A stretch of 64,000 nt of DNA, taken from Haliotis rubra (lineage: Eukaryota). Both the position numbers and the translations under genes were made by a program. This document shows positions 1 through 64,000 of this stretch, piece after piece. Position 1 is the stretch's first letter; each line of letters opens with the position of its first letter. The stretch is from contig NW_025767589.1 in the NCBI RefSeq assembly GCF_003918875.1, forward strand, positions 186,001 to 250,000, given 5' to 3'. The notes below the pieces were generated by a model. The model was not told the DNA's origin, ran no database searches, and saw nothing but the letters and a program-made list of their open reading frames with translations.

Positions 1-426
1 GTTATCACCTCCACAAGGTCCTGTAATACCTTCCCCGGGTTCTTATCTCTCCTTAGATATAGTGTGCTTCCAACCCAAGGCTTCTCTGTCAATCTTAACC
101 TGGGGTCTTTTCATCTCTGCCTTAGGTTTGTCAAGCTCCTATCCTCTTCTTTTCTCCCCAATCCCTAGCTGCCCTACTTTGGGGTTATGCCATCACTTCG
201 TTTTGGTTCTGTGATCCCTTCTAAAGGATCCCTGTGTTCACCCATCCCTAATCCCAAGCAATATATGCCATCACCACTATCATCTATCAAATCTACCCAG
301 GTTCCTGCCGTTTCAATCTTTAGGGTCCCCATTATTCCCTAAACAAGTGTTCTGTGATCCTGTCCCCGGGTCCTGTCATCTCTATATCTTGTTTTTATCA
401 ATCTTAATATTATCCCATTCCCTTCC

Positions 427-1748
427 TTGGCGAAATGTTTTACCCACATTTCACAAAGATGTTATCAATGAGAAAGTCCAACATTTCACATACTGTTTTC
501 TTGGTAAACCTCAAATGACATTTGTTTTCAGTTTTGACAAATTGTTATTTACAAACCAAATGTCCCATGGATCAAAGAATGAAGTGTTTGCTTGGGTTTG
601 TCATGTGGGATAGTGGAATACAACGTTGAAAAATCAAACGTTTTGACAGAATGAAACTCGGTTCGTTTCTGAGAGTGTACAAATGTCAGCGAATACTTTG
701 AGTTTTGAGAATCCACATGGTGTTAATTCCGCTTGTCTCAAATACTTTTTGTGAAGCCAGTGTTCGTTGTTTCGTACATTGCTTGACTATTAACTGCTGT
801 GTGTCGGTTTATGAGCCCAGTTATAAGCCCAGTTATGATAGATGATACTGACACAGTATGACCGCCAAATTGTAAATAAAAAAACACGCAGCTCACTGTT
901 GTTTATTATAATGTCAAATAGAATGGCCCGTCCTTCATTGATTTCTTCATGAAGGTGAAAAGAAACAAGAAAGCTATAGATGGCATTAATACTACAAGAA
1001 GAACATGAAAGAAATAGGAGGACATCAAGACGGCTGAAGATGTCCTACAATGTATCTAATCGATGTATGCTACAAAGGTACAAGAAAAATGGTTTGAAGA
1101 CGCATGTTTGATTGTCTTTATCTCTTCTTTCAAATCACAAGATTTGAACTTTTGGAGTTTTCAAGAAGAGTAAGTAATAAGGTAAATATCGGATTTGAAT
1201 GATTAAAACATTATCATATTATGGCGAAAGCCTAATGCTGCCACATTGTAGCATTAATATTTATTTAATCATTTTGTAGGTGCTTGGGAGTATTTCGATT
1301 ACTTTCTCATTACTTTGAATGCTTTCTCTTTACTTGGAGTTTCTTAAAAAACCTTGACATATCGAGCATTTCTCGTTGCTTCAATTAATGTCTGGTTACT
1401 TCAAGTTCCTTACAAGCACTCCAGATTTCACGTTTTTGAAAAGCACTTGAAGTAACGAGAAAATAGTTGAAGCAACGAGGAAATACTCGAAATATTATGT
1501 TTTTGACAGAAACTTCAAGTAACGAGAAAATACTTGAAGGAATGAGAAAATGCTCGAAGAAATATTTGACACAACGAGATTATATTCCCAAGCACCGACA
1601 CAATGATCGAAGCAATGGTGAAAAAATTATTTCATGCCACAAAGGTGGCAGCATTAAGCTTTCTGAATCCTGAAACAAGATGCAACGTCTTTCACCAACA
1701 AATATATGATTTAACCAAAGAGGCCTGGTGGTATCGTATTTACTTATA
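427..1748. repeat. Segmental duplication block, upstream region of copy A (partner 52257-53540)
   Basis: Colinear near-identity starting cttggcgaaatgttttacccacat at both loci. Contains dispersed inverted ttctcgttac/gtaacgagaa motifs at about 1280-1560. Confidence 0.9.
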
Positions 1749-3338
1749 TACTCCCGTCCAAAAGAAAGTATACCAACTATTTTTGCCTGTTGAAATAATA
1801 ATTTTGAACTTAGATCCAGGAACAGTTACAGAAATATGTGCCAAGGCAATGGCTACTTATGTGTAATGACAAATTTTTCGTCGTGCTAACTGTCTGGCTC
1901 AAACGCTCATTATCTGAAAAAGTAACATGCACGCGCTCCACAAAATGCACGTGCAGAAAAAGCGTATAAAAGCAGCTGATGACACAAGGCATTGAAACAG
2001 AATTAATAAGCACACAAGAAAAATGCCACGCCTGACCGCAGTACTGAGAGAGACCTGTAGGAATGGCTCAACAAGGAGCGTCACATGCCCTCATCGCGAG
2101 AACCTTTTGCTGCACCCAGGTATGCATCACCAGGTTCTTTCAGGAAATCCGCCAGACAGGGCAGACAGTAGACTGGCCGAGAAGTGGGAGACCGCGGGTG
2201 ACCACGCCCCGGGAGGACCGCTACATCCGGCTGATCTACCTCAGGAACAGCTTCATCCCAGCAACAGCAACGGCAGCAACGGCACTCGAACATCGTATCA
2301 GTCGACAGACAGTATCATGACGACTGCGTGAACATGGTATTCGAGCACGACGTCCGTACCATGGGGTGGTACTGACACAACAACACCGGCGTAACAGGCC
2401 CCAGTGGGCAAGACAAGTTCGACGTTGGCAAGTCCAAGACTGGTCACGTGTCCTCTTTTCGAATGAGATCAGGTTCTCCGTATTCCTAGCTGATGGGCGT
2501 CAACGTGTCTACAGACGTATTAGAGAACGTTTAGCTCCGAACGTCAAGTTCCAGGCGTATGGTGGAGTTGGTGTTATGGTGTGTGGGGGAATATGTGGTG
2601 AACTGAACACAAGGCTAGTCATCATTCGTGGCAACCTTACTGCACAGAGGTACTGCGACCGGTAGTCCTTCCATTCATTCACCAACAACCACGTGGCATT
2701 GTCTTCCAACCGGATAGGCACCAGTGAAGAGCCACATCCTCGTGGTGGGTGCTGGGTAACGCTAAGCACTCTTCAACCCCCGGTGTGGGCCTGGGTGTAT
2801 ATTTGGCCCACCAACCTGTTAGCCGTGGGTTGCGCCCCTGTGTCGGTGGAGGACGGGAGTCTAGTGGTTGAGGGCACTGGGAGCCTGGAAGCGTGTTCCT
2901 TTTGCCCAACACACCACTTCGACCCTTACTTCACCTAGACGGGTGGTAGAACTGACCCGGTTATATCCATCGGCTGGTCACGCTGTGCCCTGCGCATGGA
3001 AACTGTTTTCAATATTTAATGTTTTGAACAATTCAGACCATTTTGATTTGAATGTTCATATGTTTGATGAAATTACATTGCCTAGAGTCCTGTGCCAGAA
3101 GGCGGTGGCTCATGGGACAATCTGGTGATGTGGATGTCTGAATTCTGAGTTTCTTGAGATTAATGTCATGGGCCGAACCAGCATGACATTTAATCTTTTT
3201 AGATGTCTGAGCTATTCATGTCTGTATTTCTGGAGTATAGCCTCCCTGGTGTTGCAGTCTGGTTTCCACTGCAACATCGTCCTTGTTGACACTCGATGGC
3301 GGGTGGGGGGCAGGGTTGCCGAACATTATTATTTTACT

Positions 3339-4440
3339 ATGGCTCAAAACACGCATTCTGGTTCGTCCAAAACAAATAAACGGAGACATCTTTCTTCTTC
3401 ATCTGATGAGGAGGTATCCCCTTTATTGACAGAATCCTGGCCAAGATTTTTGGTTATTGCAACTGATGACGGGAGTCCGTTAAATATCAATCCTTTTGCC
3501 GTCTCTAAGGGCATCCAAGGTGTCTGCGGAAAGGTAAAGAATGTCACCCACCTCCGAAATGGTTCACTTTTGGTAGAATGTGTACGGAGGCAGCAATCTG
3601 TCAATCTGCTGGGATTACAGCAGTTTGTAAACAAGCAGGTTGTTGTCTCAGTGCATAAGACATTGAACACTTGCAGAGGTATTGTGAGAGACAGGTCCCG
3701 TTGTTTATCAGACATGGATGAAGACGAGATTGTGGCAGTGTTAAAGGACCAAGGCGTTACATCGGAGTGGAGGTATATGTACCAAATCAACTCTGGTATT
3801 ATAAGTGCCAAAAAAAATTGGACATGGTGCAAGGTCTTGCAGAGGCAAATCTGTATGCTCTCACTGCAGTGGGAGTCACGAGAGTAATGACTGCAGTGAT
3901 ACCATACAATGCGCTAACTGTGGTGGTATTCATCTGGCATCCTCCAGATCTTGCCCAAAGTTTGAATACGAGGCCAAAGTTCTCAAAATCAAATGTACTA
4001 ACAGCATATCATACTTTGAAGCAAAGAAAGTAGTAAATGCAGAGTCTAAACCTTCTACAGGACAAACATACTCAGCCATAGTTTCCTCTCCTCCGACGAC
4101 ACCTGTTTATAAATCTCAACCAGTTTCACCTGCAGGCCAAACTGTTATATCTTGGGTGAATGATGATCAAATAACCTTGAATGACATTGATCTAACATCA
4201 AACGATTGTCAACGTTCATCAGCCTTCCAGACTGACGAAACGCAACCAGAAAATATAAATTCAACTCCGGCAACACAGAGTGTTACCCAACTTTCAAGAA
4301 AAGAAAAGAAAAAGTTAAGGAGAAAGAACAGAGCACTTCAGCATTTGGAAGAATCTCCTTCTTTGAGCCCTCGTGTGGTGGTTCAAAATTCGTTTGAACC
4401 ACTTGACATGGAGATTGCTTCTTCACACACAACGTCTACG
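3339..4440 (+). pseudogene. LINE ORF1 (gag-like nucleic-acid-binding protein), frameshifted
   Basis: WPRFLVI...LRNGSLLVEC...HKTLNTCRG; CSHCSGSH and CANCGGIHLASSRSCP zinc knuckles spread over two or more frames. Confidence 0.85.
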
Positions 4441-7400
4441 ATTATTATCGCAGGATTATAAACCATCTGTGTTTAGTTTACAAGAGACATACCTGAAAAA
4501 TACAGACAAATTTGAATTTCGTCAGTACAATTCATTTCATTCGTTTTCACCTCCAGGTAATAAAGCCACCGGCGGCACTTCTTTTTTGGTGAGGCAGGGT
4601 GTGATTCATAGCCCTGTCCCCCTTAAAAGTCCTCTTCAGGCGATTGCTGTCTGTCTTTCGTTACAAATAACCTTCACTCTTTGTTCATTGTACATTTCTC
4701 CATCTTCAGCTCTTCAGCAGTCTGATCTTCAGCATCTATTCAACCAGCTTCCCAAGCCCTGTATTATCATGGGTGATCTTAACGGTCATAACCCTTTGGA
4801 GGGAAGTACTGATACTAACATTAAAGGAAAAATCCTCGAAAACTTCATTTCTAATAATGATCTGTGCATATTTAATGAGCCACGTATTTACATCCTGGTA
4901 CAGGAACATATTCTGCACTAGATCTATCACTAACAGACCCAAATATTTATAACGAATTTGAATGGTCAGTTCATGATGACCTGTGTGGAAGTGACCATTT
5001 CTCCACAATACTTTCAGCTATAAATCAAACTGATGATCCTCCTGCAACAAAGCGAAATTTTAATAAGGCTAACTGGTCATTATATCAGACACTTTGTACT
5101 GACGAACTGAAATCTGACTTTTTTGTCAATGCTCTAGATCCTATTCAGTTGTTCTCGGATAAACTAAATCAAATAGCTGATGAAACTATTCCTAAGTCCT
5201 CTGCGACACCACACATTCGTAAACCATTGTTTACTGATGATTGCAAACAGGCCAGGAAGTGTAGGAAGAAGGCAGAGAAATACTTTCGCCGGCATCCTAC
5301 AGTTCACAATTTAAATAATGTCAAAATAAATAGTGCCAAAGCTCGGCGTGCCTTTAAACAGAATAAGCGTCAGTCTTGGCGAAATTATGTTTCCAAGTTA
5401 AATTCACGCACACCAATTTCAAAGGTGTGGAACATGATTCAACGAATAAAGGGCAAAGGTTCCAAATGTACTGTCCACCATCTGAAGGATGGTGATAATT
5501 TATTAACTGATAAGTCTGACATTGCCAATAAGCAATAATTATAATGAATTATTTTCATTACATGAGCTCCACACTGCCCTTGAGCAAGCTCATGATACAT
5601 CAACAGGAGCTGATAATATTCACTATCAGCTCTTGAAGCATTTACCTGAATCATGTTTGGGAACACTTCTAAATATCTTTGATTCAATATGGACTTCAGG
5701 GAATTTCCCAACTTCGTGGCGTAATGCCATTGTAGTCCCCATTCCAAAACCTGGTCGGGATCATACAGATCCGTCTAATTATAGACCAATCTCTTTGACG
5801 AGTTGTGTCTGTAAAACCATGGAACGAATGGTAAACAATAGGTTAACATGGTATCTTGAAACCAATACCCTCATAACAAATATTCAATGTGGTTTCAGGA
5901 AAAATCCTAGTACCATTGATCATTTGGTACGCTTAGAATCCTTTGTCAAAAATGCAATAGTAAATAAACAACATGCAGTATCGATATTCTTTGATCTCGA
6001 GAAAGCATACGATACCACCTGGAAGCATGGCATTTTAAAGGATTTACATGATTTTGGTTTAAGGGGTCGTTTACCTCTTTCGATATCACAGTTTTTAACT
6101 GACAGGCACTTTCAAGTCCGAGTGGGTTCAACCCTGTCTGACCATTATAATCAGGATCAGGGTGTCCCACAAGGCAGTATTTTGTCTGTCACATTGTTTA
6201 GCATTAAGATTAACAGTTAATCCAAGGTTTTAAATGATTCTGTCTATGGATCATTTTTTGTGGATGATTTTAATATTTCTTGTCGCGGTAAGAATATGCA
6301 TACTATTGAACGGCAACTACAGTTGTGTTTAAACAAAATAAATAAATGGTGTCTTGAAAACGGCTCTAAATTTTCTAAATCAAAAACTAAATGCATACAT
6401 TTCTGTAGAAAATATAAGCCGCATAAGGACCCTGAACTATCTTTAAATGGCACTCCCATCAAAGTTGTAAAGGAGGCCAAGTTCTTGGGCCTAATTTGTG
6501 ACTCCCATCTAACTTTTCTTCCGCATATTAAATCCCTTAAAACTAAATGCCTGAAGGCACTTGACTTATTGAAAGTCGTTTCCAATTCTAAGTGGGGAGG
6601 GGATCAAGCTACCCTCCTTAAACTTTATCGATCATTAGTCCGTCCTAAACTTGATTATGGTTCCATCGTATATGGTGGAGCCTGCAAAAGCAACCTAAAA
6701 CTTTTAGATTCTGTCCACCACCAAGGTATAAGACTATGTCTTGGTTCCTTTAGAACTTCACCTGTTGACAGCCTCTGCGTCGAGGCTGATGAGCCATCTC
6801 TTACACAACGCCGTATAAAATTAACTTTACAGTATATAACAAAACTTTATTCCAATGAGTCAAACCCTGCATATAACTGTGTCTTTAATCCACTATATGA
6901 AGATCTGTATAACAAGAAGCCTTCTCTTGTTCCGCCTCTTGGAATAAGAGTGAAACCTTTCCTTTCTGCTGCTGGCATTGAGCTAGAACATATAGCTCCT
7001 TCACGTCTTATTTCTTCTCCTCCTTGGCAATTGGTGTGGCCACAAGTTGACCTTACACTGGCAACATTTAAAAAATCAGAAACAAATGAATTACAATATC
7101 AACAAGAATTTAATCAATTAAAAACTAAATATACTACATACAAATCCTTATTTACAGATGGGTCCAAGGATGGTGGTGCGGTTGCTTTTGCCACCGTCAT
7201 TGGATCCAGAACAATCTCTTCTCTTAAATATATTGATAAACACCGTAAATATAAACAATACATAATCTTTTCCGATTCTCTTTCGTGTCTTCAGGCTATT
7301 AAAAATCTTTCTTGTAAACATCCACTTTTATTAGAAATTATTGAATTGTATAATGACCTTGCTACTGGCCAATGCGACATTGTCTTTTGTTGGTTACCCA

Positions 7401-7888
7401 GCCACGTTGGCATTTCTGGGAATACAATGGCCGATCTTGCTGCCGAGGCAGCACTCAACAAACCTGTGACACCACTTCTGATCCCGTACTCTGATTACAA
7501 AGCTGCTATAAGATCTTATATCAGTGATCTGATGCAGAAGAAGTGGGATACCCAAGTAGGTATCAATAAATTACATGCAATAAAACCAACTATCGGTTAC
7601 ACCTACTTGGGTTGTCAGTCCAGATTTGAAGAGGTCATCATACGACGATGTCGTATTGGCCACACACGACATACTCATGAGTGCCTATTAAAAGGTGAGG
7701 ATCCTCCGTTTTGTATCCCTTGTGATGAAAGAATCATGGTCAAACATGTCCTGCTTGACTGTGTTGAATATTCCATCACAAGGGATAAGCATTTCAATGT
7801 CAAAACATTGAAGGAACTTTTTTATAATGTTAGTTATCATTCAATAGTTGATTTTTTAAAAGAATTAGATTTGTTGACTGATCTGTAA
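4440..7888 (+). pseudogene. LINE ORF2 (endonuclease, reverse transcriptase, RNase H), disrupted
   Basis: LQET, MGDLNGH, SDH (APE); YRPISLTS, FFDLEKAYD, GVPQGS, FVDD (RT); FTDGSK, WLPSHVGISGN (RNase H). Several frameshifts, stops and deletions. Confidence 0.92.
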
Positions 7889-9001
7889 ATAGCTAAATAT
7901 GTTATTATTGGTAGTTAGATTAGAAACTGAGATTGTTAGTGACTGTACCCTCAAAGGGGGTTGAAGTAGCATAAAAATATTGTCCTCCTGAGAGGGTACA
8001 TAAGCCCCAAAACTTTCAAAGTCAAATATAAATTATCACATTTTAAACGTAGTATTTTGGTTATTTTAACTGTTGGCTAAATTTTCCTACAATCGCCAGC
8101 GGCTGAAGGGATGGTGTAAATCCAGCTAGGATCCATGCATGTAGCAAAAGTAATGTAAGTCCCCATGGTTCCTAGTATGATGATCTGCCTTCAGTTGTTG
8201 GCGATCTATAGCCCATTTTTACATCGTATTGTCCAAAAATAGTTTTGTACTTTTAAAGATATATGCTAGCTAGTTTTAACTCAATCTGTGATAATCTAGT
8301 GGTTTTACTGCCCTTTGCTGACAGGGTTTTATATATTATATGTATGTATTATGAATTTAGAACTAGTTTTAGTCACGATATTGATGAAATATTGCCGATG
8401 TGACTTTAAATCTTAACTCACTCACTCACTCCAACATGATAATACAAGAGCTCATACCGCCAGCCTGACAAGAGACTACCTGAACAACATGAACGTCCAC
8501 GTCTTACCATGGCCAGCGTGTTCACCAGACATGAACCCTATCGCGTTTTTTGTGCGACCACCTCGACAGGCAGTTTAGGAACAGACCAGTACCCCCAGTC
8601 AACGTGCGACAGCTGGAACAGTGCCTGACTGCTGGCAACAGATTCCACGCAACGTCATTAGACGCTTGACGTCATCATGCGCCGACGTATTGTTCCTTGT
8701 GTCGATGCTCAAGGAGGACATACTCGCTACTGAGGCAGTACATGGCTCTCAATTGTGTAAGGGGCATTTTGAAAAAACTTTCTGTTTGTTCAGTTTTATT
8801 GTTCTGATCCATGTTTGGACACCCTATGTGTTTGTTTCCTTTTTATTTCTTTATCATTGTTATATCTGAATCGTGTTTATGTTCAAGAAATGCAGAAATG
8901 GATACTCTAATGAAATATAAAACATATTTTGTTGAAATCGATTGTGTTGTTTCTTAATTGGATTTCGAAACTAGAGGTATACTCTCTTTTGGACGGTAGT
9001 T

Positions 9002-10160
9002 TACAAAACACAAATTTAACTGTTTTGAAAAGCCAAAAGCTGAGAGAGTCACGATAATTTGATATCTATATCTGATACAGAATATTTGACACAGGGGCAG
9101 TAAAATGTATAATGAATTAGAAAGAGGCGTGCTCCACGCTATGTGACAGTGGTATTGAACTGAATGCGACGACAGCCACTTACTTGATTTATGACATGAC
9201 AGCCACAAACATGTGATGCAGCATTCAAATGTCTAACTAGATGCACCTTTCTATGAGGAAGGCTTCCTCGTTGAAGGTCGGGACCTCCCCCAAACAATGT
9301 GAATGGTATTATTGCCTGACAACGTTATCTCTCTTACAAATGCTCAACATAATGCAATATGCACTGTACAAAACAGAGCTGGCATATAGCACAACTGACT
9401 GTCATAGGGTGCTTAATCGGTTTTCTAATTCTATAGACATCACAAACAGAATTATGCATGAGCAATGAGAGACATTAAATGAATGACTTTATGAGTGTAT
9501 CATTACATAAAGGGCGTGTAGCACGGACATGACAATAAATTTTCAGCAACGTTTTTGCTTTACACACCATAAAGTTGTGTTCAAATAGATATTATGCTAT
9601 TCTATAAATACAAGCACATGCCATTGTTAGTTGCTTTTAACCGCTTGGGCCAAGTCTCACCAAACACAGACAAAAAATTTTTGATAGAGTCCATGTTAGG
9701 AATGCACAAAAATGACTTCATTTTATGATGTACCAGTGATCTTTAAATACAGAGTACCGTGACATTAAGAAGCATCATCGAGGTAGATATACTATTGTAT
9801 AGACTTAAACGAAATCCATGATATAAATGTAAGACGTTTAAGTCGGATTTGACAGATTGGGTTAAGTCGAACCACACACTTCTGCCGCAGAGACGACGCT
9901 GAGACTGTTGAAAATAAACTTCACTCTTCGACTCAAGTTTGCTTCAAATAGGTCTACTGCAATTTGTGTCAATGCAGAGAGAGAAAATGCTATTCTACAG
10001 ATTTAGACAGATTCGGTGAATCATCTGTGAAACATGAAAATGTGATTCACAATGGTATATGTGCGTGTAAAATCCGTTTTATTATCTTCCTCACGGAACT
10101 GGGTTCAGTCTATTTACTCGCGATAACGTTATTTATGCTGCACGTATGTTGGTTGTGATT
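9002..10160. repeat. Segmental duplication block (partner about 53550-54775)
   Basis: Colinear similarity, e.g. atgaggaaggcttcctcgttgaaggtcg and cacggaactgggttcagtctattt at both loci. Confidence 0.85.
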
Positions 10161-10277
10161 GTTCATTAATGTCATTAGTGGGTGCGAGCTGTTCATACTC
10201 AACTCAATCGTTCATTGTACCCTTAGAATGTTCAAAACTGAAGCTGTGTATCTTTCTCTTCCCCGAGCTAATGTTCG

Positions 10278-10421
10278 NNNNNNNNNNNNNNNNNNNNNNN
10301 NNNNNNNNNNNNNNNNNNNNNNNNNNNNNNNNNNNNNNNNNNNNNNNNNNNNNNNNNNNNNNNNNNNNNNNNNNNNNNNNNNNNNNNNNNNNNNNNNNNN
10401 NNNNNNNNNNNNNNNNNNNNN
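10278..10421. other. Assembly gap
   Basis: Run of N. Confidence 1.
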
Positions 10422-11579
10422 GGCGTAACCTTTAATACAGTTTGACTGGATATTTCACTTCCTGGCTGCTCAACATGGCGGGTGCCAGGATATTCGTTGT
10501 GGTGGTCTTTCTTAGATGGATACAATTGACATCAGGTGAGTAGATCAATGTCGTTATTTACCACGAGCCATTTCCCACCCGACCCCTGACAGCCCTACTG
10601 TGGGGGTCCTGTCATCCCTACCACCCGGTTCTGTTATCCCGTCCAAAGCAACCCTGTATTCCCCAATCACCGTGGTTGGTCATCCCTAACCAGTTATTCT
10701 ATCACCACTACTCCAGGGATGTATCAAATGCATTAAATTTGCCCGAGCCTTGTCCCAGGTTTGCCTCTCCGCCCAAACCAAGCTTTCTGCCATACTTATC
10801 CCCGGGTCCTGTCATGTGTACATCTGGATTCTGTCAGTTCTACCCCAGAGCCCTATTATCCCTTTTCCTTCCTCATCTTATCCCTACTTTGGGACGCCAG
10901 CCTAAGCGTGATTATACCCCTACGGTGTGGTCCTATCACCAATGTCCCCAGATCATCTTATCCTTACACCAGGCTCCTAACACCCCTAACCTGCTGTCCA
11001 ATTATCCCTACCCAAGTTTCATAACACCCCCATCCTGTGGCTCTGTCCTCCCTACTCCTAGGTCCTGTCCCTGTCCTATCCCTTGGTTATTGCAGTTATA
11101 TTTCGGGGCCCTGATCATCCCACATGCCAGATCACATGAGGTAAACATGCACTTGAACTACCATTTTGTTGAAGCAAAGGTTATGAAACAATATAAAGTA
11201 AATACACAGTTTGTTTCGTTTGTGTCACTGATACTGGTTCGCTTACCCAAGAGATGCTGCGAATGTAGCTCTCCTTCCTCATCCGAAGCCCACTGAAGCT
11301 GAATCTCTCCTCGATATTTGTTCCAAAGTTGAACACATCAAAGAGGTACATTGGGCGGGGTTAATACATATTTAGTGATCAAACGTCTACGTTGTAGGTA
11401 TTTCACTTCCTTGTTGAGGGTATTGGGATAGTATCGCTCTTGCTGTAAGTTGGGCGATAAAAGGACTCAAAGTTTGATGGCATACAAATGATGCAAATGA
11501 TAAAGCTTGAAATGGTCCAGTACACAATCATTGCAGGGACTCAAGTTGATATGGCTAGACTGGCCTACAATTGCTAACA

Positions 11580-11900
11580 TCTGAGGGATGATGTAAATCC
11601 AGCTAGGGTCCATGCAGGAAGCAGAATAATGGTCCCTAGTATGGTGATCTACCTTCAGTTGTTGGCAATCTATAGTCTGTTTATATATTGTCTTGTCATG
11701 TGAAGTTAAAATGGTTTAAATGTAATTACTAGTCTTAAAATTTATATCTGTGATAATCAAGTTGCTTTCCTGTCCTTAGTTGACTTGTTTGTATGATTTA
11801 CCTTTAATTTTTTATTTCTATAACTTGATTTAGTCACGATATGGCTGAAATACTGCCGATGTGCCTTAAATCCTTAACTCAGTGACTCACTCACTCACTC
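11580..11900 (+). mobile_element. 5'-truncated 3'UTR fragment of the I/Nimb LINE family
   Basis: Matches 8095-8429 and ends in taactca(ctca)n. Related copies at 19956-20175 (-), 30560-30820, 58730-59048 and 59382-59573. Confidence 0.8.
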
Positions 11901-12458
11901 AAGTTGATGATAAACAGACGTGTAATCGTCAGAGACTAGTACCTGGTCATTGATTCGCACATCTCTGTGTCTCCCCACAGGTTCCTGTCAACCAGGAAGG
12001 TTTGGAGACTCCTGTAGCTACTCCTGTCACTGCGGGACATCATGTGACTACAGGTGCCTGTTCTGGTTCTTGTGATCCGGGATGGAAAAAGGAAGGGGGT
12101 CTTTGCCAGAAACGTGAGTGACACATACACTGGCTTTGATTTTGATGTGTTTACTATTCTGCTTTGGTCGGTGTGAAAACAGCGTCTTGGTACAAATCAT
12201 TATTAACTGCATGATGATCCCTTAACTCACACCATATATAACATTTGTAATACAACAGATAGTCTGCAGGGTTGTGATTGACATTATACTATTAACTAGA
12301 ATCCGACTATTACCATACATGTACATGTAAACCCATGTTAACCTTTTCACCATTAGCACATACTGGGATATGTATGGAATTTTGTGAGGAGACGATTATT
12401 GTCTTACATTGCACAGAAGTAGAGAGCATCAACAACATCTTGAGTGCCCGGAGATTGG

Positions 12459-12676
12459 TGAGTGAGTTTAGTTTTACGCCGCACGCGCTGATCTGTAAAT
12501 AATTGAGACTGGACCAGACAGCCCAGTTATCAACGGCATGAGCATCGATCTACCCAATTGGGATACGATGACACGTGTCAACCAAGTCAGCGAGCCTGAA
12601 CCCCGATCCCGCTAGTCGCCGCTTACGACATGCATGGGTTACTGAAGATCAATTCTAGGCCGGATCTTCATGGGTT
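12459..12676 (-). mobile_element. SINE-like repeat family 2
   Basis: Shared core with copies at 14093, 27398, 57151 and 59584. (tcac)n tail. TSD-like cggagaYtgg on both sides. Confidence 0.85.
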
Positions 12677-12743
12677 ACGGAGACTGGTACCTGTCAGGGT
12701 ATAGATGGGGGCAGTGACGTTACATGATGATTGTACTTTACAG

Positions 12744-12947
12744 AAAATATTGCACTGAACAAGACAGCATCAACAACATCTGGATTGTTCGGAGGCTGGC
12801 CCGCATCAAAGGCTGTGGACGGAGACAGTGACATACGTGGTGAGGGTAGAACCTGTTTCCACGCTTTTAGATCTCCGTCAGACTGGACGGTGGATCTGGG
12901 CCGGGACTTCCAGCTGTATGACATCAGGATCTACAGCAGACATAAAT
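12744..12947 (+). CDS. Copy A F-type lectin domain, first exon
   Basis: NIALNKTA...AVDG...CFH...WTVDLG...IRIYSR, the FTP/fucolectin signature; AG/GT bounded. Confidence 0.88.
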
Positions 12948-13276
12948 GTAGGTATCCAGACATCGTGATCTAAGAGAGAACGATGCTATTTAGATTGTTA
13001 TGTATCACCTTAGACTCAACTTACACACATTACTGAAGTCTAGTTTTTCACTATAGTACACCAAACACATGAAAAAGTAACAATTTAGCAATTACGTAAT
13101 TCTTCAACAAGTGTTCTGCTGACACATATCTATCAACCTATGTAAACACTCTGCCACAATGTTCTATACAAGCAATATGTGGTGGTCAATAGAGAGGTGA
13201 ACACCTAGACATGTGCAATAGGCTGGTATTGCTTTATTTGATGAGGCATATAATCATTTTATGCTGGTGATCATTC

Positions 13277-13795
13277 TATATCAATAACAGTGCTACCCCA
13301 TCATACCTCAACGAGTGATACCTAGACGTATTTATATCAATAACAGTGCTACCCCATCATACCTCAACGAGTGATACCTAGACGTATTTATATCAATAAC
13401 AGTGCTACCCCATCATACCTCAACGAGTGATACCTAGACGTATTTATATCAATAACAGTGCTACCCCATCATACCTCAACGAGTGATACCTAGACGTATT
13501 TATATCAATAACAGTGCTACCCCATCATACCTCAACGAGTGATACCTAGACGTATTTATATCAATAACAGTGCTACCCCATCAAACCTCAACGAGTGATA
13601 CCTAGACGTATTTATATCAATAACAGTGCTACCCCATCAAGCAGTTGCCTCAACGAGTGATACCTAGACGTATTTATATCAATAACAGTGCTACCCCATC
13701 AAACCTCAACGAGTGATACCTAGACGTATTTATATCAAAAACAGTGCTACCCCATCATACCTCAACGAGTGATACCTAGACGTATTTATATCAAT
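13277..13795. repeat. 56-bp minisatellite, 9 full units plus a partial
   Basis: Unit tatatcaataacagtgctaccccatcatacctcaacgagtgatacctagacgtatt. One unit has a 6-nt longer variant. Confidence 0.97.
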
Positions 13796-14092
13796 TCTAT
13801 TATTGTTATTCTGTTTTGTAATTGGTTTACATATTGAAAGCAAACAGGACCATTCCGCTCATGTAAGGGAAGTTCAGTAACATAAATAAGGGCTCTCATT
13901 GTTAGAATAACGCATTAATAACTTTGAGACTAAGAATCTTTACTGTTGACTGCATAATCTGGTTCAGTGAGGGAATCACGTATTGAGAGGCGATCTAGTG
14001 CAAACATGTGCATCCAGATGATTCTTGAGCCTCGGTGTGCTGTTACCGTTCGCAAACGAACGAGTTTAGATGTAATTATTCTAAACATATTC

Positions 14093-14333
14093 GACCCGTG
14101 TAGGTCCGGGGTAGAATTGATCTTCAGCAACCCATGCTTGTCGTAAGAGGCGACTAACAGCATCGGGTTGTCAGGCTCGCTGACTTGGTTGACACATGTC
14201 ATCGGTTTTCAATTGCGCAGATCGATGCTCAATCTGTTGATCACTGGATTGTCTGGTCCAGACTCGATTATTTACAGACCGCCGCCATATAGCTGGAATA
14301 TTGCTGAGTGCGGCGTAACCTAAACTCACTCAC
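14093..14333 (+). mobile_element. SINE-like repeat family 2
   Basis: gacccgtg...cccatgcttgtcgtaagaggcgactaa...aactcactcac. TSD tctaaacatattc. Absent in the copy C intron. Confidence 0.9.
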
Positions 14334-14510
14334 TCTAAACATATTCTTATCTAATGCATATATTGTTGGATTGGAAGTGTCACCTCTCAATTACGTCATT
14401 AGTCCGTTGCATGAACATAGTGTTATGATCAGATATATACGCTGACAGCAACTATATTGACACAGTATCATAGTACATCGTAGTCTGAAACAGTATTTGT
14501 TTTACTCAAG

Positions 14511-14711
14511 TCTACGGGAGAAATGCCAACTCCAACATCTATCTGAACAACGACCCCTCCAGCATCTGCTCCACCCTCCCGAGTCCACCAGATACTCCCA
14601 ACCCAACTGACGTGACGTGTAACGGAACCGGCAGATACGTCACCATCAGGAACCCGGGGACAGGGCCTGTACACGATGATTCACTCAACATCTGTGAGGT
14701 GGAGATTTATG
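14511..14711 (+). CDS. Copy A F-type lectin domain, second exon
   Basis: YGRNANSNIYLNND...C...[15 protein letters not shown]...LNICEVEIY. Confidence 0.88.
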
Positions 14712-14746
14712 GTAAGTCATTTACTGTATTTACAAGTAATTGTCAT

Positions 14747-14866
14747 CAAATACTCCCAACCCAACTGACGTGAAGTGTAACGGCACCGGCAGATACGTCA
14801 CCATCAGGAACCCGGGGACAGGAGGATTTAATGATACACTGAACATCTGTGAGGTGGAAATCTATG
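14747..14866 (+). pseudogene. Partial duplicate of the second lectin exon (3' half, variant loop)
   Basis: [38 protein letters not shown] followed by a GT donor; no usable acceptor seen. Confidence 0.85.
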
Positions 14867-16367
14867 GTAAATCATCATTGTATTTACAAGAATTTGTCTA
14901 TTCGTGTCCTGGTGATACAAGTGTTTTTTATTGTCCTTCAACAGCAAAGTCCTTGTTTGCAAGTTACAGAATAAATTCTGAGCATTTGTAAAAATTATCA
15001 ACCATATCTTAGAGTGAGTTGACAGGATGTTTTCATTTATATCAAACTGGATAATTTAAAATGGTTATTTCACTTTGTTGTGTTCAACTTGCATGTTTCA
15101 TAATTTCTATCAGTTCTTTCCCGCTGAATATGTCACTCTTTCATTATCAATAAACTTATATTACATAGTCTTTAACATCTGGACGCATTCTTTTGAACAG
15201 CTGAACTATATTCATAAACGGATGATTAGAATTTCAATAGTTTGAGTAAACAAGGTTTGAAACAGCTATACACTACAATAAGTAACTAAATGGGATCCCA
15301 TATAATATCAATTAAATGCTTCTTGTACCGAATTCAGAAAAGCCATTTAGGATTCTATATTGATATCTTCTATAAACACCTTCTAGTAAAAGACAGGCTG
15401 TGATAGACATGACGCCATTCTAACTTGCCTGTGATGATAAAAACATTTGTTAACGATTGCACTCACTACCCCATAATGCCTAATCACCTACGTTATATAT
15501 CTAAATTCCACAATCCACCCTTCTCTACGTGTCCCTAGCCCTCCAAAATGCCTCTATGGTATATTAGGTTAACAGTCGAAGAAGGGAATGAAATGCCGGC
15601 GGTTCGATCTCCTTGTAGCGTAACATCAACATACGCTTAAATATCGTAAGTATTGTTATTCTGGACAAACAATCACACTCTTTTTTTAAACAGAACCTTA
15701 CACCCAATTATACCCCATATCACCTTTCTCACCCTCTTTCAATGACGTCAACTGTTCCTATTTCCTTATGCCAATGCACCAGCCTGCAGTACAGGTGTCT
15801 ACGGGATGAACTGTAATGTGTTCTGTCACTGCCTTGATTCGACCTGTGATCGCTTGACTGGACTGTGTCCTGGAGACTGTATACCAGGGTGGCAGGGACA
15901 GAGATGTGATAAAGGTGAGACGTTTGTACTGTCAGTATTGATAGCTTCCAGTAAATGATACGGTAGACTTTAGATACGTATACGCGCCAGGGTATACGCG
16001 GCCCATTGTAGACGCTGACGTCAGGTTAGTCATGATAAGTAGGAATGATTACCAAGGGGCAGTCGTTGTGGAGGTCTTACTGTGGGTTAGTTTTCAGGGG
16101 CTTGTAACGTGGTGCATCAACATCACCTACTGACTCGTTTCATACACTTTGCTGAACCGATCACCTAGAATGCTTCACAAATCAGATGCCTTTCAACTTT
16201 ATTTACGAATGAAGATTTTTCTTCTTATCTATATTTTACAGCTTGCAACAGCACGTATGGCACTAACTGCAATAAAACGTGTCCTGGGCGGAAGTGTTCA
16301 GCTTCAAGTTCGTCATGTGACCGTCACACCGAGCCTGTGAGAATATGTCCAGTGCACCTTCTGGGAA

Positions 16368-17129
16368 ATATATATATTTATTACCCACGTGGTCAACGTA
16401 TGGGTAGTTGCATACTAATCTCGTACGTCACACGAGTGTCGTATCGCGTTGACCTGTGTCGTAACGACTTGACCTGAGATTCTAACGATTTCATTGGATA
16501 ACCGATGACCTCTCAATTAGGTCACATTCTGACGTAACAATTTTTTCATTCATAACAAACACGTGGATCCATTCATTCTACAACTAAATGCATTGTGGGA
16601 ATGTAAACATCGCGAACGTTGCCGTGTCGCTGTTTAATTGTGGGTCGAACTGAGACATTATACCCGTCGAAAAACGTAAACGCAATGTTTCCACCAGTGA
16701 TGTTAGCCGAATGAAGCAACTGCAAACCAAGAAACGGGGTGCTACGGAGTAGTTTACTGTACGAGGCTGTACGAGGCGATGACAACTAACATGCATCGTG
16801 ACGTCGGTTACCAAGGCAGTGACGTCATTACAGTGACGTCATGCAAATATTGTACTACAGTACAAAACTCTTCCGCAACCTCTTTATGAAACCGGTTTCG
16901 GTTTGAAACCAAAATATTAACAAAACTACGTTATTTTGTCAATTTAATGCATGTAAGACGTGGGTAATAAATAAAATACCACACTCGGTCTCATTACATA
17001 CGAATTATACGAAACTCGTGACCTTCCTGTGTTATCTGACCTCGCTTTCGCTCGGTCAGATACCATAGGAAGGACACTCGTTTCGTATAATTCGTATGTA
17101 ATGAGACCTCGTGTAGTATTCTCTATATA
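16368..17129. mobile_element. Non-autonomous element with subterminal inverted repeats and a long terminal palindrome
   Basis: tatttattacccacgt (~16375) and acgtgggtaataaata (16958). Imperfect hairpin of about 145 nt at 16975-17120 centred on ctcgctttcgctcg. TA-rich ends. Confidence 0.7.
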
Positions 17130-20100
17130 CCATATGGAAATTCTTGCCATCTTTTTCTCAGAATGTGATGCCAATCATTATGGACCAGACTGTCGTGGCG
17201 TATGCTCCTTCAGACACTGTGCAGGGAACTCTACATGTAACCGAGCAGGGACCTGTGACAGTGGATGTGAGATGGGGTGGACACAGGGTGACTGTACAGG
17301 TAATGTCCTTATAGTATTGCTACTGTTATGTAAGGTATATATCTGAGTGGCATAACCCATGTAAAGCTCTTTACTAACTGAATTGTGGCATTTAATAAAT
17401 CGAGTTGAAAGGACACTGGCATAGAATCCAGTGGACTAAAGAGCACAAGGTAAAGATTTCAATATTTCACATGTTGTTATTTTGTTATGTGCTAAGGTAT
17501 AAGACATTTGATGCCATGTCAATTGAATGTTATATGCTGAATGAATTCACATTGATATAATAGTTCAGTTACATTGTTATTGTCTCTCTATGAATCATCC
17601 TGGGGTATAACATTTCTCCCTTGTAAAGATGTAACTGTTGTGTGCTCAATCTCCCTCTTCCTTTGCGTGAAGCATGCCAGAGTGGGAAGTACGGTTCTAA
17701 CTGCAGCATGTCTTGTGATTCACGTCATTGTGAAACTGCACCAGTTTCCTGCGACCACGTGACTGGAGCCTGCGCTGCCGGTTGTCGGGAAGGATGGATT
17801 GGAGCAGACTGTACTCAGAGTAATGTTTCCTAAAACTCTTATTTAAAATAATATGTCTGGTGATGTGATGTTGACAGAAATGTTCACAGCCCCAGCTCTC
17901 AAATGATTTAAAATATATTTCAAGCTGACCTTTGAGCCAATTGCAGTGGAAGGTACAATGTTCGATGTGAGTGCAGTGGTGTATGGAGTGCTACAAGGAT
18001 ATGTGTCAGGGCCGTTTTTACACAATCTCTCTGTGAGTTTTAAGGTAAAGCTTTTAAAGACGCACCCGAGCTTTACTGCCATGATACGCAGATGCTGCTT
18101 AAGGATGTCTGTAACATCTGTCTTCGTGATTCAACCCTGCAGGTTTGCGTACTGGTCGAGCTTTGCTCATGACACGCTGCGGCTCGATTTTCGATAGTGG
18201 TCGCTTTTATTGCCTCGAATACATGCAAACGGACACGACGCTTAGAAGACTGCACTACTGCAATACTTATTACGCAAATTGGTATAGTTGATACCTAAAT
18301 AAAGCCAGGCTCAATGTCAACGTTCTGGCATATGGAATCTCTGCCTATATGGCACTGGTGTATGGTTATCGAAAAAAAAAGGTGTCCGAAATATGTGCAA
18401 TGACCATTCGTTTTGGAAGTATGTACACAAGCTGAAAGCGCCATTGTTGGGTTTTCCAGAGCTGTAAAGGACCCTGGAATCTTTATGGATTTAAGGGAAC
18501 ATCATACGGCCATATCTGTGCAGAGTGTGATATTTTCATACTTCAATCAGAAATACCGACCATAGCTGGCACTTATTAACTAATGAAGCAAAATATTATC
18601 TTGTGAGATCACATATTGAAAACTAACAACTTGTTAGCATTTCAATCATGTGATAATGGCCTTTTCGCCATTGGCAGCAGGCAGCACTCATGCTAATGGT
18701 GGACATTGTAGTTTTCGGTATTGAATCATGTCCACTGGCACTGCTGTCTGATTTCTGATGTGTCATCTTTCACAAGGGGTTCATATGATGTATCAGTGCG
18801 AATTCAGTTGAAGAGCTACAGAAGATTTGTTAAGACATGTCATAATTCAAACATATTTCAATTTCCTTCTTAATATTATCATTTCATCATTTAATACCTG
18901 ACCTTCAGGATGCAAACCTGGAACTTATGGGCCTGACTGTACTCGTTGTGGGCACTGTGACGTCACGTGCAATGTTGGAGATGGACGCTGTCCCGGAGAG
19001 TGTCTGGACGGCTTCACTGGTGACCGATGTGATGAAGATGTTCGGGGTCTTAATAAAAATATTGTTTTAGATCAGCTTTAACATTGATATTTAGTATGCA
19101 TTGAATCTTTGAAAACATGGGCGATATTCACAAATTTTAGTCATATTGTATCTGGGACATACATGTATTCACAAAATAATGTTTCAGCTCATGTTAATTT
19201 ACATTGGCGTTTGATATCAGATTCAGTGTCTCCTGTTACAAGATTCAGCTTCCCTATTACAAAGCGGAGTTATTGGAGGAGCAGTAGTGCTTGTTGTAAT
19301 GCTGTTGCTGATTGGTGGATTGGTGATATGTTTGCTGAAATCTGGAAGGTAACTTTGAGAAGGCGACCAAAAGTGGTGCACTTGTGCCTAATCCCTTTGC
19401 GTTTTGAACAATAAAATATGTTTTAAAATAAACGTTGAAAACAGTATGAAGCAGGTGTTAAAATAATGTGTACATGTATATTGCTCTTAACTCTAAATAC
19501 CAACTGCGAAAGGTACATGTACAGCGGAAATATTTCTGTCACTGGATCAATGTGTATTCAGCCCCCTGTGGAGTATACAACCCAAGATGGGCTGTCAGGC
19601 TCTAAAATGTTATAACTGTCACCTGTCCTATATCTTTTAAACACAACTTAAATTGTTTCCAGACTGGCACAGGTGTGAAATGGGTACTCCTGAACACACC
19701 TGGCACAGGTGTGAGGAAGGCAGACACGTCTGGAACAAATGAGCAAGACTACACCGAACTGAATGAAGTCACCAGGGAGAGAGAGGAGAAGTCACAGTAT
19801 GATGTCATTCAGAACAAAGTGTATGGAAACAACCAAATCTGAGTTGAGAGCAGTGCATCCTTTTCGTATGTGCTATGACATACCTTTAATGTTCACATAA
19901 CTGAATATGTTCTGCCCAGAGGACAAGTCTGGAATAGTGTATATGGTTATACCATGTGAGTGAGTGAGTGAGTGAGTAGGTTAAAAGTTTACAGTTTTAT
20001 AGCGATGAAAACAAGGTAATCAATGTAAAACACCTGTCAACGATGGACAGTAAAACAACTAGATTATCATAGATATATATTTATAACTAGTACTTAAATC

Positions 20101-20923
20101 TAAAATACTTTAACTATATACATATACAGGCTGTAGATCGCCGACAACTGAAGGTAGATCACCATACTAGGGACGGTTATACCATTAAGATATCCAACCT
20201 GAAATATAGTATGAAAACCTTTTTAGTTCGTATTAGGTAGTTTGTACATATGATACGTGTTAATGATTTGTTATTATTATATTGTTATATCTGTTGTTAT
20301 TTTTGTATGTTATGTCACTACTGAACAATACAAATAGTTCTGAATTGCATGATCACTACATTTTCTATATTTTATGCATTGAAGCTAATTTGCTTTACTG
20401 TACCTTGGATGGGATGTTGCAGACAAAAGTTAAAATGACAAATAACCCATGTTGTGTGTTACCTCTTTCGGATCAGTTCATGACATATACCATTTCTGGT
20501 GTCATTAAGTAATAACACTGAAATCATGACCACCGATCTTGGCAAATGTGGTACTATCCGAATACTGCAAAACAACTATGAAATATCAAATCGGCTTTGC
20601 TCATGTTTTTGTTTTCATGTATTTCACCACCTAAGTAATATTTCACTTTTTCGTTTTATTGCATTTTAAAAATGTATCTGTATGTGATTAATTTGTATAA
20701 CCCATGTTGTGTCTGACGTAAATTGTAAACAGAATAAAATTTACCAACAAAGTATTTGTAATTATCCACTGTTTCCTGACGTAACACATTCTAGTTATCA
20801 ACAACAGGTGGGTGGCCTTTCGCACATCTAAGACTTTGGACTATTTTGTTCTTAACTGAGAAAAGTTACTTTGTTGGTGTTGAGAACAATGGGAATTGTC
20901 ACAAATACGTTCAACTTCTATAC

Positions 20924-21093
20924 GGGGCGGTGGGGTAGCCTAGTGGTTAAAGCGTTGGCTCGTCACGCCGAAGACCCGGGTTCGAATCCACACATGGGTA
21001 CAATGTGTGAAGCCCATTTCTGGTGTCCCCCCGCCGTGATATTGCTGGAATGTTGCTAAAAGCGGCGTAAAACCAAACTCAGTCAGTCAGTCA
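20924..21093 (+). mobile_element. tRNA-derived SINE family 1
   Basis: A box (tagcctagtgg), B box (ggttcgaatcc), (tcag)n tail. Near-identical to 49024-49193. Confidence 0.9.
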
Positions 21094-21279
21094 TCTTATA
21101 TACATATCATAGTCATTGTGGGACTCTGATGTCCTAAAGTTTGGACTGACCTTAGAGGAATGGTCATTCCTAACTTCTGTGTGAACATATGTTTGTGAGA
21201 GGTGAATTGTTTGATAGAGATCTTCAGAAGTTGCGTAATGACAAAATAGTAATAGTCATTGCATAGACTATAAGTTCTT

Positions 21280-21448
21280 TGAGTGAGTGAGTGAGTTTGG
21301 CTTTACGCCGCTTTTAGCAATATTCCAGCAATATCACAGCGGAGAACACCAGAAATGGGCTTCACACATTGTACCCATGTAGGGATTCGAACCCGAGTCC
21401 TCGGCATGACGAGCGGACGCTTTTACCACTAGGCTACCCCACCGCCCC
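21280..21448 (-). mobile_element. tRNA-derived SINE family 1
   Basis: Reverse complement of the 20924 element; TSD aagttctttga. Confidence 0.9.
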
Positions 21449-21534
21449 ACAAGTTCTTTGATATCCCTCGGGCGATCCTTATAAGGGTATTAGGATAGAT
21501 ACCAAAACGTCGCCATTTGGTATTTAAAGAATTT

Positions 21535-21708
21535 NNNNNNNNNNNNNNNNNNNNNNNNNNNNNNNNNNNNNNNNNNNNNNNNNNNNNNNNNNNNNNNNNN
21601 NNNNNNNNNNNNNNNNNNNNNNNNNNNNNNNNNNNNNNNNNNNNNNNNNNNNNNNNNNNNNNNNNNNNNNNNNNNNNNNNNNNNNNNNNNNNNNNNNNNN
21701 NNNNNNNN
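21535..21708. other. Assembly gap
   Basis: Run of N. Confidence 1.
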
Positions 21709-22839
21709 TCTATATTTATATAATCTTTGACTTCATTGCATGGATACACAGAGACATCATTGCCGGGCGCCACTCAGGGTCAGTGAATTTATCTGGGTTA
21801 TCTTTTATCTCTTCCTCTGGAAATGTAACCCTGACTTTCTCTTTTAAGCTACCAATACACAAATACATGCATGTCTGTAACGTGTTTATGTGCAAAGAGC
21901 AAGGGCACTAAACTTGCAAGAGAAGTAGAAAATACACTGCTTTTGCATCTTTTTCTTTTCGAACCGGATGTCAGTAAGCTGGAAGTAATAGAAACATGTT
22001 ACCAAACATTTAATTACCAGAGTCAGTATATCCATCTGTAGCGTTACTTTCTTAAAGCGGATTTGACTGAAAGTGAGTTTAGCGGAAAACGGAAAGATAT
22101 AACCTTCTTGTGAATATACAGCAGCAGCGCAAACGAATACCCGATACTGACTATTACAGATTCCATATTGTGTAAAGGCTAACAGAGCTGGGTAAATTAA
22201 GAACGGACCACCAGGTGATGACACAAGGTGTTAGCAAAAGGTGAACATGTCCAGTCATAGGTTTCCCTGTCCAACAGGTTTCATGTCACTGTAAGGCTTG
22301 TCATTTCAGTGATATATTCAAGGCCTGAATGCAAATAGCCCAGGTTTCTGTGTAATATCAAGGTAACTGCAATCTGAGCGGCGCTCACTGTTGTATGAAA
22401 AGTACTTGTAGGAGTACAAGGCCTATTCACTATCGAAAATAACATAAGTAGACCATGTGTATGGACTGGTTGAGTGCCCCACACGGCAAACAATATCAAC
22501 ACTCGGAGGAGAACTCATGAACCACAGGAAGTGTACAATGTCATTCAATGAGGTGGTTAAATGAAACATAAGGGATTACACTTTCTCAGAAAAGTACAGG
22601 TTTTAGTGTTTTTTAACGGTGAATCTACAGAGATTCGAACCCACACTCCCCAAGTAATGCAATCTAACTCACTCAGCCACAGCAATCTCCACAAAAAACA
22701 ATATGTCGTGTTTAATGAAAGTAACAAGTAATACAGTACATTCAATTTAAATACGCCACGGCATACATAACATCAAAATAGATATACAGTATTCTGTTAC
22801 GAGATTGTGTAAATACTATTTCTAAGGCCTCATTGATTC

Positions 22840-23175
22840 GTTGTCATGGTTGGCCGCTCTTGATCTAGATGGAAGCTACCCTGTAAACAGTGTTGGGCTG
22901 TCAGCCTTACAACGGGACCGTGAGTCACATGCATGTGTAGGAGGAAAAGTAGTGAGTGTGACCTCAGCATTGATCAAAGCCCTGCGTCTCACTATATCTC
23001 CGCATAGAACAATTCTCCTGGAGTCCCTCTGCCTAGTCCAGGGCTGAAACATCGTCATGGCTGACCATGTGACCCAGATGGAAGCTACCCTGCAAGCTCT
23101 GTTGGGACTCAACCTTACAACGGGTCAGTGAGTCACATGCGTGCATGGGAGGAGAATGTAGTGAGTGCGAGCTGT
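22840..23175. repeat. Tandem duplication (about 120-bp module, twice) upstream of copy B, each with TGAGTCA
   Basis: agatggaagctaccctg...ccttacaacggg...gtgagtcacatgc...gtagtgagtg occurs twice; one homologous module lies upstream of copy C (57065-57450). Confidence 0.75.
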
Positions 23176-23560
23176 TGATATTTCACTCAGCTCTTTTCAA
23201 ATTTATAAAGCAAGATAAAACCGGTATCTCTGTGCCTGGCTACATACCTGCCCACAACATGTATCTAATTCAGTCGCTTCTGAAAAGGATGTACCTGAAT
23301 ATGAGCAAATGTGACATGGATAACGAATGTGAAAGCTGAACACATTGTTCACATATATGTGATATGTGTCGTTTAACAATCTTATTAAACGTCTGTGACA
23401 ATCTGTTGTGTGTTACTGGCGTTGTTATGGACCGTAGTTCCCTATCATGGCTCCAAAAGATAAATGTAGATACATTTACTCATACACGACACAGTGGATA
23501 TTCAGTGAGCGTAACCTTTAACACAGTTTGACTGTGTATTTCACTTCCTGGCTGCTCAAC

Positions 23561-26500
23561 ATGGCGGGTGTCAGAATATTCGTTGTGGTGGTCTTACTTC
23601 GATGGATACAGCTGACATCGGGTGCGTACATCAGCCGATTGTCTTACGTCGAAGTATACGTACCTTCCTCGCGGATGTGTACATCACTACAAATAATCTA
23701 TTGTGTATATATATACTGAGACGAGCATGTTGCATACACGTTTGACAAAACTTGTTTTGCAAGTGTTATATATAGCAGAACCCGTCCACTATTTGCGTGT
23801 GCATCTCAGCTAACGGGACAATACCAATAAACGTGTTAGAATCCTTGAGTATAACTCACTGTTGTGTGAAGCGTTTGCTTTGTACAAAGCTTAAAAAATG
23901 TTATTGCAGTCGAGAGGAAAGAGCAAAATGAAAACGGATTATCCCAACTTCAGTATATTACATATGGAAGGAAAAGGTTGTATTTCTAATCTGTTATAAA
24001 CTTCGCGTATAAGTCACTGTTGTGTGAAGTGTGTGCTTAAAAGCTTAAAAGATAAAACTGGAGTCGAGAGGAAAGAGCAAGATGTACATGGATTATACGA
24101 TGAGACTAATGAATCGTTTTCACTAGGATATTCTATTAACCTTTCCAAACAATTAACTTCACAGCAATAAATATTCATCCGTGCATTTTACCAACTGACA
24201 ACCCTCTATATATTATACAAGGAAGAAAAAGGTTGCGTGTTCGTCATAAATAATCTACTGTCAAAAACTAGAGCAATTACTTCTTGTGTATTTCTAATCT
24301 GTACCTTGAACTACAAATTAATGTAAATATATCACAAGTTGTACATGTGAGTTTGCACATGATGTCAAAAATAAATCCTCATTTCAGTCGTCGTCAAACA
24401 TGACCTTTGCCTACGTTTCGGCCCTGTCATACATAACTCGACCTTTAGTCATCCGAATACAGAGGTGAAGTCATCAATATTGAGGCCATGTCATCTACAG
24501 CACAGTGCATCTATGCATCTAAACATTGTCTTTTCATCCATACAACAGGACGTCATTATCCACTATCCTCTTGACCGGCCGTCAGTAAACGCGTAGAAAC
24601 CAATTTAACCGTAATCGATTTCAGTTTGTTTATTTCGATATTTGCAAGTTATATTAGAAGTCAAGGAGGGCTATCATGGAATCCTGACATTCTGCTATAC
24701 TTACCCTGTGGTCCTGTCACCTCTACCTCAAGGTACCCTCCAAGGCATAATCCGGGTGTCTTGCTATCCACAATATCCCACTTTCCTTTCTCAAGTCCAT
24801 ATCATTCTTACTGTGCAATTATGTGATTCCTATCCCGTGGTCCTCTGTCAATCCTACCCTCGGGTCCTTTCATCCCTCCCCAGAGTTCTGTCAAGCTCTC
24901 ATCCCAACCACTGTCAACCCTTCTCTGGGGTCGCGTCACCCCTACCCCCACGGTTCTCTTATCCCTTCCAAGGATCCCTGTTTTCATTCCAGTCCCTGAT
25001 AGTCCTACTTTTGGGGTCCTGCCATCACTACCTGACGGTTCTGCTATCCTTCCAAAGGGTCACTGTGTTCTCTTTCCGTGTCCTTCCTAGTCTTGTGTCC
25101 TAACCCTACACTATCAGTAGGGCATTTCATTTCTATTTCGTGACATTGGCAATCCTTACCCATGATGGCATCATCCCTGCCATGGAGTTATCCTTGCCTC
25201 AAGTAACATCATCCCATTCATATCACACATTTCATCATCTAAAACCCAGATGCCAGTCACCGATACATCTGAACATGTATAATTCATGTTTAGTGTCCCG
25301 TCATCAAAGGCCCAGGGCCCATTCATCTGCATCCGAAGTTAAGTCACTGTTTAGCACTGCCCACACTTCCCATGGATGTCCATTAGCAAACTGTCCCGCT
25401 TCAGGAAGTGCTATGTATGCAGGATATATGATAACATTGACCGTTCAGTGCAGTATGTCCGTTCCATAAGACATAATGCAATATACCATTACTATTACCT
25501 GTAAATAAGCATGATGTGGTGTTTGGTATGAATGTTTGTGAGGTAAACATATACTCTAATACCATGTTGTTGAAGCAACAGTTGTGAAACCATGTCACGT
25601 GAAGAAACAGTTTTCATCGTTTCAGTCTCTGTTAAAGTTCAAGGGATACTGAGAGTGTAGCTGTCCTTCCTCATCCACCTCCCTCTGAATGCCCCCGGTG
25701 TATGGTCCAAAGTTGAACACATTAAGGAGTAACATATGTTGTATTTGGGATTACACTTTCTTAGTAAAGTACAGATTCTAGTACTTTTGTTGAGTCCCAC
25801 CGCCAGCACACAAAGTCAGACACCTAGACCGCTCAGCCACCGCGGCTTCCACGAAAATGGAAGTCGGACAAATGGTAGTCTAGACTGCGGACTTGTGCAC
25901 CCCTCTGATAAGTGTTAATTGGCACGCGTACGGCTCCCACGGCCGAAAGCTATGATATACACAATGCCATTTAGAAAGTGGTCTAATGTAACATATGTTA
26001 TATATTTCGGATTACACTTTCTTAGTAAAGTACAGATTCTAGTACTTTTGTTGGGTCTAGAACATGGAGAAAAACCAAGCAAATCTTGTGTCAATGAATT
26101 GATTAAATATGTCTATTTCAATCTTGTAAGAAATGATGGCACTGTAATAAATACGCAAAGTGACATTCTAGAAGAAACAAATGGGTTTTATAAAAAAATG
26201 TTTTTCTAGTGAAGATTGCACAGAATTGATCAAGAGAATCTGTTTTCCGATACAGACGTTCCAAGATTATCTCCTAAGGAATCCAATCTAGAAGGTACAA
26301 TAACGTATGAAGAATGTCTTACGGCATTGAAAAATGAAAAAATCCCCAGGACCTGATGATTCACTGCTGAATTTTAAAAATTCTTTTGGAATGATCTAAA
26401 TATATATATTTGATTACTCCCTGAACTATGCACATGAGCATGGGTCCTTATCTGTAACCCAGAAACAAGGATTAATCACATGTTTGCCTGAAGCCAATAA

Positions 26501-29500
26501 GCCTGGGTGCCGTTCCACTAACCGATCTTAGCCCTATGCCAATCGTAAACCCCTAAAATCCCAATCTTAGCGTGACGTTACGATCGGCATACCGTTCCAT
26601 TAACCAATCTAACCCAAGTCAATCGTAAAGTTAAGATTCAAAGTCTAAGTTGCTCATGACCAACTTAGGATAGCTAAAATCAATCGTAGAGAAACCAAAA
26701 TGGTGGCTTTCCTATTTTATGTGAAAAATAAGAGCGAGCATTTCACCGTGAGCGTCCCCTAAAATCCCCCATGAAATGAATTTGTATATTTCTGTGATGT
26801 AAACAAACACTGCACTGATGTCAGGCCAGTCTGACCACTGTCGTCATGGGAACACAACCGAGCGAGTCGGTGTAACACATTTGTACAACAATATTGCAAC
26901 GTCATAGTTAAGAATATGGACAGCCGTGAAGTGAACAATGTTCTGAAACAAAAAGATACAAATATGTTTGATTTCACGTGCGCTTATTTGGTGGGGGATT
27001 CTGAAGGCAGGCCGCGTGTTATTCAAGACCACTGACAGATTCTACATACGTTATAGAGGATGCCTCGTCACGCCTTGTTTATTCTGATTGACAAGGTTCA
27101 GGCACATAATAAAAGCTCTGACATAATTGACATTTTTTAAGTCCAGACTTAAAACCTGTTCTCAGTATATTACTTATAATTTCGGCTGTAAATACTCTCG
27201 TGTAAATTATCTGTACATAGCGCTTGAGCATGCCCCGGGATGTGGAATAGGCGCACTTTAAATATACATATATTATTATTATATTATGCCTGATACCCAG
27301 CGTTCACACACACTTGCACCTGAAACCAAGGTGCTCACTACCCTAATATTTTGCTCTAGTTTTTTTCTCCACGTTTACACTTGGTTGGAAAAATACCCAT
27401 GAAGGCCCAAATTAGAATATTGAACTTCAATAACCCATGCTTGTCGTAAGAGGCCACTAACGGGATTGGGTGGTCAGGCTCGCTGACTTGGTTGACACAT
27501 GTCATCGGTTCCCAACTGCGCAGATCGATCCTCATGCTGTTGATCACTGGATTGTCTGGTCCAGACTCGATTATTTATAGCTAAGATACATAGCGTTCAC
27601 TAACATGAACGCTCATGTTAGTGAACGCTATGCATCTTAATTAGCTAGATTATTTACAGACCGCCGCGATATAGCTTGACTATTGCTGAGTGCGGCGTAA
27701 ATCTAAACTCACTCACTCACTCAGTTGGTTCGTAAACTACTTCCATCATTTGCTAGACTATGCAAAGGGAAATAACTCGTGCATCGCATTCCTCTATCTC
27801 TCTCTAACGAAAGAGTCTCCATCTAAGCTTGGATCGGATCGTAAGATCGGGACCGGCTACGATCGGCCTAAGATCGGTTAGTGGAACGGGTGTAACTTTT
27901 AGCTAAGAAGATTGTAAAATTGGCGTAACTTGCTAAGATTGATCTTAGTTAAGATCGGTTAGTGGAACGGCACCCTGAACAGTTTCTCAAATCTTGTCGT
28001 ACCATTAGTCTATTGAATACCTCATATAAGGTTGCATCTGCAGTTATCGCTAACAATGAGTGAGTGAGTTAATATATAGCGTCACATCGGCAATATTGTA
28101 GCCATATTGTGACGAGATCAATTTAATTCATGATAACACAATGCCATTTAGAAAGTGGTCAAAAGTAACATATGTTATATTTGGGATTACACTTTCTTAG
28201 TAAAGTACAAATTCTAGTACTTTTTGGCTTGAGTTCCACGCGGTGGAAGTCTCGGTGGCTGAGCAGGTTAGGTGGCTGACTTTGTGTGCTGGCGTTTAGG
28301 TGCCTGACTCCGAGGGTGTGGGTTCGAATCCCGGATTGGACTCAACCCCAAAAGTACAAACATGGATTTCAATTCTCCTACATGATATAGAATCATTTCG
28401 GAAGCCCTTTGTTCAAAATTACTAGAGGATGCAGACAAGAGGATCCGGTCTTGCCATATATATTCATCCTATGTGTAGAAATCTGAGCAATTATGATAAG
28501 AAAAGATAAGAGGACAAAGGGTAATAAGATGGGAAATGTTGAAAGCCTTTTAGCTCAGGTTGCAGATGATACTTCATTAACATTAGATGATACTGAGAAA
28601 GGTCGCTATGCAGTTCCTAATGTCTTAACTGTTTTTGCAAGGTTTCTGAACTTCAAGTTAATACTGAAAAGACAAGACTAATATGGATAGGATCCAAAGA
28701 AAGGTCAGGATGCGAGCTATCAATCTAGATTGGTTACACTCATAATTTCATCTGTTAGGTATCAAAGTTGATGTTGATGTTGATCTAGAATCTATGGTAA
28801 TCATTAATTATTCTGACTAGCTTAGGAAAATTGAGAGACATATGAAAATTTGAGAATCAAGATTTTTAACACCTATGGGAAGAAATGTTGTCTTGAAATC
28901 CTTATTACTGTCAAAATTAAACCATCTCTTCTCATCTATACCAAGTCCACCAGATGATATGATTCAATCTTTTCAGAAGAAATGCTTTGATTTTAATTGG
29001 AAGGGTAAGAACGACAAAATCAAAAGAAAGGTTGCTACTACCGCTGCTGAATATGGAGCTCGAGGTTTCAATGGTGTTTATATTAGCAAATGTAGGCTAT
29101 TCCAAATAGATTCTGAAGGGATGTTGTGGAGGCATGGTCTGACTATCTAACAATTTGTTATAAGAATGCGGCTCAAAGTAAATCCATCACTCTGGCACAA
29201 TATTTTGATTGGTGGCAGAACAGTCTATCACAGCAATATGGAAGAAAAGGGAATAACATACTTGAGAAATCAAGTAAATGATGACGGTAATGTACTGACT
29301 TTGGATGAAATATGATATAGCTGTTGATTTTCTTACATACCAAGGTCTTAAAAGAGCAATCTTTGAATATATGAAAAAGAGAAATGTCACTTTTAAACAT
29401 GTGGAAAACATACTTGCCTACCCTACTTTTTTTCCTTTTAGCATTTTCAAAATAGCTAATAGTAAACATAACTTTTTTATAAACACAATGCCAATTTTGT

Positions 29501-31760
29501 TTTAATAAAACAAATGAACAATTAAAATGGGAAGAAATATTGAACAGACATTTCTAACAGAACGAATGGGAAAATACTAATTTGGTGGCTTATCGATGTA
29601 CTCAAAGCGTTAAATTAGAATGGTTTCAGTACAAGATAACTCAGAATTCTTTGACAACTAATATTCACTTGCATGAGATTGGATACATTGATTCATCCGT
29701 GTGTTCGTTTTGTAACCAGGTGCCTGAGAGTGTTATACATTTATTGTGTGATTGTATTCATTCAAGCGAAAGAGTTGACTAAGTGGCTCAAACAATTAGC
29801 TGAAGGATACATTGATTTAACACCGGAAAATATTATTTTTGGTTTCAACGGGAGAAATAATAACCCACTTAATGCCATCTGTTCAAGTGGTGAAACCAAA
29901 TATCTACACTATGAGCAGAAAGGAGAAAAACCCAATTTTAATGCGCCCAAAAAGAAATATTAAGTTACTATCAGTCATGCAAATTTATTGCTTTTACAAA
30001 CAATAATCAGTCAAAATTCTTTGCATTTTGGTCCTCTTTCCACACACTATTTTTAGACTTTGAGGCTCAATATTCAAATGTAATGTAAAATGACTTATGC
30101 TTTGCAGGTTATTAGATACAGTTAACCTGCACTAGCCGTTGTTTATTATACACGGCATGAACAATACTGTGTATCTATGCATACCTATGTACATGTAACA
30201 TCTGTTGGGAAATAATGAGTAATGTAAAAACGTCTTATGCCTTGCATGTTACCAGTCGCTTCAAACCTTCACTAGTCGTAGTTCATATACAATATGAACA
30301 ATGTTATGTATCTACGCATACCTATGTATATGTAAAAATCTGCTGGGAAATAATGGGTAATGTGGATGACAAACTGGTTGTCTTAGTGAGAGGGTATACT
30401 AATGCAATCAAAATATTCATCACCATGAACGTTTGTGTCACTGATACCAGTTAAAATGAGCATCAGAAGGCATTACTCCCCTGTAATAATTCGTTACTCT
30501 GAAAAGTCTTAATCCATCCCTTATTTGGAATAATCCATTATGCAGATATCATAACCAGCAGATCCTTGTATAGTGATCTACCTTCAGATGTTGGTAATCT
30601 ATAGCCTGTTTTTTTATATTGTACTGTCTTCTGTAACTAAATATTTTAGATTTAGATACTTGTTTTAAATTCATAACTGTGAGATTCTAGTTGTTTTTCT
30701 GTCCTTCGCTGACAGGCTTTTTTGAATTTACCTATATGTATTATAAAAGTAAACCTGTTTTTAGTCACGACATGGATGAAATATTGCCGATGTGACTTAA
30801 AATCTTAACTCACTCACTCATAACAGGAAGATCTCACATCTCCAGCAATATAGCCCACTTTGACAGTTTAGAGACTGTCAATACTCCTTTCAGTGTTGAA
30901 TCCTACCTTTCTGTATCTCCCTACAGGTTCCTGTCATGCAGGAAAGTTTGGAGACACCTGTAGCTACTCCTGTCACTGCGGGACATCATGTGACGAGACT
31001 ACAGGTGTCTGTTCTGGTTCTTGTGATAGGGGGTGGACAAAGGAAGGAGGTCTTTGCCAGACAAGTGAGTGACACATGCATTTAACGCTATCATATGGAT
31101 GTGTTAATTATTCTCCTTTGTTCGGTGTTAAAACTGCCTGTTTGCATTATAAAATGCATGATTATCCCTTAACTCACACTGTATACAACATTTACAGATA
31201 GGTTGTAGAGTTGTGGTTGTCATTACACCATCAACTTGAATCCGACTGTCACCATACATGTAAACCCTGTGAACCTTTTCAGTATTTGAACATATTGGGA
31301 TTTTTATGGAAGCATGTGTATGACATGATTCTTGTACCACATAGGAAACATTGCACTGAGCAAGACAACATCAACAACACCTGAAGCGTACGTAGGGTGG
31401 CCCGCATCAAATGCTGTGGATGGAGCCAATGCCATTGATGGTGAGGGTAGAACCTGTTTCCACGCTGGCGGATCTCCGTCAAACTGGACAGTGGATCTTG
31501 GCCGGGACTTCCACCTGTATGACATCAGGATCTACAGTAGAGGTGGATGTAGGTATCCAGGAAACAGGATCTAACACAGATATGTACAGTAGGCTGATAT
31601 TGCTCCCTCCGACGAGGCATATTTGCATTATGCTCTTGTGATGAAACCAAAGCAAAACAATCCCCTAATATACCTCAGCGAGTGATATCTTCACTTTTCT
31701 GTATCTGCTCACTTCTAGTATTTCATACCATACATTCAATAACATAAAACAATAACAATT

Positions 31761-31791
<31 letters not shown>

Positions 31792-34700
31792 CAATACCCC
31801 ATTTATATTACCTAATAATATATAAGATGTTTTGAATATTATTATACCATTTATATCAATATATTAAACATTCCATATCAGTGAATTGGCTCAGAAACAA
31901 TTCCGTCTCGAGGTGTATATAACAATTGAATACTGGGTAACAGAAGAAAGTAAATGTGCATTAGGTTTGTATTGCTTTGTCAAATACTGCAAAATACGGC
32001 ATTTTTTGTTATAACGGTGGGGCACCATCATCTAATATACAGTACAACCAGAAATTATTGAGAATTTAAAGATCGTAAATTTTATATTTTTTTCACTCCT
32101 TACTCACGTATTAAATGTGAATATAAGCAGAACATAACTCCAGATTCAAAGACAGGTGAACAGTAAGTCACCATGGGTAGCAATGCAGGCTTCAATGCGG
32201 CGGGGCATACTACTGATCAAAGAAGTTAGAAAGGCGTGGTCCATGCTGTCCCAATATCGGACCACCTCTTCTTTCATTTCAGCAATATTTGTCAGATTTT
32301 TCTTATTGACACTTTCCTTCATAAGTCCCCAAACATTTTCTAATGGATTTAAGTCAGCGCTATAGCTTTGCCAATCTAATAATGTCATAGTTTGGGTCCG
32401 AAACCAGGCCTGTGAATGCTTTGAACGATGTTTTGGGTCGTTGTCCTGCTGGAAAATCCAAAAATGTCCATGGAACACGTGAGCAGATGGAAGTAAATGT
32501 CCCTCGAGAATATCTGTGTACCGCTCACTGTTCATATTCCCTTCAAATACACAGAGGGGCGTTGCCCCTAACACAGATTTGCATTTCGGACTGTACTTTG
32601 GGCGCTGATGCAAAGGTTTTTCAGTTTGTTTGGTCCAGAATTTCAGTGTATTAGAAAACAGCCACACAGAACTTTTATCTGAGAAAATCACATTGTCCCA
32701 GTTAAAATGTCTATGCTGTAAGCACCAGTTTAACCTTCGCTCCTTTTGTTCAGGTTTTATGATCGGTGATGGAATTCCTCGACTTTTCTGCCAACCCATT
32801 GCATGCAGCTCAGTTCTAATTGTCTCCTTACAGACAGCCACAGTTCCTGTATCAATCATATCCAGCCTCAAGTTTTCCAAACTCCTTCGTTTGATTTTAG
32901 AAACAAGAATACCAAGACGCCTCCTGTCACCGACAGTCAGTTTTCTGGTCCTACCTGTGCCTCCCTGGTGCTCAATGCCATATACATTTGGAATTTTTTT
33001 TCAAAATACGATAAACAGTGGACAAAGGGATGCCTGTTCTACTTGAAATCACCTTAGCTGATCTGATGTCCTTGCTATAATACTCTAAAATCAACTTCCT
33101 CTTCTCTACATCATCCATACTGAGGATCAGTGAAAATGTCGTCTAGCAAGTAAACAAAGGGGGGGTAACTCTTCGCAAACTAATGAAAAAGGATTAACGG
33201 AGTTGTCTCTCTTGAATGAAACCAAACACTTGATAGCTGGTTAAGGTTGTTTATACTAGAAATCCACTTAAACATATTCCTAAAATTCTCAATAATTTCT
33301 GGCCATACTATACATGAACGAGTGTTATTTAAAAGCATTTAAATCCATCCTATTATCGCTATACTGTTTCAGGATTCATCTACATATCCTACAAAATTCA
33401 GGGTCATTCCGCTGATTTAAGCCAATTTCAATACCAGCAATAATAGTTCTCACATTTAGCCTACTTACAGTCGATAATATTAACAAGTGTACCCAACAAG
33501 ACATGAATGGAATAAATATAGGTTATCACTTTGGGGTGATAACTGTGCTGTATCAGGACCAGACAGTATGTGTTTCGCTCAGCTTTGTAGATACTATACT
33601 GTGGTGTGATATGTATATATATACTCAGCAGCAAACGAAAAAGGTCAGCACAAATTCAAAATTAGATAGGCACTGTACTCAAATCATTACAGAAATTGAC
33701 ATAATAAGCGGATCAAAAACATTTTGTGTGTGCAATATCTTGACACATCAATTAATAACTCAGCAGAATTTCAAGACATTGCGTGAACGTTTGCAGTCCA
33801 TTTAGACCCTTGACTTTAGTATATAGCGTGACCACCACGAGCGGCAATAACTGCAGCACAGCGTCTATGCATGAAGTGCACCAATCGATTGATGAAGGCC
33901 ATTGGCACCTGGAACCACACTCTGAGAAAGGCCTGGTACAATAAATCGGCTGTGTTCGGCCTTGGTATGACATTATTCAGTCTCCTCTGAATTTCATCCC
34001 AAAGATGTTCAATTGGGTTTAAATCAGGGCTAAGGGCTGGCCACTGCTGTAGGGGAGTCCCGTATAGCTCTGGCAGTATGGGCACGGGCGTTATCATGCT
34101 GGAAAATGTTGTTCCGGTGACGTGCGAAATGTGGTATGGCGTGGGGTCTGAGAGCTTGGTCGATGTAGCGCACCGCTGTGATGCCGCCTCCTCTCCCTGG
34201 ACCAAGGTTCTGGAACACCACAGAACCCATTCTCTGGTGCAGGCATATTCCACCCAATACCATGATGCTTGCACCTCCGAATGAATCTCTTTCCATAACA
34301 CATTGGTCTGAGTAACGCTGGCCACATCGTCGCCATATTCTTGTTCTGCCATATGCAGTTGATACGCAGTACCGACTCTCATCTGTGAACAGCAAATTTC
34401 ACACAGTTCTCCTTTGCCTGTATCGCCAGTTTTGGTGTTATAGGGCAAACTGTACACGTTCACGCCGATGACGAGGGGTGAGGATAGGTCCATGGTGAGG
34501 TCTACGGCAATGGAGGTTCCCGCTATAAGACGTCGGCGTACTGTATCAGTACTGATTGGTCTTCTGTGTGTTCCCACTGTCTGGCGTGCTGCATAAAGGG
34601 ATTCTGTACATGCTGTCGCACAACATGGCGGTCTTGTCGTCTTGTGGTCACCCTTGGTCTGCCAGTATCATTTATGGTGTTGGTGGCCCGGAAACGTTGC

Positions 34701-37700
34701 TGCAGCCTGTAGATGGTCCGAACGTGGACCTGGAAGTGATTGGCAACGGCTTGTGCGGTGTGGCCAGCTTCAAGTCTTCTTAGCGCCAGGTTCATCTGAG
34801 CTGTCGTGAGTCGCGGCATCCTTCTGACGTTGTAATGTGCATGTTTCAACCAGGTTTGGGGGTGCATTTTATAGGGCTGGTCCTTGTGAACAGCACGTGC
34901 AGCATGAGTTGTATGAAAAACATGGAGAACACCGTGCCATCTCCGAGATCAGGTTACGTTTTTGAGACCAGTTCCTGGGTTCCATTCTGAGTTTGGGAAG
35001 GAATAACTTTGCTCAGGTAAGTTGGAGATGTTGTCAAAAATATACAATGAACACATTAAATGAAGTTATCTGTTTCCGCGAAGAAAAAGTCCAAACTGAC
35101 GTTTCTTTTACTGCCTAGTATACATATATACCAACGGAAAAAAAGTTACTGTGCCTAACATAAAATTGCATAAGGTAAAGTTATTTGAAAAATTATAAAA
35201 CTAACTCTAAATAAACATGTAGCAAAGCACTTTGCATGAAATGTGATGCTACGTAATGCGCGTGGCACGTGCACATTGTGCACAATGACTTACTCACTTT
35301 TTGCATGCTTTTGGACACGTGAAGTTCACACACCTAATATTGAAAATTGAAGGACGGTTGATTATTCTACAACCTCTGAATGCTTTGGAACACTCGTTAA
35401 TTGCAACCTAAACTGCGCGTACGTCATGCCACGGCTTACAGAAAATCAGCGTCTCCGCGCCGTTGGCATGCTCTATAGAGACATTTTCAACATAATGGGA
35501 ACACGAGAGATCCACATGTGAAATCACGTCACAACAACCATATTCGGCTGACCTGAATCGTTTCCAGACAGCCAGTTTGTCTGCTGGGACCATTCATGGT
35601 TTACGTCCCAATCAGTCCCAGGCCTGTAGTACCGGATGAGGGACCACAACATCCTACTCCGGCGGCCTGCAATACGTCCAATTTTGCTCCAACGTCACCG
35701 ACAGGCATGTCTTGCCAGGTACAGGCAGCATCTCACGGTACAAGGGACAAGATTGGGATTGTGTTTTGTTCACTGGCAAGTCGATATTTCATCTGGACAG
35801 GTCAGATGTCAGTGTACAGACGGCGAGATGAACGGTATGTTGACACGTGCGACGTTCAACGTCAAGTTTTTGTGCGGAAGCGTTATGATATGGCGTTATG
35901 TTATGACAACGCATCTCATGGTCGGCCACAATTTGTCAATGGCAAAATAACAGGTCTGCGATACAGGTATGAGATCATTGGGTCTCATGTGCAGTCGTTA
36001 AGAGGCGTAACTTCACCCTTCAGCAAGATGATCCCTGTCTATATGTCTCTCGTGTTGTGCTTGAAACGAAATAGAGCGACGATTACGTCTGGCCCGTAAT
36101 CAGCCACTGACGTTAGCTGAATTGGAACACGCGGGTTCAGACATAGAACACCATTATCCAAGCTTTCTTCAATCTCTTAGTGTCGTCTATGCATCATCCT
36201 GCATCCTGTCAAACCTGCATCAACACCAATGGTGGACACACACGATACTGAAATTGTGAACTGTCATTTGACACCACATCTCTTCGAAGGCTTGTCACGG
36301 TGCCTAGTGTCAAATCATAAATATGTCGATATTCTCCTGTCAACAGTCAAATAGTTATTAAGGAAAACATCACATATCATGTTATTATCTTTTTTGCATT
36401 AAAAATGGCATAACATGAAATGATTCACAGTTACTTTATTCCAGTAGTAGAATTGCTTCCCTTCACATAATGTTGTTGTGTCTTGGTTGTGTTTGATACT
36501 TATTACAACTAAGCAGATATGAGTTACTGTTTATATACGGACGGTATGAGTAATTAACGTATTCATAACCTTGATGATCAGGACCTTTACTCGGTCAGTG
36601 AAGAAATCACAAATTTAAAAGGGATTTTGTGCAAAACATGTGCAGTCAGACGAATCTTGAGCTTCAATGTGCTGTTATTTTTGCCAAACGATCGGGAGTT
36701 TTGGTGTCAGTATTCTAATCTAATCCGTATCTGCTGTAAAGCATATACTTTAAATTGGACGTGTTTCCTCTCAATTAAGGTATTATTCCATAACATGAAC
36801 ATAGTTTTGTGATCTGAAATGTGAGCAAACAACGACTATATTGACACAGTATTAAAACATGTTTGTTTCAAAGTCTACTTTAGAAATGCCAACTCAAGCA
36901 TCTATCTGAACAACGACACCTCCAACATCTGCTCCACCCTCCCGAGGCCATCAGATACTCCCAACCCAACTGACGTGACGTGTAACGGTACCGGGAGATA
37001 CGTCACCATCAGGAACCCGGGGGCTGGAGGACGTGATGGCTATGCTAGTGCACTGAACATCTGTGAGGTTGAGATCTATGGTAAGTCATTTATTGTATTC
37101 AGTATGTGTATTGTTTCATTGTTCATTCACAGCGAATGTACGGGTCATGTAAGTTCCATGCCAGGGTCCCGATCCACAAATCATTTGGGCCAAGATTTTC
37201 GAAGCTCTCTTAGCGCTAAGATAGTCGTAAGGTAATGTTAAAGTATGGCACTTGTGCCAGATGTTTGCGTCAGTGTTTTAGAAGCTATACCATATGAAAT
37301 AAACAGCAGATGTTATTACTGAACAACTGTGCAAGTTGTCCGATATATTCAGCCAACTGCTTCACTGTTTTGTTAGTCACCAGCCACATCATTCACAATA
37401 GATAGATGGGTGCCTTCGGTAGGGCAGGAAATGCTTACCCCTTCCGCTAATATATGATACCATTACTGCTACACAGTGCTATAGTTAGTGTTCTGAGCTT
37501 GTGAGAGTCCATTTCCGTTTTACGCTCAATGAAGTATGTTTTGTCAAAAGATAAGACTGGTTAATATTCTCTGGAGCTGACGTTTATTCATCTTGAAGTC
37601 CTCTTACTTCGACTAAATGCACATTTGCATTACCACAAAGAAAGACATGACTCCATTCTCCCTGTTATGTTATATGTAATTATCTATGGAATTTGCTATG

Positions 37701-40700
37701 GAACTCACAATCTGGTTCTGGTCTGCGATGGTAACAACGCACTGAAGGCAGATACTCTTGATCTCTTGGTGCGACTCCTTTGGTAACAGATCTAGACTAT
37801 AGCTTTAAGGCTAAGCAACATGGAGATGTTTCTTGAGCATCAGCGCGTCAAATATCGTATTGCGAATAAAACGAATATCGTTTTGAGATTCCCTCCTACA
37901 AAATACTTGACAAATGGCAGTGTATTGAGGGGACCAGTTTATATTTGACTACGTTGCATTTGTTGGTATTAAGGTTGGGAAATGATGAAATTATGCGATG
38001 TAATTGTAACAGCACACTGTTTATTTCTATCAACCATCGTAAGATGCAAAAAGCTGTAGCTATCACTGATCAAATCAGGTAAATAGAATAATGTCGGCAG
38101 TTCATCAATTCGATATTCGCACAAATTCCCATTTATTAATGGCTACAAGTTAATACTCATATATATACATTTGTCTTTATGTATTCATCTGGATATTATT
38201 ATGCACCAGTCTGCAGTACAGGTGTCTACGGAGTGAGCTGTAATATGTTCTGTCACTGCCTGGGTTCAACGTGTGATCGGTGGACTGGATTGTGTCCTGG
38301 AGACTGTAGACCAGGGTGGCAGGGGCAGAGATGTGATTCAGGTAAGAGGTTTCTACTGTCAGGATTGATGGCACCAGTCAGTGGTACTGGAGACTGTAAT
38401 GGACATGTTGACTGTGTCCGTAGGTTAATCATTAATGATCTAATCTAATCTAGTCATTTTGTATAGAGCGGAGATTCCAGTTTGACTGTTCCCTGGCGCT
38501 TTCACATATTCACAGTATGTACACAGTATATAAACAGTTAATCTCGTTTGTAAGTCATAGACAATTTTGAAGAAATGCAAAAGGACTTTGTGGACGTCTT
38601 ACTGTGGGTTGGTTTGTAGGGACATGTTAAGTGGTGATCGACCTCACATATAGACTTGTTTCATACAGTTTGCTGACACGATTACCCGGGAAGCTCACAT
38701 GTTTCTCAACTTTATGAACTTGATGCTTTTCTACATTTTACAGCTTGCAACAACACTACCTATGACATCAACTGCTACAAAACATGTGCTGGGCGGAAGT
38801 GTTCAGCTACAAATTCGTCATGTGACCGTCACACTGGATCATGTGACACAGGATGTCATCCTGGGTGGATGGAGGTTGACTGCACACAAGGTATAGAATC
38901 TTGACAGTTTATTGATAATTAACGATAAAGTTGCGTGGAAGGGAGAGAAAGGACAGGTAATGCCACCAATGAGGTTCACTAACTTGGGTGGCAATAAATA
39001 TGACTGGTTGACTGGTTGAAGCCACTGTGAGAGAGCAGAGACACCTTCCACAATCACAACTTTCATAATATGTACAGGCCATGCGAAACATGAAGAAACA
39101 TCTGTGATAGTGACAAACTTACTTTTGCTTTGTGCGAAGAGAAACTGGATACGGTGTCAAAGTATTTTGTAAGAAATAAAGCAATGGATCATGGTATCAA
39201 GATTGAAAAATTAAATATACTTAGATTTATATGTGTCGCATCATGATATACAACATGTACTAATGAATGTGATGCTTGATAGGTAATGAATAACACATAT
39301 GTATGTGTTACGTAAAAGATGAGGTGACATATGACTTATTTAATCATCTTATTCCAGAATGTGACTCCCAACATTATGGGAGCAAGTGCAACATGAGTTG
39401 TAGCTCCAGACACTGTGTGAAGAGCTCTTCCTGTGACGCAACAGGGATCTGTGATGGTGGATGTGAAGCAGGCTGGACAGGGGATGACTGTACAGGTAAT
39501 AACAAGATGTCGACGTGGGGTGCAAAGCAGCAAGCAGGTTACAATGGATCGGAGACGGGGGAGATACTATGACTCTACATAAGCTACTGCAATATCGGGA
39601 GAGAAGCTAGTCACGAGAGTTTGTGACTGTTCGTAACAGAGTGATGATTGTGATGTGACTGATGGTCAATGCTAAAGTCCATGTAATGTCCTAAGGATGG
39701 GAAGCAGCGGATGGGACACAGGTTAAAACAGTCATTTCATGTCGGACTTCAGACTTTCAACAAATAGTCAGAGCACGGCAATGTAGGACACGTTCAACTG
39801 CCTATACAAAGTCGTACGCACATACCTAATCATGGAAATAAATAATCATTGAACAATCTACACGTGTCATTTCAGCCCAATTATGGTATCGTCATGTATC
39901 TGAGTAAAGGTTGGATTGTCAAAGCCAGGGTAGAGCGTGTGAGGGTAACATCGCGCATGACAAGCATCCATATTTCTACAGCGGTTGTGACACAGGATAC
40001 CCAAGTGACTTGTTCATGTATATATCAATTCTAACAACAGTAATCTGCCGAAGAAAGAAACTTTCCTTCAATTTATGACAGATGCATTATTGGTATAACA
40101 TCATGGATTTGCTTTTGAAACAGAGGCTTCTAAAATGACAAAGATTATTTCAGTAAGCACGTTTTATGTGATGAGAGACGTTTGCACATCTCTGCTGACA
40201 TTGACCGTAATCTTCTCCATTCTACATCCAGAGAAAGTTGCCACACATACCCCAAGTCAGCAGCCTGAAGCCGCCTCTTTTCCAATCGCTGCTGTAGTGG
40301 GAGCTGTAGTCGGCGTGGTGGTGATACTGCTACTGGTCCTCGCAGTCATCCTGATCAGGTCTGTTTTGTCCAGAACGAATCAGCTTTTTAAAACCAATAC
40401 AAACCTCTGTAATGTCTTCAAATACAATGCATCAGTACATATTTATTGCAAAATCACGAGCCCTTGTTCTATTCAAGCTATATTTCAATTTGTGTCCTTA
40501 CATTTAGAAGAAGACGGGGGAAAAGTCATGGACGCTCAACACACAAGCCAGTGGCTGCTGATAACGTGAAACCCACACAAGGTAGATTCGTCTCTCTGGT
40601 TTGCTTAATTTATGCAAGATTATTTTTGACTGGTGTAATATACAGAGGCTGTAGCATACGTAAATGATCTTGTATAGTCAACAATAATACTGCATGATGG

Positions 40701-43700
40701 ACCTTGACAGTGACATGGATCTGCTTGTTAGAGGTCCAGTAACTTCTGTACATATCATCCGTACTTCTATACATGATAAAGACATCATATCATGTATCTT
40801 AGTTGTGAAGTGTCCTTTTTGTTTCCTGTAGCGGAAGACATTGGTATGTACATGAATATCGGATTTGATAACGACGAGAAACCAACGTTGTCTCCGGAGA
40901 AGACATCAGCTAAACAAATGAAGGCTCGTAGGCAGACCGAATCCCAAGGCAATTCAGCAGGGGAAGCTGTCTCTACGACTGGAAGCAAGGATATGGGTAA
41001 AGGCGGAACAGGTGACCTTGACCTTCAGAACGTGGAGGAGGAAGAGGACTATGACTTGTCTCAGCAGCCTGCACAGGTTGAGGACAAACCAGAGGCCCCT
41101 GACAGAAACTACTACAACCTGGACGACAATGGACGGGATCACGTGATTCCTGTGTCAGAATTACAGAAAAGGGTGGAAGAAATGACTCCAGCAAGTGCAG
41201 AAGAAGAATTCAAGGTAAACACAGAATGATGTGCACAAGCTCGAGGAAGAATTAACAAAATGTAACATAATTATGTTGTTTAATGACACTTAGTATACAC
41301 CATGAAAGCTGCATCACACAAAACCATCCGACAACATCTCCTTGAAACATCCATTAATATAAATGGAAGCAAACTATCTCATGTTTGTTTTTCGAATGGG
41401 AATTGTGGCTTCAAGAAAGACTGATTATATCTAGCACATACATAATGCATTCCCTCTTTCCACTTGTGACTGTGGCCAGAGAATGCTGTTCGAGACAACC
41501 AACTCTCACACAAAGGCAATTACAGTTAGTGCCAATTGTCTTCAGCTTACAGGTTTTAGTTTGGATAACAGTACATACTGTGGATGTGATAATAATGTGG
41601 AGTAAGTGATTTGTTTAGTATCAGCCTGTGTATGTCACATGTTTTCCTTTTCAGCGACTTCCTGATGGTTATGTCCACTCCTATGATGAATCTCAACTAC
41701 CTGAAAACAAAGGAAAGAACAGGTTCAGAGGCTATTACCCATGTGAGTACATCTTGTAGGTGATCAAGTTTAAATCTAAGGTCAACTTTGACATCGTACA
41801 ACATAATTGTTTTCAGTCAGCTGCATTTCGTCATCCAGTGTCAAGTCTAAATCGCCGATGTATTCGTATTCAGATGATTACAACCGCGTGGTGCTGCACC
41901 GCGTCAGTGACGACAAAGATGGAGACTACATCAACGCCAGCTACCTCGATGTGAGTTAAGCAACTACTGTCTGTCAGACACCGAATACACACTGAGCGTA
42001 ACTGCAAAATGGGCCGTTTTGATCTTGTAGCTTGTCCTTTGAAGTTAACTTATACTCGTAGTAGTTTCGGCGTTTATTATGTTGCTTAAATCTTATTATA
42101 CACGGCTTTGCTGTCAGTGACGTTTCATATTTATATAAATAATACATATCTTATTAAATTCTCTTCAGGGATACAAAGCAGAAAAGCGTTACATAGCAGC
42201 ACAAGGTAAGGTTTCTCACACACAAACGGTTACTCAAACTGATATCTAAAGAAAGCAGATATTGTATAAATGCTCACCCCACCCCCACCCCAAAAACAAA
42301 AAAATCAAAACAAACAAAAACAATATCATTTAAAATCTATTCCTCCTTTCATTTATTGATAATGACGTAATGTTGAGTTGCAGGTGTATTTCCACTTTGG
42401 GATCTGTCCGTTTTGAGACCATCTTTAACTTTACAACATTGATCGGTGTGCATTTGAATTTATTCCTTTTGTCTTTATGCTTTTGAAACAAGTGGGCATT
42501 CAGTTTGCTTTCTGGTTCTCAGGATCTTATTATGACAGCTCAGTGGAAACAGGACCACAAACGTAAAGAACGGACTTACGAAAATTTGTTTGAGCGACTA
42601 ATTTATACTTTAAAAAAGCAGTTGTTAGACCAAACTGGACTGTTGAAAATACAAACATACATGTACTGGTAATTGCGTTAAACTGTTTTTGTGGTTGAGC
42701 ATATCTAACTTTGAAGAATGAAAACCTGATTAATCTGATTAAGGTGGTCACTTTTGTGTGACCACTGCCATAAAAGTAGGATTCTATTTTAGCGTTAACT
42801 TTTTTTTCTGAATACCTATGGATGACCTATAGACGTTCCATGTCATATTCATGTTCTTGTAAGGTCCCTACAGACCGGAAGTAGTGGTGGATTTCTGGAG
42901 AATGATCTATCAGGAGCAGTCTACAACAATTGTCATGGTGACGGGACTTGTAGAGGCGGGGAAGGTAATACATATGTATATAGCATCTTCCACACATTCA
43001 CCTCGTTTCCCTCTCAACGATATTGAATGTTCAGCAGAAACTGGATAATGGTGTTTAAAGAAAGATGGTTGACACGAGAGTCTCAATTCCATACGCATCC
43101 GTAATAATACAAAAAACCAGAAATCTCACATACAAAATAACACCCGTTGTAGTGTTTCGTGTTCATGATTTTATAGCCTCGTTTGATATGAATCGAGATA
43201 TTAATCCTACTTCACATGTTTAAATCTCCTAATACTTACAGATGATGTGTCTTCAGTACTGGCCCGAGAAAGGAACATCCATTTACGGCGATATTTCAGT
43301 TACCAAGGAGACAGAAACTCAACTTGCAAACTACACAGTCACAAAACTGTCTGTTCACAATAAATCGGTATTATTTTTGCAATGATTACAATTTTTCTAA
43401 ACCATATCTTTATCGAAAATATAAACATAAATATGTAATAGTTTGTGACAAAAGTATTATTCAACATAAATCAAATGCTATTAATTCTAAATATCAGGAA
43501 GGAAAGATACATCACGTTCACCACTTTCACTTCACAAGTTGGCCTGACCATGGTGTACCAGACACTTCCGCCTTGCTGGAGTTTATGTGGAGGGTCAAGG
43601 CCACCACAAGACATCAAACACAACCTATCATAGTCCACTGCAGGTTAGAGTTTTTCTAGGATGGTCACGAGGACACAGGTTGGCTCGGACGGAAACGAAA

Positions 43701-46700
43701 CTGATGTTTATAAGATGATACAGAGTATTTCCGCGTTCAATCAATGTATTTGTAACTCTATATTATGACTTGCAGTTTGCTTTTTGATATATAGAGAAAT
43801 ACATACATATATATGTATGTTTCGGAGGATGTAGATTATATGAAAGTAATTGAGGTGGACGAGCCACAGGTGGAACATAAGGACTTTGATGTAGATATTA
43901 GTGTAAATTAGGAATATAGTGTCATATTTATACTGGTTCTTCTTCTTCTCTAGTGCTGGTATAGGCCGGACAGGGACGTACATAGCTATAGAGAGTCTCG
44001 TGGGTCAGGCAGCGGCAGAAGGGTTTGTGGACGTCGTCAGCTTCGTCTCCAACATGAGAGGCCAAAGGAAGAACATGAAACAGACCAAGGTGAGTACACC
44101 ACCAACACCCTGTGTAGTTCACATGTTATCTATCCTTGTCTCCTGATATTTCTTTCTCATTGTCTAACACCAGGAGCAGTACCTGTTCCTGTACCAGGCC
44201 GTGGCTATGGCGGTGTCAGAGGGGGACACCTCACTGGATGCTGACGCCATCAGACAGATAGATCTCAATCATGTGTCTTCACTTACCATGGGAAACAAGA
44301 ACGTACAGGAACACCTGGAGGTAGGTAAACTTAAAAGTATAACTATCCTTCAAGGCTATTAATACAAGAACGATGAAAATATTCATTTGTTCTAACACTA
44401 ACAGCATGTTAGTGGAAAACATGATGAAACAACCAACCTTAAATATTTTTGTTGAGCATAGTATGTAACATGGTTTCACTGTATTTCATACCATATATTG
44501 AATAAATCGTATATGTATTCTATCAATGTGTTACTTGTTTCATTTGCAGGCTTTAGGAAATACATCCGAAAGTAAGTTTAATGTTCTTTTCCTGGTTTTA
44601 TATCACTTCGCCGTCAGACTGGAGAGTATTAACACATAAACAAACAAACTTCAGTCTGTTCAACTTTGTGGGTGGGCTTAACTCAGACTGAGTGGTATGA
44701 TCCAGCCAAACCTAGAAAGTTGCCAGAACGTGGACCGTGTTTACATGTCAGCTGTTTCGTCTGCTAATGTAGAAAAAAACAGATGCAACGCCTGACTCAT
44801 CTTTTTACAATTCAGAAATAAGCATAAAGACCCAGAGTCACATAAGCACCCTGCACGATTGTATGACATAAGGGATAACCAAAGTCAACTTTATGTCGAG
44901 AAATATTACAGCAGTTCTTGCCTTTCTACATTTCACAACCTCTGATCTCCGAAGATTTTAACTGCGCCGTTCATGTGTTGTTCAAAGTTGTGCGGTTAAG
45001 GTTACAACTACGAAGGCCTCAGGAAAGCTTTAAACCATTTATAGGGAAATCAGACGCATAAGTGAAACACTTATGTCGGGTGCAACTCTAATTTTCACTT
45101 GTGTACGGTGCAGGTGAATATTTAAACTGCTCTTCCATGTGATGTGTGCTCCCAGAAGGCAGGATATACTCACCTGTTCGCGAACACGTATACGATAGAT
45201 GATAGAGTCCTTCAAACTCATGCTAGTCAGAATCACGCATACAGTATACCCTGGTTATAATGTCACAGTTTTCCAAGAGAAGATATGGCATTATATCCAG
45301 GGTGGCATTATAACCAGGTAGGACACTTTGAGGCCCTATACAATCAACAAGGTGATTGAGTTGATGTCTCCTGTAATGATCCTCGAATAACTGGATAATC
45401 CCAGCATCTAGGGGCTGCAGGTGACTTGTTGTATGTAGCAGGAAGTGTATTGTCACATGTGTTATCCCATCTGGGAACACGACTACTTAAAGCCCTAATG
45501 TGTTTGGTCAAATAATTTGAGTTATGTCAATTAACCACTTAAGGTATGTATACTACATGCAGCCTGTGTAATTGGCATTAAAATGATTTTTGTTCCCCAA
45601 ATCATTGGCAGATGGCATTGTAACCAGGGTATTATAAGGAAAAGAAATCCGTTCTCGCAAAAACACGGTAGCATATCCTGGGTGGTATTACAACCAGGGG
45701 CGTTATATCCAAGGGATACTGTGCTTTGAGCAGTGGTGGCTTATGGACATCAGCGAGGATGTAATTTGAAGGCAGTTCCAGTTACACTGTACTCTACTTG
45801 ACTTTTCGTGGAATGCAATTGAACACATTTTAAGCAGGAGCCTTGTTCATTTTCACATTCTAAAACTGCACAAACACGAGGATCCAATAAAGAGGCAGTT
45901 CATGTTAATGTATATTTTCAACAGGTCTTCCTGGAGATCATATTACCGCGGTGGCAGTAAGTTTGATACTTTCTTCAATGTACTTCTCAATATGGCTGAA
46001 TAAAGGTTAACTTATTGATATGCTTGTTACATAATATCTTAACATTAATTATGTTCTCACTTAAATGAGTTCAATCTTAACCATTATTTACCCTTCATAT
46101 TAATGTAACATATTGTGTCTACCGTAGCTACTCCTCATATCACTTTGTTGATAAGATGCATAGTCACATCGTGTGTGTAGTTCAGGATGATATACACAGT
46201 TAACATAAATGTATATGTAATAGGTTATATCTCTCTGCAGTCCTACACATCAAGGAAGGGCTTAACAACGTCACAACCAGACAAAGAGGAACTATGGAAT
46301 CAGATGTATAACAGCGATTCGCGCACATTGATCACGTTGGCTGTAGAAAACCAGGTAGGAATAGTTTGCTACATTGCTTTGTTGATAAAGATGACATGTT
46401 TTTGTCAATTTAAAACTATCTTCTTTTTTCGTTCTTAAAAAGTCGAATATCGGTGGTCATTAATTATACGATCCAAAATGCACTCTCAAATATTGACAAT
46501 CCTGAAAAGGAAAAAGTCACTTAAGTCAGCACTGTTTGGCTTGCAGATCTTCCTCCCGTCGATGGACAGTCCTGTCTCCACATCAAAGCTGACAGCAAGC
46601 CTGCAAACATCTAAAGTTATATCAAATGATGTTATCCTGAACATTATTGATCTCACAGTAAATGTAAGGCTTATGACATATATACTGAGTCCAAAAAGAA

Positions 46701-49686
46701 ACTTCACAAAATGTAATTTGAAAAATAATGAATAATGTTTCTCTGATGATACATCTATGTATCCGAAATGGGGTCCCTATCTGTCGACTCTAGAAAAACG
46801 TTAGCAAAACCCACTCAAACCCATCCATTCATCGTGCAAATGACGTTAGTGCCAAATCAAGTTTTGCACGTGCAGCCTCAAGAATTTAAAAGACACTTTT
46901 AAACCACAGTTCCAACGGTACTTGAAATGCCAAGATTGTCAAATGTGCAACGTGAACGTGCCGTTGGCATGTTGCAAGCGGGAAGATCAGTTATTGACGT
47001 CGCAAGAGTAATGGGATGCAGCCGTCGTACTGTGTATGACTGGCGAGGTCGTCTACAACAAACTGGCACCACTTCTGATCGCCCAAAGTCGGGTCTTCCA
47101 CGTGTGACGTCACGAGCAGAAGACCGTTAAATCGTCCTACGTCACCTACGTGACAGATTTCTGCCGGCTACACGAACCAGGGCTGAGATGTTTAGAGGTC
47201 GACTGTCCTCACAGACCATTCGAAATCGGTTGCGGGCTGCCAATCTCCATTTTCGACGTCCACATCGTGGGCCAATATTGACGCCGTTTCATCAACGTCA
47301 ACGTCTGCTGTGGGCCCAACGTCACCTCCGATGGACCCCGAGAGACTGGAATCGAGTCGTCTTTAGCGATGAATCCAGGTTTACCCTCAGATTCGCGGAC
47401 TCAGTATCAATGTTGTGTACAGGAAGTCGACAGATTCGGGGGCATAGTGTGGGGTGTTTTCTGTGGAAACAACCGTTCCCAACTTCTGGTCATCCGTGGA
47501 AACCTCGAAGCTGCTGCTTACCTCGACCAGGTGCTCACCCCTGAACTCGTTCCTTTCATGGCGGCTCATTGCCCAGGTCTACAGTTCCAGCATGATAATG
47601 CTCGGCCGCATACCGCGATGTTGACACGAAATTTTCTTCAAAACGCTGGAATCAACGTCATGGACTGGCCATCGAGGTCCCCTGACCTTAATCCAATAGA
47701 GCACGTTTGGGATGCACTTGGGAGAAGGCTTCGTGGTCTTAGGAACCAACCTCAGAATTTGCAGGAACTTGGCGCTGCCTTGCAAGAGCAATGGCGCAGA
47801 ATCCCCAACCACGTGTTCACAAGCATCAGGCAGTCGATGAGGAGACTGTGTTTGGCAGTGGTGAATGCGCGGGGCGGCCATACACGATATTGAACTGAGA
47901 GATTTCGCATTTTTATTCTTGTGACTTGACATTCTTTATACCAATGTTTTGGAACGGCGGTGTAGCCTAATGGAACTGATTATGGCACTGTCAGTGTATT
48001 GAGTACATCATACAGATCTCAGCAATGAAATAATAACAATTTAACCTTCTTACCATCTCTTGTTCTTTTATAGTGCCCTGAAGAAAGAATCTGAAGTTTC
48101 TTTTTTGACTAAGTATATATATCACCAACACATCGTATTACTATATATATTTCAGTTTAACTGTCCGTATTGTTTGTAAAGAAGGAAAACTGGCTTTCAG
48201 GATGCTGACGTCACCTCAACAATTCAACACTATCATGTGACCGGAAGTACACATGATCCAAGTGTCACTCTGTTGATTGACAGCTTACTTACATGGATGA
48301 GTGACCCACAGAGATGTTCCTGCACAATCATGTCACAGTGAGAATATTTTGTTCACATCAGTCCATTTCTGTACGAACAAAATTATTCAGTGTAACAAAA
48401 ACAATAGTTCTTTCTGATTGACATGTAAAATATATACTTGTCTCAGAGGCTCTACACATGAAAATGTATCTACCATGTATCTGAAAGATTTCAGGTCAGC
48501 GTTTTGAAAACTCCCTAATATGTATTGGAACAAGCCGTTTAAATAGTCGCTTCTTGGTGACACTTTTCCTTTTTCCACCCTGGGACACGTGGTTGAGGCA
48601 TGTGTGAGGTCACAAATACTGAAATATGTAAAGCCACATTACATGAGCAGACATGTAAAACACAATACCAGTCAAACACAGTCAAACACAATATCAGTAA
48701 ACAATGATTCCTTGTAGTTACAGCTTACTAAATATCTTACTGCTTTTTTAAGTCGTTCTGATTTATAAAGACATCAACAGAAAATATTGTAGTGATTGTA
48801 AAACCGCTGTCGTAATCACTATAACTGTGGGGGTTATTACAAATATTTCATTACCCTACTCTCATGTCGTTTCATCTGATACGAATATTTTGGTATATAT
48901 AATGTGCATCGATAACCATCCATTCTTTACATGCTTTAAGTGTCCTGTTTTATACGTCACTAAATATTCAAGTCATGCAACCCGTCAACACTTTCTAATA
49001 CCTTCTTGAGTTCACCCATGAGTGGGGCGGTGGGGTAGCCTAGTGGTTAAAGCGTTGGCGCGTCATGCCGAAGACCCGGGTTCGAATCCCCACATGGGTA
49101 CAATGTGTGAAGCCCATTTCTGGTGTCCCCCGCCGTGATGTTGCTGGAATATTGTTAAAAGCGGCGTAAAACCAAACTCAGTCAGTCAGTCAGTCACCCA
49201 TGAGTGGGTACATGACTTATTGTTCACTGCAGCTCTGTGAGCGAGGCACGGTTCTTGGTCCTTTTGGTGAACATCGCCAGCAGACTGCAGGACGACAGCA
49301 GGGTGGACGTCATCAGCAACATGCGACGTCTACACTCAACTCTCGGTGGACCTCAATTCTCTCAGGTAGGACACATTGATCCGTCATAATTGTCTGTCTT
49401 TGCTGGCATGTGGAATCCAGTTGTAGGTGAATTGACACATAATCATGATTCAACAAGCATCTATAGGTTTGTGTAGATTAGTATTTTACAGTCGGGTTTG
49501 AGTAATGCTAAGAAATATGTCTCCATGCTAATGCATCCTGGAGACAGCGAGACACCATATTAAGGACTCTGTGCCTTGAGTCTACAGTTCTGACGTTTTT
49601 TGTTTCACTTTCAGGAGGATGTTCGCCAGTGTCTGGAGTTTGCACAAGGACGACTGGAATCTCTTGGACTCTATGCTAATCTGTAA
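23561..49686 (+). CDS. Copy B: receptor-type protein tyrosine phosphatase with EGF / F-type lectin / EGF ectodomain (25 coding exons, apparently intact)
   Basis: Exons 23561-23621, 30927-31064, 31345-31548, 36874-37080, 38210-38341, 38744-38890, 39358-39495, 40232-40358, 40508-40581, 40832-41214, 41655-41742, 41874-41950, 42169-42205, 42864-42964, 43242-43367, 43498-43643, 43954-44089, 44174-44320, 44550-44571, 45925-45956, 46241-46354, 46547-46663, 48201-48337, 49233-49365, 49615-49686. All GT-AG with compatible phases, ending LGLYANL*. Confidence 0.9.
27398..27722 (+). mobile_element. SINE-like repeat family 2, nested in the Harbinger-like element
   Basis: Same core and (tcac)n tail as 14093. 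Confidence 0.85.
27578..27647. mobile_element. 70-bp hairpin mini-insertion with 9-bp TSD
   Basis: tagctaagatacatagcgttcactaacatga...tcatgttagtgaacgctatgcatcttaattagcta, flanked on both sides by gattattta. Confidence 0.8.
28135..28360 (+). repeat. tRNA-like repeat with aaagtacagattctagtactttt module
   Basis: A/B-box-like ggtggctgagcagg...ggttcgaatccc; related pieces at 25730-25850 and 25958-26055. Confidence 0.55.
31345..31548 (+). CDS. Copy B F-type lectin domain, first exon
   Basis: [26 protein letters not shown]...[16 protein letters not shown]...IYSRGG. Confidence 0.9.
31765..31791. repeat. (CA)n microsatellite
   Basis: Direct observation. Confidence 0.9.
32040..33310 (-). mobile_element. 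Tc1-like transposon, degenerate
   Basis: TIR cagtacaaccagaaattattgagaattta / taaaattctcaataatttctggccatacta, TA flanks. ORF with [25 protein letters not shown]. Confidence 0.92.
33622..35120 (-). mobile_element. Tc1-like transposon, frameshifted
   Basis: [48 protein letters not shown]; imperfect TIRs. Confidence 0.92.
35129..36449 (+). mobile_element. Tc1-like transposon, highly degenerate
   Basis: [49 protein letters not shown]; imperfect TIRs. Confidence 0.8.
36874..37080 (+). CDS. Copy B F-type lectin domain, second exon
   Basis: [14 protein letters not shown]...[29 protein letters not shown]. Confidence 0.9.
40232..40358 (+). CDS. Copy B transmembrane exon
   Basis: [24 protein letters not shown], followed in the next exon by the RRRRGK stop-transfer. 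Confidence 0.9.
41655..44320 (+). CDS. Copy B PTP D1 domain (8 exons), catalytic motifs intact
   Basis: [58 protein letters not shown]. Confidence 0.95.
44550..49686 (+). CDS. Copy B degenerate PTP D2 pseudophosphatase (7 exons)
   Basis: Exon phases mirror D1. LWNQMY, IQHYH and [10 protein letters not shown] remain; the signature is replaced by TIMSHSVSEAR. Confidence 0.7.
45242..45721 (-). mobile_element. Internally deleted pogo/Tigger-like element
   Basis: [13 protein letters not shown]...YRR DDE fragment; ends cagtataccctggttataa / ttatatccaagggatactg. Confidence 0.75.
46683..48115 (+). mobile_element. Tc1-like transposon, disrupted
   Basis: TIR tactgagtccaaaaagaaacttca / tgaagtttcttttttgactaagta. 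[50 protein letters not shown]. Confidence 0.95.
49024..49193 (+). mobile_element. tRNA-derived SINE family 1
   Basis: Same sequence as 20924; TSD tcacccatgagt. Confidence 0.92.
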
Positions 49687-50687
49687 AGCATTGTTATTCA
49701 TGGTAGCACTGTGCAATACCATTTCAATATTGTACCTGATTTTTTGTGTATTATCAGCAATATTGCTAATGCAAACGGACAAGGCTTTTACTAATAGATC
49801 AAAAATGACTGTAATATAATGACACAGTAGTCTAGTTATGACAATGAACATGACTACTTGGTAAAACTTTACAAGTCTTTACAATAATCGAGTTGTGATG
49901 TGTACTAATGACACGAGAGACTTGATAAAACAGTTTTTTCATGTTTGTATAAGTAATGAAGCTTTTCACAATGTTTTCACAAAACAAGAAGAAAACCGGA
50001 AACAACTTCTAACTTGTTTACAATTTGTTTTTATTTCAAACCTTTTACTAGACTGAATGTGATATCATGATGTTACAATATTTGAAAAGGCTATTCTGTA
50101 TTCCTTTCAGCAAAGAATACTACTAGCAATACATGCTTACACATATTTGTCATGAAGGGTTTGATCCGGCAGCCAATACGTCTCTCCCTTAATGAATGTT
50201 ACAGTTTATCGTCCCCTCGACAATATTTCAGCAATAAAGTTGGAAAACATATTTCATAAATGTAAAATTGTGTCGTCGAAGGAGAGACTGGCAACTGGAT
50301 TAGCCCTTAGTTTTCAAAACTAGTTTGAGAGCATGCGATATATTAAACTAACAATTGAAAAAAATATATATAAGGTGGCTAGAGGTGTAAGACAAGGAAG
50401 AACTTCACAAGTTTGATGTCCATGTTATTGCATTGCTTATCCTGGTGAAATGGCGGGTCATTAAAAATGTGTCAACACAACTTAATATGATGTCATCGAG
50501 TTTGGTGCTTCTATGTGCGATGTGGCATTCAGATATTGATCATGTAATCCCTACATATTCAAATTACGCGGACCGTAGTGAAATGTTTGTTACTGCACAT
50601 GCAATAATCTCTGCACAACGGTATACATTTCAGTCTCCAGTGCTTTCATAACACATTATTTATTTTAATAATATCTGCCTCTGTTAA

Positions 50688-51741
50688 AGGTCACATGCAA
50701 CGTAAAACACAACTTTGCAGATTCTGATACCTTTCGGTATGGACATACCGAAACAAATCGTCAAAAAGTTGAAAAATAAAGCGATGGAAAAAACCGCGCG
50801 AAATCGGAGTTCAACGTTTCACTAATTTTCCCCAGACTTTTCTGGGGAAAACGGGTTTCAGCAGCTGGGCTGCGCTCATAGCACGTGCGCAAGTAAATAG
50901 GTTCGCGCAGCTTGGAAGCGGGTTGTCGGGTGAATACTCGGTGAAGGCTTTGGAGTGAGCTATTTTTCTAATGTTTTTGTTGATATCTCACAGGCGCGAG
51001 CTTTTTATATGTTATGACATTAAATTAACTGTTTATATAATTTCATTTGTCTATTTCACCACACGTTCTTCTTACCGAGACACTTTCTCAGTTCGATACT
51101 TAAAAGCAATGTCATTATTAAGCGTTGATAGAATTTCTAACTGTATATAGATATGTCGTTGTCACAGACAAAACTCAATGTCTTGTTTTATTGACACCTG
51201 TGTGTCTGCCTGCCTGTCTGCTAATGACAATATTCAATACACAACTGCTATCACTGACCACATGCAATTTGAACTTAACACCAATCAGGCTATACACCAT
51301 AATCAAAATGCATTGATTTATGGCCCGAGTTCGGTCTCTGTCACATTATGTAATTACACAGACAGACAGGTGTGATACTTGAACACATGACATGTTATGA
51401 TGTCTGTTGATTGCAAAATGTTATACGCAAAAAATGAGCATGTATTTACAAAACCCAACATCTCTATATATATATACACACAATTAGCCGTGAAGGCATC
51501 TGCAAATGAACCAGCCGTTACACTTGAGTGCACACCTACCCGCTCTGACTGGGTTCGGTATCCCGGCTGCTTCGTTTCTTGGGAAGTAAACCGAAGTACA
51601 CAATTTTGCACTTTTGATTTACGATTGTACGCTTATAATTTTGTTTATATATTTTTTCGTAACCAGCAATGTATATTATATGTCATGAATAAGTGATAAT
51701 GGTGTTTTAATTATGTTTGATTTTTTGGTTGCATGTGACCT
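50688..51741. mobile_element. Non-autonomous Kolobok-like DNA element
   Basis: TIR aggtcacatgcaac / gttgcatgtgacct; TTAA on both sides. Confidence 0.8.
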
Positions 51742-52256
51742 TTAACTAATTTGTACATAATTAATCTTCATTTGTATATGCATCTCTGTAAATATTGCTG
51801 TTCAGTTGCTCATATTCGCATTAAATTTGATTGTATTGCATTGACATTACGCCTAAATCAAGGTAGAGAATCGAGTATTTACAGACCACCGCCATATAGC
51901 TGGAATGTTGCTGAGTGCGGCTTAAAACTAAACTCACTCTTCACTGAAACCATTCCCTTTGTCATACAGCCTTGTGGACGTTTTTTTCACTGAATCTTTA
52001 TACTTTGATATTAATATGAAACAGTTGTCTCCTTTATTTCAAGGTCACATGGGTAAATCGGTGGAAGAGAATTGGCTATTTAATGGTTATTTAACGACAT
52101 TAGATCATCGATGAACCAGAAGCTTAAGTTAAACGTCTTGGCCAAATGACTTTGTTTTGACTTTGCCAACCCTAGGAGAAATTCTGATTCATATGCATTA
52201 AAAAAACAGATCCACAAGCAGGGGAGCACAATGGAAGCCCACGGGGATGCCTACTT

Positions 52257-54775
52257 CTTGGCGAAATGTTTTACCCACATCTCACAAAGATGTTATCAAT
52301 GAGAAAATCCAACATTTCACAAACTGTTGTTTTGGGCAAACTTCAAATGACATTTGTTTTCAGTTTTGACAAGTTGTTGTTTACTAAGTTTTGTCTCGGG
52401 TTTGTCATAGTGGAATACAACGTTGAATCATCAAACGTTTTAACAGAACGGAACTCGGTTCGTTTCTGAGAGTGTACAAATGTCAGCGAATCCTTTGAGT
52501 TAGTTGAGAATCCACATGGTGTTAATTCCGCTTGTCTCAAATACTTTTTGTGAAACCAGTGTTCGTTGTTTCGTATATTGCTTGACTATTAACTGGTGTG
52601 TGTCGATTTATGAGCCCACTTATGAGCCCAGTTATTATAGATAATACTGACACTGTATGACCGCCAAATTATCAATAAAGAAACACGCAGCTCACTGTTG
52701 TTTATTATAATGTCAAATAGAAAGGCCAGTCCTTCATTTGATTTCTTCATGAAGGTGAAAAGAAACAAGAAAGCTATAGATGACATCAATTCTACAAGAA
52801 GAACATGAAAGAAATGGTAAGGCATCAAGACGGGTGAAGATGTCCTACAATGTATCTAATCGATGTATGCTACTAGGTACAAGAAAAATGGTTTGAAGAC
52901 GTATGTTTGATTGTCTTTATCTCTTCTTCAAATCACAAGATTTGAACATTTGGCGTTAAGTAATAAGGTAAATATCGGATTTGAATGATTAAAACATTAT
53001 CATCGTATGGCGAAAGCGTAATGCTGCGACGTTGTAGCATAAATATTTATTCAATCATTTTGTCGGTGCTGTGGAGTATTTTCTCGTTATTTCGATTATT
53101 TTCTCGTTACTTTGAATGCTTTCTCGTTACTTGGAGTTTCTTTAAAAACTTTGAAATATCAAGTATTTTCTCGTTGCTTCAATGAATTTTTCGTTCCAAA
53201 TTTCTTACAACCACTCCAGATTTCAAGTTTTTGAAACAACTTTAAAGTAACGATAAAATAGTGGAAGCAACGAGGAAATACTCGAAATATTATGTGTTTG
53301 ACAGAAACTCCAAGTGACGAGAAAATACTCGAAGGAATGAGAAACAACTCGAAGAAATATTTGACACAACGAGATTACATTCCCAAGCACCGACACAATG
53401 ATCGAAGCAACGGTGAAACAAATTATTTTTATGCTACAAAAGTGGCAGCATTAAGCTTTCTGATACCTGAAACAAGATGCCACGTCTTTTACAAACAAAT
53501 ATATGCTTTAACCAAACAGGCATGCTGGTATCGTATATACTAATACATAACAGAAATTTAACTGGTTTGAAAAGCCAAGAGCTGAGAGAGTCACCATATC
53601 ACTTTAAATCCGACAGTGTTTATCTATTACACGAATTTACAACAACCCTCCAATGAGGCTAGAAGTTTCAAATACGGGCTGACAATATAAAGTGTTATCC
53701 GTTGCTGACAGTTTACGTCTATAGCTGATACAGACTTTCAAATGACACTGGGGCAGTAAAATGTGTAATGAATTAGAAAGTGGCGTGTTCCACACTATGT
53801 GTATTGAAGTGAATGCGACGACAGCCACAATCTTGAATTATGACATGGCAGGCACAAACTTATGATGTGGCATGCAAATGTCTAATTAGATGCACTTTTA
53901 TATGAGGAAGGCTTCCTCGTTGAAGGTCGTGAACTCCCCCAACAATGTGAATGGTATGATTGCTTGACAACTTTATCTCTCATACACATGCTCAGCATAA
54001 TGCAATATGCACTGTAGAAAACAGGGACGACATATAGCATAACTGACTGTCAAAGGCGGCTTCATTGGTTTTCTAATTCTATAGGCAACACAAACGGAAT
54101 TATGCATGACCACTGAGGAACATTATTGACTGACTTTATGACTATATCGTTCAGTAAAGGGTGTGTAGCACGGACCTGACAATCAATATTTGCTTTACAC
54201 ACCATAAACTGGTGTTCAGATAGATGTAATACTATTCTATAAATACAAGCACATGTCATTGTTAGCTGCTTCCAACCTCTCGGGCCAAGTCTCACCAAAC
54301 ACAGACCAAAAACTTTTGAAAGAGTCCACGTTAGGAATGCACAAAAATGACTTCACTTTATGATGTACCAGTGATCTTTAAATGCAGTGTACTGTGACAT
54401 TAAAAAGCAGCATCTAGGTAGATATACTATTGTAGAGACTTAAACGAAATCCATGATATAAATTTAAGACGTTTAAGACCGTTAAGTCGAACCAACACTT
54501 GTGCCGAAGAGACAACGCTGAGAGTGTTGAAAATTGACTTTGAACACTCTTCGACTCAAGTTTGCTTCAAATAGATCTACTTCAATTTGTGTCAATGATA
54601 AAAAAGATAAAAACTATTCTACAGATTTATACAGTTTCGACGAATCATCTGCGAAACATGAAAATGCGATTCACAATGGTATATGTACGTTTAAAATCCT
54701 CTTTCTCACGGAACTGGGTTCAGTCTATTTTCTCGCCATAGCGTTATTGTGCTGCACGCATGTTGTTTGTGATTG
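52257..54775. repeat. Segmental duplication block upstream of copy C (partner 427-1748 plus 9002-10160)
   Basis: Colinear match lacking the Tc1+LINE insertion. Confidence 0.9.
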
Positions 54776-57150
54776 CAAATTAATGTCATATGTGTACAAA
54801 TGCATGTTGCATTAGTAAAATGGAGGAATGTTTCTCGATAATAGAGAAATTTACCAATAATATTCGTAAGACGGGCTTGGTGCAGTTCGGCCCATGGTTT
54901 ATGCACTTTGATGTCAGTAATTCCTCTTGGTACCCGGTGTTTAAAGAACCGTTGTAGTTTTAGATACAAAGATAGTAGATATATATTTAGATAGATATAT
55001 TACATACTCCGTGAGTATACAAGACAGTTGTGTAAATATCTCTGTGCAAAAAGCGTTGTTGATTAGCCTTTTACATTGTTTCTGGTATGTACTCTCTGGC
55101 CAAAGCTGTTACTTACCATTCGTGTCCCAGGAATATCGAAGAGGAGTTTAGTGGGAGGAATAGGATATGTTTCTAACATTTATCAGTAATATTGACACCT
55201 GAAACGAATACATATTAACATGTTCTTTGACCAGAATGTATCTGAAGATGGAATATGTTTTGAATGTCTAAACTTGTTATGAAGTCGATATTCAGTAAAC
55301 GGGTTTGCAAACCAAAAATAAATCACAGAACTCAACATCATCTTTAACTTTAGATTAGAAAGGGTTCAGATGTTAAACCAAAACACTTCTGAAGCCACGC
55401 TTAGGACGTTCATCTAAGATAAAGGCACTCATAACTACATTCATTTGAGCTAGTCAAAACATGTAGAACATCATTAATGGCTTTCAACATGGTTCATGTT
55501 GAAAGCTGACATTTTGCAATCCCCTGTTTTCACGTGCATGCCGTGTTCAGGGGAACTCTTCAATTACCTTTGAAGGACACCCCAACAGCTGGTATATTCA
55601 CTATTTGTTTGCATCTCATAAACAGTAATGGTTATGATTTTGTCAGGCTGGTATTGTACTGAGGTTGCTGGTCCATGTACAATACACTAATATGAAATCG
55701 CGTTGTATGTGAATAAGGTTATCTTAAATACATTCGTTTACATGTAGAGTATATTTTTTCCAATTACATCTTCTTTCTTTGTTCTTTCACATAGTTGTCT
55801 ATGTGTTTCAATGGGATAGTAGGGATATTTCAGATCCCATACTAACATTTTCGAAATATGGCACAAAGCTTGTTGGAAAGGACAGTCAGCTCATATGGTT
55901 GCATTATAGAAAAAAATAATCGAAATTTAGAAAATATACAATTCGTTGAAATAAGGAAATACTGAATAGCCTTCTTTTGGATAGCCTTAGCATGTGTCCA
56001 GTTGAGAAAAAAAAATGCCACATTTAAACGAGGGAAAATTCGCACAAGAACTTCAATATGTTGTCTTTGTATTTCAAAAGGTAGCAGAATAATGATTGCA
56101 TTATGATTTCTGTATAACAAAGGCATCTTTTCGGTTCCATTTGAAATGGTTCGTCCACTGTTCGCCCACAACTTTAATGCAACATCGAAACACCTGAAAA
56201 CTGTTATCATACAGAAAGGTGCGTCTATTGACAGTTTAGTCTATCCCATGACGAACAAGCTGAATCAGTTGACGGACAAACGAATTTGGTTATATCTATT
56301 CATACATACATTCCTGCGACAGGTGATCTGTGGCTGAGTAATTTCCATTTTTGACTGGTTTTAGAAATGTATTTCCATCCATGTGGCGCCTACCATATTT
56401 GAAATGTAAAGCAAGTCCATTTATATTACAAAAGATAAAACCATGTACATGTAGAACTATCATCTGAGTATCGATGAAACACCTCCACAGATCATTCGTT
56501 CAATGCAGCCTCGTAACGAAAGATATTTCCAACTGAGATTCGAACAAATAATATATGTTCCAAAAGTTTTGTCCTGGTTCATAGATATTGATGGTTTTTT
56601 GTTCAGTTTATTTCCGATGATTATAGATGCTTCTTGTGAGATAGCTAGAGACATTGCAACTTCTGTTTTACTAATATTCTGTATAGGATGTGACTCTTTT
56701 GATTCAATAGTAATGGTCACGTGTTCCTCTCAAGTGCTATCTGCAGACTGCAAGTCCTGTGGAACTTTTTTAGCCTCTTATCTAAAAAATACATTAATGT
56801 TACAATAATTAATTATCTGGTATCACGAATCAGAAAAGACTTCCCTGTTTTTGAGTTGGCATATAGCAAACGATATCAAAACACACAGAGGAAATAACAA
56901 CTGAACCAGAGGATACAAGACATGCGTGAAAATACGCCATACATAATTATAAAAGATACGTAGTATTCTGAAACGAACGCATGTCGATAATGTTAAAGAA
57001 AGTAGAAGTTATAAAGAATAATTCAAGCCCTCGCTGATAAGTCGTCAGATCTGACCTGACCCGATCAAGATGGAAGCAACCCTGATACCATCTGCGATGT
57101 TGACCTTAGGACGGATCCGTGAGTCACATGCATACGTAGGATGAGAATGT

Positions 57151-57428
57151 GAGTGAGTGAGTGAGTGAGTTTAGTTTTTATGCCGCACTCAGCAATATTC
57201 CAGCTATATGGCGGCGGTCTGTAAATAATCGAGTCTGGACCAGACAATCCAGTGGTCAACAGCATGAGCATCGATCTGCGCAATTGGGAACCGATAACAT
57301 GTGTCAACCAAGTCAGCGAGCCTGACCACCCGATCCCGTTAGTCGCCTCTTACGACAAGCATAGTCGCCTTTTATGGCAAGCACATGGGTTGCTGAAGAT
57401 CTATTCTACCCCGGCATCTTCACGGGTC
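57151..57428 (-). mobile_element. SINE-like repeat family 2
   Basis: TSD aggatgagaatgt; (gagt)n tail. Confidence 0.9.
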
Positions 57429-59067
57429 AGGATGAGAATGTAGTGAGTGCGAGCTGTTCATACTCGACTCAACTGTTCTACATTGTACCCTTAGATTGAT
57501 CAAAGTTGTAGCTGTGTGTCTTTCTCTTCTAAGAGCTAATATCTCATGAAATCCTTCTGAAAAGCATGTACGTGTTTCTGAGGAATTGTGACCGGGACAA
57601 CAAAGGTGAAAGCTGATCACCCACGATCTTATCGAGTGTTTTGAAACGACTGTGAAAACCTGCTGTCAATACCCAGCGTCGCTATTGACTAAAGTCGCCC
57701 TTTATAACAGATGAATACGCGTAGAATTACACGTAGAGTAGACTTAACCGTTAGCACAGTTTGACTGGGTATTTCACTTCCTGGTTGCTCAACATGGCGG
57801 GTGTCAGGATATTCGTTGTAGTGGTCTTACTTCGATGGATACAGTTGGCATCATGTGAGTAGATCAACTTGGTTAATTACTACGAGACGTTTTCCTCCCG
57901 ACCGCTCACAGCACTACTCCGGGGGTCCCTACCACCCAGTTCTGTTATCCCTTCCAAAGCAACCCTGTATTCTCCAATCACCGTGTTCAATCATCCCTAA
58001 CCAGTTATTTTATCACCACTACTCAAGGGATGTATCAAATCCGCCCGAGCCTTGTCATCTCAGCCCCAAACCAACCTTTCTGCCATACTTAACCCCGGGT
58101 CCAGTCATTTCTAGATCTGGATTCTGTCAATTCTACCCAAAGCCCTATTACCCCTTTTCTTGCTCATCTTATCCCTACTTTGGGAACCCAACCTAAGCGT
58201 GATTATACCGCTAAGGTGTGGTCCTATCATCAACGTCCCCAGATCACTTTGTCCTTACCTCAGCTCATAACACCCCTAACCTGCTGCCCAGTTATTCCTA
58301 TCCAAATTTCATAACACCCCGGGCTTGTGGCTCTGTCCTGCCTACTCCTGGGTCTTGTCCCTATCCTATACCATGGGCATTGCAGTTCTATTTCGGGGTC
58401 CTGTCATCCCACATCCCGGATCACATGAGGTAAACATGCACTTGTACTAATGGTTCGCTTACCCGAGGGATGCTGCAAATGTAGCTCTCTTTCCTCATCA
58501 ACAGCCAACTGAAGCTGAATTTCTCCTCGATATTTGATCAAATCTTGAACACATCAAAGAGGTACAATGGGTGGGGTTAATGCATATTCAGTGTTGAAAC
58601 GTCTAAGTTGTAGGCATTTCACTTTCTTGTTTAGGGTATTGGGATAGCATCGCTATTGCTGTAAGTTGGGTGATAAAATGACTCAATGTTTGATGATATA
58701 CAAATCAGGCAAAGGATAAAGCTAATAGCTAACATCTGAAGGGTTACCGTAAATCTAGCCAGGGTCCATGCAGGAAGCAAAAGTACTGTAAGTAGCCAGT
58801 ATGGTGATCTACCTTCAGTTGTTGGCAATCTATAGCTTGTTTTTATATTGTCGTGTCATGTATAGTTAAACTATCTAGATTTGATTACTAGTTTTATATT
58901 TATATCTGTGATAATCTAGTTGTTTTACTGTCCTTCGTTGACAGATTTTTATAATTTACCTTTAATTATTATTAATCTATAACTTGATTTAGTCACGATA
59001 TGGCTGAAATATTGCCAAAGTGACTTTAAATTTTAACTCACTCACTCATTTCATATTGTCTTGTCAT

Positions 59068-59372
59068 ATGAGGTGAGGTGAAATTGGGTTTAGCATCGTG
59101 CTCATATGACGACTTGCATGCGTGTGTATGTGTATGTGCGGCTGCTTGTACTAGTCCAGGCTGAAGCTGGTTTTATAGTGCGAGCCCACTGAGATACCAT
59201 GCCGCAGTTAAGCAAGAATACCCCACACAGACACATTATACTGACTCCGCGCCGACCTGTCCTTGATGTACCCATTAATGCCGAGCGCCAGGCAGGGACC
59301 AACAAGTGCCATATTTTAACGACGCGGTCGGGGATCGAACCACGCTCTAACCACTACACCACGGAGGCGGTC
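59068..59372 (-). mobile_element. tRNA-derived SINE family 3
   Basis: Minus-strand A/B boxes (gtgtagtgg, ggttcgatccc). TSD tcttgtcat. Empty site in copy A near 11691. Confidence 0.8.
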
Positions 59373-59583
59373 TCTTGTCATGTGAAGTTAAAATGGTTTA
59401 AATGTAATTACTAGTCTTAAAATATATATCTGTGATAATCTAGTTGTTTTCCTGTCTTTAGTTGACAGGTTTTTATGATTTACTTTTAATTATTTTAATT
59501 CTATAATTTGATTTAGTCATAATATGGTTTAAATATAGAGGATGTGACTTAAACCCTTAACTCACTCACTCACACAAGTTGAT

Positions 59584-59823
59584 ACCCGTGAAGATCCGGG
59601 TTAGAATTGGTCTTCAGTAACCCATGCTTGTCGTAAGAGGCGACTCAGGTGGTCAGGCTCGCTGACTTACTTGACACATGTCATCGTATCCCAATTGTGT
59701 AGATCGATGTCCATGCTGTTGATGACTGGATAGTGTGGTCATGACTCGATAATGTACAGACCGCGACGATATAGCTGAAATAATGTTCAATGCGGCGTTA
59801 CACAACAAACCAACCAGCCACTG
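59584..59823 (+). mobile_element. SINE-like repeat family 2 (older copy)
   Basis: Same core; TSD aagttgat; empty site in copy A near 11901. Confidence 0.85.
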
Positions 59824-60656
59824 AAGTTGATGATAAACGGACGCTCAATCGTCAGAGACTAGAACTTTGTATTTGAATATCACACCTCTGTATCTCCCTA
59901 CAGGTTCCTGTCAACCAGGAAGATTTGGAGACTCCTGTAGCTACTCCTGTCACTGCGGGACATCATGTGACGAGACTACAGGTGCCTGTTCTGGTTCTTG
60001 TGATCCGGGATGGAGAAAGGAAGGGGGTCTTTGCCAGAAACGTGAGTGACATATATATTTAATGCTTTCCTATGGCTGTGTTGAATATCCTGCTCTGGTC
60101 GGTGTGAAAACAGCCTCTTGTTACGAATCATTATGAATTGCATGATGATCCCTTAACACCGTATAAAATATTTGTAATACAACAGATAGGTTGTAGGGTT
60201 GTGGCTGACATAAAAATATGAACTAGGATCTCCCCATAACTAAACTGTCACTATACATGTAAACGTAACCTTTTCACCATTACCTCATACTGGTATGTGT
60301 ATGGATTTTATGAGGGCATGCGTATTGTCCACAGAAGAAGACAGCATCAACAACATCTGTAGTGTGTGGAGACTGGTACCCGTCAGACTATAGATGGGGC
60401 AGTGACGTTACATGATTATTGTACTTTACAGAAAATATTGCACTGAACAAGAGCATCAACAACATCTGGAGTGTACACAGACTGGTACCCGTCAAAGGCT
60501 GTGGTTGGAGACAGTGACATAAAGGGTGAGGGTAAAACCTGTTTCCACGCTGCTGGATCTCCGTCAGACTGGACAGTGGATCTGGGCCGGGACTTCCAGC
60601 TGTATGACATCAGGATCTACAGTAGAAGCCCACGTAGGTATCCAGGCATCGGGAAC

Positions 60657-60692
<36 letters not shown>

Positions 60693-60698
60693 TATATA
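60657..60698. repeat. (TA)n microsatellite
   Basis: Direct observation; absent in copy A. Confidence 0.9.
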
Positions 60699-63600
60699 CA
60701 ATTGAATTATTCACAACGGCGCTCCAAGAAAGAACGATGCTATTTAGATTGTTATGTATCACCTTAGACTCACCTTAGACACTCTGCTGAAGTCTAGTTC
60801 ATCATTACAGTAATCAAACACATGAAAAAGTAACTTCACAAACCAACACCATGTGAGCAATTACGTAATCTTTTAACAAATGTTCTGCTGACAACATATA
60901 TATCAACCTATTTAAACACTCCACCTCAAGGTTCTATACAACAACTATGTGGTGAACAAAATAGAGACGGACACTCAGATATGTGCAAGTGGCTGGTATT
61001 GCTCTATCTGACGAGGGATATGTTCCTTATACGCTGGTGATCAACCTATAGCAATAACAGTGCTGTCTGATTACCTAATATACCTCAACGAGTGAAAACT
61101 AGACTTAGTTATAGCTATTCTGTTATATAAGTGATTTACATATTGAAAGAAAACATGGCCATTCCGCTGATGTAAGGGAACTTATAACAATAACAGCAGT
61201 AGTGGCTCTTATTGTTAGAATAACGTATTAACAAATTTGATGCTAAGAATTTTTACTGTTGACTGTATAATCTGGTTCAGTGCATAACATGTGCATCCAG
61301 ATGATTCTTGAGCTTCAGTGTGATGTTTCTGTTTGCAAATGAACGAGTTTTTATGTAATTATTCCAAACATCTTCTGCTCTAATGCATATATTGTTTGAC
61401 TGGATGCCACCTCTCAATTACGTCATTAGTCCATTGCATGAACATAGTTTTGTGATCTGATAATGAAGCTGACACAGTATTATAGTGTAACGTAGTCTGA
61501 AACAGTATATGTTTTACTCAAGTCTACTGGAGAAATGCCAACTCCAACATCTATCTGAACAACGACACCTCCAACATCTGCTCCACCCTCCCGAGTCCAC
61601 CAGATACCCCCAACCCAACTGACGTGACGTGTAACGGTACCGGCAGATACGTCACCATCAGGAACCCGGGAACTGGAGGAAGCGATGGCTATGCTAGTGC
61701 ACTGAACATCTGTGAGGTGGAGATCTATGGTAAGTCATTTATTGTATTTACAACTGATTCTCCATTCGTGTGCTAATGATACACATGTGTTTCTTTGTAC
61801 TTTCACAGCAATATCCGAGGTTTTGTAAGGTTTGTGTCCGAATTTTCTCTCAGCATTTAAGAAGCATTATCAAACACTGTGAAAGTGTGACAGTGTTGAC
61901 TGGGCATATCCATTTCGGTATAAGTGGCTAACGGGAGTGGGTATACTGACGCGTCCGTTTCTAGTCGACAAAATGCATTAATAGCTAACGTGACGGATGT
62001 CATAATATACTTGCAATAAAGCAATAATAATGTTATGGAATGAGTTAATGCTTTTGGTATCTGGCGAGACAAGGCTAATTCAGTATTCTGTATCAGGATC
62101 TTGTTAAGACACCTTGTCGTTAAGAAGTCTATATAAGGTACATATTATTTGAAATAAACAGCAGATGTTAATACTGAACAATTATCTAGGTTTTCCGGTA
62201 GGTTCAGCCATCTGGTTCACTGTTTTGTTAGTCGCTGCATTCTTCACAAGAGATAGATTTCGAGTGATGGATGCAGGCGGTAAAAGTAGGATATGCTTAC
62301 CCCTTTCACCTATATCTGATGTCATCACTGATCTTCGGAGGTTTATGTAGTGTTTTGAAATTGTGAGTGTCAATTTCCATTTTGCCCTAATGGAGTCTGT
62401 TTCGTCTGATGATCGAGACTGTTTAATATTCTCTGGAGCTGACTATTTGACAAAATCCACATGTTTTCAACATTTGCATTACCAAACAGACAGACATGAC
62501 TCCATTCTCCCATTATGTTTTATATATGATTATCTATTTGGATGTCACGTTGACAATTGCTAATTTGTTTATGGAAACTCTGGTTCTGGTTCTGTAGAAT
62601 GATGCACTTGACCATTTAGCGCCACCCATTCAGTAACATATCTAGACTGTATCTTTAAGGCTAAACATGGTGTTGTTTCTTGAGCATCAATGCGTCAATT
62701 ATCTGATTGCGAATAAAAACCCATTGTTTTCATATTCCTTTTGTCCAATAGCTGTGAAGCACATTGCACAAAAACTTGACAAATGGCAGTGACTATGATA
62801 TGAACTACGTTGCATTTGTTGGTATTATTATTGAGAAATATTGATGGGCAAAATACTGAAAATGGCGGATGATAGTCGTGACATACTGAAGATAGAACCA
62901 TAACTGTAACAAATCAAATAAGTAAAAGTAGTATAATGTTCATCCATTCGATATATCCACAATTTCCATTCTTGTCTTTATGTACTTATCTTCTCTTAAT
63001 AATGCACCAGCTTGCAGCCTAGGAATCTATGGAGCAATGTGCAATACGTTCTGTCACTGCCTGAATTCAACATGTGCTCGCTTGACTGGATTATGTCCTG
63101 GAGACTGTAGACCAGGGTGGCAGGGTCAGAGATGTGATACAGGTGAGACGTTTGTACTGTCAGGATAGGTGGGTTCCAGTCAGTGGTACTGGAGAGTGTA
63201 GATACGTATACGGGCCAAGGTATACTCGCCCAATTGTTGACTGTGACTTCAGGTTAGTCATAATTGATGCGAGGGAATAACAAGACTCACTTTGGCCTCG
63301 TTTCTAGGGGAATGTTAAGTGGTGGATCGACATCACCGCAGAACTCGTTTCACACACTTACCTGGGAAGCTTTAAAACACTAATGTTACTTTCCTTTATC
63401 TTCACCAATCACCTCTTAATCCACTGTAACAGCATCAACCTTGCCTTTTGAATCTTACCCCAGCTTTGTATATCATTAGATTATCAGCCACCCTTCTGTA
63501 CACCAATTAGACTCGTTGGCTTCTATCACTTACCAACTTAATCCACTGTAACACACCATATCTGCTTTTGTATATTATATTCACTTTCATCTTACAATCC

Positions 63601-64000
63601 CCTATTTATTGTTTACACATGCTTAAAATCACTCTGGCTTTATGTACATTACTAGTATCCTGTATAACTGTTAGTTAGCATTCACCTGTATGTAATCACT
63701 ACTAACATATTCCAGAATGTCATTCCAAACATTATGGATCCAACTGTCTTGGGGTATGCTCCTCCAGGAACTGTGAGGGAAACTCTTCCTGTAACTCAAC
63801 AGGGACCTGTGACAGTGGATGTCTGACAGGGTGGACACAGGCAGACTGTACAGGTAATGTCACTTATGAGGGTCACTAGCGTGGTTGGCAGTTAGTATAA
63901 CTGATTGAGACGCTGTCTGGGAGCATAGGCATTTTCCACTTGAATAACTTTCCTAATATGTACAGGTCATGTGAAACATGACAATGGCAAACTTTGTTAA

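Follow-up and report, generated by a model that had tools for sequence, protein, structure and literature searches.

One F-type lectin/EGF ectodomain type on two unrelated back ends in a candidate paired-receptor array of abalone

Can neighbouring invertebrate genes place one glycan-binding ectodomain on two opposing signalling modules? The question is raised by a 64,000-nucleotide stretch of Haliotis rubra (contig NW_025767589.1; hereafter the window), in which the first-pass annotation had proposed a paired-receptor cluster whose members join one lectin/EGF ectodomain to either an ITAM-like tail or a tyrosine phosphatase.

Three tandem units with a common ectodomain

The window carries three tandem receptor units on the + strand, A (10475-19842), B (23561-49686) and C (from 57794), the last of which continues past the window edge (Table 1). 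The signal exons of the three units are homologous, with approximately 90% nucleotide identity (10475-10535, 23561-23621 and 57794-57854), and the first EGF exon, the two lectin exons and subsequent EGF exons are likewise common to A, B and C, the lectin exons of A and B in this window being 72-76% identical. These homologous exons bear out the proposal of three tandem paralogs with common signal, EGF and F-type lectin exons. The claim that the back ends of A and B are unrelated holds as well: A ceases to be alignable with B past the EGF exon at 17162-17299 (A) and 39358-39495 (B). In particular, homology between the two classes always terminates at one intron, after the 'ECDxxHYG' EGF exon. 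All EGF exons are of phase 1-1, and the B stalk exon is of phase 1. The assembly gap at 21535-21708 is intergenic, lying 1.7 kb past the A stop and 1.85 kb ahead of the B ATG, and leaves every exon untouched; a paralogous H. rubra contig runs colinear with both flanks and has 155 bases where 174 N stand here. Another gap (10278-10421) stops 54 bp upstream of the A ATG, so that the A promoter is unread.

By sequence, the lectin domain belongs to the F-type lectins: it matches FBP32 (3cqo) at E 4e-12 and also eel agglutinin and fucolectin-related proteins, and its His-Arg-Arg residues line up with the fucose site of solved F-type lectins. Pfam assigns it to F5_F8_type_C and to NedA-like galactose-binding domains, just above threshold. 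Striped bass FBP32, eel agglutinin and the pneumococcal fucolectin-related protein are its best solved relatives, from which the abalone domain differs in that the 'DCC' disulfide segment beside the first Arg is replaced. Two mariner-type remnants lie inside the intron of the B lectin domain (31345-37080).

Table 1. Features of the three receptor units in the window
Feature	Position	Strand	Basis or remark
A signal-peptide exon, ATG, phase-1 donor	10475..10535	+	90% nt identical to B and C signal exons
A first EGF exon, 5-bp deletion near 12057	11981..12113	+	frame shifts within exon
A F-type lectin exon 1, open	12744..12947	+	
A F-type lectin exon 2, open	14511..14711	+	
A 86% duplicate of the 3' half of lectin exon 2, directly after that exon	14744..14898	+	14586-14744 vs 14744-14898
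A EGF exon 2, open	15783..15914	+	
A EGF exon 3, 3' half missing	16242..16330	+	match to intact proteins and B ends at 16330
High-copy repeat, 75-nt inverted arms, in place of the rest of A EGF exon 3	16377..17130	.	DNA-run depth
A EGF exon 4, last exon homologous to B and C	17162..17299	+	
A EGF exon 5, short-tail class only	17673..17819	+	
A EGF exon 6, short-tail class only	18909..19046	+	
A stalk/membrane exon; ancestral acceptor lost; 22-bp tandem duplication 19221-19242 / 19243-19264	19221..19348	+	
A tail exon, DYTEL-x12-YDVI...VYGN, out of frame with membrane helix	19663..19842	+	homologous to P0001, P0030 and P0018 tails
B signal-peptide exon	23561..23621	+	gene model
B first EGF exon, open	30927..31064	+	comparison with A and C
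B F-type lectin domain, two exons (31345-31548, 36874-37080)	31345..37080	+	
B three EGF exons (38210-38341, 38744-38890, 39358-39495)	38210..39495	+	
B stalk and membrane helix exon	40232..40358	+	
B juxtamembrane exons (40508-40581, 40832-41214)	40508..41214	+	
B PTP domain D1, eight exons; WPD at 43540, 10-residue stretch (letters not shown) at 43636	41655..44320	+	
B degenerate D2, predicted PTP fold, no CX5R, five exons; stop codon 49684-49686	46241..49686	+	
C signal-peptide exon	57794..57854	+	
C first EGF exon, open	59904..60041	+	
C lectin exon 1, 2-bp deletion near 60455	60432..60633	+	assembly sequence
C lectin exon 2, open	61523..61729	+	
C two EGF exons (63011-63142, 63716-63853); gene exits window before tail	63011..63853	+	

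The phosphatase unit and two damaged copies

Unit B has one open frame of 1013 aa in 23 exons, with GT..AG at every splice site, and is predicted to encode an intact lectin-EGF receptor phosphatase. The frame carries a 13-residue stretch (letters not shown) together with the Q-loop, and D1, with a 19-residue stretch (letters not shown) and QTKEQY, holds the classical motif set of receptor PTPs (KNRY-type loop, WPD, HC(X)5R and Q-loop); with all catalytic motifs kept, the domain is catalytic-looking. Pfam Y_phosphatase covers positions 1-233 of 234 in the paralog P0072 (E 1e-79), B's own exon pieces match the PTP domain at 2e-12 and 3e-10, and the closest solved domains by sequence are those of RPTP alpha, sigma, LAR and epsilon. 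In the last ~230 aa of B, Pfam finds no match. A model of the C-terminal part of P0072, which is visibly near-identical to B there, nevertheless adopts a PTP fold (pLDDT 78.5, pTM 0.80), and its best structural match is the PTP epsilon D2 domain (TM 0.73, E 4e-11), which points to a second, membrane-distal PTP domain in B, a degenerate and probably dead D2 recognised by fold only. The D1+D2 architecture attributed to B was thus recovered, D1 by Pfam and motifs and D2 only by the fold model of this paralog. Like RPTP alpha/epsilon, LAR/sigma and CD45, the group to which its closest solved sequences belong, B combines a D1 bearing all catalytic motifs with a membrane-distal D2 of PTP fold; unlike them, it has a D2 that is shortened (~230 aa), unrecognised by Pfam and without CX5R, and its ectodomain is unrelated.

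Unit A is the only tail-class copy wholly inside the window. The 5 bases deleted from its first EGF exon are present in B and C in the assembly sequence. The cryptic donor of its EGF exon 3 is in the wrong phase, and the repeat at 16377-17130 reaches a depth of 3e5-1e6 in a DNA run, with loose ends at 16377 and 17126-17130. The 22-bp duplication of the membrane exon is missing from two H. rubra paralogs and from a H. asinina gene. Compared with intact copies, the tail exon differs by about +11, +6 and -36 bp (hand alignment), and because of these indels the helix and the DYTEL...YDVI...VYGN frame are out of register: read in the membrane-helix frame, the tail exon gives RLAQV-stop, whereas the tail frame, and with it the ITAM-like motif, is reachable only with the helix read out of frame. 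The tail reading frame that the first-pass annotation had described (19663-19842, DYTEL-x12-YDVI...VYGN) therefore exists, but the short-tail receptor built on it does not stand, as ectodomain, helix and tail are not encoded together given the lesions in EGF1, EGF3, the membrane exon and the tail exon. Unit A thus reads as a pseudogene, a decayed tail-class copy whose helix and tail would not be encodable in one frame. Unit C reads as a third copy with one frameshift, its 3' end lying beyond the window.

In three RNA-like runs, whose 'RNA' status is a guess and in which mapping at 90% likeness mixes paralogs in, coverage falls on exons only, with a depth of about zero on 19518-19698. RNA-like contigs on the membrane exon are without A's 22-bp duplication, and those on the tail include the 36 bases missing from A, a paralog sequence, so that paralogs appear to be transcribed; A's own version is found in none of the RNA-like contigs of the three runs on the tail and membrane exons. 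With A broken and these contigs representing paralog sequence, the expected intact, expressed short-tail member is not present in the window. Could A still function, either as a membrane-anchored, nearly tail-less decoy or because its lesions are assembly errors? Skipping of the two damaged phase 1-1 EGF exons and use of acceptor 19243 would leave it open through the helix and into an 8-residue tail, and the reading frame is unbroken in its signal exon, its lectin exons and four EGF exons. We regard this as very improbable, since A bears four independent multi-base lesions of different kinds, RNA-like depth vanishes where noted above, and a DNA run covering the A 3' end, which may be the assembly's own sample, has no indel at the membrane and tail exons among those listed.

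The two back ends across Haliotis

The same ectodomain type occurs with either a tail or a phosphatase in H. rubra, H. rufescens, H. cracherodii and H. asinina, and across four species the N-termini of tail-class and phosphatase-class proteins are 64-90% identical (89.7% over 390 aa for P0018 vs P0069; 87.7% over the first 300 aa for P0031 vs P0073). The B ectodomain is 72% identical to that of the tail-class protein P0018 and far closer to such proteins than to P0050, its nearest cytoplasmic relative, whose lectin head is of another type. Additionally, the genes are clustered in this window, on another H. rubra contig and in H. rufescens. The other H. rubra contig has three tail-class copies and, after them, a unit that matches B at its start. 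In H. rufescens, ~7 kb separates the tail gene P0031 from the phosphatase gene P0073; both are intact, are encoded on one strand and possess a signal exon of their own. The pairing within one array is therefore found intact in H. rufescens, but not in the window, whose own tail member is broken. In a separate ectodomain phylogeny, a check proposed in the first-pass annotation, the tail class and the phosphatase class interleave, and AU tests on groups chosen with a first tree already in view reject either class held as one clade (p-AU 0.013 and 0.007). Overall, the data from four Haliotis species support arrays in which one ectodomain type is joined to either of two unrelated cytoplasmic modules.

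In arrays of this kind a RefSeq model may be a chimera: P0001 combines exons of three copies, and the P0003 model extends into a transposase. Some of the 'same ectodomain, other tail' proteins could be mis-joined models, a concern that does not touch the H. rufescens pair or B. RefSeq also assigns the tail protein P0002 (isoform X1) and the phosphatase protein P0070 (isoform X2) to a single H. rubra gene, as would be expected if the tails were partly alternative 3' modules, with read-through from tail-class EGF exons spliced into the stalk/helix exon of the next gene. The phase 1 EGF exons and B stalk exon would allow this splice in frame, and the constant intron at which class homology stops is consistent with it. 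However, B and P0073 have signal exons of their own and complete ectodomain exons, and Gnomon isoforms spanning tandem paralogs are often artefacts, which makes such splicing improbable in our view.

The explanation that we favour, and consider probable, is that abalone receptor genes with two back ends form a tandem array evolving by birth and death, and that the window covers a portion of it, with B intact, A decayed and C frameshifted. Each unit would begin with a signal peptide and an EGF, followed by the F-type (fucose-type) lectin domain and a stalk of EGFs. In one class, further EGFs would lead to a membrane helix and a three-tyrosine tail of ~75 aa; in the other, a stalk and helix of a different kind would be followed by a juxtamembrane region, a PTP D1 that looks active, and a dead D2. 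The ectodomains of both classes may be swapped and homogenised through unequal crossover and conversion among neighbouring genes.

Candidate signalling roles and known relatives

Full-length proteins with lectin, EGF, helix and tail, labelled 'MEGF10/11-like' by RefSeq, are found in four Haliotis species. A search of 1.84 billion representatives with the A tail returned three clusters only, all of them from Haliotis, which suggests a conserved tail family seen only in abalones. The family tail of ~75 aa presents YxxL, a spacer of 9-12 residues, YDV(I/L) and then YEN, and its three tyrosines are conserved across diverged subfamilies in the tail alignment. This spacer fits the broad ITAM consensus (D/E)xxYxx(L/I)-x6-12-Yxx(L/I), the definition used for an oyster receptor, and exceeds the 6-8 of the strict one; the second tyrosine agrees with the ITIM consensus as well.

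The abalone proteins resemble Draper, CED-1, MEGF10-11 and PEAR1 in that EGF repeats form the stalk (Pfam matches EGF_PEAR1L, DSL and laminin-EGF weakly), one helix spans the membrane, and tyrosine motifs stand in a short tail; in Draper, an ITAM-like motif signals to a Syk-type kinase. Unlike Draper, CED-1 and MEGF10-11, they have an F-type lectin head instead of an EMI domain, for which Pfam gives no match in P0018, P0031 and P0072, the aligned abalone tails contain no NPxY, and the tail is without detectable relatives outside Haliotis. Having neither EMI nor NPxY, the proteins do not fit the definition of the Draper/CED-1/MEGF10 family, and it is to their EGF repeats that they owe the label 'MEGF10-like'. 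Another point of comparison is the oyster receptor CgIgR, whose ITAM (EGDYTEL...YEKL) binds CgSyk (PMC6994640), and this binding shows that ITAM-Syk signalling exists in molluscs. CgIgR, likewise a membrane receptor, has (E/D)xxYTEL and, further on, a second Yxx(L/I) in its own tail; it differs in its Ig ectodomain, in the 10 residues between its motifs (counted in the quoted sequence) and in having no phosphatase counterpart, and its likeness to the abalone tail is one of motifs.

We propose that the lectin heads may bind fucosylated glycans, that tail-class receptors would be phosphorylated on the YxxL/YDVI pair and recruit a Syk-type kinase, in the manner of the oyster ITAM receptor, and that phosphatase-class receptors, drawn by near-identical heads to the same ligands, would set the local level of tyrosine phosphorylation. 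Whether this array itself holds a working activating/inhibitory pair, with the short tail acting as an ITAM and the phosphatase opposing it on the same glycan ligand, is a narrower matter. The common ectodomain type of adjacent genes, the tail's fit to the broad oyster consensus and the catalytic motifs kept in B D1 all argue for such a pair, but it seems unlikely given that A, the sole tail-class copy fully in the window, cannot encode helix and tail, that A's own version is absent from the RNA-like contigs, and that the motif has both the wide spacing and the ITIM-like second tyrosine described above. For the family, the paired-receptor idea is plausible from sequence. RPTP alpha and CD45 can activate Src kinases, and the assignment of roles to tail and phosphatase is therefore tentative. 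The two classes might even cooperate, the phosphatase removing the inhibitory C-terminal phosphate of Src-family kinases and thereby priming tail-class signalling on the same ligand. Such cooperation would accord with the established role of RPTP alpha and CD45 in Src kinase activation, with the similarity of B D1 to solved RPTP alpha, sigma, LAR and epsilon, and with a catalytically dead D2, as in the two-domain RPTP group; as a substrate is not predictable from PTP-domain sequence similarity, we rate it somewhat lower again than an opposing pair.

The favoured birth-and-death array with two back ends resembles the vertebrate KIR, LILR, Ly49, Siglec and SIRP systems in its clustered genes, in its related ectodomains on different back ends, and in rapid gain and loss, many pseudogenes and ectodomain trees that cross signalling class. 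In contrast to these vertebrate systems, the abalone receptors have lectin and EGF where those have Ig or C-type lectin, the receptor itself bears the tyrosine motif in its tail instead of relying on an adaptor for it, and the putative counter-member has a phosphatase domain in place of ITIMs. The phosphatase receptor type is already published for Biomphalaria, in which MEGF/GBD receptor phosphatases are clustered with other MEGF/GBD genes (PMC12297450). Specifically, the SudRes1 region of Biomphalaria sudanica shares with B the EGF repeats, a galactose-binding-like/F5-8-C-type domain, one helix and PTP domains, and shares with the array the tandem paralog clusters, copy loss, domain loss and non-phosphatase MEGF/GBD genes alongside, whereas neither a conserved tyrosine-motif tail class nor a pairing of two classes is described for it (PMC12297450). 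The B model corresponds to the SudRes1-type description (EGF, GBD, helix and PTP, in tandem clusters), the match being one of architecture.

Layout of the array and state of its genes

The window DNA is of animal type, with short exons and abundant transposon remnants, and every protein retrieved with its exons comes from Haliotis, those of H. rubra being the closest. Self-comparison of the window resolves three units, A, B and C (see table), which have in common a signal exon (approximately 90% nucleotide identity), a first EGF exon, two lectin exons and later EGF exons. Specifically, A and C are colinear at 77–88% with introns included, and B matches A and C at 74–85% in its exons and nearby intron sequence. 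Self-comparison and gene models thus bear out the first-pass annotation in describing an array of three paralogs with two different back ends. Pieces of Tc1/mariner-type transposases lie upstream of A and within two introns of B.

Features of the window (window-relative coordinates)
Feature	Position	Strand	Basis or remark
Unit A	10475-19842	+	self-comparison of window
Unit B	23561-49686	+	self-comparison of window
Unit C	57794 to past window end	+	self-comparison of window
Assembly gap	10278-10421		ends 54 bp before A ATG
Assembly gap	21535-21708		174 N; between A stop codon (19840-19842) and B ATG (23561), no exon near
Transposon remnant	2048-7885
LINE-type reverse transcriptase	5507-7885
Transposon remnant	32149-34948	-
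Transposon remnant	46903-47890
Tandem repeat in A	13277-13795		56-bp unit, 9.2 copies, 95% match; intron between the two lectin exons
Partial copy of A lectin exon 2	14744-14898		86% copy of the exon's 3' half, directly 3' of that exon, frame open
High-copy repeat in A	16377-17130		contig depths in a DNA run sum to 3e5-1e6; 75-nt inverted arms 16967-17041 / 17054-17128

Both flanks of the gap between A and B match a paralogous H. rubra contig (L001) with order and strand kept, and the 155 bases between the matches there fit, but do not prove, continuity across the 174 N. The position of the upstream gap leaves the promoter sequence of A unread. L001 contains three copies of the tail class, whose members end in a helix and a short tyrosine-motif tail, followed by a unit with a start matching that of B; stops and frameshifts disrupt at least one of these tail-class copies, and matches to the others are incomplete, a birth-and-death pattern. 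That L001 represents the same locus as the window was rejected because of its 87–93% identity, its other spacing and its three tail-class copies.

To assess A, we compared it with intact relatives, namely the H. asinina gene for P0030, H. rufescens P0018 and H. rubra paralogs. The exons of the H. asinina gene map at approximately 94–100%, except for two stretches running beyond exon ends. Relative to these copies, A has four independent lesions. A 5-bp deletion in the assembled sequence shifts the frame of the first EGF exon. The match to the third EGF exon ends at 16330, where the sole nearby donor is in the wrong phase, and the place of the exon's 3' half is filled by the high-copy repeat. 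The membrane exon is without the acceptor of intact copies and contains a 22-bp tandem duplication that is missing from two H. rubra paralogs and H. asinina. Lastly, a hand alignment of the tail exon to intact copies shows differences of about +11, +6 and -36 bases. Splicing to the first acceptor keeps the tyrosine tail in frame but loses the helix, which is then read out of frame; splicing to the second keeps the helix in frame but turns the tail exon into RLAQV-stop. None of the canonical-site combinations gives both. An internal acceptor (AG 19714-19715) that would rescue the tail was dismissed as the main reading, given its weak pyrimidine tract and the lack of reads supporting it. The first-pass annotation had taken A for a working short-tail receptor, which is wrong in view of the four lesions and of a helix and tail never sharing one frame. 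The decay looks recent, since the frame remains open in the lectin exons and in four EGF exons. C has a single unit related to the 56-bp repeat of A.

Reads were aligned at 90% likeness, so that paralogs are mixed in and depth bins and loose ends are what can be used; at this likeness they gave no clean splice joints for A. In three small runs, exons are covered and introns are not, an RNA-like pattern from which their RNA nature is only guessed. RNA-like contigs on the tail start at 19724 or 19746 and extend upstream into sequence that A lacks, including its 36 deleted bases, and one contig on the membrane exon is without the 22-bp duplication. Over 19518-19698, where the tail exon begins with A-specific sequence, RNA-like depth is close to zero. 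Therefore, if these runs are RNA as guessed, paralogs with an intact tail are transcribed; the version in A was not seen among the RNA-like contigs, although these contigs are no proof of absence.

B was modeled by mapping H. rufescens P0050 and the short-tail P0018 onto the window and joining exons at GT..AG sites. With the lectin junction corrected, it forms a single open frame of 23 exons and 1013 aa, in the order signal peptide, EGF, lectin, three EGFs, stalk and helix, juxtamembrane region, PTP D1 and C-terminal domain. Found by hand, the junction between D1 and D2 (44320 to 46241) uses canonical sites and preserves the frame; at this point the reference protein is longer by 19 residues. 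D1 includes the Q-loop, and its nearest solved domains are those of RPTP alpha, sigma, LAR and epsilon. Pfam gives no match to a second PTP domain in the last ~230 aa. We therefore turned to structure, using a model (pLDDT 78.5, pTM 0.80) of the C-terminal part of the paralog P0072, which by eye is near-identical to that of B. This model superposes on PTP domains, best on the D2 domain of PTP epsilon (TM 0.73, E 4e-11), and the C-terminal domain of B has no CX5R. The D1+D2 architecture assigned to B in the first pass accordingly stands, with a D2 that is dead and shortened.

The reading frame of C is open in its signal exon, EGF1, lectin exon 2 and two EGF exons; a 2-bp deletion falls near 60455 of the assembled sequence, in lectin exon 1. 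The 3' end of C, which would show its class, lies beyond the window.

Lectin head and tyrosine tail

Pfam matches the lectin domain to F5/8-type-C and NedA-like galactose-binding families near threshold. Among solved structures, its best relatives are F-type lectins, including FBP32 (E 4e-12), a pneumococcal fucolectin-related protein, Sm-hPAF and eel agglutinin, and the abalone lectin aligns with the solved F-type lectins at the fucose-site His and both Arg residues. At the level of sequence, these matches and aligned residues justify the name F-type lectin for the abalone domain. For the lectin exon junction in B, a donor TGTAG/GT with an acceptor ...AG/AAATGCC is in frame, yet was ruled out by RefSeq proteins and the H. 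asinina gene, which place the true donor 4 bases and the true acceptor 10 bases upstream of these sites.

Searched against 1.84 billion cluster representatives, the A tail gives three matches, all from Haliotis: two H. rubra models named MEGF10 and one H. asinina protein with a lectin, EGFs, a helix and the same tail. Wider searches return dozens of Haliotis proteins of the order lectin, EGF, helix and tail, from H. rubra, H. asinina, H. cracherodii and H. rufescens. In the alignment, the helix is followed by LL(K/R)xGRLxW, a variable stretch and a conserved end consisting of (D/N)YxxL, 9–12 residues, YD(V/I)(I/L) and then (V/A)YEN. This end is kept even in subfamilies with lectin domains just ~30% identical to that of B. 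Judged from sequence, the tail is real as a family.

The tails fit the ITAM pattern in its broad form, as applied to the Syk-binding oyster receptor CgIgR (PMC6994640), and fall outside the strict 6–8 spacing. An ITIM pattern also accommodates the second tyrosine, and the third lies in a YxN site. Neither an EMI domain (Pfam) nor NPxY (aligned tails) was found in the tail-family proteins, so by domain and motif content they are not members of the Draper/MEGF10 family, whatever their names. The Haliotis proteins P0035, P0037 and P0039 form a subfamily with the same juxtamembrane LLKQGKLPW and a tail without any tyrosine, for example DVNDLADVN...LEDIL in P0035, the tyrosine positions being replaced.

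One ectodomain on either back end

A search with the N-terminus of P0018, a tail-class protein, returns as its best matches a mixture of the tail class and the phosphatase class (members ending in PTP domains) from all four species, at 64–87% identity. In particular, P0018 from H. rufescens and P0069, a phosphatase-class protein from H. cracherodii, are 89.7% identical over 390 aa and unrelated thereafter. In H. rufescens, the phosphatase gene of P0073 comes after the tail gene of P0031 on one strand; its called start is 6.8 kb, and its own signal exon ~7 kb, downstream of the P0031 gene. The first 300 aa of the two proteins are 87.7% identical. At this phosphatase locus (L003), a second signal-exon-like ORF (...VLVVLLSWIQLASG) lies at 46232-46414, 2.4 kb after the phosphatase signal exon, and could represent either a relic or an alternative first exon. 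The ectodomain of B is 72% identical to that of P0018 and is unlike the lectin head of P0050, though P0050 is among the nearest cytoplasmic relatives of B.

A separate ectodomain phylogeny had been proposed in the first pass. In trees of the lectin domain alone and of EGF1, lectin and EGF2 together, the two classes interleave, and forcing either class into a single clade is rejected (p-AU 0.013 and 0.007, for groups named after a first tree had been seen). Between the classes, homology ends after one and the same EGF exon in every case, and all EGF exons as well as the stalk exon of B are of phase 1. This fixed end and the shared phase would make exchange through unequal crossover easy.

Relation to known receptor systems

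The abalone family relates to two known kinds, paired receptors and the MEGF/GBD receptor phosphatases of snails. In Biomphalaria sudanica, receptor phosphatases that combine EGF repeats with a galactose-binding-like domain cluster with other MEGF or MEGF/GBD genes, copies and domains have been gained and lost, and the SudRes1 region is associated with schistosome resistance (PMC12297450). A literature search of incomplete coverage returned nothing relevant on invertebrate paired receptors with a receptor-phosphatase member or on Haliotis with F-type lectin and EGF, and no paper on an abalone-only tyrosine tail or on the two classes as paired receptors.

At the family level, pairing is a reasonable hypothesis from the gene sequences, which the intact H. 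rufescens pair would illustrate better than A and B. Any assignment of activating and inhibitory roles to the two classes would be tentative. The full proposal is that adjacent genes place near-identical fucose-lectin/EGF heads on either an ITAM-like tail or a receptor tyrosine phosphatase, such that one glycan ligand would bring together a tail that can be phosphorylated and an enzyme that acts on tyrosine phosphorylation; conversion between neighbours would keep the ectodomains matched, and read-through splicing may also choose the tail. We regard this abalone paired-receptor system as rather unlikely. If true, paired-receptor logic would have been invented a second time, independently, and here the receptor itself would contain the phosphatase. 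Were the two classes functionally coupled, they would constitute an invertebrate paired-receptor system whose counter-member bears its own phosphatase rather than recruiting one, built on a lectin head whose ligands glycan arrays can probe. Such coupling would also open a concrete way into the tuning of tyrosine-based signalling in molluscs, and provide a link to the snail SudRes1 locus, home of related receptor phosphatases.

For annotation, the label MEGF10/11-like conceals a family of receptors with a lectin head, one seen only in abalones, and the H. rubra arrays hold many pseudogene copies or chimeric models; the RefSeq model P0001 draws its exons from three copies. In H. asinina, the RefSeq model P0003 (XP_067678666) is likewise chimeric, continuing from the tyrosine tail directly into a mariner-type transposase.

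Follow-up and report, generated by a model that had tools for sequence, protein, structure and literature searches.

F-type lectins bind the 4-OH group of fucose through a basic His/Arg/Arg triad. The eel fucolectins (Anguilla anguilla agglutinin, 1K12; A. japonica eFL-1 to eFL-7) are soluble serum proteins whose isoform variability falls on the CDR loops that ring the pocket, mainly CDR1 and CDR2, with CDR4 strictly conserved; striped bass FBP32 is also soluble and has two lectin domains. In vertebrates, the paired immune receptors (KIR, Ly49, Siglec-5/14 and PILR) combine tandem, near-identical ectodomains with opposite signalling tails, and have ligand-binding surfaces that evolve rapidly; they undergo gene conversion and often include pseudogenes. 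Sperm bindin of the oyster Crassostrea gigas, a secreted protein of the acrosome, has 1-5 tandem F-lectin repeats per gene (Moy et al., 2008, as summarised in PMC5712786); that review describes a small number of positively selected sites near the sugar pocket as well as a variable-size mid-domain intron, where recombination mixes the domain halves.

Alignment of Haliotis family proteins to the window (the whole 64,000-nucleotide stretch of Haliotis rubra DNA analysed here) by tblastn revealed a tandem array of three Haliotis receptor genes, A, B and C, all on the + strand. Each gene has the same plan, in which a signal peptide is followed by EGF, one F-type lectin domain, an EGF stalk and a predicted membrane span (gene C is seen only to the EGF stalk). 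We consider it likely that these are single-pass receptors in which fast-evolving predicted pocket loops, selected for glycan specificity, are carried on a constrained F-lectin scaffold with mosaic halves. The features of the window, with gene extents taken from the tblastn mapping, are:

3168-7888, LINE, upstream of the first lectin unit
10475..19839, + strand, gene A, short form
10475-10537, + strand, gene A signal peptide
about 11950-12118, + strand, gene A EGF exon, directly upstream of the lectin domain
12744..12947, + strand, gene A lectin exon 1 (AG/GT borders, phase 1-1), with CDR1-3 and the first half of CDR4
14511..14711, + strand, gene A lectin exon 2 (AG/GT borders, phase 1-1), with the second half of CDR4 and the last loop TGPVHDDS
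14744..14898, + strand, incomplete tandem copy of the 3' half of gene A lectin exon 2, last-loop variant TGGFNDT
15782-19054, + strand, gene A downstream EGF exons
19675-19839, + strand, gene A last exon, ending YTEL-x12-YDVI
21535-21708, no strand, assembly gap, intergenic, after the gene A last exon (end 19839) and before the gene B signal-peptide exon (23561)
23561..49683, + strand, gene B, long form, intact
23561-23626, + strand, gene B signal peptide
30875-31093, + strand, gene B EGF
31345..31548, + strand, gene B lectin exon 1 (AG/GT borders, phase 1-1)
36874..37080, + strand, gene B lectin exon 2 (AG/GT borders, phase 1-1)
38188-39554, + strand, gene B EGF stalk
40488-41214, + strand, gene B juxtamembrane region, stop-transfer sequence RRRRGK at 40488
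41649-44356, + strand, gene B tyrosine phosphatase, with WPD and a 10-residue motif present
46232-49683, + strand, gene B conserved C-terminal exons
57794..64000, + strand, gene C, 5' part, leaving the window at its 3' side
57794-57853, + strand, gene C signal peptide
59888-60046, + strand, gene C EGF
60432..60633, + strand, gene C lectin exon 1 (AG/GT borders, phase 1-1)
61523..61729, + strand, gene C lectin exon 2 (AG/GT borders, phase 1-1)
63010-63141 and 63718-63852, + strand, gene C EGF stalk exons

RNA-type contigs (Logan) confirm the splices from EGF to lectin exon 1, exon 2 and EGF, and in gene C they join 60626-60628 to 61523-61524. The three copies cannot be compared as live paralogs: in this assembly a 5-bp deletion near 12047 breaks the frame of gene A within its EGF exon, gene C lacks 2 bp after 60451 in lectin exon 1 relative to A and B, and only B is intact. 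The deletion in C shifts the frame so that a stop is met when reading from the acceptor, and the loop strings earlier reported for C are those of the shifted frame. Both deletions are read from the assembly; the Logan contigs mix paralogs within conserved exons and so speak neither for nor against the one in C.

Fold and loop variability of the lectin domain

Assignment of the domain to the F-type lectins, as first proposed from the letters of the window, is borne out by profile and by a predicted fold of the F-type beta-jellyroll kind. An AlphaFold model of P0116:66-205, which shares 83% identity with the B domain of the window, was calculated from a 76-sequence alignment; it has a pLDDT of 92.3 and a pTM of 0.89, and supersedes an earlier model built on 13 close sequences, with a pLDDT of only 45. 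The top 11 Foldseek matches are all F-type lectin domains (TM about 0.8); leading the list, with TM 0.77-0.82, are lectinolysin, eel agglutinin 1K12 (TM 0.80), FBP32 3CQO and the fucose-binding modules of S. pneumoniae. A Haliotis family profile matches 3CQO with E=3.7e-20 and 1K12 with 5.9e-5, values that become 1.9e-87 and 1.2e-40 with a wider and deeper profile. For Pfam F5_F8_type_C_2, full proteins score above the cut-off and single window exons below it; the searches used single window exons, the whole domain being represented by database relatives, and exons were joined only for codon alignment.

The triad is present in A, B and C as H39, R65 and R71, aligned to H52, R79 and R86 of AAA, as in the eel lectins. 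Among 13 units compared, both arginines are invariant (13/13) and the histidine is replaced by valine in one H. asinina unit; some oyster bindin copies also lack it. Four invariant cysteines align to AAA C50, C146, C108 and C124, which form the two structural disulfides likewise found in eel. The calcium motif h2DGx, again shared with eel, reads AVDGD/A in A and B, and its DG is conserved across the 13 units apart from C, where an Asp to Val change gives AVVG. The strict motif H-x24-R-x-D-x4-R/K with a contiguous Cys-Cys is absent from the abalone domains, which have H-x25-R-x5-R, no Asp and no Cys-Cys, so fucose binding is not assured.

In contrast to the strictly conserved CDR4 of the eel lectins, that of abalone is hypervariable, one residue shorter and devoid of the Asp and Cys-Cys, while CDR1 is 4 residues shorter and the last loop longer. 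The best sequence match is the C-terminal domain of FBP32 (3CQO), which has the same short R-x5-R CDR4 without a Cys-Cys bridge and whose Phe220 aligns with F/Y/L at column 68. Unlike FBP32, the abalone domain is encoded by two exons with an intron inside CDR4, between the two arginines of the triad, which is in phase 1 at codon 68 in 13/13 units. In gene B this intron extends to 5.3 kb and contains Tc1-type transposase remnants. A mid-domain intron, in a domain of about 134 residues, is also a feature of oyster bindin.

The near-invariant framework that had been described (a 19-residue stretch, NANSxIYLNND and a 23-residue stretch) and all five sets of loops were found on the + strand. For A, B and C respectively, the loops read SGLFGGWPA, PEAYVGWPA and SGVYTDWYP; DSDIR, ANAID and DSDIK; HAFR, HAGG and HAAG; RHKFYGR, RGGFYFR and RSPLYWR; and, in the last loop, TGPVHDDS, a 10-residue string and TGGSDGYASA. 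Five pocket-face loops, comprising 43 columns, were assigned from the structure model before variability was examined. Among A/B/C, 39 of the 136 aligned residues vary, 27 of them in these columns (hypergeometric p=6.5e-9). On alignment to eel agglutinin and FBP32 the variable patches are the pocket loops, as the earlier note had claimed in placing the variability on the sugar-binding loops, with placement on the pocket face predicted by alignment and strand topology rather than by 3D distances. Amino-acid change is concentrated in the loops crowning the predicted sugar pocket. At least 8 different CDR4 fillers occur in the RNA-type contigs (Logan). The partial duplicate downstream of A exon 2 lacks an acceptor and does not share the reading frame of that exon; an analogous piece lies at 53763-53870 of L001.

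Codon evolution and domain history

Site models were fitted to 13 units from four abalone genomes (H. rufescens was left out) with self-written code, whose only check was a set of eight null simulations. M2a was favoured over M1a in both halves: the LRT is 41.5 in exon 1, where 16% of sites form a class with omega 4.2, and 30.5 in exon 2, where 7% of sites reach omega 5.9; data simulated under M1a gave 0-3.1. Twelve of the 13 selected sites (P>0.8) fall in the predefined loops (Fisher p=3e-6); the selected site at column 95 belongs to a loop whose face is placed by topology alone. In four independent close pairs, pN/pS is 1.73 in the loops (pS 0.088, pN 0.152; binomial p=0.12 for the excess) and 0.45 outside them (pS 0.091, pN 0.041). 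The proposal that loop dN/dS exceeds the framework or neutral rate is supported for 7-16% of sites, where omega is 4-6, but not for whole-loop partitions, which average 0.73 family-wide and 1.15-1.45 for window pairs, none significantly above 1. The codon tests support the view that a minority of loop sites, as in oyster bindin grouped in the pocket area, evolves faster than neutral on a scaffold under purifying selection. For the A-C pair scaffold omega is 0.11-0.17, so these copies diverged under constraint.

The two halves of the domain may not share one history. Trees for exon 1 and exon 2 are poorly resolved and conflict (asi_L5c, support 100 versus 83), and the odd-one-out pattern among A/B/C differs between the halves (p=0.02). 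Together with the codon tests this supports partly different histories for the halves, a pattern that fits recombination, or gene conversion, at or close to the mid-domain intron, by which loop sets would be reshuffled among paralogs. Because the site models assume a single tree, such recombination, whether between the halves or within them, may inflate them: alternative trees give LRTs of 25-88, wrong trees raising the value, and the best-fitting trees give 25-41. In BLAST blocks the introns are 72-87% identical, compared with a scaffold dS of 0.10-0.19. This suggests that the introns are more diverged, though with counts too low to make a case for conversion limited to exons.

The conflicting trees, and the rise in LRT with mis-specified ones, also speak for a rather improbable reading in which constraint is only relaxed, the loops tolerating change, two of the copies decaying as pseudogenes and the selection signal being an artefact of recombination or multi-nucleotide change. 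The whole-loop average below 1 and the frame-breaking deletions in A and C, with the lost calcium-motif Asp in C, fit this reading. However, even the best-fitting trees leave LRTs far outside the simulated range for a class with omega 4-6, and relaxation accounts poorly for close-pair loops that exceed a pN/pS of 1 at the same pS as the scaffold, or for the low scaffold omega between A and C, the very copies that are broken.

We regard it as unlikely that, in the absence of functional selection, the loops were written by a local rise in mutation or by gene conversion that copied in patches from diverged donors. Multi-nucleotide differences do cluster in the loops, copy C is a mosaic, an orphan last-loop segment adjoins A exon 2, and apparent dS across the family is 0.52 in loops compared with 0.30 elsewhere. 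Synonymous divergence in close pairs is nevertheless equal inside and outside the loops, so the raised loop dS at larger distances looks like saturation or path-averaging, and conversion alone leaves the non-synonymous excess unexplained. The reading we prefer remains that selection acts on the specificity of these domains for glycan ligands, in an array that probably turns over by birth and death, with A and C only recently broken and their scaffolds still bearing the mark of purifying selection.

Receptor architecture and signalling tails

The proteins closest to the window copies are receptor-type proteins of Haliotis, each with one lectin domain. A, B and C belong to three separate tandem receptor genes and are neither free lectins nor repeats of the bindin kind. 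A single oyster-bindin-like gene, its tandem repeats combined by alternative splicing, would suit the repeat size (134-136 residues), the phase 1-1 exons with an intron in the middle of each copy, and the upstream LINE, which resembles the setting of C. gigas bindin genes in the review PMC5712786. This reading is highly improbable: separate signal-peptide and EGF exons precede every lectin domain, A and B each continue into a stalk, membrane and tail of their own, C has its own EGF stalk exons, and the nearest relatives are one-domain receptors. In oyster bindin each repeat has a GA microsatellite before it and a CT microsatellite after it. Gene structure and the absence of such GA/CT microsatellites refute the bindin reading: the window contains no GA, AG, CT or TC runs of 12 bp or more and no purine/pyrimidine tracts of 25 bp or more. 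Abalone, a gastropod and not a bivalve, differs from the oyster in that each gene supplies a single domain, borne by an EGF-stalked membrane receptor whose tail is either ITAM-like or a phosphatase.

Gene A and four family proteins carry the tail motif YxEL-x11-12-YDVI. The canonical ITAM, YxxL/I-x6-8-YxxL/I, is absent from the tails of gene A and these four relatives, and with a spacer of 11-12 residues in place of 6-8 the gene A tail is only ITAM-like. Gene B encodes a tyrosine phosphatase with the classical WPD loop and HCxxGxxR; its catalytic loops are intact (WPDHGVP, and VHC|SAGIGRTG spanning the exons at 43498-43641 and from 43952 onward), and Pfam Y_phosphatase scores 267 bits on the relative P0116. 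In P0116 a hydrophobic span stands out at residues 458-478; in gene B, with its signal-peptide exon and RRRRGK sequence, a corresponding single span is probable.

That near-identical ectodomains carry either an ITAM-like or a phosphatase tail suggests recognition receptors paired for activation and inhibition, whose ligands would most likely be non-self glycans. More tentatively, and with less confidence than in the loop findings, abalone may possess a germline paired-receptor system in which one fast-evolving F-lectin head, joined to either an ITAM-like or a phosphatase tail, is diversified by positive selection and by reshuffling of half-domain exons at the intron within a binding loop. If so, it would be an invertebrate, lectin-based counterpart to the KIR, Ly49 and Siglec paired receptors. 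It would differ from the vertebrate systems, including PILR, in its unrelated fold, in an inhibitory arm formed by a putative covalently attached phosphatase rather than an ITIM, and in the longer spacer of its ITAM-like tail.

Our literature searches found no paper on this abalone receptor family, and loop-focused fast evolution, known from oyster bindin and the eel lectins, is apparently unreported for it. Loop diversification, established in secreted F-type lectins, is met here on tandem signalling receptors with opposite tail types, which points to a repertoire of receptors for glycan recognition in a gastropod of commercial importance with heavy disease losses. Should the loops set ligand specificity, the family would offer candidate markers for disease resistance or for mate or self recognition, a set of naturally occurring loop variants of a single scaffold with which the encoding of F-lectin specificity could be studied, and a test case for an independent origin of paired-receptor logic in molluscs.

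The assembly gap at 21535-21708 overlaps no lectin exon and, being intergenic, leaves the lectin finding unaffected. Its flanks (21054-21475 and 21709-22311) match a single H. rubra contig with about 94% identity, and their order and orientation are kept there.

F-type lectin domains and the genes that carry them

The window is eukaryotic, with a G+C content of about 40% and two runs of N (10278-10421 and 21535-21708). Every framework and loop string quoted in an earlier note was recovered on the + strand by a six-frame motif search, and its five loop sets match the sequence exactly. Mapping of Haliotis family proteins onto the window resolved three separate genes, each with an F-type lectin domain (A, B or C).

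Receptor genes and lectin domains in the window
10475-19839, gene A, short form: signal peptide, EGF, lectin domain, five EGF exons and a tail-bearing last exon
12744-12947 and 14511-14711 (+), lectin domain A: two exons, canonical AG/GT borders
23561-49683, gene B, long form, intact: ectodomain as in gene A, juxtamembrane region, tyrosine phosphatase and C-terminal region
31345-31548 and 36874-37080 (+), lectin domain B: two exons, canonical AG/GT borders
from 57794, gene C: extends beyond the window
60432-60633 and 61523-61729 (+), lectin domain C: two exons, canonical AG/GT borders

Both lectin exons are of phase 1-1, and the mid-domain intron interrupts codon 68, which lies between the two arginines of the loop R-x-x-/x-Y-x-R (slash, intron). 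The family profile matches striped bass FBP32 (PDB: 3CQO), pneumococcal fucose modules, lectinolysin and eel agglutinin. A structure model (pLDDT 92.3, with a 76-sequence alignment as input) has F-type lectin domains as all of its best eleven structural neighbours (11/11). The His-Arg-Arg triad (H39, R65 and R71 of the 136 aligned columns), the DG calcium motif and four cysteines are conserved. The strict F-lectin motif is absent: the spacing is H-x25-R-x5-R, lacking the Asp and the Cys-Cys. The C-terminal domain of FBP32 resembles this abalone form, and there an aromatic residue takes the place of the bridge.

The nearest relatives of B exon 1 in a whole-library search are H. rubra proteins, and further members of the family were found by a word search in H. 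rufescens, H. asinina and H. cracherodii. In gene A the last exon (19675-19839) ends in YTEL-x12-YDVI, which is ITAM-like but has a long spacer; this tail motif is common to four relatives from three other Haliotis species. Gene B encodes one classical tyrosine phosphatase domain that has WPD as well as [10 protein letters not shown]. Its C-terminal region (46232-49683) shares 95-100% identity with an H. rubra relative. In the long form, the 250 C-terminal residues, which follow the phosphatase domain, match no Pfam family and are conserved far above the ectodomain. Given the pairing of ITAM-like and phosphatase tails, non-self recognition is the most plausible guess at a role.

The window is syntenic with the H. 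rubra contig QXJH01001590.1 (non-coding identity 91-95%), which may be a divergent haplotype, a paralogous segment or a close relative. The run of N at 21535-21708 is an intergenic gap, with the last exon of gene A on one side and the first exon of gene B on the other, and both flanks are colinear with a single H. rubra contig. In the public model XP_046562318 (QXJH01001590.1, 53763-53870 and 52957-53148), the lectin exon 1 of one unit is followed by the exon 2 of another, 38 kb off, and then by a downstream orphan last-loop copy. It is probably a chimeric prediction, and raises the question of whether orphan last-loop cassettes are ever spliced in. An oyster-bindin arrangement is excluded by the separate flanking exons of each domain and by the absence of GA/CT microsatellites.

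Variability and probable selection on the predicted pocket face

Pocket-face loops were set from the secondary structure of the model and the barrel topology of a review (PMC5712786), in which both termini lie at the bottom.

Pocket-face loops, by alignment column
12-19, CDR1
27-35, CDR2
40-44, loop after the triad His
65-72, CDR4
116-128, last loop

Among A, B and C, 39 of the 136 aligned residues vary, and 27 of these fall inside the 43 pre-assigned loop columns (p=6.5e-9). For codon analysis we used 13 complete units with DNA, three of them in the window and the other ten at loci of H. rubra, H. asinina and H. cracherodii. Pairwise Nei-Gojobori dN/dS was 0.73 for pocket loops, 0.38 for other loops and 0.21 for strands, reaching 1.15-1.45 for loops in window pairs. 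Codon site models, proposed in the earlier note as a check on diversifying selection, were run with our own codon-likelihood code on each domain half alone and its own tree, and M2a was preferred over M1a in both halves (exon 1: LRT 41.5, with 16% of sites at omega 4.2; exon 2: LRT 30.5, with 7% at omega 5.9). In eight simulations under M1a the LRT was 0-3.1; six alternative trees gave 25-88, a value inflated by wrong trees.

Thirteen columns had a posterior >0.8 (14, 15, 16, 17, 19, 31, 34, 41, 66, 67, 95, 118 and 121). Of these, 12 fall in the predefined loops of the predicted pocket face (Fisher p=3e-6), and the thirteenth, column 95, is in the 90-99 loop, also top face by topology. By alignment with eel agglutinin, column 14 corresponds to Leu23 in the methyl pocket, columns 31 and 34 lie on either side of Phe45/Tyr46, column 41 comes two residues past His52, and columns 66-67 correspond to Gly80/Asp81. 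Alignment and model topology place the variable loops on the predicted pocket face.

The data are best read as a birth-and-death array of receptors with lectin heads, in which pocket-face loops are under diversifying selection and domain halves are shuffled. In four independent close pairs, synonymous divergence was the same in loops and elsewhere (0.088 vs 0.091), while non-synonymous divergence was 0.152 vs 0.041 (2x2 p=0.005). Pure relaxation of constraint is less likely because of this equal synonymous divergence, the omega estimates and the fact that scaffold omega stays low in the broken copies (A-C, 0.11-0.17). The equal synonymous divergence also makes a local mutation hotspot unlikely. 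Loop-focused selection on F-lectins is already known; our literature searches turned up no account of it for this abalone receptor family, whose proteins do have database annotations.

Lesions, transcripts and possible exchange between domain halves

In this assembly C exon 1 is, relative to A and B, missing two bases after 60451 and, read from its acceptor, runs into a stop; the C loop strings in the earlier note are present in the DNA but were taken from the frame after this shift. In C the Asp of the calcium motif is replaced by Val; among the other 12 units, 11 have Asp here and one has Asn. Gene A has lost 5 bp near 12047, within the EGF exon directly upstream of the lectin domain, and QXJH01001590.1 has a frameshift in exon 2 of the unit matching gene B. 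One partial copy was found:

14744-14898, 155-bp duplicate of the last part of A exon 2: different last loop, no acceptor, out of frame

Expression evidence came from assembled contigs of public runs. Contigs of one run, guessed to be RNA, join 60626-60628 straight to 61523-61524, a junction found in no DNA run. At the CDR4 codons they show eight or more different short fillers, and their loose ends run into the EGF exons on either side. Several members of the family are thus transcribed, with splicing as in the gene models. The AC absent from copy C is present in every contig of this run spanning 60451; the DNA runs show both forms there, but with paralogs mixed.

The exon 1 and exon 2 trees are in conflict: one H. 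asinina unit has a different partner in each half (support 100 and 83), and the odd-one-out among A, B and C is not the same in the two halves (p=0.02). Both observations fit exchange at the mid-domain intron, a process also described for oyster bindin. Recombination is the main caveat on the site models.

Repeats and mobile elements

Gene A is preceded by a broken non-LTR retrotransposon with several ORFs (3168-7888, +; endonuclease, reverse transcriptase and a weak RNase H match), which sits within a segment (426-1748 and 9065-10175) that, the retrotransposon aside, has a duplicate upstream of gene C (52257-54789). Inverted copies of a SINE-like element of about 180 bp (12492-12675 and 14094-14278) bracket lectin exon 1 of gene A, with more copies near genes B and C (27395-27580, 57218-57362 and 59584-59801). 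The mid-domain intron of gene A holds a 56-bp tandem repeat (13277-13795, 9.2 copies, 95% match). Tc1/mariner-type (DDE_3) transposase remnants lie at 32146-34577 (-), where they make up a large part of gene B's 5.3-kb mid-domain intron, and at 47369-47893 (+). A 170-bp repeat forms an inverted pair just ahead of the intergenic gap (20924-21093 and 21280-21450), and a third copy lies in the last introns of gene B (49022-49192).
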